From Gemmatimonadota bacterium (lineage in GTDB: Bacteria; Gemmatimonadota; Gemmatimonadetes; Gemmatimonadales; GWC2-71-9), in contig QHTZ01000085.1 in the NCBI GenBank assembly GCA_003221005.1, forward strand, positions 1 through 47,628: a stretch of 47,628 nt of DNA, written 5' to 3'. Shown piece by piece: positions 1-47,628 of the stretch. Numbering within the stretch: the first letter of the stretch is position 1; each line of letters begins with the position of its first letter. The translations under genes were made by a program, and so were the position numbers. Under the pieces are notes generated by a model that was given only the letters and a program-made list of their open reading frames with translations, was not told the DNA's origin and made no database searches.

Positions 1-2
1 AC

Positions 3-827
3 TTCACGGGCTCGGCCGGTCTCTCGCTGCTTGTGGGCGGGGGCGGCGGCCGGCGGGCGCCAGCGCCGGCGCCGACGCCTGTGCCGGAGATTCCGAAACA
101 GAAGCGCGACTCCATCCTCGCTGCGGGCGGGACACCCCCACCCCCACCCCCACCCCCACCCTCACCTCCGCCGCCACCCCAGCCGGCCGCTCCCGCGCAA
201 CCAGAGCCCAGACCGGCCAAACAGGTGTTCCTGCGGAGCGCCACGAGCTGGCCGCACCAGTGGTTCTGGGGCGGACAGGCAGGAGTGCTCATCTTCAAGA
301 CCGGCTACGACGGCCTTTCCGCGGAGCCGACGTTCGGCGGGCACTGGCTGATCACCGGAAAGAGGACCGCGCTGTACATCGCGTACGAACAGTCGTTCTT
401 CCTGACAGATCGCCACGCCACCGTCGTCGAGCCGAACGGGACCGTTGAGCCCGGGAACGTCGCCTTCAACACGGTGCGCCGTATCATCGGGGGGGTGCTG
501 GCGTACCCGGTGCAAAAGGCGATTCAGCCGTACGGCGGTGCCGGATTCGCAATCGTGGAGATCCTCAACCCGACCGTGACCTGTACCGGGTGCTCGGTCT
601 CGGACTTCACGATCACACAGAACGCAGCCGACTTCCTGGCCACCAAGGCCTTCTTCTTCTGGATGGGGGGGCTCGAGGCGCGGCAGGGCCGGCTCACCTT
701 GTACGGGCACTACATTCTGACGTCCTCGTCCCGGACGTTCCTGCTTGAGGGGGTCACCCACACGCTCCAGGGCGGGCTGCGCTACAGTTTCGGGAGTGCC
801 AGGGAAGACATCAGCGACCAGCACTGA
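3..827 (+). CDS. 5'-truncated outer-membrane beta-barrel-like protein with Pro-rich linker
   Basis: Frame is open from base 3 (FTGSAGLSLLVGGG...). A poly-Pro linker follows, then alternating aromatic/Gly beta-strands (PYGGAGF, FWMGGLE, LQGGLRYSF) typical of OMP beta-barrels. Confidence 0.6.
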   Translation, partial: FTGSAGLSLLVGGGGGRRAPAPAPTPVPEIPKQKRDSILAAGGTPPPPPPPPPSPPPPPQPAAPAQPEPRPAKQVFLRSATSWPHQWFWGGQAGVLIFKTGYDGLSAEPTFGGHWLITGKRTALYIAYEQSFFLTDRHATVVEPNGTVEPGNVAFNTVRRIIGGVLAYPVQKAIQPYGGAGFAIVEILNPTVTCTGCSVSDFTITQNAADFLATKAFFFWMGGLEARQGRLTLYGHYILTSSSRTFLLEGVTHTLQGGLRYSFGSAREDISDQH

Positions 828-853
828 GGACCAGCCGGACTCTGTGCGCGAAC

Positions 854-889
854 GTCGCCGTCGCAGTTGTGGCGGCGACCTCGTGTTTT
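854..889 (+). terminator. Hairpin between convergent genes, probable intrinsic terminator
   Basis: GTCGCCGTCGC-AGTT-GTGGCGGCGAC stem (includes G-U pairs) followed by GTGTTTT. Confidence 0.5.
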
Positions 890-893
890 GGTG

Positions 894-1472
894 CTATTTC
901 GAGACCCAGACCGAATCGCCGAGCAGATACCTCAGAGGCCAGTCGACAGCACGCGTGATTCCGATGCGGGGTGTGGTCACGATGCGGCGGCGCGGTGCAG
1001 CCGGCAGCCGGACGATCCGCAGGGGGCCGCGCTGCAGCGCGGCGCCGTTCAGGCGGCCCGTGATGGCGAGCGCGGCGCACAGGCGGGCAGGGCCGGCGCA
1101 CAGCGCCCGATCGGGAACACCGGCCCGGCGGCGCCGCATGGTCGCGAGACCGGCCACCGGCTCGAGGGCGCGGATCAGCACGGCGGCGGGGTAGCCCACC
1201 CTCCCGGTGACGGCGTTCAAGCACCAATGCATGCCGTAGGTGAAGTAGATGTACGCGGTGCCGGGCGGACCATACAGCCAGCGAGTCCGCTGCGTGCGCC
1301 GGCCGCCGTACGCGTGGCAAGCCGGGTCGTGCGGCCCGACGTACGCCTCAGTCTCGACGATGCGTCCCGCGGTGCGGCGACCGCCGATGGTGCTCACGAC
1401 GAGATGGCCTAGAAGCCGACGCGCGACCACTTCGGCTGGTCGCGCGTAGAACGAGGGCTCGAGCGGCCTCAC
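894..1472 (-). CDS. mpg: DNA-3-methyladenine glycosylase (MPG/AAG family)
   Basis: GRIVETEAY, D.ACH, YIYFTYGMHWCLN, AVLIRALEP, GPARLC and PRIGI motifs. Confidence 0.93.
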   Translation of the reverse strand: MRPLEPSFYARPAEVVARRLLGHLVVSTIGGRRTAGRIVETEAYVGPHDPACHAYGGRRTQRTRWLYGPPGTAYIYFTYGMHWCLNAVTGRVGYPAAVLIRALEPVAGLATMRRRRAGVPDRALCAGPARLCAALAITGRLNGAALQRGPLRIVRLPAAPRRRIVTTPRIGITRAVDWPLRYLLGDSVWVSK

Positions 1473-3179
1473 TCGCCGCCGGTCAGCCCGCGCTTCACTT
1501 TCGACCAGAACGATTCACCCTCCGGCTCCCGAGGCGACGGGTCGGGAGCAGCGGCGGGAGCCGGCGGCGGCGAGGGAGCCGCGCGCTCGAGCGACGCGGC
1601 CTCGCGCGCGGCGACGCGCTCGAACCCTCCACCTCCCTGGTCCCCACCGCGCCTGCCACGACCGCCGCGCCCGCGCCCGCCACGGCGCCCGCGCCCACCG
1701 CGCTCCCCAGGCTCGCGTTCTCCCCCTCCCCCTCCCGGCTCGCGATCACGACCACTCGCCTGCCCCTGCCCCCGGCCACCGCCCCGGCGCCCCCGGCCTC
1801 CGCGGCTACCGCGATCTGCGCGTCCACTCTCGTCGCCGAAGTCCCGCCCGGGGGCGGGCCCGCTGGCAGCCCCCACGATGTCGCTGTCGGGACGCTTCGC
1901 TGGCACGAGCTCGATCCGCGGCTTGAAGTTGGGGTCGACTTCGACCACACCGATCTTCGGGATCTCGGGCGGGGTGACCCGCGGGCCACGTGATCCTCGG
2001 CGGAACCGGGCGCTGCGCGAAGGCACGCCGATCGGCGCGGCCTCCGCCGGAGGCTGTGCCGGGGACGCGGGCCGTTCGGGAAGCTCTCCCGTCCGCTCGT
2101 CCGTCTCGGGCTCCGGGGTTTCAGCCGAGGGACGTAGCTTCACGGCGTAGGCGCCGTCCTCCTCCTTCGACCTCATCGGCGCTCACGGAGTGCTCCCCTG
2201 CACCCAGGCGGCCGAGCGCCTGCTTCAGCACGCCGAACGCCTCCCCCAACGAAAACCCTGCACCGCCCCCCCCGCCCCCCCCGCCCCCGCCACCGCCAGC
2301 ACCGCGGCGCTGGCGTCCTTCCCCCCTCGCCTGGCGCTCACGCGCAGGTTGAGGCTCGGCCTCGCGCGGCAGGTGCGCGCTAGGCTGCGCGGCGGCGCCC
2401 GCCACCTCGGGACCGAGCGACAGCTCGTACTGCCCGTTGTCCAGCTTGGTCAGCGAGACGAGGCCGCGGTGCGCGGCCTCCAAGACAAACTTGCTGAAGC
2501 GCGAAAATCCGATGTCCTTCTCGTTGAAGGTCGGATCGATCTCCTGCATCACTTGCTTCAACCGATCGGAGCGCATCACGTCGTTGTGCGCCGTCATCTG
2601 CTTCACGGCTTCGACTACGAGCTCCCACGGGTCGCGCCGCTCGTGCGTGACGTCCGACTCCTTGGTGAGCCCCGCCAACTCGTTGTACGAGTAGTACTCG
2701 TCGCAGTTCTGAATGAGCAGGTCACTCGACGACTCGCGGATGCCGACGCCGATGACGTACTTGCCGTACTCCTTGAGCTTGAGCACGAGGGAGGAAAAAT
2801 CGCTGTCGCCCGAGAGCAGGATAAAGCTCCCGATCTCGGGGCGGGTGAACACCAGCTCCAAGGCGTCGATCGCGAGACGGATGTCGGTGGCGTTCTTCTT
2901 GTTCGACCCGTAGGCCGGAGCGAAGATCAGGTCGATAGACGATTCCGAGAGCGGGACGATGTACTGTGGATAGCGCCGCCAGTCGGCGTAGGCGCGCTGC
3001 ACGGCGACCTTGCCGCGGATGATCTCCGATTGCAATAGGCGCTTGAGCTCCGTCTGGAGATCCGACCGGATCCCCATGGTGACGTTGTCGAAGTCGATGA
3101 GCAGCGCGGCGTTCGGCGCGTGGGCGGGGGGTTCCTTGTGGGACTGCCGTGCGAGATGGGCATGCGGTTGTTGCATCAT
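1469..3179 (-). pseudogene. NYN-domain RNase with LOTUS/OST-HTH domain(s) and RGG-rich tail; frameshifted near 2175 (real lesion or assembly error)
   Basis: ORF 2121..3179 has NYN motifs IDFDN, RAYADW, KNATDIRLAIDA, SGDSDF and the LOTUS-like DPTFNEKDIGFSRFSKFV. It continues in another frame (1469..2176: SKEEDGAYAVKL, then RGG repeats and SFWSKVKRGL). Confidence 0.75.
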
Positions 3180-3484
3180 GTGATTATGCTCGATTCCGGA
3201 CGCACGACCTGAGCCGAGCCCACGCCGCCTGCCCGCGAATCAGGTGCGGGAAAGCGTGCCAGCGGGCCCGTCAGATCGGGCAAATGGGGTGTGGCGACTG
3301 CTGCGCGTTGCAACGCGTTCAATAACTCGTCGCCCGTCGTATTGTGTCCGGCAGGATCTCTCTGGGGTGGGTCGCCGCGGCACCACGGCGCGCCGACGAG
3401 CGGATCCTCAGGCTCTTCTGCCGAGGCCGCCAAGCGCCGCCGGATGACCCGACACCATCCCCTGTTCCCGCCGCGTGTATCAGT
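3180..3484 (-). ncRNA. Candidate structured ncRNA or long 5' leader of the NYN gene
   Basis: Long imperfect rod 3349-3473 plus further hairpins, lying downstream of a sigma70-like promoter. Family not identified. Confidence 0.35.
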
Positions 3485-3490
3485 GCGTTG

Positions 3491-3519
3491 AAAATAAACA
3501 ACTTGCGCGATAAAGCCAA
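3491..3519 (-). promoter_or_regulatory. Putative sigma70 promoter TTGGCT-17-TATTTT
   Basis: AT-rich island in GC-rich DNA. On the minus strand -35 is 3519-3514 and -10 is 3496-3491, 17-bp spacer. Confidence 0.5.
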
Positions 3520-3533
3520 GGCCCGGCCTGAGG

Positions 3534-3953
3534 TCACTCACCCAACACCTTGATGATGACCCGCTTGCGGCGCTGCCCATCCCACTCGCCGTAGAACACG
3601 CGCTGCCACGGACCGAAGTCGAGCTTCCCAGCGGTGATGGGTACGATCACCTCGTGGCCGATGGTCAGGCTGCGCAGATGCGCCGCCGCGTTATCCTCGC
3701 CCGTCTCGTTGTGGCGATACCGCCGGGGATCCCACGGCGCCACACTGTCCTCGAGCCAGCGCAGAATGTCCTGCCACAGGCCCGACTCGTGGTCGTTTAC
3801 AAACACCGAGGCCGTGATGTGCATGGCGCTGACGAGGACGAACCCTTCCTTGACTCCACTCTTCGCGACCTGCGCCGCAACCTCGTCGGTGATGTCGATG
3901 ATCTCCTGGCGCTGCTTGGTATTGAACCAGAGGTAGTCAGTGTGGCTCTTCAC
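3534..3953 (-). CDS. yjbQ: YjbQ/UPF0047 secondary thiamine-phosphate synthase family protein
   Basis: [26 protein letters not shown] and [16 protein letters not shown] motifs; GTG start at 3953. Confidence 0.9.
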
Positions 3954-4012
3954 GCCTGGACCCCCTGTGTCGAATTGTCGCACCCGGGCTTTGGCCCTAG
4001 ATTGCTGACAAT

Positions 4013-5206
4013 ATGCCGCTTTCCTTCCGCCAGCGGATCTTCTTGGTCCTCGCGGCATTGACGGCCGTGCCGATCATCCTCGCCGTGATCGGCTGGGCCC
4101 TGGCGGTCCGTGTCGGTGCCCCTTCAGCGGGTGCGCGCGCGTCGCTCGAGCAGGTCGCCATGTCCGCACGGCACATGCTCGAGCGCGTGGACACCCTGCG
4201 ACTGGCCCCCGCCGAACGCACGGCGGTGCGCGATCATCTCGCCGAGATTTCGAACGCAGTGACCCTCGCCCGTCGCGCCGAGACTTATTTCCGCTACTAC
4301 GCCGGCGGGTTCGTCGCCGTGGTCGTGGTGCTCGGGGCACTGGTGCTGTTCGCGGCGGTGCGGCTCGCGGGACACCTCTCGCGGCAGCTTTCGCGACCGA
4401 TCGATGAGCTGGTGGGGTGGACGCGGCTGATCCGCCGGCGGCAGCCCCTCCCGGCCGGTCTCCCGCGTCGTGGCGCCCCCGACTTCGAGGCGTTGCGCCA
4501 GGCCCTGCGGGAGCTCGCCGGGGCGCTCGACGTGGCCCGCGACCGCGAGCTCGAGGCCGAGCGGCTGCGGGCGTTTCGGGAGGTCGCTCGCCGCGTGGCG
4601 CACGAGATCAAGAATCCGCTCACCGCGATGCGGATAGCCGTGGATCAGCTGCGTCGGCCGGGCGGTCCGGCCAACGGGCGGGCAGCGGTAGCGGTGGACG
4701 TGCTCGCCGCGGAGACGCAGCGTCTCGAGCTGCTGGCGCGCGAGTTCGCCGAGTTCGGCCGCCTCCCCGAGGGTCCGCAGAGCGAGGTGGATCTGGTGGA
4801 GCTGCTCGAAGAGCTCAGCCGAACAGCGGTCCCAGACGGCGTGCGGGTGAGCGTGCACGCGAATGGCGGGCGACAGACACTCCTCGCCCATTACGACCCG
4901 TTGCGCCGGGCATTCTCCAATCTGCTGCGGAACGCCTCGGAGGCGATGGGTGGACAGGGGCGCATCGACGTCGCCATCTCGGGCGGCCCGGGTGACGGAG
5001 TCGTTGTCACCATCGCGGACCATGGTCCCGGCATCCCGGAGGACCTGCGCCAGCGCGTCTTCGAGCCGTACTTCACCACGAAACAGGACGGGACGGGGCT
5101 CGGGCTGGCGCTGGTGCGTCAGACGCTCGAGGCGTGTCGCGCGACGATCCGCGCGGACGAGACGCCTGGAGGCGGCGCCACCTTCACGATGGTGTTCCCG
5201 CCATGA
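4013..5206 (+). CDS. Membrane sensor histidine kinase (HAMP-HisKA-HATPase, NtrY-like)
   Basis: Two TM segments; H-box [11 protein letters not shown]-box [25 protein letters not shown]. Confidence 0.93.
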
Positions 5207-6582
5207 GCCCACGCGTCCTCGTAGTGGACGACGAGGCGAACATCCGGCGGATGCTCGGCGCCCTGCTCCAGGCGGAAGGCTTCGAGACCGCCGAGGCGGC
5301 GAACGGACACGGGGCGCTCGCCGCGCTCGAGCGCGCGGCCCCTGACGCCGTGCTGCTCGACCTGATGATGCCTGGTGGACCCGACGGGCTTGCGACGCTC
5401 GAACAGCTGAAGCGGCGCGCGCCCGACGTGCCGGTCGTCATGATGAGCGGCAAGGCGAACCTCACCGATGCGGTGCGCGCCACCAAGCTCGGCGCCTTCC
5501 AGTTCCTGGAGAAGCCCCTCACCCCGGAGGGCGTGCTCGTCGCGCTGCGCGGCGCGCTGGAGCTGTCCCGCACCCGCGCCGAGAACCGGCGGCTGCATGA
5601 AGCCCTCGGGCACAGCGACCCCCTGATCGGCATGAGCCCCGGGATCGAGGCCGTGCGGGCGCTCATCGCCCGCATCGCGCCCACCGAGGCGCGCGTCCTG
5701 ATCACGGGGGAATCGGGCACGGGGAAGGAGCTCGTGGCGTCCGCGATCCACCGTCAGAGCGGGCGCGCCGCACGCCCGTTCGTGTGCGTCAACAGCGCCG
5801 CGATCCCCAAGGACCTGGTCGAGTCGGAGATGTTCGGCCACGAGCGTGGCGCCTTCACCGGGGCGACGGAGCGCCGCCTGGGCCGCTTCGAGCTCGCAGA
5901 CGGCGGCACCCTGTTTCTGGACGAGGTCGGCGACCTCGGCCCGGAGGCGCAGGCCAAGCTCCTGCGGGTCCTCGAGACCGGCGTGATCGAGCGGCTCGGC
6001 GGCGAGAAGCCGGTCACGGTGGACGTGCGCGTGATCGCCGCGACCAACAAAGATTTGGCGAGGGAAACCCAGGCCGGCCGCTTCCGGGAGGACCTGCTGT
6101 TCCGCCTCAACGTGCTGCCGGTCCACATCACGCCGCTGCGGGAGCGTCCCGAGGACGTGCCCCCCCTGGTGCAGCACTTCGCCGCGCGCCAGGAGGCGCG
6201 GCTCGGGCGCTCCGTGCGCTTCGACGCCGGGGCGCTCCAGCTGCTCGCGGCGTATCTCTGGCCGGGGAACGTGCGCGAGCTCGCGAACATCGTCGAACGG
6301 CTCGCCATCCTCGCCGCGACGGACACAATCAGCGCGGACGACGTCGCGCGCGTCGTTCCCCAGGACGGCGGTGGGCGCCCGGCAGCGGGCGCCGACGCCC
6401 AGCCCGACGTGGCCCTCTCCGAGGCACTCGACCAGTACGAGCGCACGCTGATCGCGCGCGCGCTGTCGGCGGCGCGCGGGAACGTCGCGGACGCGGCGCG
6501 CCGGCTTTCCACCGACCGCGCCAACCTCTACCGCCGCATGCGCCGCCTCGGTCTCGAGCCGCCGCGCAACGTGACGGGATGA
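5203..6582 (+). CDS. Sigma54-dependent response regulator (NtrC/NtrX family)
   Basis: REC domain (VDDE, LLDLMMP), GESGTGKE, GAFTGA, FLDEVG, WPGNVREL, C-terminal Fis-type HTH; ATGA overlap with the kinase stop. Confidence 0.95.
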   Translation: MSPRVLVVDDEANIRRMLGALLQAEGFETAEAANGHGALAALERAAPDAVLLDLMMPGGPDGLATLEQLKRRAPDVPVVMMSGKANLTDAVRATKLGAFQFLEKPLTPEGVLVALRGALELSRTRAENRRLHEALGHSDPLIGMSPGIEAVRALIARIAPTEARVLITGESGTGKELVASAIHRQSGRAARPFVCVNSAAIPKDLVESEMFGHERGAFTGATERRLGRFELADGGTLFLDEVGDLGPEAQAKLLRVLETGVIERLGGEKPVTVDVRVIAATNKDLARETQAGRFREDLLFRLNVLPVHITPLRERPEDVPPLVQHFAARQEARLGRSVRFDAGALQLLAAYLWPGNVRELANIVERLAILAATDTISADDVARVVPQDGGGRPAAGADAQPDVALSEALDQYERTLIARALSAARGNVADAARRLSTDRANLYRRMRRLGLEPPRNVTG

Positions 6583-6592
6583 CACGGATCCC

Positions 6593-6663
6593 TGTCGCGA
6601 GGATGGCAACGCGACACGCAGGCCGGGGCGCCGAGCACGCCCACCGCGCGGCACGCACCGTGC
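6593..6663 (+). promoter_or_regulatory. Putative sigma54 promoter (GG 6650-51, GC 6662-63) with upstream inverted repeat TGTCGCG-N10-CGCGACA
   Basis: cGGCACGcaccGTGC matches the -24/-12 consensus with exact GG-N10-GC spacing; palindrome at 6593-6616. Confidence 0.6.
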
Positions 6664-6698
6664 GTCGCTCGAGCGCGACTCCGTCCCAGGTCGGTCTC

Positions 6699-8355
6699 AT
6701 GCGCGCAGCGCTGCTCCTCGTTTGCTCGATGCTGGCTCCCCTCGCCGCCGTCGCGCAAGACACGGCGATCGTCATCAACCCGGAGAGCGCCGCGGTCACC
6801 GCCCGTCCGCGGGAGCTCCCCCGGCCCGTCGCCGAGCAGGCGATTCGCCTCTTCAACGCCGCCACCACCACCCGGCTCGTTGGCCGCACCTCTCTGCCAC
6901 CCGGCAACGAGTGGCGTGGCGACGTCGGCGTGCGCAACGGCTCGGTGTCGCTGGGCGGCCGGATCGCGGGTACCCTGCTCGTCGTGAACGGTGACGCCAC
7001 GCTCGACTCGACCGCCGAGGTGACGGGGGACGTGCTGGTGCTCGGCGGCACGATGACGCGTGCCCCGGGCTCGCGGCATTCCCTTTTTCGGCGCGCGCAA
7101 GACGTGGACGACGACCGAGGCCCACTCTTCGCTGACGGTCGCGACCGGCGGGACGTTCAACCGCGTCGAGGGGGTCCCGATCGTCTTCGGTCCCGAGTTT
7201 GCCTGGCGCGTACGCGAGGGCGTCGGGCTACGCTTCGACGCCCTCGGCATCGCCCGCTCGGTCGGCGACGTAGGCGGTGAGCCCGGGAACCTCGGGTACC
7301 TCGTGCGCTCGGAGTTACGTTCGGGCGGGGGAGAGCAACGCGGCATCGGCATCGGGTTCCGCGCGTACAGCGCCGTCACGCCGGTCGAGGCGTGGGGCCT
7401 CCGCAGCGCCGAAGTGGGGTGGGCGGCGTTCCTGTTCCAGCGCGACTATCGCGATTACTACCTGGCGCGGGGCGTGAGTGGGCGCGCGTTTGTGCAGCCC
7501 AGCGGGCCGCTGACCCTGGCGCTCGAGCTCACCCGCGACCAGCAGATCAGCGTGACCGCCCGCGATCCGTGGACCGTGTTCCGCAACAGTACGCCGTGGC
7601 GGCAAAACCCGCCGATCGACGATGGACATTACACGACGCTCGGCGGAGTGGTGACGTTCGACACCCGCAACGACCGCGACCAGCCGACCGCAGGGTGGCT
7701 CGTGCGGGCAGAGGTCAACAGCAGCTGGAGCGACGACGTCAGCCCACAGGTCCTTCCTGTCGGCGTCCGCCGGCCGATCCCCACCGACGGATCATACCAG
7801 TTCAGCCGCCTGTTTCTCGACGTCCGTCGTTACACCCGAATCAGCCCTTCGGGGCGGGTGAATCTCCGCGTCCTCGCCGGCGGCTGGCTCGGCGGCGACG
7901 CGCTGCCGCTCCAGCAACGACTGTCGCTCGGTGGGGCCGACCCGCTCCCCGGCTATGGCTTCCGCCACTCCGCCTGCAACGGGGACCTCACCGATTCGGT
8001 CTTCAGCACCTCGCGGGTGGCGGCGTGCGACCGTATCCTGGTCACCCAGATCGAGTATCGCGGGCATCTGTCGCTGCACTGGTCGTACGGCACGTCCCGG
8101 CCGCAGGACGAAGGCGTCAAGTCCCCGTTCACGCTCCAGGGGCCCGACCTGGTGGTGTTCGGAAACGCCGGCCAGGCGTGGCTGGTGGGAGACGGACCGG
8201 GGCGGCTGCCCGCCGACCGGCTGCCCAGCAGCGGTAGCTGGCTCGCCGACCTGGGGCTAGGGATGGACTGGGGCGGCTTCGGGGTGTACTTCGCGAAGGC
8301 GGTGACCACGGGCGAACCGCTGCGCTTCACGCTGCGACTCGACCATCGCTTCTGA
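6699..8355 (+). pseudogene. Secreted protein with beta-helix (bactofilin-like) N-terminus plus Omp85/BamA-TamA-like barrel; frameshift near 7073
   Basis: Signal peptide MRAALLLVCSMLAPLAAVA-QD and G-x-V-x-G-D-V repeats in one frame. Barrel strands (FNRVEG, FDTRND, LGGADPLPGY, C-terminal RF) are in ORF 7060..8355. Confidence 0.65.
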
Positions 8356-8973
8356 GTGCGGCGCGGACTCGCGGTCCTCGCCCTCCTCCTCTCCGGGGCG
8401 GCGCTGCCCGCCGCCGCGCAAGACCCGTCGCTCTCGATCATACTGCAAAACGGTATACCCCGCGTCCAGGTCGTCGCGCTGCTCGCGAACGGGAAGTTCG
8501 TCGGGCTCATGCGCTCGGGCTTTCCGCTCCGCCTCCACTTTCGCCTCGAGCTGTGGCGCACCCGGGCGACCTGGTTCGACCAATACGCGAGCGAGGCGGC
8601 CTGGGACGTCGTCGCGCATTACGATCCGCTGGCGGACGACTTCGTGCTGCTGCGCTCGAACGGGACCACCGCACGCTACGCGACCGCCCAAGCCCTGGGC
8701 CGCGCGCTCGAAATCCCCTACAAGATCACGCTCGCGCCCAAAGGGGCGGGCCGGTTTTACTACCTCTGCCGGCTCGAGGTATCGACGTTGAACGACACGG
8801 ACCTGCAGGAGCTGGAACGGTGGCTCAAAGGCGAGGTCTCGCCCGCGGTGTCCGGGCGCGGCGACCTGGGCGACGCGCTGGTGCGCGGCGCGCAGCGAGT
8901 CCTGGTGCGGATCGCCGGGTTGCCGCGACTCACCCTTGAGGCTCGGTCGGAATCGGTACGAGGGGGAAGCTAG
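8356..8973 (+). CDS. Exported hypothetical protein (DUF4390-like)
   Basis: Signal peptide; LRSGFPLRLHFRLELWR...WFD...YDPL pattern; abuts the upstream stop. Confidence 0.65.
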   Translation: MRRGLAVLALLLSGAALPAAAQDPSLSIILQNGIPRVQVVALLANGKFVGLMRSGFPLRLHFRLELWRTRATWFDQYASEAAWDVVAHYDPLADDFVLLRSNGTTARYATAQALGRALEIPYKITLAPKGAGRFYYLCRLEVSTLNDTDLQELERWLKGEVSPAVSGRGDLGDALVRGAQRVLVRIAGLPRLTLEARSESVRGGS

Positions 8974-9374
8974 CTGCCAAACCGCGCGTCGATCGCCCTG
9001 CGGATCTCGTCGAGCGACGTACCCTGGGCCGCGAGTTGCGCGGCGAGCAGCGCCTCGCCGATGCAGATGTCGCAGTGCGCGCCGTGATCGGACTCGAAGC
9101 ACGTGAGCAGCGAACGATGCCCGAAGGACTTGCTGCAGTTGCAGTGGCAATACACGCCGTCCAGCACGTGCGGCACGCGCCGGGCCGCCTCGTAGGCGTC
9201 GAGCGCCCCCGGACTCCCGGGCACCAGGGAGAGCGGCAGCACCTTGTCGGCGGTAACGCCGGGCCGGGGATCGGGGTGCGGTGCTGCCTGCCCCCGCCGC
9301 GGCACGAGCAGCACGACGAGGACCGCCACCGCGGCCGCGCCGGCGATGAGCCACGGCCAGGCGCCCCGTTTCAC
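8970..9374 (-). CDS. PCYCGC-motif family membrane-anchored putative metal-binding protein (variant YCHCNC)
   Basis: N-terminal TM; YCHCNC...GH.SLLTCF...HGAHCDIC; GTG start overlaps the HNH stop. Confidence 0.8.
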   Translation of the reverse strand: MKRGAWPWLIAGAAAVAVLVVLLVPRRGQAAPHPDPRPGVTADKVLPLSLVPGSPGALDAYEAARRVPHVLDGVYCHCNCSKSFGHRSLLTCFESDHGAHCDICIGEALLAAQLAAQGTSLDEIRRAIDARFGS

Positions 9375-9919
9375 AGCGCCTCGAGCGTGGACAGGACGTC
9401 CGCCCCGTAGAACGTGCGGATGTACTTCGACTGGATCGACGTGAGGCGACGGACCGCCCACGCGAGATGCACGAAGTGCGGCTCGAACGGGGGCCGCAGC
9501 GGGTGCATCCCCGCCTCCTCGGGCAGGAGGTTGCCCTTGCGTGTGTTGCAGCTGGAGCAGGCGGTGAGCACGTTCGTCCAGGCGTTGGTGCCGCCGCGCG
9601 ACAGCGGGACGAGGTGGTCCCGCGTGAGGCACTCCCGAAACCGCAGCTCCGGCTGCGCGCGGCCGCAAAACTGGCAGCGGTAGTTGTCGCGGGCGAACAG
9701 GAACGTGTTGGTGACTTGACGGCGGAAGCGGCGGGGAACGTGGACGAACTTGACCAGCCGGATGACGGCCGGCCGGGGGATCTGCAGGCGTTCGCTGCGC
9801 ACTACCGCCCCGTCGGCCTCGACGATCTCCGCTTTGCGGTCGATCACGAGGCGCAACGCCCGGCGCACCGGCACCATGGTCAGCGGCTCGAACGAGGCGT
9901 TGAGCGCGAGGCAGCGCAC
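9371..9919 (-). CDS. HNH endonuclease (McrA-like, LALNASFEPL family)
   Basis: LFARDNYRCQFCG, TRDHLVPLSRGG, WTNVLTACSSCNTRKG; GGGGGA SD upstream of GTG 9919. Confidence 0.9.
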   Translation of the reverse strand: MRCLALNASFEPLTMVPVRRALRLVIDRKAEIVEADGAVVRSERLQIPRPAVIRLVKFVHVPRRFRRQVTNTFLFARDNYRCQFCGRAQPELRFRECLTRDHLVPLSRGGTNAWTNVLTACSSCNTRKGNLLPEEAGMHPLRPPFEPHFVHLAWAVRRLTSIQSKYIRTFYGADVLSTLEAL

Positions 9920-9934
9920 GTCAGTCCCCCGGCG

Positions 9935-9973
9935 AAAAAGCGGCCGTCCAAGCCCAGGACGGGTGGGACGGCC
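9935..9973 (-). terminator. GC hairpin plus U-tract downstream of argH
   Basis: Minus strand GGCCGTCC...GGACGGCC followed by GCTTTTT. Confidence 0.55.
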
Positions 9974-9977
9974 ACGT

Positions 9978-10006
9978 ATGCTACACAGCCGGCTAACGCG
10001 CGGCAA
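9978..10006 (-). promoter_or_regulatory. Putative sigma70 promoter TTGCCG-17-TAGCAT for the HNH gene
   Basis: Minus strand -35 at 10006-10001 and -10 at 9983-9978. Confidence 0.45.
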
Positions 10007-10015
10007 GAGCGCGGG

Positions 10016-11470
10016 TTAAGGCACGCCTCCGGGCAACAACGCCTTCCGCAGCTCCTCCAGTTGATCCTCCACCGACTTACGCGACGAGCCCCCGGGCGTC
10101 GCGCGCCCCTCGACTGAGTCTTCCCAGGTTCCAAGCTGGCTCAGCGCGGCGCCGAGCGCCGGGTGAATCTGCGCCGCGACGGCCGGCGCCACGCGGTCAA
10201 GCGGCACGCCTGCCCGCTCGGCCTCCCGCACCAGCCGGCCCACGAGCCCGTGGCTCTCCCGAAACGGCACGCCCGCTTCCACCAACAGATCCGCGAGGTC
10301 GGTCGCGCGGAGCGATGCATCGAGCGCCGCGCGCATGCGGTCGCGATTCACTTCCAGGGTGGCGATCGCGCCGGTGAGGGCGGGGAGCACCAGACCCAGC
10401 GTGTCGAAGGCGTCAAACAGCAGCGACTTGTCCTCCTGGAGGTCCTTGCTGTACCCGGCCGGCAGGCCCTTGAGCGTCGCGAGCAGCGCCACCAGGTCGC
10501 CGAGCACGCGCGCCGCCTTGGCGCGGGTGAGCTCAAAGACGTCGGGGTTGCGCTTCTGCGGCAGCAGGCTCGAACCCGTGCTGAACTCATCAGCGAGCTT
10601 CACGAACCCGAACTCGGCGCTGGCGTATAACACCACCTCCGCCGCGAGCCGCGAAAGATGCATGCCCGCGAGTGTGAGGGCGAAGAGGACCTCGGCGACG
10701 AAGTCCCGGTCGCCGGTCGCGTCGAGCGCGTTGGCGGAGACGCTGCGAAACCCGAGCGCCTCCTTCAGCAGGACGCGGTCGACGGGGAAGCCTGAGCCCG
10801 CGAGCGCGCCCGAGCCGAGCGGCAGCTCGGCCACGCGGCGCCGCGCGTCGGCGAGCCGCTGGCGGTCGCGCACCAGGGGCCAGGCGTGGGCGAGCAGGAC
10901 GTACGCCCAGCGGACCGGCTGCGCGCGCTGCCCGTGGGTGTAGCCGGGAAGGATGTCGTCGATCCCGTCCCGCGCGCGCGCGAGCACGGTGCGGCCCAGC
11001 GCCGCCAGGTCGGCATCCAGCTGGTCGATCGCGTTCAGGGTCCAGAGCCGCAGGTCCGTCGCGACCTGGTCGTTGCGGGACCGTCCGGTGTGCAGCTTCC
11101 CCGCGACCGCGCCCACTTCCTCGTACAGCAGGCGCTCAACCAGCGTGTGCACATCCTCATCGGGTGCGCCCACGGCAGCGCCGTCTGCCAGCCGCTCGGC
11201 CACCCGGTCGAGCCCGTCGAGCAGGTGCGATTCCTCGGTCGGCGTCAGGACGCCGACGCGACCGAGCGCGTGGACCCAGGCCTTGCTGGCCGCGACGTCT
11301 TGCGGCCACAGGCGGTGGTCGACCGGCAGACTGCGATTCAGAGCGTCGAGCGCTTCGCTCGGCCCCAGGGCGAACCGCCCGCCCCACATGTGATGCGGTG
11401 CGGATTCCGTCGGCTGGTTGAGCGGCGGCGGCGGTGGGGGAGGCGAGGGGGGCGGGGACGGGGGCGCCAT
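10016..11470 (-). CDS. argH: Argininosuccinate lyase
   Basis: WGGRF, DEDVH, LHTGRSRNDQVATD, PGYTH, GSSLLPQKRNPD, YSKDLQEDK. Confidence 0.97.
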   Translation of the reverse strand: MAPPSPPPSPPPPPPPLNQPTESAPHHMWGGRFALGPSEALDALNRSLPVDHRLWPQDVAASKAWVHALGRVGVLTPTEESHLLDGLDRVAERLADGAAVGAPDEDVHTLVERLLYEEVGAVAGKLHTGRSRNDQVATDLRLWTLNAIDQLDADLAALGRTVLARARDGIDDILPGYTHGQRAQPVRWAYVLLAHAWPLVRDRQRLADARRRVAELPLGSGALAGSGFPVDRVLLKEALGFRSVSANALDATGDRDFVAEVLFALTLAGMHLSRLAAEVVLYASAEFGFVKLADEFSTGSSLLPQKRNPDVFELTRAKAARVLGDLVALLATLKGLPAGYSKDLQEDKSLLFDAFDTLGLVLPALTGAIATLEVNRDRMRAALDASLRATDLADLLVEAGVPFRESHGLVGRLVREAERAGVPLDRVAPAVAAQIHPALGAALSQLGTWEDSVEGRATPGGSSRKSVEDQLEELRKALLPGGVP

Positions 11471-12699
11471 CAGTCCGCGACGGCCCCAATCTCGCGCTGA
11501 CGCGCGGCCTCGAGCGCCGCCCCGATCTTGATCCCGAGCCCGTAGAGGCGGATGAAGCCCTCGGCGTCCTTCTGGTTGTAGACGTTCTCCTTCCCGAACG
11601 TCGCGTAGGAAGGCTGGTACAGGGCGTACGGACTCTCGCGGCCCGCGACGGCTGCGCCGCCCTTGTACAGCTTCAGCCGCACGGTCCCCGTCACGCGCTT
11701 CTGGGTGGCCGCCACAAAGGCGTCCAGCGCTTCCCGCTCAGGCGTCCACCACCGGCCGTCGTACACGAGGTCCGCGTACTGGAGCGCGAGCTGATCCTTG
11801 AGCCCCAGGACCCTGCGGTCGAGCACCAGCTGCTCGAGCTCGCGGTGCGCGGCATGCAGCAGCGTGCCCCCCGGGGTCTCGTACACCCCACGCGACTTCA
11901 TCCCCACCAAGCGATCTTCGACGACGTCGGCCCGACCCACCCCGTGCTCGCCCGCGACCGCGTTCAGGGTCTCGAGCAGCTCGACCGGCCCCAGCGGCAC
12001 GGCATCGACCGAAACCGGCGTCCCTTCCTCGAAGCCGATCGCGACCACCACCGGCTCATCGGGCGCCGCCACTGGGTCCGCCGTCATCACGAAAATGTGC
12101 TCGGGAGCTTCCTGCGACGGATCTTCGAGAATGCCGCCTTCGTGGGAGCAATGCCAGATGTTCCGGTCGGTGGAATACGGCTTCTCAACCGTAGCCTGAA
12201 CCGGAATGCCTTTCGCCTGCACGTATGCGATGAGATCCTCGCGCCCCTGGAACTCCCACTCGCGCCACGGCGCGATGACCTGGAGGTCGGGGGCGAGCGC
12301 GGCGTAGGTGAGCTCGAACCGGACCTGATCGTTCCCCTTGCCGGTGCAGCCGTGCGCGAGCGCCTGCCCGCCGGCGCGCTGCGCCAGCGCGACCTGGCGC
12401 GCCGCCGTGAGGGGCCGCGCCATCGCCGTGCCGAGCAAGTAGGTGCGGGCGTACACGGCCCCGGCGCGCAGGCAGGGAAACACGAAGTCCCGCACGAACT
12501 CGTCGCGCAGGTCTTCGATGACGCAGTCCGTAGCGCCCGAGCGCTTGGCCTTGGCGACGAGATCGCCCAGCTCCCCGATGCCCTGCCCCACGTCGGCCGC
12601 GAAACACAGAACCCTGGCCCCGTGGTGCTCGCGGAGCCAGGGAACGATCGCCGACGTGTCGAGTCCGCCGGAGTAGGCGAGAACGACTAGCGGCCCCAT
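11470..12699 (-). CDS. argG: Argininosuccinate synthase
   Basis: LAYSGGLDTS, HGCTGKGNDQVRFE, KSRGVYETPG. Confidence 0.98.
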   Translation of the reverse strand: MGPLVVLAYSGGLDTSAIVPWLREHHGARVLCFAADVGQGIGELGDLVAKAKRSGATDCVIEDLRDEFVRDFVFPCLRAGAVYARTYLLGTAMARPLTAARQVALAQRAGGQALAHGCTGKGNDQVRFELTYAALAPDLQVIAPWREWEFQGREDLIAYVQAKGIPVQATVEKPYSTDRNIWHCSHEGGILEDPSQEAPEHIFVMTADPVAAPDEPVVVAIGFEEGTPVSVDAVPLGPVELLETLNAVAGEHGVGRADVVEDRLVGMKSRGVYETPGGTLLHAAHRELEQLVLDRRVLGLKDQLALQYADLVYDGRWWTPEREALDAFVAATQKRVTGTVRLKLYKGGAAVAGRESPYALYQPSYATFGKENVYNQKDAEGFIRLYGLGIKIGAALEAARQREIGAVAD

Positions 12700-12713
12700 G
12701 ATGACGCGCTCCC

Positions 12714-12767
12714 TGTACCTTTATGCAAGAGGATGCATAAACATACATCGCTCCGGACGGCTGTCAA
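12714..12767 (-). promoter_or_regulatory. Tandem ARG boxes overlapping a TTGACA-16-TATGTT promoter of argG
   Basis: Minus strand TGTATGTTTATGCA (12747-12734), 6 nt, then TGCATAAAGGTACA (12727-12714); TTGACA at 12767-12762; lies directly downstream of argR. Confidence 0.8.
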
Positions 12768-12782
12768 CCGGGGGCCAGAGGC

Positions 12783-13241
12783 TCACGAGGACAGGCCGGC
12801 GAGCTCCTGCAGGCGGGTGTGCACGGCACGGCGGGCCCGCTCGCTCCGCGTGATCACGAGGACCGCGTCGTCACCCGAGATGGTGCCGACGATCTCCGCC
12901 CATCCGGCCCCATCGAGCGCGACGCCAAGCGCCTGGGCGCTGCCTGCGGGGGTCTTCAGCACGAGCAACGGCCCGACGCCGTCCACGGAGACCAGCATCG
13001 CGGGCAGGACCTGCTCCAGGTGAGGGCGGATGGCGGGTGCCCCCTCGGGTGGCGGGGCGTAATGGGAGGCGCCGTCGGGCGCGGCCACCTTGGCGAGCCC
13101 CAGCTCCCGCATGTCGCGTGACAGGGTCGCCTGCGTCACCTCGAACCCTTCCGCGCGCAACAGCTCGCGGAGCTGCTCCTGGCTCGCCACGCGCTGGTGA
13201 CGAATGACCTTCAGAATGGCCGCGTGGCGCTGGGTTTTCAT
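12783..13241 (-). CDS. argR: Arginine repressor
   Basis: SQEQL, VTQATLSRD, KTPAGSA, GTISGDD; ATG at 13241. Confidence 0.96.
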   Translation of the reverse strand: MKTQRHAAILKVIRHQRVASQEQLRELLRAEGFEVTQATLSRDMRELGLAKVAAPDGASHYAPPPEGAPAIRPHLEQVLPAMLVSVDGVGPLLVLKTPAGSAQALGVALDGAGWAEIVGTISGDDAVLVITRSERARRAVHTRLQELAGLSS

Positions 13242-14449
13242 GCGCTCCCAATGTAGCGGTGGACTACCTGTCCGGCGACGACGGTGAGAAGGGCGTCGGA
13301 CGGTCGGACGGTCGGACGGTCGGACAGAAGCCCGACAAACACGGCGAGATCGGCCTGCTTGCCGACCTCGATCGATCCAATTGCCGACTCCAGCCCCAGC
13401 ACCCGCGCGCCCTCGAGCGTCAACATGCGCAGCGCGTCTTCGCCAGCGAGGCCAACCGCGAGCGCGTCGCCCCACAGGTTCACGTCCCCCGTGCTGACGA
13501 CGGAGTCGGTGCCGAGGCCGACAGGGATCCCCCCAGCGCGGAAGGCGGCGAAGGGCGCGGCGCCGTGCCCATGGGCACGATTCGAGCGCGGGCAATGGGC
13601 GATGGCTGCGCCGGCGGCCTTCAGGAGAGCGACGTCCTGCTGGCTGACCTGAACGCAGTGGATGCAGAGAGCAGGAGTTCCATGTTGCACGACGCCAAGT
13701 TGCACGAGGTACTGGACGGGTGACAGGCCCAGCGGTTGCACCGCAATCCCACGCGCGCGCAGCGCATCCGCAAACGGCCCTGCGCCGTCGCGCACGAGCG
13801 CGCTCTCCTCCCGCGATTCGGCGACATGCACGGCGAGCGGCAGGCCGCGGCGACGGGCGAACGCCGCGACGGCCCGGTAGAGCGGGGCGCTGACGGTGTA
13901 GGGCGCGTGGGGCGACACGCCGAGGCGCAACCGGTCGGAGGCAAACGGATGGAGCCGCTCGACGGCGGCCTCGAGCTCGGCGAGGCTCGCCTCGCAGCGC
14001 GCCGGGTCGGGGCCAAAGACCTCCTGATAGACGATGCCCCGCCCCCCGAGCGCCTGCAGCACCTCCATCACGGCGCCGGTGCTTCCCGTGTCGGCGACGC
14101 AGGTGACCCCTGCCGCCCAGCAGTCGCGCATGCCCTGCTCCGCAGCGTGCCGGAATTCTGGCAGCCGCGTCCCGTCCTTGAGCTCACGGATGCGGCGGAT
14201 CCACGCGGCAAACTCCGGGGTCGGCACGCGTCCCGCGAGATGGGTGAGCTCGAGATGCGTGTGACAGTTGACGAGCCCGGGGACGAGGACGCCGTCCGGG
14301 AATTCTCGGATCTCCACTCCCGGCGGAGTGGGGACGCGGGCGTGTGGGCCGACGGCTGCGATGCGGCCGTCGCCAGCAATGAGAACGGCGCCGTCCGAAA
14401 TGGGCGGCGCCGTCACCGGATGCACCGAGCCGGCCCGAAGGCGCAGCAT
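13238..14449 (-). CDS. Metal-dependent amidohydrolase (MtaD/aminodeoxyfutalosine deaminase-like)
   Basis: PGLVNCHTHLE, SPHAPYTV, HVAES, HCPRSN, GTDS, GSIEVGKQADL. Confidence 0.88.
   Translation of the reverse strand: MLRLRAGSVHPVTAPPISDGAVLIAGDGRIAAVGPHARVPTPPGVEIREFPDGVLVPGLVNCHTHLELTHLAGRVPTPEFAAWIRRIRELKDGTRLPEFRHAAEQGMRDCWAAGVTCVADTGSTGAVMEVLQALGGRGIVYQEVFGPDPARCEASLAELEAAVERLHPFASDRLRLGVSPHAPYTVSAPLYRAVAAFARRRGLPLAVHVAESREESALVRDGAGPFADALRARGIAVQPLGLSPVQYLVQLGVVQHGTPALCIHCVQVSQQDVALLKAAGAAIAHCPRSNRAHGHGAAPFAAFRAGGIPVGLGTDSVVSTGDVNLWGDALAVGLAGEDALRMLTLEGARVLGLESAIGSIEVGKQADLAVFVGLLSDRPTVRPSDALLTVVAGQVVHRYIGSA
13295..13326. repeat. 4x 8-mer GTCGGACG tandem repeat inside the amidohydrolase
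   Basis: gtcggacg gtcggacg gtcggacg gtcggaca. Confidence 0.9.
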
Positions 14450-14452
14450 GTC

Positions 14453-16612
14453 CTACGGCGTGACGCCGATGCCGAACGGCGTGTGCACCGGGCACACCTG
14501 CGTGGGCTCCGTGCCCGGGTAGAACCAGTCCCAATGGCGGACCTCGAGCGGGCAGTACGGCGACGCCACGTACCCATTTGTCTGGTCCACCTCACGGGTG
14601 ACGAGCGAGTCCGGACGGACCCAGTCCGCCGGTGCCGGGCGCCGGTCGTACACGTCGCGCATGAACGCCGTCCAGGCTGGCGCCGTAATGCGGCCGCCCC
14701 CCGCGTTATGCTCGAGGATGCGTTGCTGGAGGTCGTAGCCGATCCACACCCCGGCCACAAGCTCCGGTGTGTATCCGATGAACCACGCGTCGGTGTAGTC
14801 GTCCGTCGTCCCCGTCTTCCCGGCGGCGGGAAGCGTGAATCCCGCCTTCCACACCGCGCTGTACGCCGTCCCGCGGTGGATCACGTCCTTCATCATGTCC
14901 ACGAGCAGCCACGTGTGCGCCGGATCCATCACGTCCTCACGCCGCACCGGCGGCTGCCACAGGATGTTCCCATGGCTGTCTTCCACGCGGAGGATCCCCA
15001 GCGGGTAGGCGCGCGCGCCCAGCGTGGCGAACGCCGTGTACGCGGAAATCATCTCGAGCGGGATGACGCCGTTCGCGCCGATATGGATCGACGGATAGGG
15101 CCGCAGCGGTGTGGTGATCCCGTAGCGGCGCGCTTCCCCGATCACGGTCTGCTCGCCCAGCTGCATGCCCAGCTTGATCGTGGCGAGGTTGCGCGACAGG
15201 TAGAGCGCTTGCCGCATCGGGATGTGTCCCAGCGTCGTGTCGTCGTCGTCCTTCGGTTGCCAGAGCGTGCTGTCGAGCTGGATCACCGGCGGATTGAGGG
15301 GCGAGTCGTCCAAGATCTCGGTGACCGGGTGGCCGGCGCGCACCGCAGCGGAATACACGAACGGCTTGAAGGTCGAGCCCGGCTGGCGGACTGCCTGCGT
15401 CGCACGGTTGAACTTGGAGTCGTCGAAGTCCCGGCCGCCGACCATGACGCGGATGTAGCCAGTGTTCGCCTCCAACGCGACGATGGCGCCCTGCAGGTAC
15501 GGCGAGTACGGGCCGTGGTCCTCGCCGGAGGCCTTGGCGGACTCGATGTAGTCGTGATAGCTCACGCGGCCCGGCGGCTTCCCGTTCGAGTACACGCCGG
15601 CCTCGATCGCGTCGAGCTGCGCCTGGAGCGATCGCTCCGCAGCCTCCTGCATGTCGAGGTCGAGCGTGCTGTAAATGCGCAGACCGCCCTCGTACAGATC
15701 GCGGCCGAAGCGGGCGTCGAGCTGCTGGCGCAGCCACTCCACGAAGTAGGGCGCGACGTCCCCGTAATTCGTGCGCTTGGTCGTGAGGACCAGCGGGTAG
15801 GCCTTCCACAATTCCGCCTCTTCGGGGGTGATGTACCCCTGGTCGCGCATCAAGCTGAGCACGGCGTTGCGCCGCCGCACGGCGCGGTCCGGGTGGGTGC
15901 GGGGGTTGTAGAAGGCGGGCGCCTTCGGGAGCGCCGCCAGGGTCGCGGCCTCCGCGACGTTCAGTTGGCGCGCTGACTTCCCGAAGTACACCTGCGCCGC
16001 GGCCTCGACCCCGTGCGCTCCGGCGCCGAGATCGATCTGGTTCAAGTACAGCTGCAGAATCGAGTCCTTGGGGAAGCTGTGCTCGATCTCCATCGCCACG
16101 CGGGCTTCCTTCAGCTTGCGCGTGAGCTTCTTCTCCCGCGAGATCTCCTCCGGAAAGATGTTCCGCGCGAGCTGCATGGTGATCGTGGAGAAGCCCTGCG
16201 CCCAACTGAGGGAGAGCACGTCCGCCTTGATCGCACCGAGGATGCGCACGTAGTCGATGCCGTGGTGCGAGTAGAACCGCTTGTCCTCGGTGCCGATGAA
16301 CGCCTGCCGCACGGACGCGGGGATCTCGGAGAGCGCCAGCACGGTGCGCCGCTCGAGGCCGAGCTCCGTTATCAGGCGGCCGTCGGCGGCGTAGACCTTC
16401 GAGGTCTGCTGCGGCCCCGGTCCGCTGACCAGACGCGAGATGGAGGGGCAGCGCTCCGCCGCGCATACACGGGTCCATGAGCCGTAGCCGACGCCGACGA
16501 CGTAGGCGAACGCCAGCGCCGCGGCGCCGAGCAACCGGGCCCGGGTCTTGGGGTCGTGCCACCACGCCTGCGGAGAGAAACGCGGCGCGAGCGGCGCCGG
16601 GATGGAAGCCAT
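14453..16612 (-). CDS. mrcA: Class A penicillin-binding protein 1A (transglycosylase/transpeptidase)
   Basis: EDKRFYSHHGID, GFSTITMQLARN, RKLKE; SxxK (STFK), SRN, KTGT. Confidence 0.93.
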   Translation of the reverse strand: MASIPAPLAPRFSPQAWWHDPKTRARLLGAAALAFAYVVGVGYGSWTRVCAAERCPSISRLVSGPGPQQTSKVYAADGRLITELGLERRTVLALSEIPASVRQAFIGTEDKRFYSHHGIDYVRILGAIKADVLSLSWAQGFSTITMQLARNIFPEEISREKKLTRKLKEARVAMEIEHSFPKDSILQLYLNQIDLGAGAHGVEAAAQVYFGKSARQLNVAEAATLAALPKAPAFYNPRTHPDRAVRRRNAVLSLMRDQGYITPEEAELWKAYPLVLTTKRTNYGDVAPYFVEWLRQQLDARFGRDLYEGGLRIYSTLDLDMQEAAERSLQAQLDAIEAGVYSNGKPPGRVSYHDYIESAKASGEDHGPYSPYLQGAIVALEANTGYIRVMVGGRDFDDSKFNRATQAVRQPGSTFKPFVYSAAVRAGHPVTEILDDSPLNPPVIQLDSTLWQPKDDDDTTLGHIPMRQALYLSRNLATIKLGMQLGEQTVIGEARRYGITTPLRPYPSIHIGANGVIPLEMISAYTAFATLGARAYPLGILRVEDSHGNILWQPPVRREDVMDPAHTWLLVDMMKDVIHRGTAYSAVWKAGFTLPAAGKTGTTDDYTDAWFIGYTPELVAGVWIGYDLQQRILEHNAGGGRITAPAWTAFMRDVYDRRPAPADWVRPDSLVTREVDQTNGYVASPYCPLEVRHWDWFYPGTEPTQVCPVHTPFGIGVTP

Positions 16613-16680
16613 CGGCTTACAACCTAGTCGAGGCGGGGCCCGCTTGCCAGCAGTTCGGGGGCCTCGTACGATTCCGCGCC

Positions 16681-17949
16681 ATGCCGGACGTGTTCACCGA
16701 ACTCGAGTGGCGCGGCTTCGTCCAGCAGGCGACGCCGGAGCTGCGCGCGCATCTCGCGAGCGGCCGCCGGACGGTGTACTGCGGCTTCGATCCGACGGCA
16801 CCCTCGCTGCAGCTCGGCAACCTGATGCCGCTGATGCTGCTGCGGCATCTCCAACTGGCCGGCCACCGGCCGATCGTGTTGATGGGCGGCGGCACTGGGC
16901 TCATCGGCGACCCGAGCGGCAAGCGCGACGAACGGCCGCTCCTCTCGAAAGAGCAGATCCGCGAGAACCTCCACCGCCAGCGCGACCAGATGGGCCGGCT
17001 GCTCGACTTCGACGCGAAGGAGGTCAGGCCCCTCGTGCTCGACAACGCCGACTGGCTCGTGCCGCAGCGGTTGGTGGATTTTCTGCGCGACGTCGGCAAG
17101 CACTTCACCGTGAATCTCATGCTCCAGAAGGAGTCCGTGCAGGGGCGGCTGGACGCGGGGATTTCCTACACCGAGTTCAGCTACATGTTGCTTCAGGCAT
17201 ACGACTTCCTGCATCTGTTCCGCAAGGAGCGCTGCACGGTGCAGGTGGGCGGCAGCGATCAATGGGGCAACATCACGGCCGGCATCGACCTGATCCGGCG
17301 TGTGGAGGGCGGCGAGGCGCACGGCCTAGTCGCGCCACTCGTCACGACGGCATCGGGTGCGAAGTTCGGCAAGAGCGAGGCCGGTGCGCTGTGGCTCGAC
17401 CCTGAGATGACGTCGCCGTACAAGTTCTACCAGTATTGGATCAACGTCGACGACCGTGATCTCGAAGGCTACCTGAAGCTGTTCACGTTCATGCCTAAGG
17501 ACGGGCCCCAGGGAATCGCAAGCCTCCTAAAGAACCATGCGAAGGACCCCGGTCGCCGCGAAGCGCAATCCGTTTTGGCTCGAGACATCACGACTCTGGT
17601 TCACGGCAAGGACGCGGCACACAACGCCACTAGCGTCAGCGCCATCCTCTTCGGCGAGTTCGACCCCCGCGCCGTGAAGGAAGGCGTGTATGACGCCATG
17701 GCGCGGGAGATTCCCACGGCGACGGTGTCGGGCAACGCCATTCCGCTCGTGGATGCTCTGGTGCAGGCAGGATTGGTCAAGTCGAAGAGCGAGGCCCGCC
17801 GACAGATCGAGCAGGGCGGGATCTACGTGAACCAGCAGCGGGAGGACCGCGTCGACCGCGAGCTCGAGTCCCGTGACTGGCTCGCGGGCCGGAACATGCT
17901 GCTGCGCAAGGGCAAGAAGGACTACGCGCTGCTGCGCCTCGGCAGCTAA
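16681..17949 (+). CDS. tyrS: Tyrosine--tRNA ligase
   Basis: YCGFDPTA, QAYDF, GGSDQWGNI, KFGKS, C-terminal S4 domain. Confidence 0.97.
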   Translation: MPDVFTELEWRGFVQQATPELRAHLASGRRTVYCGFDPTAPSLQLGNLMPLMLLRHLQLAGHRPIVLMGGGTGLIGDPSGKRDERPLLSKEQIRENLHRQRDQMGRLLDFDAKEVRPLVLDNADWLVPQRLVDFLRDVGKHFTVNLMLQKESVQGRLDAGISYTEFSYMLLQAYDFLHLFRKERCTVQVGGSDQWGNITAGIDLIRRVEGGEAHGLVAPLVTTASGAKFGKSEAGALWLDPEMTSPYKFYQYWINVDDRDLEGYLKLFTFMPKDGPQGIASLLKNHAKDPGRREAQSVLARDITTLVHGKDAAHNATSVSAILFGEFDPRAVKEGVYDAMAREIPTATVSGNAIPLVDALVQAGLVKSKSEARRQIEQGGIYVNQQREDRVDRELESRDWLAGRNMLLRKGKKDYALLRLGS

Positions 17950-17959
17950 GGAGGTTCGC

Positions 17960-18640
17960 ATGTTCATCGGCCACTACGCCCTCGGCTTCGCCGCCAAGCG
18001 CGTCGCGCCCGGGACATCGCTCGGCACCCTGTTCGTCGCGCCCACGCTCGCGGACCTCCTCTGGCCCGTCTTCTTGTTGCTGGGGTGGGAACGGGTGACC
18101 CTCACGCCGGCGACCGACCCGTTCCTGAACCTCACGTTCGACTCGTACCCCATCTCGCACAGCCTGCTCACCCTGATCGCGTGGGGCGTCCTGTTCGCGC
18201 TGCTCTACTTCATGCGGACCCGCTACCGCGCGGGCGCGATCGCGATCGCCCTGCTCGTGGTGAGCCACTGGGTGTTGGACTACATCACTCACCGCCCGGA
18301 CATGCCGCTCGCTCCCGGCGGGCCCAAGGTCGGCCTGGGACTGTGGAACTCAGTGGCGGGAACTGTCGCCGTCGAGGCGGTGATGTTCGTCGCCGGCATC
18401 GCGGTGTACGCGGCGGGCACGCGGGCTCGGGACCGGGTCGGGCGGTACGGCCTGTTGGGTCTCGTGGCCGTCCTGGCGCTGTCCTACGTGGGTTCGCTGT
18501 TCAGCCCGCCACCTCCGAGCGTGCCGGCGCTCGCCATCGGCGGGATCGTCTTCGGATGGTTGTTCGTGGTGTGGGCGTGGTGGGTGGATGGGCATCGGGA
18601 TGCGACGTTGCCGGTCACGCTTCACCCTCACTCTACCTGA
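17960..18640 (+). CDS. Inner-membrane metal-dependent hydrolase (YdjM-like)
   Basis: MFIGH, D-L-L, SHSL, SHWVLD.ITHRPD; AAGGAGG SD. Confidence 0.85.
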   Translation: MFIGHYALGFAAKRVAPGTSLGTLFVAPTLADLLWPVFLLLGWERVTLTPATDPFLNLTFDSYPISHSLLTLIAWGVLFALLYFMRTRYRAGAIAIALLVVSHWVLDYITHRPDMPLAPGGPKVGLGLWNSVAGTVAVEAVMFVAGIAVYAAGTRARDRVGRYGLLGLVAVLALSYVGSLFSPPPPSVPALAIGGIVFGWLFVVWAWWVDGHRDATLPVTLHPHST

Positions 18641-19815
18641 TCCAGCACGTCCAGCACCCGCTCAATCTCCTCGACCGTGTTGTAGCAGTGTGGCGCCAGG
18701 CGGATCGCGCCCTCGCGCAGGGAGCAAATGATGTGGGCGCGTTTGATCGCATGGAACGCCTCGACGGCGCGCTCGGGGGCGATGCACACGATGGCCGAGC
18801 GGTGCGCCTCTTCGCGCGCCGAGACGACCCGCACGCCGTTCGAGTCCGCCCACTGCCACACCGCCTCGTGCAGCGCGCGCGTGTGCTCGCTGATGTCGCG
18901 CACGCCGAGCTCGCACAGCATCCCCACGGACGCGGTCATGCCGTAGAAGTCCTGGTAAGGGAGCGTCACCATTTCGAAGCGGCGGGCATCGGAGCGGAAG
19001 GTGGGGTTGTACTCGGTGAGGCGGGAGAAGTCGTCGGTGCCCTCGAACGCCATCCATCCCGCCGCGGCGGGCTCCAGCACCCGCACGAGCTCCCGCCGCA
19101 CGTACATGAATCCCGAGCCCCAGGGCGAGAGCAGCCACTTCTGCCCGCCGCACGCGAGGATGTCCACCGGTGTCTCGCGCACGTCGAGCACGGAATTCCC
19201 CACGCCTTGGATGCCGTCCACCACGAGGAAGGTGCCGTTGGCGCGGCACGCGGCGCCGAGGCGCGCGAGGTCGGCGCGGTAGCCGTTGGAGAACTGGACG
19301 AACGAGACCGCTAGCACGCGGACGCGCGGGTCCTCGAGGCGCTCGATCAGGTAGTCCTCGTCAGGCCAGCCTTCCGCCGCGCAGGGGGCGAGCTCCACGT
19401 CGATCCCCTGCTTCTTGAGGAGCAGCCACGGATACACGTTGGCCGGAAACTCGCGGTCCGAGACGAGCACCACGTCGCCGCGCTGGAGCGGCAGCGCCCG
19501 CGCCGCCACGTTGAGCCCGAAGCTCGTATTGGTGGTGAGGGCGATCTCGCCGGTCTCGGCGTTGATGAGGCGCGCGACCGCCTCGCGCGCTGCCTGTAAT
19601 CCGCCCAGCAATTCGCGGTCCGGGAGCAGGTGGGGGGCCGTGCGCTTCGCGGTGAATTCGTCCAGGGCGCGACGCGTCCGCTCCGGGATCGGCCCGATGG
19701 AGGCGTTGTTCAGGTAGACCGTGTCCGCGGTCCAGGGGAACTCCGTGGCGCGGAGGGCGCGGAAGCTGTCGCGCAGGGCGCGGAGTCGTGTCGGGTGGTA
19801 GGCGATATCGGTCAC
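18628..19815 (-). CDS. Class V PLP-dependent aminotransferase (cysteine desulfurase/selenocysteine lyase-like)
   Basis: YLNNASIGP, EFPANVYPW, VDGIQG, GGQKWLLSP (PLP lysine). Confidence 0.88.
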   Translation of the reverse strand: MTDIAYHPTRLRALRDSFRALRATEFPWTADTVYLNNASIGPIPERTRRALDEFTAKRTAPHLLPDRELLGGLQAAREAVARLINAETGEIALTTNTSFGLNVAARALPLQRGDVVLVSDREFPANVYPWLLLKKQGIDVELAPCAAEGWPDEDYLIERLEDPRVRVLAVSFVQFSNGYRADLARLGAACRANGTFLVVDGIQGVGNSVLDVRETPVDILACGGQKWLLSPWGSGFMYVRRELVRVLEPAAAGWMAFEGTDDFSRLTEYNPTFRSDARRFEMVTLPYQDFYGMTASVGMLCELGVRDISEHTRALHEAVWQWADSNGVRVVSAREEAHRSAIVCIAPERAVEAFHAIKRAHIICSLREGAIRLAPHCYNTVEEIERVLDVLDQVE

Positions 19816-19886
19816 GAGTGGCGCAGGTCAGGGGGCCACGACTACGTTACTCGGAGGCTCACCCTGCGGGCAAGCGGCACAACCAC

Positions 19887-20972
19887 GTGAACACGGATAC
19901 ACGCTTCAGTCTGGTGCTCGGCGGAGGCGGCATGAAGGGCCTCGCGCATATCGGCGTGCTGCAGGCCTTCACCGAGCGCGGGCTCGTGCCCGCGTGTATC
20001 ATCGGGTCGAGTGTGGGCGCGCTCGTGGGCGCGGCGTGGTCGGCGGGGCACAGCCCGGAGGCCTTGCACGAGATCGCCGTCAACCTGCGCCGCCGGGACA
20101 TCTTCGTCGTGGCGCACGCCGACATGGCGTTCAAGCGGATGCGCTCCCCCGCCCTATTCCGCCGCGAGCCGCTCGACGAGCTGCTCGACCGGCTGGTGGG
20201 CGACCTCACCTTCGAGCAGCTCCAGCGCCCGCTGATCGTCAACACGGTCGACATCAACTCCGGTATGCAGGTGTTCTGGGGGGCTGAGGGCCTGGAGGAC
20301 GTCCGCGTCGCCGATGCCGTGTTCGCCTCGTGCGCGATGCCGGGGTATCTGCCGCCGCGGGAGATCCGCGGCCGCTACTACGTGGACGGCGCTACCGTGG
20401 ACAACCTCCCGGCGGCCACCGCACGGAACCTCGGGGTCGACCTCGTCGTGACAGTGGACGTGTCGGCGTCGAGCGCCTTCCGGGAGGACACCCAGGAGGA
20501 AGGGTTCGCAGCGGTGTTCTCCCGCGCCACCGAGATCGCCATGCAGAGCGCGCTCGAGCTGCGCATGGAGCGCTGGACCACGCCGCCGATCTACTTCATG
20601 CATCCGCGGGTGGAGCACATTTCCGCGTTCTCGTTCGACCACCTGCGCGAGCTCGTGGAGGAGGGGTACCGCGAGGCCGCAGCGGCGCTCGATCACCCCG
20701 CAGACTGGCCCCAGCGCGGCGACGAGGGCGTCTACCCGAAGCGGCGCGTGACTGTCCGCGTGCAGCGCGAGCGGTGCATCGGCTGCGGCGCCTGCCTGGT
20801 GCACGCGCCCCCGGGGATGTTCGTGCTCGACGCGCAGGGGAAGGCGGTCGTGACGACGCCCGACCAGGTGTGGTCGCCCACCGACGGCGGCTTCATCCGC
20901 CACTGCCCGACGTACGCCATCAGCGCCCGGCCGGCCCCGCTCACCCAGGCCGCGGGCGCGGCGGGAAGCTAG
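19887..20972 (+). CDS. Patatin-like phospholipase with C-terminal single-cluster ferredoxin domain
   Basis: GGGGMKG, GSSVG, DGA catalytic motifs; C-terminal CIGCGAC...CPTYAI. Start codon is tentative. Confidence 0.85.
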   Translation: MNTDTRFSLVLGGGGMKGLAHIGVLQAFTERGLVPACIIGSSVGALVGAAWSAGHSPEALHEIAVNLRRRDIFVVAHADMAFKRMRSPALFRREPLDELLDRLVGDLTFEQLQRPLIVNTVDINSGMQVFWGAEGLEDVRVADAVFASCAMPGYLPPREIRGRYYVDGATVDNLPAATARNLGVDLVVTVDVSASSAFREDTQEEGFAAVFSRATEIAMQSALELRMERWTTPPIYFMHPRVEHISAFSFDHLRELVEEGYREAAAALDHPADWPQRGDEGVYPKRRVTVRVQRERCIGCGACLVHAPPGMFVLDAQGKAVVTTPDQVWSPTDGGFIRHCPTYAISARPAPLTQAAGAAGS

Positions 20973-22144
20973 GCGAGCTCCGCTTCGATTGCCCGCAGGT
21001 CGCGGACGACGCGATCCCAGTTGTAGTGCCGCTCGACCGCGTCCCGCCCGGCGGCGCCGATGCGCCGGGCGAGCGCGGGATCGCCCAGCAGGCGGCACAC
21101 GGCTTCCGACACCGCCGCCGAGTCCTCGGGCGGCACGAGAAATCCCGTCTCCCCGTCCCGCACCGCGTCCGGCACGCCCCCCGAGTTGCCCGCCACCACC
21201 GGTAGCCCGCACGCCGACGCTTCGACGAGCGAGATCCCGAAGCCCTCCACGCCGATGCGCTCGGCGCGGCGCGAGGCGCCTACATACACCGACGCCACGT
21301 TGTACAGCGCCGGGAGATCGGCCTCGCGCACTTCCCCGAGGAACTTCACGCGATCGGCGACGCCCGCGCGGTCGGCGAGCCGCTCCAGCCGCTCTCGTTC
21401 CGGGCCGCTCCCCGCCACCGCGTAGCGCACGTCGGGCGCCCGCGCGACGATGGCAGGGAGCGCCGCGATCACCGTATCGACCCCCTTGTGCGACTCGAGC
21501 CGCGCCACGGTGAGCAGCCAGCGCCCACCGCCGTCCGGGAAGGCGAAGCGCTCGCGCAACGCGGTCGCGTCGATGCCGGGCCGGAAGCGGTCCGGGTCGG
21601 TGCCGAGATGCACGATGCGCAGCCGCTGGCCGTGTCCATCGAGACCGAGCCCGCCCAGGACGGTGAGCGCCAAGTCGCGGGTCCAGGTGCTGATCGCGAC
21701 AAGGGCGGCCGCACCGCCCAGGATGGCGCGGCCCGACCGCCGCTTGAATGCCGAGTGGTGATACTTGTGCTGCTCGCTCAAGAGGTCGGCCCCATAGAGG
21801 AAGAGGCAATAGGGGACGCGTGTGCGCTCATACACCCAGCGCGCGGGGTAGCCCGCGGGCTTCACGTTGCCGCAGTACACGAAGCGCGCGCGGTGCTGGC
21901 GGACGAGGGTCGTGGCGCGCCGCGACCAGAGGAGCAACCCCGGGAGCGTCTTGGTGGTGCGGCGCCCGACCGGCAGGCGGTCGACGGCGCCGTTGAACTG
22001 AGCGTCCACCTCGGCAGCGTCGCGATCCTGCGGCGTGGAGACGATCAGCTCTCCCCGCGGGTAGCGGCGCGTCAGCTCGCCGTGCAGGCGTGCGATGCCG
22101 CCGCCCATCGGCGGAAAATCGTGGACCAGCAGCAGCGCCGTCAT
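20969..22144 (-). CDS. GT4 glycosyltransferase (PimB-like)
   Basis: DFPPMGGGIA, VARL..HKG, EGFGISLVEA, GNSGGVPDAV. Confidence 0.9.
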   Translation of the reverse strand: MTALLLVHDFPPMGGGIARLHGELTRRYPRGELIVSTPQDRDAAEVDAQFNGAVDRLPVGRRTTKTLPGLLLWSRRATTLVRQHRARFVYCGNVKPAGYPARWVYERTRVPYCLFLYGADLLSEQHKYHHSAFKRRSGRAILGGAAALVAISTWTRDLALTVLGGLGLDGHGQRLRIVHLGTDPDRFRPGIDATALRERFAFPDGGGRWLLTVARLESHKGVDTVIAALPAIVARAPDVRYAVAGSGPERERLERLADRAGVADRVKFLGEVREADLPALYNVASVYVGASRRAERIGVEGFGISLVEASACGLPVVAGNSGGVPDAVRDGETGFLVPPEDSAAVSEAVCRLLGDPALARRIGAAGRDAVERHYNWDRVVRDLRAIEAELA

Positions 22145-22225
22145 CGGACGCCCCTCGGGAACGGGGGGCCGGGGGCGGGGGCGGAGGCGAGGGCTCGCAA
22201 CACTCTAACGGTACAGGGCACGCTG

Positions 22226-22231
22226 TATAAT
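22226..22231 (+). promoter_or_regulatory. Consensus -10 (TATAAT) in divergent intergenic region
   Basis: Perfect TATAAT about 70 nt upstream of the GT2 start. Confidence 0.5.
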
Positions 22232-22302
22232 CAGGGGACACCGCGACACCTTTGGCAAGGCGTCCGCCCCTTGAACCGCCCGCTCCGCGCATCGAGGCCG
22301 TC

Positions 22303-23064
22303 ATGTCCGACAAGCTGCCCCTCACGGTGGTGATCGCGACCCTGAACGAAGCCTGGCAAATCGCCGACGCGCTGGACGCGCTCCGCTGGGCGGACGAAGT
22401 GATCGTCGCGGACGGCGGCTCGACGGACGACACGGTGGCCATCGCCCGGAAGCGCGGGGTCACCGTCATCGAAATGCCGGGCGGGTCGCTCGCCGGTCAG
22501 CGGAATGCCGCGATCGCGGCCGCGCGGAACGAATGGATCCTCGCGCTCGACGCCGACGAGCGGGTCACCGAGGCGCTGCGGCGCGAGCTCGCGCAGGTGC
22601 TCGCGGCGCCCGCTCACCCGGCATACCGCATCCGCTTCGAGAACGTGTACCTGGGACGAGAGCGGCGACGCGGCCGCTGGGGCCGCGACTGGCACGTGCG
22701 CTTGTTCACGCGGAGGCGACGTTTCCTGGAAGCCCGGGTGCACCCGCCCCTCGAGCCCATCCCCGGGTCGGGCACCCTGTCGGCTCCCATCCGGCACGTC
22801 CCCTATCGCGACCTGAGCCATCACCTCGAGAAGATCAGCGCATACGCACGGTTGGGAGCGCAGGATCTGCACGCGCGCGGTCGCCGCGCGAGCCTGTGGG
22901 ACCTCGTCGCGCGACCGTGCTGGCGCTTTCTGCGCGACTACGTGCTGTTGGGGAGCTTCCTCGACGGTCGCTTCGGATTCGTCACGTCGGTGCTCACGGC
23001 GTATTCGGCGTTCCTCAAGTACGTCTATCTCTGGGACCTGAGCGAGCGCCCGGCTGCTGGATGA
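22303..23064 (+). CDS. GT2 glycosyltransferase (WaaE/KdtX-like LPS core)
   Basis: TLNEA, DGGSTDDT, QRN, WILALDADERV, FLDG..G. Confidence 0.9.
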   Translation: MSDKLPLTVVIATLNEAWQIADALDALRWADEVIVADGGSTDDTVAIARKRGVTVIEMPGGSLAGQRNAAIAAARNEWILALDADERVTEALRRELAQVLAAPAHPAYRIRFENVYLGRERRRGRWGRDWHVRLFTRRRRFLEARVHPPLEPIPGSGTLSAPIRHVPYRDLSHHLEKISAYARLGAQDLHARGRRASLWDLVARPCWRFLRDYVLLGSFLDGRFGFVTSVLTAYSAFLKYVYLWDLSERPAAG

Positions 23065-23071
23065 CGCCGGC

Positions 23072-23788
23072 ATGAGACTGCCGATCCTGATGTATCATGC
23101 GGTCGATCGCGGGCCTCAGGGGGCCCGCTCTCCCCGCCTCTACGTCCCGCCGGAGCAGTTCGAGGCGCAGCTGGCGACGCTGCAGCAGCTCGGATACGAG
23201 ACGATCTCCTTCGGTGATTGGCTCGCCTTCCGGCGCGGCAGGGCGACCCTGCCCCGCCGGCCGATCATTCTCACGTTCGACGACGGCTACCGGTCCATCG
23301 GTGAGATCGCGTGGCCGATCCTCCGGCGTTTTGGATTCGGCGCCACCGTCTTTCTCGTCTCGGATCTGATCGGCAAGACGAACGCCTGGGACCCACCCGC
23401 CCCCCCCGAACCGCTCCTCGGTGCGGCCGAGATTGCGGAGATGCAAGCCGCGGGGATCTGCTTCGAATCGCACACGCGGACGCATGCAGCGCTCACGATG
23501 ATTCCACCTGAGCGGGCGCTCGAAGAGCTCACGACATCCCGAGCAGTCTTGTCGCAGCTGCTCAACGCGCCCGTCACCGTTCTCTGCTATCCGTACGGGA
23601 AGCAAAACCTCATGGTGCGGGCGCTGGCGCGGGAGGCGGGGTACGAAGCGGCGGTCATCGCCCGGCGCCGCATGAACACGGCTCGGACGGATCCCTTCCG
23701 CCTCACGCGCATATGGATTGACAACCGCATGACGCTCGCCCGGCTGCGCTGGACGCTGTTCCGGCTCCGCTGGCTGCACTTCGCGTAG
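23072..23788 (+). CDS. Polysaccharide deacetylase (CE4)
   Basis: ILMYH, LTFDDGY, SHTRTH, CYPYG. Confidence 0.92.
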   Translation: MRLPILMYHAVDRGPQGARSPRLYVPPEQFEAQLATLQQLGYETISFGDWLAFRRGRATLPRRPIILTFDDGYRSIGEIAWPILRRFGFGATVFLVSDLIGKTNAWDPPAPPEPLLGAAEIAEMQAAGICFESHTRTHAALTMIPPERALEELTTSRAVLSQLLNAPVTVLCYPYGKQNLMVRALAREAGYEAAVIARRRMNTARTDPFRLTRIWIDNRMTLARLRWTLFRLRWLHFA

Positions 23789-23799
23789 CGAGGACCGCC

Positions 23800-24762
23800 G
23801 TGCACGTCGTCGTGGCGTCCAACCAGCTGCTGCCGGCCACGGGGTACGGCGGACCCCAGCGCGTCGTGGTGGCGCTGGTGCGCGGGCTCGCCGCGCACGG
23901 CCACCGGGTGACGCTGCTCGCCCCCATGGGTTCACGGGTGCCGGAGGCGAAGATCGTCGCAGTCAGCCCCCGCGAGCTCGACGACCCGCGGACCCTGAGC
24001 TCGCACGTTCCCCGCGACGCCGACATCCTGCACGCGCACTTCACGATCAAGGGCGGCCTCCAGGCGGCCCCGTTCGTCCAGACGATCCACCGCAACCTGA
24101 AGCCCGGGTCCCCCCTCTACCCCAACACCATCTTCCTCTCGCAGGACCACGCGCGCCGTCACGGCAGCGAGGTGTTCGTCTACAACGGGCTCGACCCGAC
24201 CGAATACTTTGGCCGCCGGTTCGCCAAGCGACCGGAGCAGTACGACCTGTTCCTGGGCAAGCTGCACCGGGCGAAGGGCTACCACTGGGCGATCGAGGCG
24301 GCGAAGCGCACGGGCCACCGCTTGATCGTGGCCGGCGGCTGGCGGCCGAGCTTCACGGGATCGATCAAGTACGTCGGCGAAGTCGACGGCGCGGCCAAGG
24401 CGGCGCTGCTCGCGCGCGCGCGCTGTCTCTGGAATCCGGCCGAATGGGACGAGCCGTTCGGTCTCGTGACGATCGAAGCGTTGTTCTCGGGCACGCCGGT
24501 GCTCGGCACCCGGCGCGGCGCGCTGCCGGAGCTGATCACTCCCGACGTCGGCGCGCTGTGCGACACCATGGAGGAGATGATCACTGCCGCGGAGACGGTG
24601 CACACGCGGAGCCCCGCGAGCTGCCGCGCGCTCGCCGAGCGCCATTTCACCCACGTCGCGATGGCGGAGGAGTATCTGCGGATGTACCGCGCGTTGCTCG
24701 ACACCGGCAAGCTCCCCGCCGGTCGGGCCACGCCGCACGCCGCTAGCGCAGTGCCACGCTAA
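23800..24762 (+). CDS. GT4 glycosyltransferase
   Basis: GYGGPQRVV, YNGLD, KG, WDEPFGLVTIEAL.GTPV. Confidence 0.88.
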   Translation: MHVVVASNQLLPATGYGGPQRVVVALVRGLAAHGHRVTLLAPMGSRVPEAKIVAVSPRELDDPRTLSSHVPRDADILHAHFTIKGGLQAAPFVQTIHRNLKPGSPLYPNTIFLSQDHARRHGSEVFVYNGLDPTEYFGRRFAKRPEQYDLFLGKLHRAKGYHWAIEAAKRTGHRLIVAGGWRPSFTGSIKYVGEVDGAAKAALLARARCLWNPAEWDEPFGLVTIEALFSGTPVLGTRRGALPELITPDVGALCDTMEEMITAAETVHTRSPASCRALAERHFTHVAMAEEYLRMYRALLDTGKLPAGRATPHAASAVPR

Positions 24763-25693
24763 GCAGCTCCTCCATGCGATGTGCCCACGTGTGCTCCCGC
24801 AGCGCGCGCTCCCGCGCCGCGCCCGCGAGCGCACGCTGCAGCTCTCGGTCCGCGAGCAGTTCGCTAGCACGATCTCGCAGCTCCGGGACGCTGTGGTATA
24901 GCACGATCTCCCGTCCGGGAGTGAAGTGGCGTGCGATGTCCTGCTTGGCGTCCGCGAGCTGCGGCGTACCGACAGCGGCAAGCTCGAACACGCGCATGTT
25001 GGCGCCGGTACCGTAGCGCGCGGGATCGCCGCCGTCGCCGAACTGCTGGTGCACGTTCAAGCCCACGCTCCCACCCGCCAGCGCCCGGACGTAGTCGCCC
25101 CGGTACACCGGCCCGTTCGGCCACCCCGGCCCCCAGGTCACGAGGCCAAGGTCGGCCAGCTCGCGCAGCACGCGCTCTCGCACGGGATCGCGCGAGCCCA
25201 CGAAGACGAGCGGCGCGCGCCAGCGCCGGCCGGCATCGCGCGGGCGCAGGTACACGGGGTCGCAGCCGAACGCGAGGTAGTACGCTCGCGCACCCGCGCT
25301 GCGGTGGCGAGCGACGCTCGAGGTATCGTGCGTGAAGAAGCAGTCGTAGGCCGGCGCGAGCCGCTCCGAGACGGCGCGCTCGTGGGGATCGTCGGGGAAC
25401 CAGTTCACCCAGCGGGCGCGGGTGCGCCGGCGCAGCTCGGCCAGCGTCGCGGGATCGAGCCCCGCTCCCTTGAACACGAGCACGAGGTCGGCCGGCTGCC
25501 GGAAGCTGGCGGCCAGGCGCGCGGCGAGGGGACGGCGCAACAGCGCGTCCAGGCCGCGCGTCCGCTCCTCGCACGCGGACACTTCGCAGCCGTGGGACTC
25601 GAGCGCCGCCGCGAGCGCGAGCCCGCTCCGGTGGTAGCGGCGATTGAAGGCCGCGACGAGCACGACCCGCGCTCCTGCGAAGGGACCACTCAT
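24743..25693 (-). CDS. CgeB-like glycosyltransferase (Glyco_trans_1_2)
   Basis: WFPDDP, FVGS, NMRVFE, HTWAHR; ATG 25693 overlaps the methyltransferase stop. Confidence 0.85.
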   Translation of the reverse strand: MSGPFAGARVVLVAAFNRRYHRSGLALAAALESHGCEVSACEERTRGLDALLRRPLAARLAASFRQPADLVLVFKGAGLDPATLAELRRRTRARWVNWFPDDPHERAVSERLAPAYDCFFTHDTSSVARHRSAGARAYYLAFGCDPVYLRPRDAGRRWRAPLVFVGSRDPVRERVLRELADLGLVTWGPGWPNGPVYRGDYVRALAGGSVGLNVHQQFGDGGDPARYGTGANMRVFELAAVGTPQLADAKQDIARHFTPGREIVLYHSVPELRDRASELLADRELQRALAGAARERALREHTWAHRMEELLSVALR

Positions 25694-26427
25694 TCGCGCA
25701 CGGCCTTCACGATCATGGTTTCGCCGAACGCGACCGCGGGAGCGAGCATCTGCCGCTGGATCTCCACGTTGCGGCGGCGCTGCTCCGGTTCCCGCTCCCA
25801 CCGGCGCAGCGCGGCGGCCGTGGCCACGGCGGCGAGCGGCCACAGCAGGACATAGAGCCAGCTTACTGCTTTGACACGATTGGCACCGACCGCGGTGATG
25901 CGAAACCCGTGGCGGTGCAACAGGTACCGGAGGTCGGGGAACGAGAGGAGATGGACGTGATGCCACGGGCTCGGATCGCGCTCGTTGAGCGGCACCTTGC
26001 CCTTGTTGTGAAACCCGGTGAGCAGCCAGCGCCAGCGCGAGCGCAGCGCGCTGATGTTCGGCGTGGAGACGATCACCACCCCGCCCGGGCGGAGGATGCG
26101 GCGGCACTCGCGCACGAAGTCGAACGGCCGCTCGAGGTGCTCGATCCCATCGATGCACACGACGGCATCGAAGCTCCCGTCCCCAAACGGCAGCGGGGCA
26201 TTCATGTCGGCGGCGGTGAAGGGGGCCCCGGGGAGGGTCACGCGGTTCACGATGTCCGCGCCGTGGCCGTCGAGCCCCAGCTGGCGCAGCCGCCCGAGAA
26301 AGGCGCCTTCCCCACAGGGAATGTCGAGCACGTCGCGGACGCGCGGCTCCGCCGCGAGCAGCCGCGCGACGACGGCGTGCGTGTTCTTCGAGGTGAGCTC
26401 GCGCGGCCCCTCCGCGAGCTGGCTCAT
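25690..26427 (-). CDS. Class I SAM-dependent methyltransferase
   Basis: VLDIPCGEG, FDAVVC...IEHL, RILRPGG...STPN. Confidence 0.9.
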   Translation of the reverse strand: MSQLAEGPRELTSKNTHAVVARLLAAEPRVRDVLDIPCGEGAFLGRLRQLGLDGHGADIVNRVTLPGAPFTAADMNAPLPFGDGSFDAVVCIDGIEHLERPFDFVRECRRILRPGGVVIVSTPNISALRSRWRWLLTGFHNKGKVPLNERDPSPWHHVHLLSFPDLRYLLHRHGFRITAVGANRVKAVSWLYVLLWPLAAVATAAALRRWEREPEQRRRNVEIQRQMLAPAVAFGETMIVKAVRE

Positions 26428-27296
26428 ACCAGCACGTAGTTCCGGTACTCGAATGGCCGGACGCCCGTGAGCCGCTCCACCCAGTCGGACACGTAGTACC
26501 GGAGATCGCTGAGCCGCAGGCGGCGCGGTCCCACGCCGCTGCCGTCACCGCCCGCTTCGCGGCGCCGCGCGGCAATCCATTCCGTCGCGACGCGTGGGTG
26601 CGTCCCAACGAACCGGCGCAGCCCTGGCGTCCATTCCAGCTCCGGGGCGGCCCGCCGCTGCTCGATCGTTCCGATAAGCTCCCCGAAGAACTCCGCGAAC
26701 GCAGCATGCTTGCGCGCGAGCGACGCGGGGGGGCGGGCCCAGCCGTAGTGGAACATCACCGCACCCGTTGCCCGGGCGCGGATGCGGCGCCACGCGGGGC
26801 CCACGCGGAACCCCTGCGCATCGCCATACGAACGGATGTCACCGCCCAGCCGGACCACGCGCACCTCGCGCCGATACCAGTGCCGATTCGTGGCCACCGT
26901 GTCGAAGTCGCCGTAGAAGTGCCGGTACTCGACCAGCAACCCTTCGACGCGCGCGTCCCCGTCCCAGGCGCGGACTCGCTCGCGCAGGATCGCCGCACCC
27001 GTTTCGTGCAGCACCTCGTCAGCCTGGATGTAGACGCCCCACGTGCCGCGGCACGCCGCCATGGCACGGTTGGTTTCGATCGCGAGGGTCCCGCCCCCGC
27101 GGGACGGCTCCCAGGCGCCATCCAGGATTCGCACGCGCGGATCCCGCAGCCCCGCCACGAGCTCGCGCGTCCCGTCCTCCGACCGGCCCACGTTCACGAC
27201 CACTTCGTCGCAGAGGTCGAGCAGGGAGCGGATGGCGGGGACGAGGGGGTAGGCGAGGGTGACGGCGTTGCGCGCGATCGTGAAGCCCGACAGCAC
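26424..27296 (-). CDS. GT2-like glycosyltransferase
   Basis: SGFTIARNA..L.YP, SEDGT, YIQADEV, FHYGWARPP. Confidence 0.82.
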   Translation of the reverse strand: MLSGFTIARNAVTLAYPLVPAIRSLLDLCDEVVVNVGRSEDGTRELVAGLRDPRVRILDGAWEPSRGGGTLAIETNRAMAACRGTWGVYIQADEVLHETGAAILRERVRAWDGDARVEGLLVEYRHFYGDFDTVATNRHWYRREVRVVRLGGDIRSYGDAQGFRVGPAWRRIRARATGAVMFHYGWARPPASLARKHAAFAEFFGELIGTIEQRRAAPELEWTPGLRRFVGTHPRVATEWIAARRREAGGDGSGVGPRRLRLSDLRYYVSDWVERLTGVRPFEYRNYVLV

Positions 27297-27298
27297 GG

Positions 27299-29101
27299 CT
27301 ATACCCTGAACTGCAGGTCGTAGAACCGGCGATACAGGCCCCCCGCGGCAAACAGCGTGTCGTGCGTGCCGCGCTCGACGATGCGCCCGTCGGCGAGCAC
27401 GACAATCAGGTCGGCATGGCGCACCGTGGTGAGACGGTGCGCGATCACCAGCACGGTACGGCGCGCCATGAGCCGATCGATCGCCTCCTGCACCAGGCGC
27501 TCGGATTCCGTGTCGAGGGCGCTCGTCGCCTCGTCGAGGATGAGAATCGGCGGGTCGCGGAGCAACGCGCGCGCGATCGCGATGCGTTGGCGCTCTCCGC
27601 CGGACAGGCGCGTGCCCCGCTCCCCCAGCAGCGTGTCGTAGCCCTGCGGCAGTTGGGCGATGAAGGCGTGCGCGTTCGCGGCCCGCGCCGCGGCCTGGAC
27701 CTGCGCCAGGGTGAAGTCACTGCGCCCGTAGGCAATGTTCGCGAGCACGGTGTCATTGAGGAGGATCGTCTCCTGCGACACGATCCCCATCAGGCGTCGC
27801 AGGCTCGTGCGGGTGAACCGCGTGGCGGGAACGCCGTCCACGAGGATGACGCCGCTCGTCGGCTCGTAGAAGCGCGGCAGCAGGTCGACGAGCGTCGTTT
27901 TCCCGGCCCCCGACGGCCCCACGACCGCGACGATCTGGCCCCGCTGCACCGTCAGGTCGAGCTCCCGGAGCACCGGCGCCTGGCCGTCGTACGAGAACGA
28001 CACGCCGCGGTATTCGATCTCCCGTTCGAAGCGGGCGGGCAGCTCTCCCGGCCGGTCGCCCTCGCTCGGGGGAAGCTCGAGCACTTCGAAGACGCGATCC
28101 GCGGCCGCGAGCGCGCCCGCCATGATGGTCGGGTAGTTGGCCACGGCCTTCACGGGGGACATCAGCCGCAGTGCCACGACGACGAACGCGATCAGCACCT
28201 CGGGCCGCAGGGCGGCGGCCCGCCCCAGCGCGAGCTGCGTCCCGATCGAGATGATCACCACCACCACGACGCCGGCGAACACTTCGCTCACGGGACTGGT
28301 GAGCAGGGCGTAGCGCTGGGCGCGGAGCACGCCCTTGCGGTAGCGGTCAGCGAGCGTGCGGAAGCGAGCAGCCTCGAACGCTTCCGCGACGTACGCCCGC
28401 ACCAGCCTGATCGAGGCGACGAGCTCGCTGACGAGGGCTGTGAGCCCCCCGCGCACGTCCGCCAGGTCGCGCGAGCGCCGCCGGACTCGCCACACCAGCG
28501 GCCGGATGATCAGGGCGAGCAGCGGCGCGCTGATCAGCGCGATGAGCGTCAGCCGCCAGGAGAGGCCCAGGAGAATAGCGACGTACACGGCGATCACGCT
28601 CAGGTTCTGAAGCAGGGACGCGAGCGCTGCGGTGATCGCCGTCTTCACCTGGTCGGTGTCGTTGATGACCCGCGCGAGCACCTGCCCGCCCTGCGTGCGC
28701 TGGAAGAAGCCGAGCGGCAGCGTCTGGAGGTGCTCGAAGAGCTGGACGCGCAGGTCGCGGACCACGCCTTCCTGGATCGCCACGTTGCTCAGCATCGCCG
28801 CGTAGGCGAGCGCGTTCTTGAGCAGCAGCGTCGCGCTCAGCACGAGCACGACGTTTCGCAGGGCGGCCTGGGGCGAGGCCGCCGCGAGCATTGGCCCAGC
28901 GACAGCACCTAGGACCCATTCGACAGTCGAGCCGCCGACTTGCGGCATCGCCTGCTCGCCGAAGAGCGCTCGTAGGAACGGGATCAGCAACACGAACGTG
29001 GCTCCGTCGAACACGGAGGAGAGGACCGTGGCGACGAGGTTGGTGGCGAACAGGAAACGGTACGGACGAACCAGCCGCAGCAGGCGAGCGCCGCTGCTCA
29101 T
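27299..29101 (-). CDS. msbA: MsbA-like ABC exporter (lipid A flippase family)
   Basis: TM domain plus GPSGAGKT, LSGGERQR, ILDEATSALD, IAHRL; LPS gene context. Confidence 0.85.
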   Translation of the reverse strand: MSSGARLLRLVRPYRFLFATNLVATVLSSVFDGATFVLLIPFLRALFGEQAMPQVGGSTVEWVLGAVAGPMLAAASPQAALRNVVLVLSATLLLKNALAYAAMLSNVAIQEGVVRDLRVQLFEHLQTLPLGFFQRTQGGQVLARVINDTDQVKTAITAALASLLQNLSVIAVYVAILLGLSWRLTLIALISAPLLALIIRPLVWRVRRRSRDLADVRGGLTALVSELVASIRLVRAYVAEAFEAARFRTLADRYRKGVLRAQRYALLTSPVSEVFAGVVVVVIISIGTQLALGRAAALRPEVLIAFVVVALRLMSPVKAVANYPTIMAGALAAADRVFEVLELPPSEGDRPGELPARFEREIEYRGVSFSYDGQAPVLRELDLTVQRGQIVAVVGPSGAGKTTLVDLLPRFYEPTSGVILVDGVPATRFTRTSLRRLMGIVSQETILLNDTVLANIAYGRSDFTLAQVQAAARAANAHAFIAQLPQGYDTLLGERGTRLSGGERQRIAIARALLRDPPILILDEATSALDTESERLVQEAIDRLMARRTVLVIAHRLTTVRHADLIVVLADGRIVERGTHDTLFAAGGLYRRFYDLQFRV

Positions 29102-30717
29102 CCAGCGATCCCCCCCGAGCCCCGAGCGCCCCCTCCAACCGGCGCGGCGCGGCGCCCCCGCGGCGTTAGGAGCGCCACCGGCAGGATCATTTCTTCCGGA
29201 GTCACGCCGCCGTGCAGGAAGGAGCCCCGGTAGCGTGCCTGGTACTCGCGTAGCTTGGTGGGATAGACGAAGAAGCGGTCGCCGGTCGCGAGCAGCAGCC
29301 GGACGCCGAGGCCCATCCCCGGTAGCCCCCAGGCCTTGAGGTCCGGGACCGCGATCGCCGCCTCGGGATCTTCGGCCCGCAGATCCTCGCCGAACTTGTA
29401 CCTCAGGTTGGCAGTCGCGTCCCGCTTCGCGTACACCGTCGCAGGTGTCTCGCAGTGGATGGAGCCGTGGTCGGTGGTCACCAGGACCGTGACGCCGCGC
29501 CGTTCCGCCTCCTGGAGGGCAGCGAGCACGGGCGAGCGCTCGAACCAGGTGCGGGTCACCCCCCGCAACGCCGCATCGTCCCGGGCGACCTCATAAAGGA
29601 TGGCGCTCTCCGAGCGGCCGTGCGTCAGCTGATCGATGAAGTTGAACACCAGGGCGGTGACGCCGTCCTGGGCCAGGTGCGCGGGCAGGCGGCGCAGCAG
29701 ATCGGCGCCGTCGGCGGCCGTGAACAGCTTCTCGTAGCGCACCGGGACAGGCCGGCCCACGAGCTCCGCGAGCTGCTCTGTCAGGAGCTCCGCCTCGTGC
29801 GCGTTCAGGCTTTCCTCGTCCGAGGCGTGGCCCCACCAGGAGGGGTGGCGCGCCGCGATCTCCATGGGAAAGAGCCCGCTGAAGATCGAGTTGCGGGCGA
29901 ACGGCGTGGCCGTAGGGAGGATGCTGAAGTAGTGCGACTCTTCCACCTCGAAGAGCGGCGTCACGAGATCGCGCAACACTTCCCACTGGTCCAGCCGCAG
30001 GCAGTCGATCACCAGGAGCAGCACACGGCTCGTGGACTTGAAGAGCGGCACCAGGAATTCCGCCCCCACGTCCACCGAGAGCGGCGGCCGGTCACCTTCA
30101 GGGTCCGCGAGCCAGCGGGGATACTCGCGCGTCACGTACGTGGCGAAGTCCTTGCGCAGGCTGTGCTGCAGGTTGCGCAGCGCCTCCGACAGGCCAGGCT
30201 CCTGGGCGCCCGCGAGGCGCACCTCCCATTGGGCCAGCTCCGCCACCAGCTCGATCCATTCCCGCCATCCGAGCGCCCCGCCGCGGCGCCCCTCGAGCTC
30301 GCGGAACCGCGTCACGAAGTCCCGCGCCAAGCGCTGCTGGCGGATGCGGTCGCCTTCGAGCAGCCGGGTCACGACGGAGAGCACCTGGCGCGGCTGTACG
30401 GGCTTCACGAGGTAGTCCGCAACCTCGAGACCGATGGCGTCGCGCAGCGTGCCCTCGTCCTCGCTCTGCGTCACCATCACCACGGGCATCGCGGGGTCGA
30501 TCGCGCGGATCTCGGCGAGCAGCTCGAGGCCGCGGCGGCCGGGCATCTGCTCGTCGAGCAAGACGACGCTGTAGGGCCGGCGTCGCAGCAGCGCGAGCGC
30601 GTCGTCGCCGTGCGCGGCCTGCTCGATCGCGAATCCCTGGGCCTCGAGGAAGCGGCGGTGCGCCGCGAGACCGTCGATCTCGTCGTCGACCCACAGAATG
30701 CTCTTCGGACGCGGCAT
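29098..30717 (-). CDS. PorX-like response regulator (REC + PglZ/alkaline-phosphatase-like domain)
   Basis: WVDDE, LLDEQMPG; IDCLR, LPTATPFARN, DQLTH, TTDHG, HGG. Confidence 0.88.
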   Translation of the reverse strand: MPRPKSILWVDDEIDGLAAHRRFLEAQGFAIEQAAHGDDALALLRRRPYSVVLLDEQMPGRRGLELLAEIRAIDPAMPVVMVTQSEDEGTLRDAIGLEVADYLVKPVQPRQVLSVVTRLLEGDRIRQQRLARDFVTRFRELEGRRGGALGWREWIELVAELAQWEVRLAGAQEPGLSEALRNLQHSLRKDFATYVTREYPRWLADPEGDRPPLSVDVGAEFLVPLFKSTSRVLLLVIDCLRLDQWEVLRDLVTPLFEVEESHYFSILPTATPFARNSIFSGLFPMEIAARHPSWWGHASDEESLNAHEAELLTEQLAELVGRPVPVRYEKLFTAADGADLLRRLPAHLAQDGVTALVFNFIDQLTHGRSESAILYEVARDDAALRGVTRTWFERSPVLAALQEAERRGVTVLVTTDHGSIHCETPATVYAKRDATANLRYKFGEDLRAEDPEAAIAVPDLKAWGLPGMGLGVRLLLATGDRFFVYPTKLREYQARYRGSFLHGGVTPEEMILPVALLTPRGRRAAPVGGGARGSGGIAG

Positions 30718-30777
30718 CGTTTGCCTAAGCTAAACCCGACTGGCGAACCCGGGCAACGTGAGGCTAACATTGGCCGC

Positions 30778-31773
30778 GTGCTGTGCGTCCTCCTGGTGCG
30801 CTTCAGTTCCATCGGCGACATCCTCCTCACCACGCCGCTTGTCCGGGCTCTGGCGCGCCGCCACCCCGACGCGAAGCTCGTCTACGTCACGAAGCGGGCG
30901 ATGGTACCGCTCGTCGCCGATCACCCGGACCTCGCCGCGGTCGTCGCCCTCGAGCCCGATGAACCGGTCCGTCACCTCGCCCGGCGCCTCCGCACCCTCG
31001 CGCCCACGCACGGACTCGATCTCCACGGCAACCCGCGCAGCGCCACGCTGCGGCTGCTGGTCCGCTGCCGCTGGTCCGGGTACAGCAAGCGCAAGCTCGC
31101 CCGCACGCTCCTGATCTCCGTCGGGGTCGATGTGTACGACCGGCGCGTCCCCGTCGCGGAGCGCTACTTCGAGGCGGCGCGCGCACTCGACGTCCGGCCC
31201 GATGGAGGACCGCCGCAGTTCTTCCTCAGCCAGGGTGCGAGGGACCGCGTGGCCCGCTGGCTCGCGGAGAAGGGGCTCGCCGGCGCCCCGCTCGCCGCGC
31301 TCGCTCCCGGCGCGACGCACGCCACCAAGCGGTGGCCGCTCGCCCACTGGATCGCGCTCGCGCAGCGGCTGCGCGCGGCGGGCCACCGCCCGATCGTGCT
31401 CGGGGGACCGGACGACCGCGGCATCGCTCTGCAGCTCGCAACCGGAGGAGCGGCCGACAGTGCCGTGGGGGAGTTTTCGCTCCAGGAGACGGGCGCGCTG
31501 CTCGCGGGAGCCCGGGTGCTCGTTTCGGGCGACACCGGCGTCATGCACATGGCGACGGGTGTGGGCACCCCGGTGGTCGCGCTGTTCGGCCCCACGGTCG
31601 AGCACTTCGGGTTCTTCCCGTATCGCGCGCCGTCCGTCGTGCTCCAGCGCGACCTCGGGTGCCGTCCCTGCTCGTCCACGGGCACGCCGACGTGTCCGCT
31701 CGGCCATCATCGCTGCCTCGTGGACGTCGCTCCCGCCGACGTCGCCGACGCCGTGGAGCGCTGCGTGGCATGA
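30778..31773 (+). CDS. waaF: GT9 LPS heptosyltransferase (WaaF/RfaF-like)
   Basis: RFSSIGDILLTTP, PGA...KRWP, SGDTGVMHMA, ALFGPT, C.PCS...CP.GHHRC. Confidence 0.85.
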   Translation: MLCVLLVRFSSIGDILLTTPLVRALARRHPDAKLVYVTKRAMVPLVADHPDLAAVVALEPDEPVRHLARRLRTLAPTHGLDLHGNPRSATLRLLVRCRWSGYSKRKLARTLLISVGVDVYDRRVPVAERYFEAARALDVRPDGGPPQFFLSQGARDRVARWLAEKGLAGAPLAALAPGATHATKRWPLAHWIALAQRLRAAGHRPIVLGGPDDRGIALQLATGGAADSAVGEFSLQETGALLAGARVLVSGDTGVMHMATGVGTPVVALFGPTVEHFGFFPYRAPSVVLQRDLGCRPCSSTGTPTCPLGHHRCLVDVAPADVADAVERCVA

Positions 31774-32147
31774 CGGGGGCGACCACGGCGAGCGAGGTGC
31801 GGCTCATCGCCCTCATCGCCGAGGCCGCCCGCGGCCCCGAGCGCGACGGCCTGTTCGCGCTCTGGCTCGTGCTGCGCGCGGCCGAAGGCCTGCTCCCACC
31901 CACGCCGGTTTCCAGCCGCAACCACCGCCGCCGCCTCCAGGCGCTGCAGAGCCGCCTCGCGACGCTGGCGCTGCCGGCGCCGCTCCAGCGCGCGCTCGCC
32001 GCCGCCGGAGCGCACCTCGAGCCTGCGACGCCTGCGGCTGCGGCGCTGGTGCTGTCCCAGCTTGTGGCGCCCGCCCGGGAGGTGCTGGGGCCGGAAGCGG
32101 GCGAGGCTGTCGCCGTTGCGGCGCGGTCGGCCCGCATACATTTATAG
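31770..32147 (+). CDS. Hypothetical helical protein (125 aa)
   Basis: ATGA overlap with the waaF stop; high-GC3 codon usage; fills the gap to the dnaB-like gene. Confidence 0.7.
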   Translation: MTGATTASEVRLIALIAEAARGPERDGLFALWLVLRAAEGLLPPTPVSSRNHRRRLQALQSRLATLALPAPLQRALAAAGAHLEPATPAAAALVLSQLVAPAREVLGPEAGEAVAVAARSARIHL

Positions 32148-32182
32148 TCCTGTGACCACCCGTATAGTCCTGTGACCACCCG
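32143..32182 (+). repeat. Perfect 20-bp tandem duplication TATAGTCCTGTGACCACCCG x2
   Basis: Read directly: 32143-32162 equals 32163-32182. Confidence 0.95.
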
Positions 32183-33044
32183 CCGCCTCGCCAAACCCGC
32201 CTCGCTCGAGTCCATCGTCGAGCGCGTGGATCAACAGCGCCCGGGCGAGATCACGGGCGACACGATCCCCACCGGGTTCCCATCGGTAGACAAACTCCTG
32301 GGCGCGGGTGTCAGGCGCCGCGACCTCATCGTGCTCGGCGGCGACATCGGGGCGGGGAAATCCGCCCTGGCCCTGGGCGTCGCGCTGCGCGTCGCCCAGC
32401 AGGGACTCGGCGTCGCCTACCTGTCGGGCGAGATGGACGTGGAGCGCCTGATGGAGCGAGCGCTCGCGATCGAAGGCCGCGTCACGGTGGACGAGCTCCG
32501 CAGCGCCCGGCTGAACGAGCAGGCCCGCGCCGGCATCGGGAGCGCGGCCGTGCGCCTGCGGGGGCTGCCGCTGGCGATCCTTCCCCTCGCCGCGCCCGAG
32601 CTCGAGACTGCGGTCGAGCGGCTCGATGTCTTGCGCCAGCTCGCTCTGGTGGTGGTCGACTACTTACAGCTGGTGCCCCCGCCGGCAGGGCGCCCGCCCC
32701 AAATCCAGGACGAGGACATCGCGCTGGTGCTGCGCCGCCTCAAGGCGCTCGCCCTGGAGCGGCAGGTTGCGCTGCTGGTCGTCGCGCAGCTGCCGCGCTT
32801 CGACGCCGCGCGCGCGAACCCGCGACCCAATCTCGACGACTTCGGTCACCTGGGCGCGATCAAGCAGCACGCCGATGTCGTGCTGACCCTGTTCCGCGAG
32901 GAGATGTACCACCCCGGAGGCGGTGTGGACGGCGCGACGGAGCTGATCGTGGCGAAGAACCGCAACGGCCCAACGGGGTTCGTAGACCTCTATTTCTACC
33001 GTCGCTGGATGCGGTTCGAGGACATGCTCGACCCAGACCGCTGA
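32172..33044 (+). CDS. DnaB-like helicase, C-terminal ATPase domain only
   Basis: IPTGF..D, Walker A GDIGAGKS, SGEM, VVDYLQL, VAQL, IVAKNRNGPTG; no N-terminal domain. Confidence 0.85.
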   Translation: MTTRRLAKPASLESIVERVDQQRPGEITGDTIPTGFPSVDKLLGAGVRRRDLIVLGGDIGAGKSALALGVALRVAQQGLGVAYLSGEMDVERLMERALAIEGRVTVDELRSARLNEQARAGIGSAAVRLRGLPLAILPLAAPELETAVERLDVLRQLALVVVDYLQLVPPPAGRPPQIQDEDIALVLRRLKALALERQVALLVVAQLPRFDAARANPRPNLDDFGHLGAIKQHADVVLTLFREEMYHPGGGVDGATELIVAKNRNGPTGFVDLYFYRRWMRFEDMLDPDR

Positions 33045-33493
33045 GCGGAGCGGGCGGGCGGGGATGGGGGTGGGGGTGGGGATGGGGGTGCGACGGCTGA
33101 GTCGCGCGGCAGCTGGGCGCCGATGAGCGTGTAGGTCGTGCCGGAACCGCCCGCCGTGGCCTGCAACGTGATCCACAGGGGCCGCCGTCCTTTCTCGGCG
33201 TAAATCGACACGCTGCCGTCGGTCATCACGCCGTCACTCCGCAGATCCCACCCGTTCAGACGAAGCATCTGGCGGTACCAGGTTGCCACATCGGTCACGG
33301 GCGCGGCCGTCGCGAGCGTCGCCTGCGCCGCGTCCTGCCCCGCTGAAACGCGGACCACGGTGGAGCGAGGGTACGCCAGGATGCCGCTCAGCAGCTGCGC
33401 CGTGAACTCGCGCTCCTTGCTCTGATCGGCGGCACGCTCGCACCCGGCGGTGCAGACGCCGACGACCCAGACGAGCGCGAGCAAGCGCGACAT
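32996..33493 (-). CDS. Hypothetical lipoprotein
   Basis: Signal peptide with lipobox TAG-C; VATWYR..L..NGW motif. Confidence 0.7.
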   Translation of the reverse strand: MSRLLALVWVVGVCTAGCERAADQSKEREFTAQLLSGILAYPRSTVVRVSAGQDAAQATLATAAPVTDVATWYRQMLRLNGWDLRSDGVMTDGSVSIYAEKGRRPLWITLQATAGGSGTTYTLIGAQLPRDSAVAPPSPPPPPSPPARSAQRSGSSMSSNRIQRR

Positions 33494-33555
33494 GGCGGCA
33501 TCCTAGCGGTGGCGTGCGGGGCGGGTCAAGTTGTAGTTTGAAGCACGGGGTGCCC

Positions 33556-34305
33556 ATGGCCGGTCACAGTAAATGGAAGCAGATCAAGAGAAAAAAGGCC
33601 GTCACGGACCAGAAGCGCGGCGCCGTCTTCACCAGGCTGATCCGTGAAATCACCATCGCCGCACGCCAGGGGGGCGGCGACCCCGACGGCAACGCCCGGC
33701 TCCGCACCGCCATCGAGGCCGCCAAGGCCGAGAACATGCCGCTCGACAACATCGAGCGCGCCATCAAGAAGGGCACCGGAGAGCTCGAAGGGATCCAGTA
33801 CGAAGAGGTGACCTATGAGGCCTACGGGCCCGGAGGCGCCGCGATCTTCATCGAGGCGACCACCGACAACGCCAACCGCACCGTCGCGGAGATCCGTCAC
33901 GTCTTCACCCGTTTCGGGGGCAACCTCGGCGCCGCGAACTCGGTGGCGTGGATGTTCGACCGCAAGGCGCAGATCACGGTGGACGCGACCAAGGCCGACG
34001 AAGATGCGACGCTCGAGGCGGCGCTCGACGCGGGCGCCGAAGACGTGATCCGCGACGGCGACACTTTCCTCATCACGGCGCCTCCCGCCCAGCTGCATGC
34101 GGTGCAGGACCGGCTCAAGGCCAAAAAGATTCCGGTGCAGGGTGCGGAGATCGCGATGCTCCCGAAGAGCCACGTGAAGATCGAGGGGAAAGACGCTCAG
34201 CACCTACTCCGGCTGATCGAGGCTCTCGAAGAGATGGACGACGTCGCCAAGGTCCACTCCAACTTCGACATTGACGCCGAGGCGATGGCGGCGGTGACCG
34301 GGTGA
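33556..34305 (+). CDS. yebC: YebC/PmpR family protein
   Basis: MAGHSKW, YEAYGPGG, TDNANRT; upstream of ruvC. Confidence 0.96.
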   Translation: MAGHSKWKQIKRKKAVTDQKRGAVFTRLIREITIAARQGGGDPDGNARLRTAIEAAKAENMPLDNIERAIKKGTGELEGIQYEEVTYEAYGPGGAAIFIEATTDNANRTVAEIRHVFTRFGGNLGAANSVAWMFDRKAQITVDATKADEDATLEAALDAGAEDVIRDGDTFLITAPPAQLHAVQDRLKAKKIPVQGAEIAMLPKSHVKIEGKDAQHLLRLIEALEEMDDVAKVHSNFDIDAEAMAAVTG

Positions 34306-34306
34306 C

Positions 34307-34792
34307 GTGAGGGTGCTGGGGGTCGACCCGGGCACGTCGGTCACCGGATATGGGGTGGTCGACGTCGGCGACGGGAATGGAGCCCCTCCCCTGCCTGGGC
34401 GACTCGTCGAATGCGGCACCATTACCCTCGCGTCCCGCGCCCCGCTCGCCCGGCGCCTGCAGCAGTTGCATGAGGGCATCGCCGACCTCATCCTTCGCCA
34501 CCGCCCCACTACGCTCGCGCTGGAAGACGCCTTCCTTCAGAAGAACGTCCGCACCACGCTCGTCCTCGGGCACGCCAGGGGCGTGGTCCTGCTCGCCGCC
34601 CAGCAGGCGGGGCTGAACATCTTTCATTACCCGCCCGCGACGATCAAGAAGACCGTGGCCGGCGCCGGAGCCGCGCGTAAGGCGCAGGTCGCGATGATGG
34701 TTGCCCGGCTGTTGCGTCTGGCGCACCCTCCGCGACCGGCGGACGCGGCCGACGGTGTGGCGGTCGCCCTGACGCACATCCTCCGCGCGTGA
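34307..34792 (+). CDS. ruvC: Holliday junction resolvase
   Basis: LGVDPG, E, LGHARGV, IKK, DAADGVAVALTH. Confidence 0.95.
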   Translation: MRVLGVDPGTSVTGYGVVDVGDGNGAPPLPGRLVECGTITLASRAPLARRLQQLHEGIADLILRHRPTTLALEDAFLQKNVRTTLVLGHARGVVLLAAQQAGLNIFHYPPATIKKTVAGAGAARKAQVAMMVARLLRLAHPPRPADAADGVAVALTHILRA

Positions 34793-35412
34793 TCGCGCAC
34801 GTGAGCGGCCGCCTGGCGGCCAAGCAGGTGGACCGCGTGGTGGTGCAGACCGCGGGCGGGGTCGGTTACGAGGTCGTAGTGCCGCTCGGCGTGATGGACC
34901 GGCTCCCCGCGGTGGGCGAGCCGGTGACGCTCGCCACCGAGCTGGTGGTGCGTGAAGACGGCTGGGCGCTGTACGGCTTTCTCGATCCTGCGGAGCGACG
35001 CTTCTTCCAGCGGCTGACCACCGTCTCGGGCGTCGGTCCACGGCTCGCCGTGTCGCTGCTGTCGGCGCTGGGCGTCGCCCGCGGTGCCCGTGCCGTGACC
35101 GAGCGGAACATCGGCCTCCTCTCCTCGGTGAGCGGGATCGGGAAGAAGACCGCCGAGCGGTTGGTGCTTGAACTCGCTGACAAGGTCGGCGAGTTTGTGG
35201 ACGCGGACGGGGGGCGGGCGGAAGCGGCAGGGGGCGGGGGCGGGGGCGGGGACGGGGGCGCCGCCGAGACCGCGCTCAAGGCGCTGGAGCGACTCGGGTA
35301 CAGCACGGCTGAGGCGGACGACGCGCTGCGGCAGGTGCTGGCGGCCGACGCCAGCGCCGGTTCGGCGGACGCTCTGCTACGCCGCGCCCTTCACCTTCTT
35401 ACCAGCGGATGA
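34789..35412 (+). CDS. ruvA: Holliday junction branch migration protein
   Basis: GGVGY, VREDG..LYGF, GVGPR, GIGKKTAERL, LGY. Confidence 0.95.
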   Translation: MIAHVSGRLAAKQVDRVVVQTAGGVGYEVVVPLGVMDRLPAVGEPVTLATELVVREDGWALYGFLDPAERRFFQRLTTVSGVGPRLAVSLLSALGVARGARAVTERNIGLLSSVSGIGKKTAERLVLELADKVGEFVDADGGRAEAAGGGGGGGDGGAAETALKALERLGYSTAEADDALRQVLAADASAGSADALLRRALHLLTSG

Positions 35413-35414
35413 GC

Positions 35415-35579
35415 ATGGCGCAGACCGCGGAATGGATCTGCACGCGCTGCGGCTCGACCAACCGCCGCCTCGTGGCGGACGGCGCGACGCGGGCCGACGA
35501 CGCGTGCGTCACCTGCCACGCCCACCATGTGCTCGAGGCCGACGCCCGCCCGGTGCGGTGGCGCGCGCGCCCAGCATGA
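35415..35579 (+). CDS. Small Zn-ribbon-like protein (54 aa), absent from ORF track
   Basis: Translated by hand: [54 protein letters not shown]; starts 2 nt after the ruvA stop. Confidence 0.75.
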
Positions 35580-35610
35580 GCGAGCACGCTCGCGCCGCCG
35601 CGCGCCCGGT

Positions 35611-36654
35611 ATGACCCGCGGCCGACCCCAGATCACGACCCCCGAGGCGTTGCCGGACGAGCGCTCCGCCGAGACCGCGCTGCGCCCCTCGCGGCTGGAC
35701 GAGTTCGTCGGCCAGGCTAAGGTCAAAGAGTCGCTCCAGATCGCGATCGACGCGGCGAAGCACCGCAAAGAGCCGCTCGACCACGCGCTGTTCTTCGGGC
35801 CCCCCGGCCTCGGCAAGACGACGCTCGCGCTCCTGATGGCGAAGGAGCTGGGCGTCGGCATCCGCACCACCTCGGGACCGGTGCTCGAGCGCCCCGGAGA
35901 TCTCGTCGGCATGCTCACGTCCCTTCGCGCCGGCGACATCCTCTTCATCGACGAGGTACACCGGCTGCGGCCCGCGCTCGAAGAGTTCCTGTATCCCGCG
36001 ATGGAGGAGTTTCGGGTGGACGTGCGCGTGGCGGACGGGGGCGGCGCCCGCGCGCAGACGATTCCGATGGCGCTCGAGCGCTTCACGCTGATCGGCGCGA
36101 CCACCCGCTTTGGCCTGCTCACGCCGCCGATGCGCGCGCGCTTCGGGCTGATCGAGCGGCTCCATTACTACCCGCCCGACGACATCGCCCAGATCCTGAC
36201 TCGCTCGGCCCGCATCCTCGGGGTGCCGACCGATCCGGCGGGCACCACCGAGATCGCGCGCCGCAGCAGAGGCACGCCGCGCGTGGCGAACCGGCTGCTG
36301 AAGCGCGTGCGCGACTACGCGCAGGTGCGCGCCGACGGCAAGATCACCGCTGCCGTCGCCGCCGAGGCGCTGAAGCGGCTCGACGTGGACGAGTTTGGGC
36401 TCGACGACATGGATGCGCGCATCCTCAAGGCGATCATCGAGCAGTTCGAGGGCGGCCCCGTGGGTGTGGCGACCGTGGCCGCCGCCGTCGGCGAAGATCC
36501 CGGGACGCTCGAGGAGGTGTACGAGCCGTTCCTGATGCAGCAGGGCTTCCTCGCCCGCACGCCGCGCGGCCGCTGCGCCACGGCGAGCGCGTACAGGCAC
36601 TTTGGATTTCCACCGCCCAAGAGCGCAGAGCAGCCGTCGATCTTCGAGAGTTAA
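35611..36654 (+). CDS. ruvB: Holliday junction DNA helicase
   Basis: LRP...[42 protein letters not shown]. Confidence 0.97.
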
Positions 36655-36767
36655 TGCGGAATGCGGAATTCGGAATGCGGAATTGATGGGCCAGGTTCGA
36701 AGCGCGTCACAACCGTTCGGCGCTCTTCCTGACATTCCGCATTCCGCACTCCGCTTTCCGCATTCTC
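36653..36767. repeat. Inverted heptamer arrays (AATGCGG)x4 ... (CATTCCG)x4-5
   Basis: 36653-36680 and 36733-36767 are mutually complementary, with a ~50-nt spacer. Confidence 0.92.
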
Positions 36768-36769
36768 TC

Positions 36770-37816
36770 ATGCGCGCCTCCGATTTCGACTACCAACTCC
36801 CCCCGGAGCTCATCGCTCAACACCCCCTCGCCGACCGCGCAGCGAGCCGGCTGCTGATCCTCGATCGCGCCACCGGGGCGATCCGGCATGCGCGGTTTCC
36901 GGACCTCGTGGACCTGGTCGCCCCCGCAGACGTGCTCGTCGTGAACGTGTCGCGGGTGATTCCGGCGAGACTCCACGGGAGGCGGGAAACGAGAAGCGGG
37001 AAACGTGTTGGCACGGCGGCAGCCGAGCTGTTGCTGGTGCGGGAGCTTTCCGACGGAACGTGGCTCGCGATGGGGCATCCCGGTGGCAAGTTGAAGGCCG
37101 GGCGTCGGGTCACGTTCGGCGACAACAGCGTTGTGGAGGTTGTGGAGGTGTTGGGGGGCGGTCTGCGCCGCGTGCGCTTCGTCGGCGCGCTGGACGCGGC
37201 CGCCGTGCTGGCGAAGCACGGTGAAGTCCCGCTGCCACCTTACATCCGCCGCGCGCCGCGGCCGGAGGATCGCGAGCGCTACCAGACGGTGTACGCCGAG
37301 CACGACGGCAGCGTGGCCGCGCCGACGGCGGGATTGCATTTCACGGATGAGCTGCTGGCGCGCGTCGAGCGGCGGGGGACGGCGCTCGCGAAGCTCGACC
37401 TGCACATCGGCCCCGGGACCTTCAAGCCGGTCGAGGTCGAGAATCTCGCCGCGCACCCGATGCATGCCGAGCATTACGCCGTCGGTCCCGAAGCGGCCGC
37501 CGCGGTCAACAGGAGGCGGGAAACGGGAGGGCGGGTCTGGGCGGTGGGGACGACGGTCGTGCGGACGCTCGAGACCGTGTCTGCAGCCGACGGGACGGTC
37601 CGGCCGGACGCGGGGGACACGAGCTTATTCATCTATCCTCCGTACACCTTCCGGGCGGTGGACAGGTTGGTCACCAACTTCCACCTTCCCCGCTCGACGC
37701 TGCTGATGCTGGTATGCGCCTTCGGAGGCTACGAGCACGTGATGCGGGCCTACCGGGAGGCGATTGAGCGTGGATATCGGTTTTACTCGTACGGCGATGC
37801 GATGGCGATCATCTAA
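36770..37816 (+). CDS. queA: S-adenosylmethionine:tRNA ribosyltransferase-isomerase
   Basis: DFDYQLP.ELIAQ, PLPPYI, YQTVYA, AAPTAGLHF, TNFHLPRSTL, FYSYGDAM. Confidence 0.97.
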   Translation: MRASDFDYQLPPELIAQHPLADRAASRLLILDRATGAIRHARFPDLVDLVAPADVLVVNVSRVIPARLHGRRETRSGKRVGTAAAELLLVRELSDGTWLAMGHPGGKLKAGRRVTFGDNSVVEVVEVLGGGLRRVRFVGALDAAAVLAKHGEVPLPPYIRRAPRPEDRERYQTVYAEHDGSVAAPTAGLHFTDELLARVERRGTALAKLDLHIGPGTFKPVEVENLAAHPMHAEHYAVGPEAAAAVNRRRETGGRVWAVGTTVVRTLETVSAADGTVRPDAGDTSLFIYPPYTFRAVDRLVTNFHLPRSTLLMLVCAFGGYEHVMRAYREAIERGYRFYSYGDAMAII

Positions 37817-39022
37817 ATGGCACCCGTGTTCGAATTCGTTATCGAAGCCACCTCTGGCTCCGCCCGCGCCGGGCGGCTGACCCTGCCCCATGGCAGCGTC
37901 GAGACGCCGGCCTTCATGCCGGTCGGCACCCAGGGCACCGTGCGCGCGCTCTCGCCCCAGGACCTGCGTGCGGTGGGCGCGGAGCTCGTGCTCGCGAACA
38001 CCTATCACTTGCACATCCGGCCCGGCGAGACTGTGGTGGCGAAGCTCGGCGGGCTGCACCGCTTCATGGGGTGGGATCGCCCGCTGCTCACCGATTCCGG
38101 CGGCTTCCAGGTCTTCTCGCTCGAAGGGTTCCGGCGCGTGAGCGAGGACGGCGTGGAGTTTCAGAGTCACGTGGACGGCAGCCGTCACACTCTCACCCCC
38201 GAGCGCGCGGTCGAAGTCCAGTGGACGCTGGGCGCCGACGTCGCGATGGCGTTCGATCACGTGGTGCCTGGGGGAGCGGACGTCGCCACCGCCAGGGACG
38301 CCCTCGAACGCACGTTGCGATGGTTGGAGCGGTGCGCCGGCAAGCACGCAGAGCTGAAGGCGTCACACGACGCCACGACGCCACGCTCCACGGACCCACT
38401 CGGCGACAACGTGCAACGTGGCGACGTGGCGTCGTGCAACCAGACTCTCTGGCCCATCCTTCAGGGCGGCGCACACCTCGAGCTCCGCACCGAAGGCGTG
38501 CGGCGTATCCTGGAGCTCGGCCCCTGGACCGGTCTCGCCATCGGCGGCTTGTCGGTCGGGGAGCCGAAGGCGGTGATGTTCGGAGTTTTGGATGCGCTCG
38601 CGCCGGCGCTGCCGCCGGCATTGCCGCGTTATCTTATGGGCGTCGGGTTCCCCGGCGATCTGGTGGCGGCCGTGGAACGCGGGATGGATCTGTTCGACTG
38701 CGTCGCACCCACCCGCAACGGGCGCAATGGGTCAGCGTTCACGCCGGACGGCGCGGTGAACATCCGCAACGCCGAGTACCGGGAGGACCCGCGGCCGCTC
38801 GACGCGACGTGCGACTGCGAGACGTGCACCACGTTCTCGCGCGGCTACCTCCGCCATCTCTTCGTAGCTGAGGAGCTGCTGGGGCTGCGGTTGTTGTCGC
38901 TGCACAACGTGCGTTTCCTGATCCGGCTCGCCGCCGAGATGCGCGCGGCCATCCGGGCGGGAGACTTCCAGCGGTGGGTGGCCGAGTGGCGCCACCGCTA
39001 CACTCGAACGGGATCCGCCTGA
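37817..39022 (+). CDS. tgt: tRNA-guanine transglycosylase
   Basis: FMPVGT, NTYHL, TDSGGFQ, GGLSVGE, YLMGVG, FDC..PTR, CDC..C, HN. Confidence 0.97.
   Translation: MAPVFEFVIEATSGSARAGRLTLPHGSVETPAFMPVGTQGTVRALSPQDLRAVGAELVLANTYHLHIRPGETVVAKLGGLHRFMGWDRPLLTDSGGFQVFSLEGFRRVSEDGVEFQSHVDGSRHTLTPERAVEVQWTLGADVAMAFDHVVPGGADVATARDALERTLRWLERCAGKHAELKASHDATTPRSTDPLGDNVQRGDVASCNQTLWPILQGGAHLELRTEGVRRILELGPWTGLAIGGLSVGEPKAVMFGVLDALAPALPPALPRYLMGVGFPGDLVAAVERGMDLFDCVAPTRNGRNGSAFTPDGAVNIRNAEYREDPRPLDATCDCETCTTFSRGYLRHLFVAEELLGLRLLSLHNVRFLIRLAAEMRAAIRAGDFQRWVAEWRHRYTRTGSA
38366..38436. repeat. In-frame inverted repeat of 8-mer CACGACGC units inside tgt
   Basis: 38366-38385 pairs with 38417-38436 (19/20), 31-nt loop. 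Confidence 0.88.
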
Positions 39023-39024
39023 TC

Positions 39025-39360
39025 ATGCACCCTGCGCTCACATTGCTGTTCGCTCCCGCCGGCCAGACCGGCGGCGGAGGCATCGCCGTCTTCGTGCTCC
39101 AGATCGGGGCCTTCGTCGCGATCTTCTACTTCCTGCTCATTCGCCCGCAGCGCAAGCAGCAGGCCGAGCACCGCCAGCTGCTCGCATCCCTCCAGAAAGG
39201 GGATCACGTGGTGACGTCGGGCGGTATCATCGGCGAGGTGATTCATCTGAAGGAAAACGAGGTGACGATCAAGTCAGGCGAGTCGCGGCTCGTGGTGATG
39301 CGCACCAACGTCGCGAACATCCTCAAGCGGCCCGCGGCCGCCGAGGCGAAGCAGGCGTGA
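39025..39360 (+). CDS. yajC: Preprotein translocase subunit
   Basis: FYFLLIRPQRK, L.KGD.VVTSGGIIG. Confidence 0.95.
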   Translation: MHPALTLLFAPAGQTGGGGIAVFVLQIGAFVAIFYFLLIRPQRKQQAEHRQLLASLQKGDHVVTSGGIIGEVIHLKENEVTIKSGESRLVVMRTNVANILKRPAAAEAKQA

Positions 39361-39905
39361 CGGTCCGGCAGCTCCACCTGCTCGGCTCGCCCGTCCTTCG
39401 CAAGCGGGCTCAGGCCGTTCCGCAGGTGGACGACGCGGTCCGCCGGCTCGTGGACGACCTCTTCGAGACGATGCGCGCGGCGAAGGGCGTCGGGCTTGCC
39501 GCACCGCAGGTCGGCGTGTCGCAGCGGGTGGCCGTCGTGGATGTCGGCGAGGAGTTCCCGCCGCCGCTCGTGCTGATCAATCCCCGCATCGTCGAAGCGA
39601 GCGGCGAGCCCGAAGTCGCCGAGGAAGGCTGCCTCTCTATCCCCGAGATCTTCGGTGAGGTGGACCGCTCCCCGAGCGTCGCGCTCGAGGCCCTGGACCG
39701 GGAGGGCAAGCCGTACCGCGTCGTCGTCACGGGCTTCAAGGCACGCGCGGTGCAGCACGAGATCGATCACCTCGACGGCATCCTGTTCCTCGACCGGCTG
39801 AGCGCCGTGAAGCGCGGCCTGCTGCTCGCCAAGTGGAAGAAACTCCGCAAGGGAACGACCGGCTATCTGAAGGAGGTGACGCCGCAGCCGGCGGGCGAAC
39901 TCTAG
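39357..39905 (+). CDS. def: Peptide deformylase
   Basis: GVGLAAPQVG, EGCLS, QHEIDHLDG. Confidence 0.97.
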   Translation: MTVRQLHLLGSPVLRKRAQAVPQVDDAVRRLVDDLFETMRAAKGVGLAAPQVGVSQRVAVVDVGEEFPPPLVLINPRIVEASGEPEVAEEGCLSIPEIFGEVDRSPSVALEALDREGKPYRVVVTGFKARAVQHEIDHLDGILFLDRLSAVKRGLLLAKWKKLRKGTTGYLKEVTPQPAGEL

Positions 39906-40829
39906 ATGCGGGTCGTCTTCTTCGGCACCCCCGAATTCGCAGTCCCGTCACTCGAAGCCCTGCTGGGCGAGGGGTTCGACGTGCTGGCGGCGGTGACACA
40001 GCCCGACCGCCCGCGGGGACGGTCTCGCTCGACGCCACAGCCCCCGCCGGTGAAGGTCGCCGCGGAAGAGGAAGACGTACCCGTGCTGCAACCGGAGCGG
40101 CCGACCGACCCGACATTCGTCGCGCGCCTGCGCGCGCTGGCGCCCGACATCGGGGTCGTGGTGGCATACGGCCACATCCTGAAGCCGGACTTGCTCGCGA
40201 TCCCGAGGCAGGGCATGGTGAACGTACACCCTTCCCTGCTCCCCGAGCTGCGCGGCGCGGCGCCGATCGCGTGGGCGATCATCAACGGACTCGAGAAGAC
40301 CGGTGTTACCATCATGCAGCTCGACGCCGGCATGGACTCAGGCCCCATCCTGCATCAAATCCCGGAGGACCTGCCGGCCGACATCACCGGTGGCGAGCTG
40401 TCGCTGCATCTCGCCGAAGTCGGCGCCGAGGCGCTGGTTGAGGCCCTGGCCCGGCTGGCGCAGGGAGCTATCCAGCCGCGGCCGCAGGACCACGCCCGTG
40501 CCACGTACGCGCCCAAAGTCACGCGCGAGACGGCACGCATCGACTGGACCGCGCCAGCGGAGCGCGTCGCCCGGCTGATCCGCGGTCTCGATCCCAAGCC
40601 GGGCGCGTGGACCGAGCTCGAGGGCAGATCGGTGAAGCTGTTCGGAGCGGCGGCTACGGAGGGACACGGCGCTCCCGGCGAAGTGCTGCGCGCCGACGGG
40701 ACACTCGTGCTCGCCACGGGGGAGGGCGCCGTGACGGTCGAAGACGTCCAGCCCGAGGGCAAGGAGCGGATGCCCAGCGCGGACTGGGTGCGCGGGCGTG
40801 GCGTGCAGACCGGCCGCCGGTTTCGGTGA
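39906..40829 (+). CDS. fmt: Methionyl-tRNA formyltransferase
   Basis: FFGTPEFA, TQPDRP, NVHPSLLP.LRGAAPI, DAGMDSG. Confidence 0.97.
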   Translation: MRVVFFGTPEFAVPSLEALLGEGFDVLAAVTQPDRPRGRSRSTPQPPPVKVAAEEEDVPVLQPERPTDPTFVARLRALAPDIGVVVAYGHILKPDLLAIPRQGMVNVHPSLLPELRGAAPIAWAIINGLEKTGVTIMQLDAGMDSGPILHQIPEDLPADITGGELSLHLAEVGAEALVEALARLAQGAIQPRPQDHARATYAPKVTRETARIDWTAPAERVARLIRGLDPKPGAWTELEGRSVKLFGAAATEGHGAPGEVLRADGTLVLATGEGAVTVEDVQPEGKERMPSADWVRGRGVQTGRRFR

Positions 40830-41440
40830 GGCCGCCGCTCCCCTGCCTGCACGCGGTCACCGACGAACGGATCGCCCGCCGGCCGGACCTCAGCGCCGTC
40901 GCCGCAGAGCTCGCGGCCGGCGGCGGGGCGGCCATCGCATTCCACGCCCGGGGACGCGGCCTCTCGGGGCTAGAGCATTATGAGTTAGCCGTCCGATTGA
41001 CGGACCGTCCGACCGTCCAGCTGTTCGTGAACGACCGCCTCGACATCGCGCTCGCGTGCGGCGCCACTGGCGTCCAGCTCGGCGCGGGGAGTGTCGATCC
41101 TGGGGACGCCCGCCGACTCGAGCCCCGGTGGTGGATCGGCCGTTCGGTTCATGACCTGGCAGAGGCGACGGCCGCGCGGAACGCGGGGGCCGACTATCTT
41201 TTACTGGGACCCGTGTTCCGGACGGCGACCCATCCCGGACGGGAGCCGCTCGATCCCGGGACGGTTTCCGCGGTGGTGGCGCTCGGGCTGCCGGTCATCG
41301 CGATTGGCGGAGTGACGCCTGGACGCGCGATGGAGCTGAAGGCGGCCGGAGTCCACGGAGTGGCGGCGATCCGGGCGCTGTGGGACGCGGACGATCCCGC
41401 ACGAGCCGCCCGCCGCTTGTTGCAGGAGTTGGACGCATGA
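40826..41440 (+). CDS. thiE: Thiamine-phosphate synthase/TenI family
   Basis: VNDRLDIA, GRSVH, ADY...GPVF.TATHP, AIGG; GTGA overlap with fmt. Confidence 0.85.
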   Translation: MRPPLPCLHAVTDERIARRPDLSAVAAELAAGGGAAIAFHARGRGLSGLEHYELAVRLTDRPTVQLFVNDRLDIALACGATGVQLGAGSVDPGDARRLEPRWWIGRSVHDLAEATAARNAGADYLLLGPVFRTATHPGREPLDPGTVSAVVALGLPVIAIGGVTPGRAMELKAAGVHGVAAIRALWDADDPARAARRLLQELDA

Positions 41441-41581
41441 ATGCAACGGTCAGCGTAGTCGTGAACGGCGAGCCCCGAGCCGGAGCACAATCGCCGGATC
41501 GTGCGCCGGCCCGCGCTCGGGGACGTGCGCGTGGCGCCCGGTGACGCGATCGAGCTCGTGCACTTCGTGGGAGGCGGCTGA
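41437..41581 (+). pseudogene. thiS: Sulfur carrier ThiS with internal deletion/frameshift
   Basis: MNATVSVVVNGEPRA in one frame; EHNRRIVRR...GDAIELVHFVGGG* in the +1 frame from 41483; only about 47 codons remain. Confidence 0.85.
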
Positions 41582-41584
41582 GCG

Positions 41585-42382
41585 ATGGCGACGGCGGTGG
41601 AAGTGGTGAAGGATACGCCGTTCAGGATCAGCGGCCGGACGTTCCGGTCCCGCCTGATGGTGGGCACGGGGAAGTATCGCGACAACCCGACGATGGTGCA
41701 CGCCATCGAGGCCTCCGGCGCGGAGATCGTCACGGTCGCCGTGCGGCGAGTGAGCCTCGACCGTACGAAGGAAGAGGGCGTCCTCTATCATCTCGATGCG
41801 ACGCGGTTGTTCCTGCTCGCCAACACCGCCGGCTGCTACACCGCGGAGGATGCCATTCGGTACGCGCGGCTCGCGCGCGAGGCAGGATTCAACGACTTCG
41901 TGAAGCTCGAGGTGATCGGAGACCAGGAGACCCTGCTGCCAGACACGCAGGGATTGCTCCAGGCCGCCCGCACGCTGGTGAAGGATGGCTTCAAGGTGCT
42001 CGCGTACACGAACGAAGATCTGGTTACGGCGCTGCGGCTCGAAGACGCCGGTGTCGCCGCCGTGATGCCTCTCGCCTCGCCCATCGGCAGCGGGTTGGGG
42101 CTGCTCAATCCGTACAGCGTCCGCCTCATCAAGCGCCGGCTTCAGGTCCCCGTGGTGGTGGATGCAGGCGTCGGGACGGCGTCCGACGCCTGCATCACGA
42201 TGGAACAGGGCGTCGACGGCATCCTCATGAACACCGCGCTCGCCGCCGCGCAGGAGCCCGTGGCCATGGCTCACGCAATGCGTCTCGCCGTTGAGGCGGG
42301 GCGCGCCGCGTTCCTCGCGGGCCGCATGCCGCGCCGCGAGATCGCGATGCCGTCCTCCCCGCTCGGGGGGATGCTGGATTAA
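41585..42382 (+). CDS. thiG: Thiazole synthase
   Basis: SRLMVGTGKY, NTAGC, KLEV, MPLASPIGSG, VDAGVG. Confidence 0.97.
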   Translation: MATAVEVVKDTPFRISGRTFRSRLMVGTGKYRDNPTMVHAIEASGAEIVTVAVRRVSLDRTKEEGVLYHLDATRLFLLANTAGCYTAEDAIRYARLAREAGFNDFVKLEVIGDQETLLPDTQGLLQAARTLVKDGFKVLAYTNEDLVTALRLEDAGVAAVMPLASPIGSGLGLLNPYSVRLIKRRLQVPVVVDAGVGTASDACITMEQGVDGILMNTALAAAQEPVAMAHAMRLAVEAGRAAFLAGRMPRREIAMPSSPLGGMLD

Positions 42383-43658
42383 GGAAGTCACCGCCGCGCG
42401 GCGCGCGGCGCTCGAGATCCTCAAACAGGTGGATGCCGGCGCCACCTTCGCGGTGGCGCGCGACCGCCAGCTCGGCGCCCTGGCGGCGCGCGACCGCCGG
42501 CTCGCCTACGAGCTCGCGGCCGGCGTGCTGCGCCGGCGCGCCGAGCTCGACCGGCTGCTGCCTGTTGCGAGTGTCGATCCCCGCCTGCGCGACATCCTGC
42601 GGCTCGGTGCCTACCAGCTGCGCCGTCTCACCCGCGTGCCGGCCTACGCGGCCGTCACCACGAGTGTCGCGCTCGCCCGCGAGGTCGGAGGGGAGCGTGC
42701 GGCGGGGTACGTCAACCGGCTGTTGCGCGACATGGCCCGGGATGCGAGAAGCGAGATGCGGGATGCGAGGGGCTCGCATCCCGAGTGGCTGGCGCAGCGG
42801 TGGCGAACGCGCTTTGGGCCCGACGAAGCGGCGCGTCTCATGGCACGGAACGACGTGCGGCCTGCGCTGACCCTGCAACCGGCACGCTGGGACGCCGGCA
42901 CGTTGCGCGAGCACCTCCGCGCAGCCGGATTCGGGGTAGAAGAAGCGCCGTACGGAGCGGGATTGAGAGTGATCACCGGACCCAACGCATCCCGCATCCC
43001 GCATCCCGCGCAGGTTCCGGGGTTCACCGAAGGTGGGTTTATCGTGCAGGACTCCTCCGCCGCCCTCGTCTGCCGCTTCGCCGGAGCGCCCGCGGGGGCG
43101 CTCGTGTACGACGCGTGCGCGGCCCCGGGAGGCAAGGCCGTGGCACTCGAGCGGCTGGGGGCGCGGGTGGTGGCGGGGGACGCGCGCCGCGACCGCGTCG
43201 GGACGCTCGCCGCGACCGCGCGACGCGCCGGAGTGGCGGTCCGCGTGATCGTCGCCGATCTTGTGACCGCGCCGCTGCCGGCGGGCCTGCCGGACGTCGT
43301 GCTGCTCGACGCGCCCTGCACCGCCACCGGGACGATGGCGCGCCACCCTGATGCGCGTTGGCGCCTGTCGTCGCGCCGGCTGGCCCGCGCCGCGGCGCGG
43401 CAGCGCGAGCTGCTCGACCATGCCGCGGCGCTGGTGCGGCCGGGAGGCTGGCTGGTGTACGCCACCTGTTCACTCGAACCGGAGGAGAACGTCGCTCAAG
43501 TGACAGCTTTGCTGGAGCGCCGGCGGGACTTCCGGCGCGACCCGCCGCACGCGACGGTGCCGGACGAGCTGGTGACGGACGCGGGGGACTTCGAGTCGCT
43601 CCCGCACCGTCATGGGATCGACGGCGCGTACGCGGCGCGGCTCCGGAGGGCGGGCTGA
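42378..43658 (+). CDS. rsmB: 16S rRNA m5C967 methyltransferase (start uncertain)
   Basis: NusB-like N-terminus, SHPEWL, VQD, CAAPGGK, DAPCTATG, YATCSLEPEEN. Confidence 0.88.
   Translation: MKEVTAARRAALEILKQVDAGATFAVARDRQLGALAARDRRLAYELAAGVLRRRAELDRLLPVASVDPRLRDILRLGAYQLRRLTRVPAYAAVTTSVALAREVGGERAAGYVNRLLRDMARDARSEMRDARGSHPEWLAQRWRTRFGPDEAARLMARNDVRPALTLQPARWDAGTLREHLRAAGFGVEEAPYGAGLRVITGPNASRIPHPAQVPGFTEGGFIVQDSSAALVCRFAGAPAGALVYDACAAPGGKAVALERLGARVVAGDARRDRVGTLAATARRAGVAVRVIVADLVTAPLPAGLPDVVLLDAPCTATGTMARHPDARWRLSSRRLARAAARQRELLDHAAALVRPGGWLVYATCSLEPEENVAQVTALLERRRDFRRDPPHATVPDELVTDAGDFESLPHRHGIDGAYAARLRRAG
42738..43008. repeat. Heptamer arrays (CGRGAWG)x4-5 at 42738-42772 and complementary (CGCATCC)x3 at 42986-43006 inside rsmB
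   Basis: Read directly; the two arrays are reverse complements, about 215 bp apart. Confidence 0.85.
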
Positions 43659-44431
43659 TGCGGGTGCGCCGCCACTTGCCGCCACTCGATCAGTGGCGGC
43701 TGCCAGTTGGGATCGAGCGCGACGCCGCCAAGCGCTGGACGCTCTATGTCGCGAGCGCCGTGCTCGCGGGCTATCTGACGGCGTATCTGATCGTGTTCCC
43801 CGCACCGCTGCTGCACGGGCACGACGTGGTGCCGCGCGTGGTGGGGCTTACCGTCACGGAAGCCTCAGGTGAGATCCAGAAGGCGGGACTCCAGGTCCAG
43901 GACGGGGGCGCGGAGCCCGATCCGACGACGCCGCAGGGCACGGTGATCTGGCAGGATCCTCCTGCCGGCGTGAGTGCTCCAGCCGGTTTGCGGGTGACCC
44001 TGGTGTCGAGCGACGGACCGCCCAAGATTCCGGTACCCGACGTGTCGGGCCTCGAGGGCGGGCTGAGCCAACGGTTGCTCGCGGCGGCCGGCCTCGCGGC
44101 GGCGGCGGTGGAGTCGGTGCAGGCTGCGTCACCTCCCGGAATCACGATGCTGACGCGCCCGCCGGCGGGGAGTCTGCTCGCGCCCGGGGCAGCGGTGACC
44201 GTGGTGGTGAGCCGCGGCGCGCCGACGATCCCCGTCCCGGATGTGCTGGGGATGTCGCAGGCCGACGCGCGTACGCGGGTCGAACTGGAGGGGCTACAGC
44301 TCGGGACGGTGACGCGGCGGCGGACCGCGGGTGCCAACCCGGGCACGGTGGTGGCGCAGAAGCCCGCGGCGGGGACCCTGGCTGCGCCCGGCACGGTCGT
44401 GGACATCGTTGTCGCTCGGAGCCCGCAATGA
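43658..44431 (+). CDS. Membrane-anchored PASTA-domain protein (3 PASTA, no kinase)
   Basis: TM followed by three VP.V.G...Q.P.AG repeats. Confidence 0.88.
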   Translation: MRVRRHLPPLDQWRLPVGIERDAAKRWTLYVASAVLAGYLTAYLIVFPAPLLHGHDVVPRVVGLTVTEASGEIQKAGLQVQDGGAEPDPTTPQGTVIWQDPPAGVSAPAGLRVTLVSSDGPPKIPVPDVSGLEGGLSQRLLAAAGLAAAAVESVQAASPPGITMLTRPPAGSLLAPGAAVTVVVSRGAPTIPVPDVLGMSQADARTRVELEGLQLGTVTRRRTAGANPGTVVAQKPAAGTLAAPGTVVDIVVARSPQ

Positions 44432-45099
44432 CCAACGGCATTCGCATCGCCCCCAGCATCTTGAGCGCGGACCTCACCCGGCTCGCGCAGCAGGTCGAGC
44501 AGGTCGTGGCCGGCGGCGCCGACTGGCTGCACGTGGACGTGATGGACGGGCGCTTCGTCCCGAACCTGACGTTCGGCGCGAATATGGTCGAGGCCCTGCG
44601 CAAGCTGAGCGACAAGCCCCTCGACGTGCACCTGATGGTGGTCGAACCCGAGCGCTACATCGACCGGTTCGCGGACGCCGGCGCGTCGGTGTTCACCTTC
44701 CACCCGGAGGTGTCCCCGCACGCGCAGCGCCACCTCGTGCACTGCAAGAGTCGAGGCATGATGGCGGGGCTCGCCCTCAACCCCAGCACGCCGCTCTCGA
44801 TGGTCGAGGAAGTGGTGGCGGATCTCGACCTGCTGCTCATCATGACGGTCAATCCCGGCTTCGGCGGACAGTCGTACATCCCGGCTTCGAACGACAAGAT
44901 CCGGCGGGCGCGCGAGCTGTTGAACGCGCGGGGCTCACGCGCGTTCCTCGAGGTGGACGGTGGCATTTCCCGCCAGACGATCGCGGCGGCGCACGCGGCC
45001 GGTGCGGACACGTTCGTGGCGGGGAATGCGGTGTTCGCGAGCGCCGATCCGGCGCGCGAGGTACAGGAGCTGCGCCGCCGCTGCCTGGTCACGGTATGA
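44428..45099 (+). CDS. rpe: Ribulose-phosphate 3-epimerase
   Basis: IAPSILSAD, HVDVMDG.FVPN, DVHLM, MTVNPGFGGQ, EVDGG. Confidence 0.97.
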   Translation: MTNGIRIAPSILSADLTRLAQQVEQVVAGGADWLHVDVMDGRFVPNLTFGANMVEALRKLSDKPLDVHLMVVEPERYIDRFADAGASVFTFHPEVSPHAQRHLVHCKSRGMMAGLALNPSTPLSMVEEVVADLDLLLIMTVNPGFGGQSYIPASNDKIRRARELLNARGSRAFLEVDGGISRQTIAAAHAAGADTFVAGNAVFASADPAREVQELRRRCLVTV

Positions 45100-45632
45100 C
45101 GAGCGCGCGCCAATGGAGCCTGGTCGCGGGCGCGACGATGACCGTCGTGTTCGGCGTCGCGCTCGCGATCAAGCTCCGCCCCCAGCTCGACCTGATCGGA
45201 CCCGGCTCGCGCACTCCCGACTTTCGCATCGTGAACGCGCGCACCGGCCAGCCCGCGTCCCTCGCGGACTACCGCGGGAAGGTCGTGCTCCTCAACATCT
45301 GGGCGACCTGGTGCGACCCCTGCCGCCTCGAGATGCCCTCGATGGAGAAGCTCAGCGAGCACCTCAAGGGGAGCGACTTCCGCGTCGTCGCCGTGAGCGT
45401 GGATCGGGACGGGCCGGACGTTGTGATGAAGTTCGTGAACGACCTCGGCCTCCACTTCGACATCCTGCAGGATCGCTCGGGGGCGATCCGCCAGACGCTG
45501 CAGACGACGGGCGTGCCAGAGAGCTTCGTGATCGACCGCGACGGCATCATCATCAAGAAGGTCATCGGCGCCGAGCAGTGGGACGCCCCGGTGAACGAGG
45601 CCCTCATACGGACGCTGCTCGATGGCCGGTAG
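45096..45632 (+). CDS. TlpA/ResA-like thiol-disulfide oxidoreductase
   Basis: N-terminal TM; NIWATWCDPCRLEMP; GVPESFVID. Confidence 0.92.
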   Translation: MTSARQWSLVAGATMTVVFGVALAIKLRPQLDLIGPGSRTPDFRIVNARTGQPASLADYRGKVVLLNIWATWCDPCRLEMPSMEKLSEHLKGSDFRVVAVSVDRDGPDVVMKFVNDLGLHFDILQDRSGAIRQTLQTTGVPESFVIDRDGIIIKKVIGAEQWDAPVNEALIRTLLDGR

Positions 45633-46581
45633 CTTCGGCCAGCTGTTCCTGCGCAACTGGCCGATCAAGCTCGCGGCCCTGTTCTTCGCCGTGATGCTGT
45701 ACGTCGCGGTCGCCGCGCAGCAGCCCGTCACCCAGACGCTCATGCTGCGGCTCGAGGTCCTGGGGCCCCCCGGCCGGCCGATCAAGCAGCAGCCGGGCGC
45801 TGTGGCCGTGCTGATCAGCGGCAAGGGCGGCGAGCTGCTGAAGCTCCGCTCCCTCCCCCGCGTGATCACCAAAGTGCTCCCCGACACGTTCTCCGGGTCG
45901 GTGTGGCACTGGCGGGTGCAGCCCTCCGACGTGCCGATCCCCAAGGGCGTGGACGTCCTCGTGGCCGATATCACGCCGCGGGACATCGAGGTGACGCTTG
46001 ACTCCGCCGCGCACAAAGACGTGCGCGTGGTCTCTCGCGTCACCGTGCAGGCCGATTCCGGCTTCCTCATCCAGGGGCTCGCCGTGCTACCGAGCACGGC
46101 GCAGCTGCTGGGGCCCGCGAAGAGCGTCGCGGCCATCGACTCGGTGGTGACGGTGGTCGCCACGATCGCCAGCGTGAGCGGACCGTTCTTCCACACCGTG
46201 CCGATCGACACGGGCCTGCTCGGCCCGGTGCGGGTCCTGCCGAGGGAGGTACGGGTCTCGGGCGAGGTCACGCCGCTGCTGCAACGCAGCTTCACGGGCG
46301 TCGTCGTGACGACCGCGGCCTCGGGGTTCACCGGGTTCAGCCTGGCGACCGAGCGCGTGGTCGTGGAGGTCTCGGGCCCGGAGAAGCGGGTGCAGGCCCT
46401 GACGCGCGACAGTCTGCGGGTCGTCGCCCACGTCGTCGGGCGCGGGTCGCCGGCCCCGTACGCGCGCCTCACCGTGGCCACGCCGGCCGGCATCACCGCC
46501 CGGGCGGTGCCCGACTCGGTGGCGCTCAAGCCGGCTCCTCCCAAGCCGGCTCCTCCCAAACGGAAGCCCGGCCGTGGCTGA
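45622..46581 (+). CDS. YbbR/CdaR-like membrane protein
   Basis: NWPIKLAALFFA.ML TM; repeated P..V...GP YbbR-type beta domains. Confidence 0.75.
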   Translation: MAGSFGQLFLRNWPIKLAALFFAVMLYVAVAAQQPVTQTLMLRLEVLGPPGRPIKQQPGAVAVLISGKGGELLKLRSLPRVITKVLPDTFSGSVWHWRVQPSDVPIPKGVDVLVADITPRDIEVTLDSAAHKDVRVVSRVTVQADSGFLIQGLAVLPSTAQLLGPAKSVAAIDSVVTVVATIASVSGPFFHTVPIDTGLLGPVRVLPREVRVSGEVTPLLQRSFTGVVVTTAASGFTGFSLATERVVVEVSGPEKRVQALTRDSLRVVAHVVGRGSPAPYARLTVATPAGITARAVPDSVALKPAPPKPAPPKRKPGRG

Positions 46582-47620
46582 CGTCATGCTCGGGATCGAG
46601 ACGTCGTGCGACGAGACCTCGGCGGCGCTGCTCGTGGGCGAGCGGTCGCGCCCCGAGCTCGCGAGCCTCGTGATCCTGTCGCAGGACGTGCATCGCGTAT
46701 TCGGAGGCGTGGTGCCTGAGCTCGCGAGCCGCGCGCACCTCGCCGCGCTCCCTGCCGTGGTGGAGCGCGCCCTCGTTGAGGCGGGTGTGGGGTGGCACGC
46801 CGTGGACGCCGTCGCGGTCACGGCGGGACCAGGTCTCGTGGGCGCGCTGCTCGTCGGCGTGGTGTACGCCAAGGCGCTCGCCTACGCGGGCGACCGCGCC
46901 CTGATCGGCGTCAACCATCTCGAGGGTCACCTCTTCGCCCCCCTGGTCGAGGACCCCCAGCTCGAGCCGCCATTCGTGGCGCTGCTCGTCTCGGGGGGCC
47001 ACACGCTGCTGCTCGACGTGCCCGCCTGGGGACGCTACCGGCTCCTGGGAGCGACGCGCGACGACGCCGCCGGCGAGGCGTTCGACAAAGTCGCCACGCT
47101 GCTCGGCCTGGGCTATCCCGGCGGACCGGAGATCGAGCGCCTCGCCGCCACGGGCGACCCGACCCGGTTCACCTTCCCGCGGCCGATGCGGGACGCAGGC
47201 TTCGAGTTCTCCTTCTCGGGGCTCAAGACGGCGGTGCTGCACGCCGTGCGCGGCTCCGACGACCTCGAGCGGGACCGGCCGCACCTCGCCCGGGCGTTCC
47301 AAGACGCGGTCCTCGACGTGCTCGTGACCAAGCTCGAGCGCGCGATCCAGGCGACGGGCTATCGTATCGCGCTGCTCGGGGGCGGGGTCGCTTGCAGCCG
47401 CGCCCTCGCCGAGCTCGCCGCGCGGCGACTGGCGGGCTGCGCCCGCGTCGCCGTGGCGAGCCCTCGCCTCAATGCCGACAACGCCGCGATGATCGCGCGC
47501 GCCGGGTGGTACCGCCTCGCGCTGGGCGAGCGCAGCGACTGGACTCTCGACGCCCGTGCCGACCTGCCGCTCCCGGGACTGGAGCCAGCCACCCTTCCCG
47601 ACCTCACCCCACACCCATGA
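46574..47620 (+). CDS. tsaD: tRNA N6-threonylcarbamoyladenosine transferase
   Basis: GIETSCDET, GGVVPELASRAH, HLEGH, SGGHT, DDAAGEAFDK, FSFSGLKT, DNAAMIA. Confidence 0.97.
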   Translation: MADVMLGIETSCDETSAALLVGERSRPELASLVILSQDVHRVFGGVVPELASRAHLAALPAVVERALVEAGVGWHAVDAVAVTAGPGLVGALLVGVVYAKALAYAGDRALIGVNHLEGHLFAPLVEDPQLEPPFVALLVSGGHTLLLDVPAWGRYRLLGATRDDAAGEAFDKVATLLGLGYPGGPEIERLAATGDPTRFTFPRPMRDAGFEFSFSGLKTAVLHAVRGSDDLERDRPHLARAFQDAVLDVLVTKLERAIQATGYRIALLGGGVACSRALAELAARRLAGCARVAVASPRLNADNAAMIARAGWYRLALGERSDWTLDARADLPLPGLEPATLPDLTPHP

Positions 47621-47628
47621 CCATCTAT

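Follow-up and report, generated by a model that had tools for sequence, protein, structure and literature searches.

Tandem 7/8-nt arrays in a Gemmatimonadales-like genome as probable members of a palindromic element family linked to a four-helix-bundle gene

Solid arrays of tandem 7- or 8-nt units were found at five places in the 47,628-nt stretch of DNA analysed (here called the window), namely in an amidohydrolase gene, between ruvB and queA, in queA (36983), in tgt and in rsmB. Here it is proposed, with somewhat better than even confidence, that these arrays belong, as members without a gene (hairpin 'minis' and single-arm 'solos'), to a family of palindromic elements found throughout the genome, the full form of which carries a four-helix-bundle gene. 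In this soil bacterium, heptamer-hairpin repeats are dispersed over the genome, in frame even within essential genes, and their combination with a four-helix-bundle gene of unknown function hints at poorly understood selfish DNA. A sequence-only reading of the window had taken the arrays for the mark of an undescribed system; the arrays as such are in print (PMC4692102, PMC4990558), and it is the link between heptamer arrays and the four-helix-bundle gene that appears not to be. Overall, the observation made in that reading is partly confirmed and its interpretation partly supported.

The window sites were delimited by TRF and direct reading. The amidohydrolase gene (ORF 13238-14449, minus strand; Pfam Amidohydro_1/3) contains a solo octamer array at 13295..13325 on the minus strand, reported by TRF as GTCGGACG x3.9 with period 8 and 100% matches, which reads GTCCGACC x4 on the coding strand, in frame, in a C-terminal loop; an inverted partner was sought nearby and none was found. 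The element between ruvB and queA consists of a 5' G-rich arm (36653..36683, plus strand; AATGCGG x4.4 by TRF, including a variant unit AATTCGG), a unique spacer that is partly self-complementary on folding (36684..36732, plus strand) and a 3' C-rich inverted arm (36733..36765, plus strand; CATTCCG x4.7) ending 4 nt short of the queA ATG at 36770. Its arms form a 36-nt inverted pair, 86% complementary with 50 nt between, and its RNA fold has an energy of -60.1 kcal/mol (z -8.15). The start of the AATGCGG array supplies the last two A's of the ruvB stop codon TAA (36652-36654), and since the element occupies the entire gap from the ruvB stop (36654) to the queA ATG (36770), it is intergenic. 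Within queA, a degenerate solo heptamer array (36983..37005, plus strand; CGGGAAA CGAGAAG CGGGAAA CG) lies in frame and adds about 7 residues.

The tgt gene (Pfam TGT) encloses an in-frame octamer hairpin in which the C-rich arm comes before the G-rich one, with a left arm of CACGACGC units (38366..38392, plus strand) and a right inverted arm of ACGTGGCG units (38410..38436, plus strand), both delimited by TRF. The 27-nt arms are 89% complementary and 17 nt apart (fold z -4.12), and the whole hairpin is spanned, with 1 difference, by a contig of run X7 (record 27, 38308-38774). In rsmB, the array in linker 1 (42738..42783, plus strand; residues ~149-164) reads CGGGATG CGAGAAG CGAGATG CGGGATG followed by one complementary unit, TRF giving 42741-42769 as GATGCGA x4.1, and the array in linker 2 (42986..43009, plus strand; residues ~232-240) is CGCATCC x3.4 by TRF. 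The two are mutually inverted, 216 nt apart and both in frame, and flank the RsmF-B ferredoxin-like domain with one array per linker (by Pfam, NusB runs to residue 150 and the ferredoxin-like domain begins at residue 163); in runs X3 and X7, contigs cover the two arrays with zero differences. As had been claimed, the frames stay open through the coding arrays, which survive in surface loops and inter-domain linkers (tgt, queA, rsmB, amidohydrolase). Two of the eight places named in the earlier reading are weak by TRF and direct reading and were rejected as insertions: the G-rich stretch near queA 37510 (37508..37535, plus strand; period 14, 1.9 copies, TRF score 42), where length is identical in all 19 relatives aligned, and a two-unit octamer in thiE (41003..41018, plus strand; GACCGTCC x2, 2.0 copies by TRF), which shows no length change against the closest relatives and folds no better than shuffles (z 0.08). 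Because relative G009 has about 3.5 octamers at the same place, the thiE stretch may possibly be a decayed array.

The arrays are far in excess of chance. In the whole genome, 30 arrays of period 7 and 12 of period 8 have at least three perfect copies, versus 0 for either period in Markov-5 simulations, and the counts for periods 4 and 5 match the Markov-5 expectation. The preset check on enrichment, codon shuffling of seven window genes, bore out the claim, with 9 arrays versus a mean of 1.5 (0/500 shuffles reach 9) and, under a strict array rule, 2 versus 0.019 (0/1000 reach 2).

The window sites are supported as members of one genome-wide family with a shared design. Scanning the 2.79 Mb genome, a Gemmatimonadales-like MAG (G000) of 94% completeness, at a TRF score of at least 40 gave 140 period-7 and 78 period-8 arrays (218 in total), on either strand, with about four units in 141 of them. 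Adjacent arrays are inverted in 49 of 64 pairs; of the inverted pairs, 45 begin with the G-rich arm and 3 with the C-rich arm, and 1 is neutral. A frequent layout has a unique spacer between a G-rich arm and an inverted C-rich one. An 18-nt motif of the AATGCGG family has 44 matches in the genome versus 0 for its reversed control, and the variant unit AATTCGG was found again at several loci, in the G-rich arm only. Among spacers of at least 18 nt, 35 of 37 lack a second copy in the genome, with only 2 weak cross-matches, and none matches the cognate cassette; only the innermost variant unit is shared. Spacers being unrelated among elements with like arms, no recent copy-and-paste of whole elements is seen. 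By eye, no target-site duplications were evident in 9 copies of the AATGCGG family. Both arms lie within one ORF in 11 of 51 inverted pairs. In the E2 acyltransferase, arrays bracket the native E3_binding domain, as arrays do in RsmB, and pairs bracketing native domains cannot be single contiguous insertions.

A link to cassettes with a four-helix-bundle gene like that of 23S rRNA intervening sequences (IVP) had been put forward in the sequence-only reading, and it was recovered in the genome itself, in its order and in other phyla. The genome has six PF05635/TIGR02436 four-helix-bundle genes, all outside the window, and inverted tandem arrays flank 6/6; the statement that no such gene is present was correct for the window, which holds gene-less copies only, and wrong for the genome. 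In other Gemmatimonadota, 64 of 77 homologue loci are flanked by arrays versus 0/1000 random windows; at the 29 best loci of relatives, an inverted match of at least 20/24 spans the gene in 24 cases, and TRF arrays stand on either side of it in 20. Similarly, on plasmid loci of cyanobacteria, Gemmatirosa and Azospirillum, about 7/8 have the gene between inverted 7/8-mer arrays. The sharing of a 7-mer between flanking arrays rises with protein identity, from 20% of protein pairs below 35% identity to 79% of those with at least 65%. In G022 the single gene is flanked by GCGGGGAA, the same unit that is used by 7/7 sampled arrays and by the array in the tgt loop.

Gene number and array density are also related across genomes (Spearman 0.62, n=14), a correlation that overstates independence, as the genomes are relatives and the G013 and G021 samples come from gene-bearing contigs. 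Where no such gene was found there are 7 arrays in 738 kb, versus 61 in 824 kb of gene-bearing genomes; five of the six genomes in which the gene was not found have near-zero arrays, and in one of the five, the congener G004, 184 kb contain 0. There are two exceptions: G014, where the gene was not found at 97% completeness, yet 3 arrays occur in 39 kb, and G031, with 8 genes, yet 1 doubtful array in 100 kb. The tracking of gene number by array density fits a factor acting in trans, as had been suggested. The units AATGCGG, GATGCGG, AAACGGG, AAGGACGG and AGACGTC are abundant, and no matching gene cassette was found for them in the 94%-complete assembly.

The closest solved structure to the four-helix-bundle proteins is XCC0516 (2GSC), which is reported to form a homopentamer of four-helix bundles (PMC4990558); the start of XCC0516 is overlapped, in Xanthomonas, by a GGGAATC array of four units (supplement file 2, PMC4692102). 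The proteins are basic, with a median pI of 9.4 (n=113). To our knowledge, no catalytic activity is known for them. The four-helix-bundle gene is the sole gene inside the cassettes, where no cognate transposase was found. One cassette begins 8 nt after the 5S rRNA and the remaining ones lie between protein genes; none was found within 23S rRNA helix 25/45, the 23S gene of the genome being assembled only as its last 122 nt.

Alignment of orthologues shows that arrays at fixed sites have been gained or lost among relatives, bearing out the expectation of filled and empty sites at tgt, queA, ruvB-queA and the amidohydrolase; empty alleles were not found in four metagenome runs. The amidohydrolase loop has arrays of other units or periods in G002, G001 and G003 and is shorter, with no array, in G004 and G015. 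In the 14 relatives with adjacent ruvB and queA, the junction has 2-32 nt in 10, 988 nt in one, and is filled in 3, namely G002, G009 (unit ATTGCGG) and G006 (unit AACGCGG). The ~7 residues at queA 36983 are absent in 16 of 19 aligned relatives and present only in G020, in G006 (same unit family) and in G001, with the unit GGGGACG; in G003 and G016, which lack the insertion, the spot already reads GGGAAGCGGGA. The tgt loop exceeds by about 21 residues the shortest loop among 29 relatives, which 11 of them have. Compared with G000, the homologous hairpin of G002 has compensatory changes in both partners of 3 of its 24 pairs, and 0 pairs are broken. The unpublished G020 underlies three examples, a filled queA site, a tgt-loop array and an empty ruvB-queA junction. 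In rsmB, G017 has CGGGAAG x4 at the same place in linker 1 and CTTCCCG units in linker 2, so both arms differ from those of the window at the same unit position. These comparisons likewise show that the arms co-vary at rsmB, at ruvB-queA (AATGCGG/ATTGCGG/AACGCGG) and at tgt. At rsmB linker 1 and at C93:29657, the array takes over the linker and its length is unchanged.

The results also show that the elements share one anatomy, that arrays are associated with the gene within and across genomes, and that genome-specific units match the flanks of the resident gene. In a complete element, about four tandem units of 7-10 nt, usually as the G-rich strand, would make up the 5' arm, followed by an interior and then, as the 3' arm, by the inverted array, and the interior of a full-size element would be the PF05635/TIGR02436 gene ('S23p' or 'IVP', Avd-like), a build that is that of ORF-bearing 23S rRNA intervening sequences. 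Such elements would spread at the DNA level, with survivors being those copies that are intergenic or leave the reading frame intact in tolerant loops, much as for Rickettsia palindromic elements. The arms may stay alike because they are copied from a master or because the hairpin serves as template for their correction. The four-helix-bundle protein, which is basic and pentamer-forming, may recognise the tandem units, with about one unit per subunit, and could promote their spread or maintenance.

The arrays could also be a mutational by-product, in which slippage expands proto-repeats, template switching at quasi-palindromes makes or corrects the inverted arm, and the gene is a frequent hairpin-loop passenger with no dedicated system. 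The presence of GGGAAGCGGGA at the queA spot of the uninserted G003 and G016, the arrays that fill a linker at unchanged length and the co-varying arms, which hairpin-templated correction would give, all agree with this, as does the failure to find a candidate enzyme (PF00078 was not found in the 94%-complete genome and the Y1_Tnp genes stand beside other palindromes). However, slippage predicts a broad spread of copy number, and the mode at four units is sharp (141/218); genome-own unit families match the gene flanks (7/7 in G022); arrays are nearly lacking in 5/6 genomes where the gene was not found, with 0 in 184 kb of the congener; and the off-consensus AATTCGG recurs in one arm at several loci, where hairpin correction would erase it. 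We regard a pure by-product as unlikely. It is also quite unlikely, although it can coexist with the palindromic elements favoured here, that the arrays are selected nucleic-acid structures (G-quadruplexes, terminators or RNase III stems) tuning neighbour genes, as was proposed for the Xanthomonas GGGAATC repeats (PMC4692102), which prefer four units, lie at most 50 bp from stop codons and form G4s in vitro. In favour of such a role, the element between ruvB and queA has its start in the ruvB stop codon and a strong fold, the pairing of the tgt hairpin is kept between G000 and G002, and RNase III cuts the stem of a heptamer-bearing 23S rRNA intervening sequence (PMC4990558). Against such a role, only 99 of the 218 arrays have a G or C run of at least 3 in the unit, and the other 119 likewise peak at four units; about 46% of arrays (180/392) are in coding frames, where a stable stem or RNase III site should harm; and close relatives are filled or empty without a visible tie to gene function.

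The repeat-writing system suggested earlier fared worse, as the 94%-complete genome gave no match to the PF00078 reverse transcriptase. It is considered very improbable that a template-directed polymerase (telomerase-like, or DGR-like with an Avd-like accessory) writes the repeats at DNA ends or nicks, even though PF05635 proteins resemble Avd (PMC10053308), with a weak match to NCBIfam DivGenRetAVD (25 bits versus a cut-off of 80), the interiors are unique, and the observed G-rich-then-C-rich polarity (45 versus 3) is what would result if both 3' ends were extended at a break. The two arms do not mirror each other, AATTCGG being found in one of them only, and arrays bracket native domains and whole genes too. 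Selection at the protein level for flexible Gly/Arg/Asp- or Pro-rich linkers has next to no probability and is already disfavoured. The coding arrays do lie in linkers and loops and encode peptides such as GRGKGDGGR or PSPVPRPPS, but a period of 7 or 8 nt is no multiple of 3, so the encoded peptide does not repeat; moreover, arrays are equally common outside genes (212/392 not in a coding frame), run on either strand, have inverted partners and flank a specific gene family.

Several known systems resemble the palindromic elements proposed here. REP/REPIN elements are hairpin-forming inverted doublets with conserved arms and variable loops, in genome-specific families, with a cognate gene that is flanked by the repeats. 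All of these features are found here also, but each arm is a tandem array instead of a single palindrome, and the gene encodes a four-helix bundle where REP/REPIN elements have a Y1 (HUH) transposase, RAYT (PMC3116915); identity with REP/REPIN-RAYT was rejected, since the two Y1_Tnp genes of the genome are flanked by ordinary REP-like palindromes and not by heptamers. Terminal inverted repeats, as in MITEs, are present; shared internal sequence and a cognate transposase are not (35/37 spacers unique, a four-helix-bundle gene only), and MITE identity was rejected. Avd of diversity-generating retroelements is of the same fold family and also basic (PMC10053308), but here no reverse transcriptase was found and the match to the Avd model is below the cut-off; a diversity-generating retroelement was rejected in the absence of a PF00078 match in the genome.

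Heptamer tandem repeats have been reported for Xanthomonas (GGGAATC) and Nostoc (GGGGAYT) (Rehm et al. 2015, PMC4692102), and STRR heptamers for heterocystous cyanobacteria, including Calothrix (as cited in PMC4692102). Four-unit arrays with convergent inverted pairs in Xanthomonas and Nostoc are thus already in print, with 70-75 such pairs per Xanthomonas genome, and dispersed head-to-tail 7/8-nt units, a preference for four and convergent inverted pairs were all found here. Like the arrays here, the Xanthomonas and Nostoc repeats often lie directly after stop codons, with some copies within genes (PMC4692102). By contrast, the present genome has many unit families, more than half of the units are unable to form canonical G4s, and the coding-frame share is about 46%, versus 7-11% in PMC4692102. 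The main text of PMC4692102 has 0 occurrences of 'helix bundle' or 'S23', though its supplement lists the array overlapping XCC0516.

Rickettsia palindromic elements also form short palindromic families that sit in frame in unrelated housekeeping genes, fit the protein fold and are present or absent among relatives (PMC10969869), and in-frame insertions absent from orthologues were found here in tgt, queA, rsmB, the amidohydrolase and E2, a likeness in working, not homology. They are about 150 bp long with conserved internal sequence and encoded peptide (PMC10969869), whereas here the tandem-unit arms alone are shared and the interiors are unique; that MITE review has no occurrence of 'heptam'. 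ORF-bearing 23S rRNA intervening sequences (S23p/IVP; Ralph and McClelland 1993, as cited in PMC4990558) differ in that no cassette was seen here inside 23S rRNA and in that PMC4990558, as far as covered, has no gene-less derivatives in protein-coding genes. They share terminal inverted repeats forming a long stem with a PF05635-type ORF in the loop, tandem heptamers of variable number that adjoin the S23p ORF, already in print there, and the suspicion of being selfish or mobile (PMC4990558); a four-helix-bundle gene between terminal inverted repeats is likewise what was found here, at 6/6 loci in the genome and 64/77 in relatives.

Five of the seven gene contexts in which the sequence-only reading had placed 7/8-mer arrays were found to be real, and the gene names that it gave (amidohydrolase, RuvB, QueA, Tgt, Fmt, ThiE and RsmB) were confirmed by Pfam. 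The minus-strand amidohydrolase has, in frame near its C-terminus, 3.9 perfect copies of GTCGGACG (13295-13325), with no inverted partner. Between ruvB and queA, AATGCGG (4.4 copies, 36653-36683) and CATTCCG (4.7 copies, 36733-36765) form a 36-nt inverted pair with a 49-nt spacer, and this hairpin, with an RNA fold of -60.1 kcal/mol (z -8.15), occupies the entire gap between the stop codon of ruvB and the ATG of queA. A degenerate CGGGAAA array is present in queA (36983-37005), and rsmB has inverted heptamer arrays 216 nt apart (42741-42769 and 42986-43009), one in each linker flanking the ferredoxin-like domain according to Pfam coordinates; all these arrays were identified by TRF and direct reading. 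The tgt gene includes an in-frame octamer hairpin (38366-38436), having 27-nt arms that are 89% complementary (z -4.12). The remaining two places, queA 37508-37535 and thiE 41003-41018, have at most two copies and are equal in length to those of the relatives. The tgt and rsmB arrays are spanned unchanged by contigs of other soil metagenome runs, so they are not assembly artefacts. The window also contains a perfect tandem 20-mer duplication (TATAGTCCTGTGACCACCCG x2, 32143-32182), unrelated in sequence to the heptamer family, with ORFs ending at 32155 and starting at 32172, as well as a perfect 15-mer (CAAGCCGGCTCCTCC, 2.2 copies, 46527-46559), whose period is a multiple of 3 and which is probably an ordinary in-frame coding repeat.

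The array family is strongly non-random in the genome holding the window (G000; 2.79 Mb, 141 contigs, 94% complete, G+C about 70%, the window being contig C141). Runs of at least three perfect copies number 30 for period 7 and 12 for period 8, against 0 and 0 in three Markov-5 simulations; periods 4 and 5 are at expectation under the same model. The seven window genes have nine loose arrays versus a codon-shuffled mean of 1.5 (nine or more in 0 of 500 shuffles) and, under a strict rule, two arrays versus a mean of 0.019 (reached in 0 of 1000). The shuffled counts are therefore far below those observed, and a lack of enrichment over a codon-shuffled background, which the sequence-only reading had listed among its refuting conditions, does not apply.

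At a TRF score of at least 40, the genome has 140 period-7 and 78 period-8 arrays, and many more of period 14 or 16. The unit number is about four in 141 of these 218 period-7/8 arrays, with a median array length of 30 nt. Neighbouring arrays at most 500 nt apart (64 pairs; spacers from 2 to 372 nt) are inverted in 49 cases, direct in one and otherwise arranged in 14, having the G-rich arm first in 45 and the C-rich arm first in three, with the tgt element among the exceptions. Recurring unit families include GGGGACG, which has a common innermost unit GAGTG...CACTC, and AATGCGG, GGGGGAA, CGGGAAA, GATGCGG, AAGGACGG, AGACGTC and AACGCGG, many families differing by one substitution. Of the spacers of at least 18 nt, 35/37 have no second copy in the genome, and interiors are unrelated even among elements that share their arms, which speaks against copying of whole elements. 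The off-consensus unit AATTCGG is confined to the G-rich arm, at the second or third position. It recurs in the window (36653-36683) and at no fewer than six further loci of the genome, so that the two ends of an element can be told apart; where the adjacent genes are clearly co-directional (four loci), the sense strand carries it, these contexts being few and ambiguous.

Arrays are depleted in genes and far from excluded, with 180/392 (46%) in coding frames versus 1062/1499 random windows by a GC3-based frame test, and in 11 of 51 cases the whole inverted pair lies within one ORF. In an E2 acyltransferase (L308 862-1162, contig C52), inverted GGGACGG/CCCGTCC arrays occupy the two linkers to either side of the E3-binding domain, bracketing a native domain as the arrays in RsmB do. 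At the Rfam gathering threshold the elements match no family, the sole matches being to 5S and to the 23S end on contig C39. The summed depth of the AATGCGG hairpin in four soil runs (X1, X3, X7 and X20) is about 10-100 times that of neighbouring bins (window 36474-36947 and 42636-42872), and many soil-run contigs link both arms through other short interiors; these metagenomes thus hold same-arm elements in abundance, whether at further loci or in different organisms. A second, separate repeat system is also present in the genome, consisting of two Y1_Tnp (IS200/RAYT-like) genes (C27:17898-18239 and C66:6398-6736; L143 and L144), both flanked on each side by the same long GC-rich REP-like palindromes. 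Since these flanks differ from the arrays, a RAYT was rejected as their mobiliser.

The sequence-only reading had pointed to a link of such arrays to four-helix-bundle genes and reported that no such gene was present. This holds for the window; elsewhere in the genome, PF05635 (TIGR02436, four helix bundle protein) is represented by six genes, all of them lying between inverted tandem arrays (period 7, 8, 10 or 14/16), one with two units per side only. The closest homologues of the protein are all from Gemmatimonadales or Gemmatimonadota MAGs, and its best PDB match is XCC0516, the solved PF05635 structure 2GSC. On contig C39 (L035 1-1722), the last 122 nt of the 23S rRNA are followed by the 5S rRNA (182-298), and 8 nt later starts a cassette flanked by CCAATGT arrays, with a further array pair at 1510-1584. 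Among the unit families of the genome, GGGGACG, AACGCGG and AATGTCC match a cassette; a cassette matching AATGCGG and several other families is absent from the 94% complete assembly.

In the relatives, too, inverted tandem arrays nearly always enclose the gene. With one best locus taken per relative (29 loci), an inverted match of at least 20/24 spans the gene in 24, and TRF arrays lie on either side of it in 20, every locus having a unit of its own. In other Gemmatimonadota, 64 of 77 gene loci, drawn from one four-helix-bundle subfamily with a narrower alignment as query, lie between inverted arrays whose period is 8-10 or a multiple thereof, compared to 0/1000 random windows of G000; limiting the rule to periods 7 and 8 gives 19/77 versus 1/1500. 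Flanking arrays share a 7-mer in 20% of protein pairs with less than 35% identity, a share that climbs to 79% for pairs with at least 65%, so gene and arrays are passed on together; by itself this sharing is not proof of recognition. A search of plasmid proteins gave matches mostly in cyanobacteria, plus Gemmatirosa and Azospirillum, and in about seven of eight retrieved plasmid loci inverted 7/8-mer arrays enclose a gene annotated as four helix bundle or S23 ribosomal, the arrays reaching 14-16 units in Pseudanabaena galeata. Three of these loci, in Anabaena sp. 90 (L290), Picosynechococcus PCC 7003 (L293) and P. galeata (L296), lie between cas genes, with gene and arrays wedged between cas6 and cas4 or cas10 and cmr3. 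The presence of 23S_rRNA_IVP genes in cas loci had been recorded in a metagenomic survey (PMC3936711).

Genomes in which no gene was found mostly lack arrays. In samples of 39-200 kb from each of 13 relatives, together with G000 (n=14), array density for periods 7 and 8 is correlated with the number of PF05635 genes (Spearman 0.62, nominal p 0.019), a value that overstates independence because the genomes are related. Seven genomes with the gene have 61 arrays in 824 kb; six without have 7 in 738 kb, at least two of them GC-only, including the congener G004 with 0 in 184 kb. As exceptions, G014 has no gene found, yet 3 arrays in 39 kb, and G031 has 8 genes and essentially no arrays in 100 kb. 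The clearest case of units matching the flanks of the resident gene is G022, whose single gene is flanked by GCGGGGAA, the same unit as in 7/7 arrays elsewhere and in its tgt-loop array; G029, also with a single gene, matches in 1/1. In the genomes richest in the gene, G013 (L229, L230) and G021 (L231-L235), sampled as gene-bearing contigs, density is up to 12-26 arrays per 100 kb and arrays reach 8-24 units (GTGAACC x24 and GAGACGA x15, for example), so the four-unit rule is not universal.

Filled and empty sites were found among the relatives for ruvB-queA, the Tgt loop, queA, the amidohydrolase and rsmB. With the gene family described above, this presence/absence variation makes the earlier interpretation partly right. 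In the 14 relatives where ruvB and queA are adjacent, the junction is 2-32 nt in 10, 988 nt in one and hairpin-filled in three (AATGCGG in G002, ATTGCGG in G009, AACGCGG in G006), both arms changing in step. The Tgt loop has a short form in 11/29 relatives, tandem 7/8-mers of other units in seven (G002, G003, G020, G022, G013, G038 and G024), and a longer form with no clear arrays in the rest; in the G002 tgt hairpin 3/24 pairs are changed on both sides and none is broken, the pairing being kept. The first queA site is filled in 3/19 relatives, one with another unit, and in the amidohydrolase loop the arrays of G002, G001 and G003 differ from that of the window in unit or period, while G004 and G015 have none. 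Among 8 relatives only G017 has rsmB arrays, at the same two linkers as the window, reading CGGGAAG/CTTCCCG where the window has CGGGATG/CGCATCC. Three of these examples rest on the unpublished genome G020, namely its filled queA, its empty ruvB-queA junction and the array in its tgt loop. In G004, tgt is split between two contig ends (C21:1-505 and C61:20520-21002; L306 and L307), stopping about 10 codons before the loop, which makes this an unassembled site and no empty reference; a hairpin there could be the cause of the break. An orthologue-like match across the site was obtained in the sampled DNA of the relatives for 41/120 coding arrays, several showing clean extra residues (7 residues, 21 nt, at C44:14819; 9 at C31:19658) and others no length change. 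No empty allele was seen in the four soil runs over window 36000-43100, and the many joints at arrays have sides of only 20-30 nt with other letters between, these being other same-arm loci and not excision products.

The data show a single family of elements, comprising a complete form that carries the gene and numerous forms that lack it, along with gene co-occurrence and unit matching, turnover at fixed tolerant sites and co-variation of the arms. A simple transposon fits poorly, since interiors are unique, target duplications were not seen, some arrays replace a linker at unchanged length, some pairs bracket native domains, and no catalytic protein was identified, the two Y1 transposases having REP-like flanks of their own. 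No reverse transcriptase was found in the 94% complete genome, and this enzyme was rejected as the writer; the repeat-writing and excision parts of the earlier claim are not borne out, and writing of the arrays by a polymerase is very improbable. That the arrays are a mutational by-product is unlikely, and that they are structural or regulatory elements is slightly less probable still. The four-unit mode is equally sharp for units unable to form a G-quadruplex (G4), so a protein ruler or a fixed template fits it better than slippage or selection for G4.

Here it is proposed, tentatively, that PF05635/TIGR02436 pentamers may be the sequence-specific factor of an unrecognised class of selfish elements with tandem 7-10-mer ends, with about one unit per subunit and arms copied or homogenised via recruited host replication/repair enzymes. 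Xcc0516 is reported as pentameric (PMC4990558). In the more general model that is the most likely one, the four-helix-bundle proteins, which are basic (median pI 9.4), would recognise the tandem units, and the arms would stay similar because they are copied from a master or because hairpin-templated correction acts on them. In this model spread would occur at the DNA level, followed by purifying selection, the survivors being intergenic copies and frame-keeping copies in loops and linkers.

S23p/IVP/four-helix-bundle proteins are widespread and are relatives of the DGR protein Avd. To our knowledge, there is no accepted explanation for heptamer over-representation, for the function of these proteins or for the origin of 23S rRNA intervening sequences (IVSs), subjects which the window locus and its genome tie together. 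If the proposal is true, one system explains ORF-bearing 23S rRNA IVSs, cyanobacterial STRR heptamers, Xanthomonas GGGAATC repeats, orphan four-helix-bundle genes in cas operons and in-frame hairpin insertions in housekeeping genes. Binding of the protein to its flanking units is directly testable, and the insertions offer a natural system for the tolerance of 7-45 extra residues in loops and linkers of essential proteins. In practice, short-read assemblies of Gemmatimonadota break at the hairpins, which can also mislead gene calling and alignment.

The suggestion of an undescribed system stands only in part: heptamer arrays as such are known, and their link to the PF05635/TIGR02436 protein, specific and testable, is apparently unpublished. 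Rehm et al. (2015) described 186 and 183 GGGAATC arrays in two xanthomonads, with four units preferred, 70-75 convergent inverted pairs and 7-11% intragenic, and took them as G-quadruplex formers (PMC4692102); the main text has no mention of the four-helix-bundle gene, and in the supplement a four-unit array overlaps the start of XCC0516. For the Coxiella 23S IVS, the published description is of an S23p ORF with tandem heptamers beside it, variable in number, a terminal stem of 28 bp, and cleavage by RNase III (PMC4990558). This IVS and the Xanthomonas supplement row were the only printed links between gene family and heptamer arrays retrieved by a literature search outside subscription journals, which gave no report of the general rule, that is, a gene between inverted tandem arrays, with gene-less arrays of the same units dispersed across the genome and into genes. 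The string "heptam" has zero occurrences in a recent MITE review (PMC10969869). The Rickettsia palindromic elements (RPEs), as that review presents them, show the survival pattern that the most likely model would give here, with frame-keeping copies at tolerant sites. In this genome the elements unite features of three known kinds: dispersed heptamer arrays of four units, cassettes resembling IVSs, and in-frame palindromes resembling RPEs.
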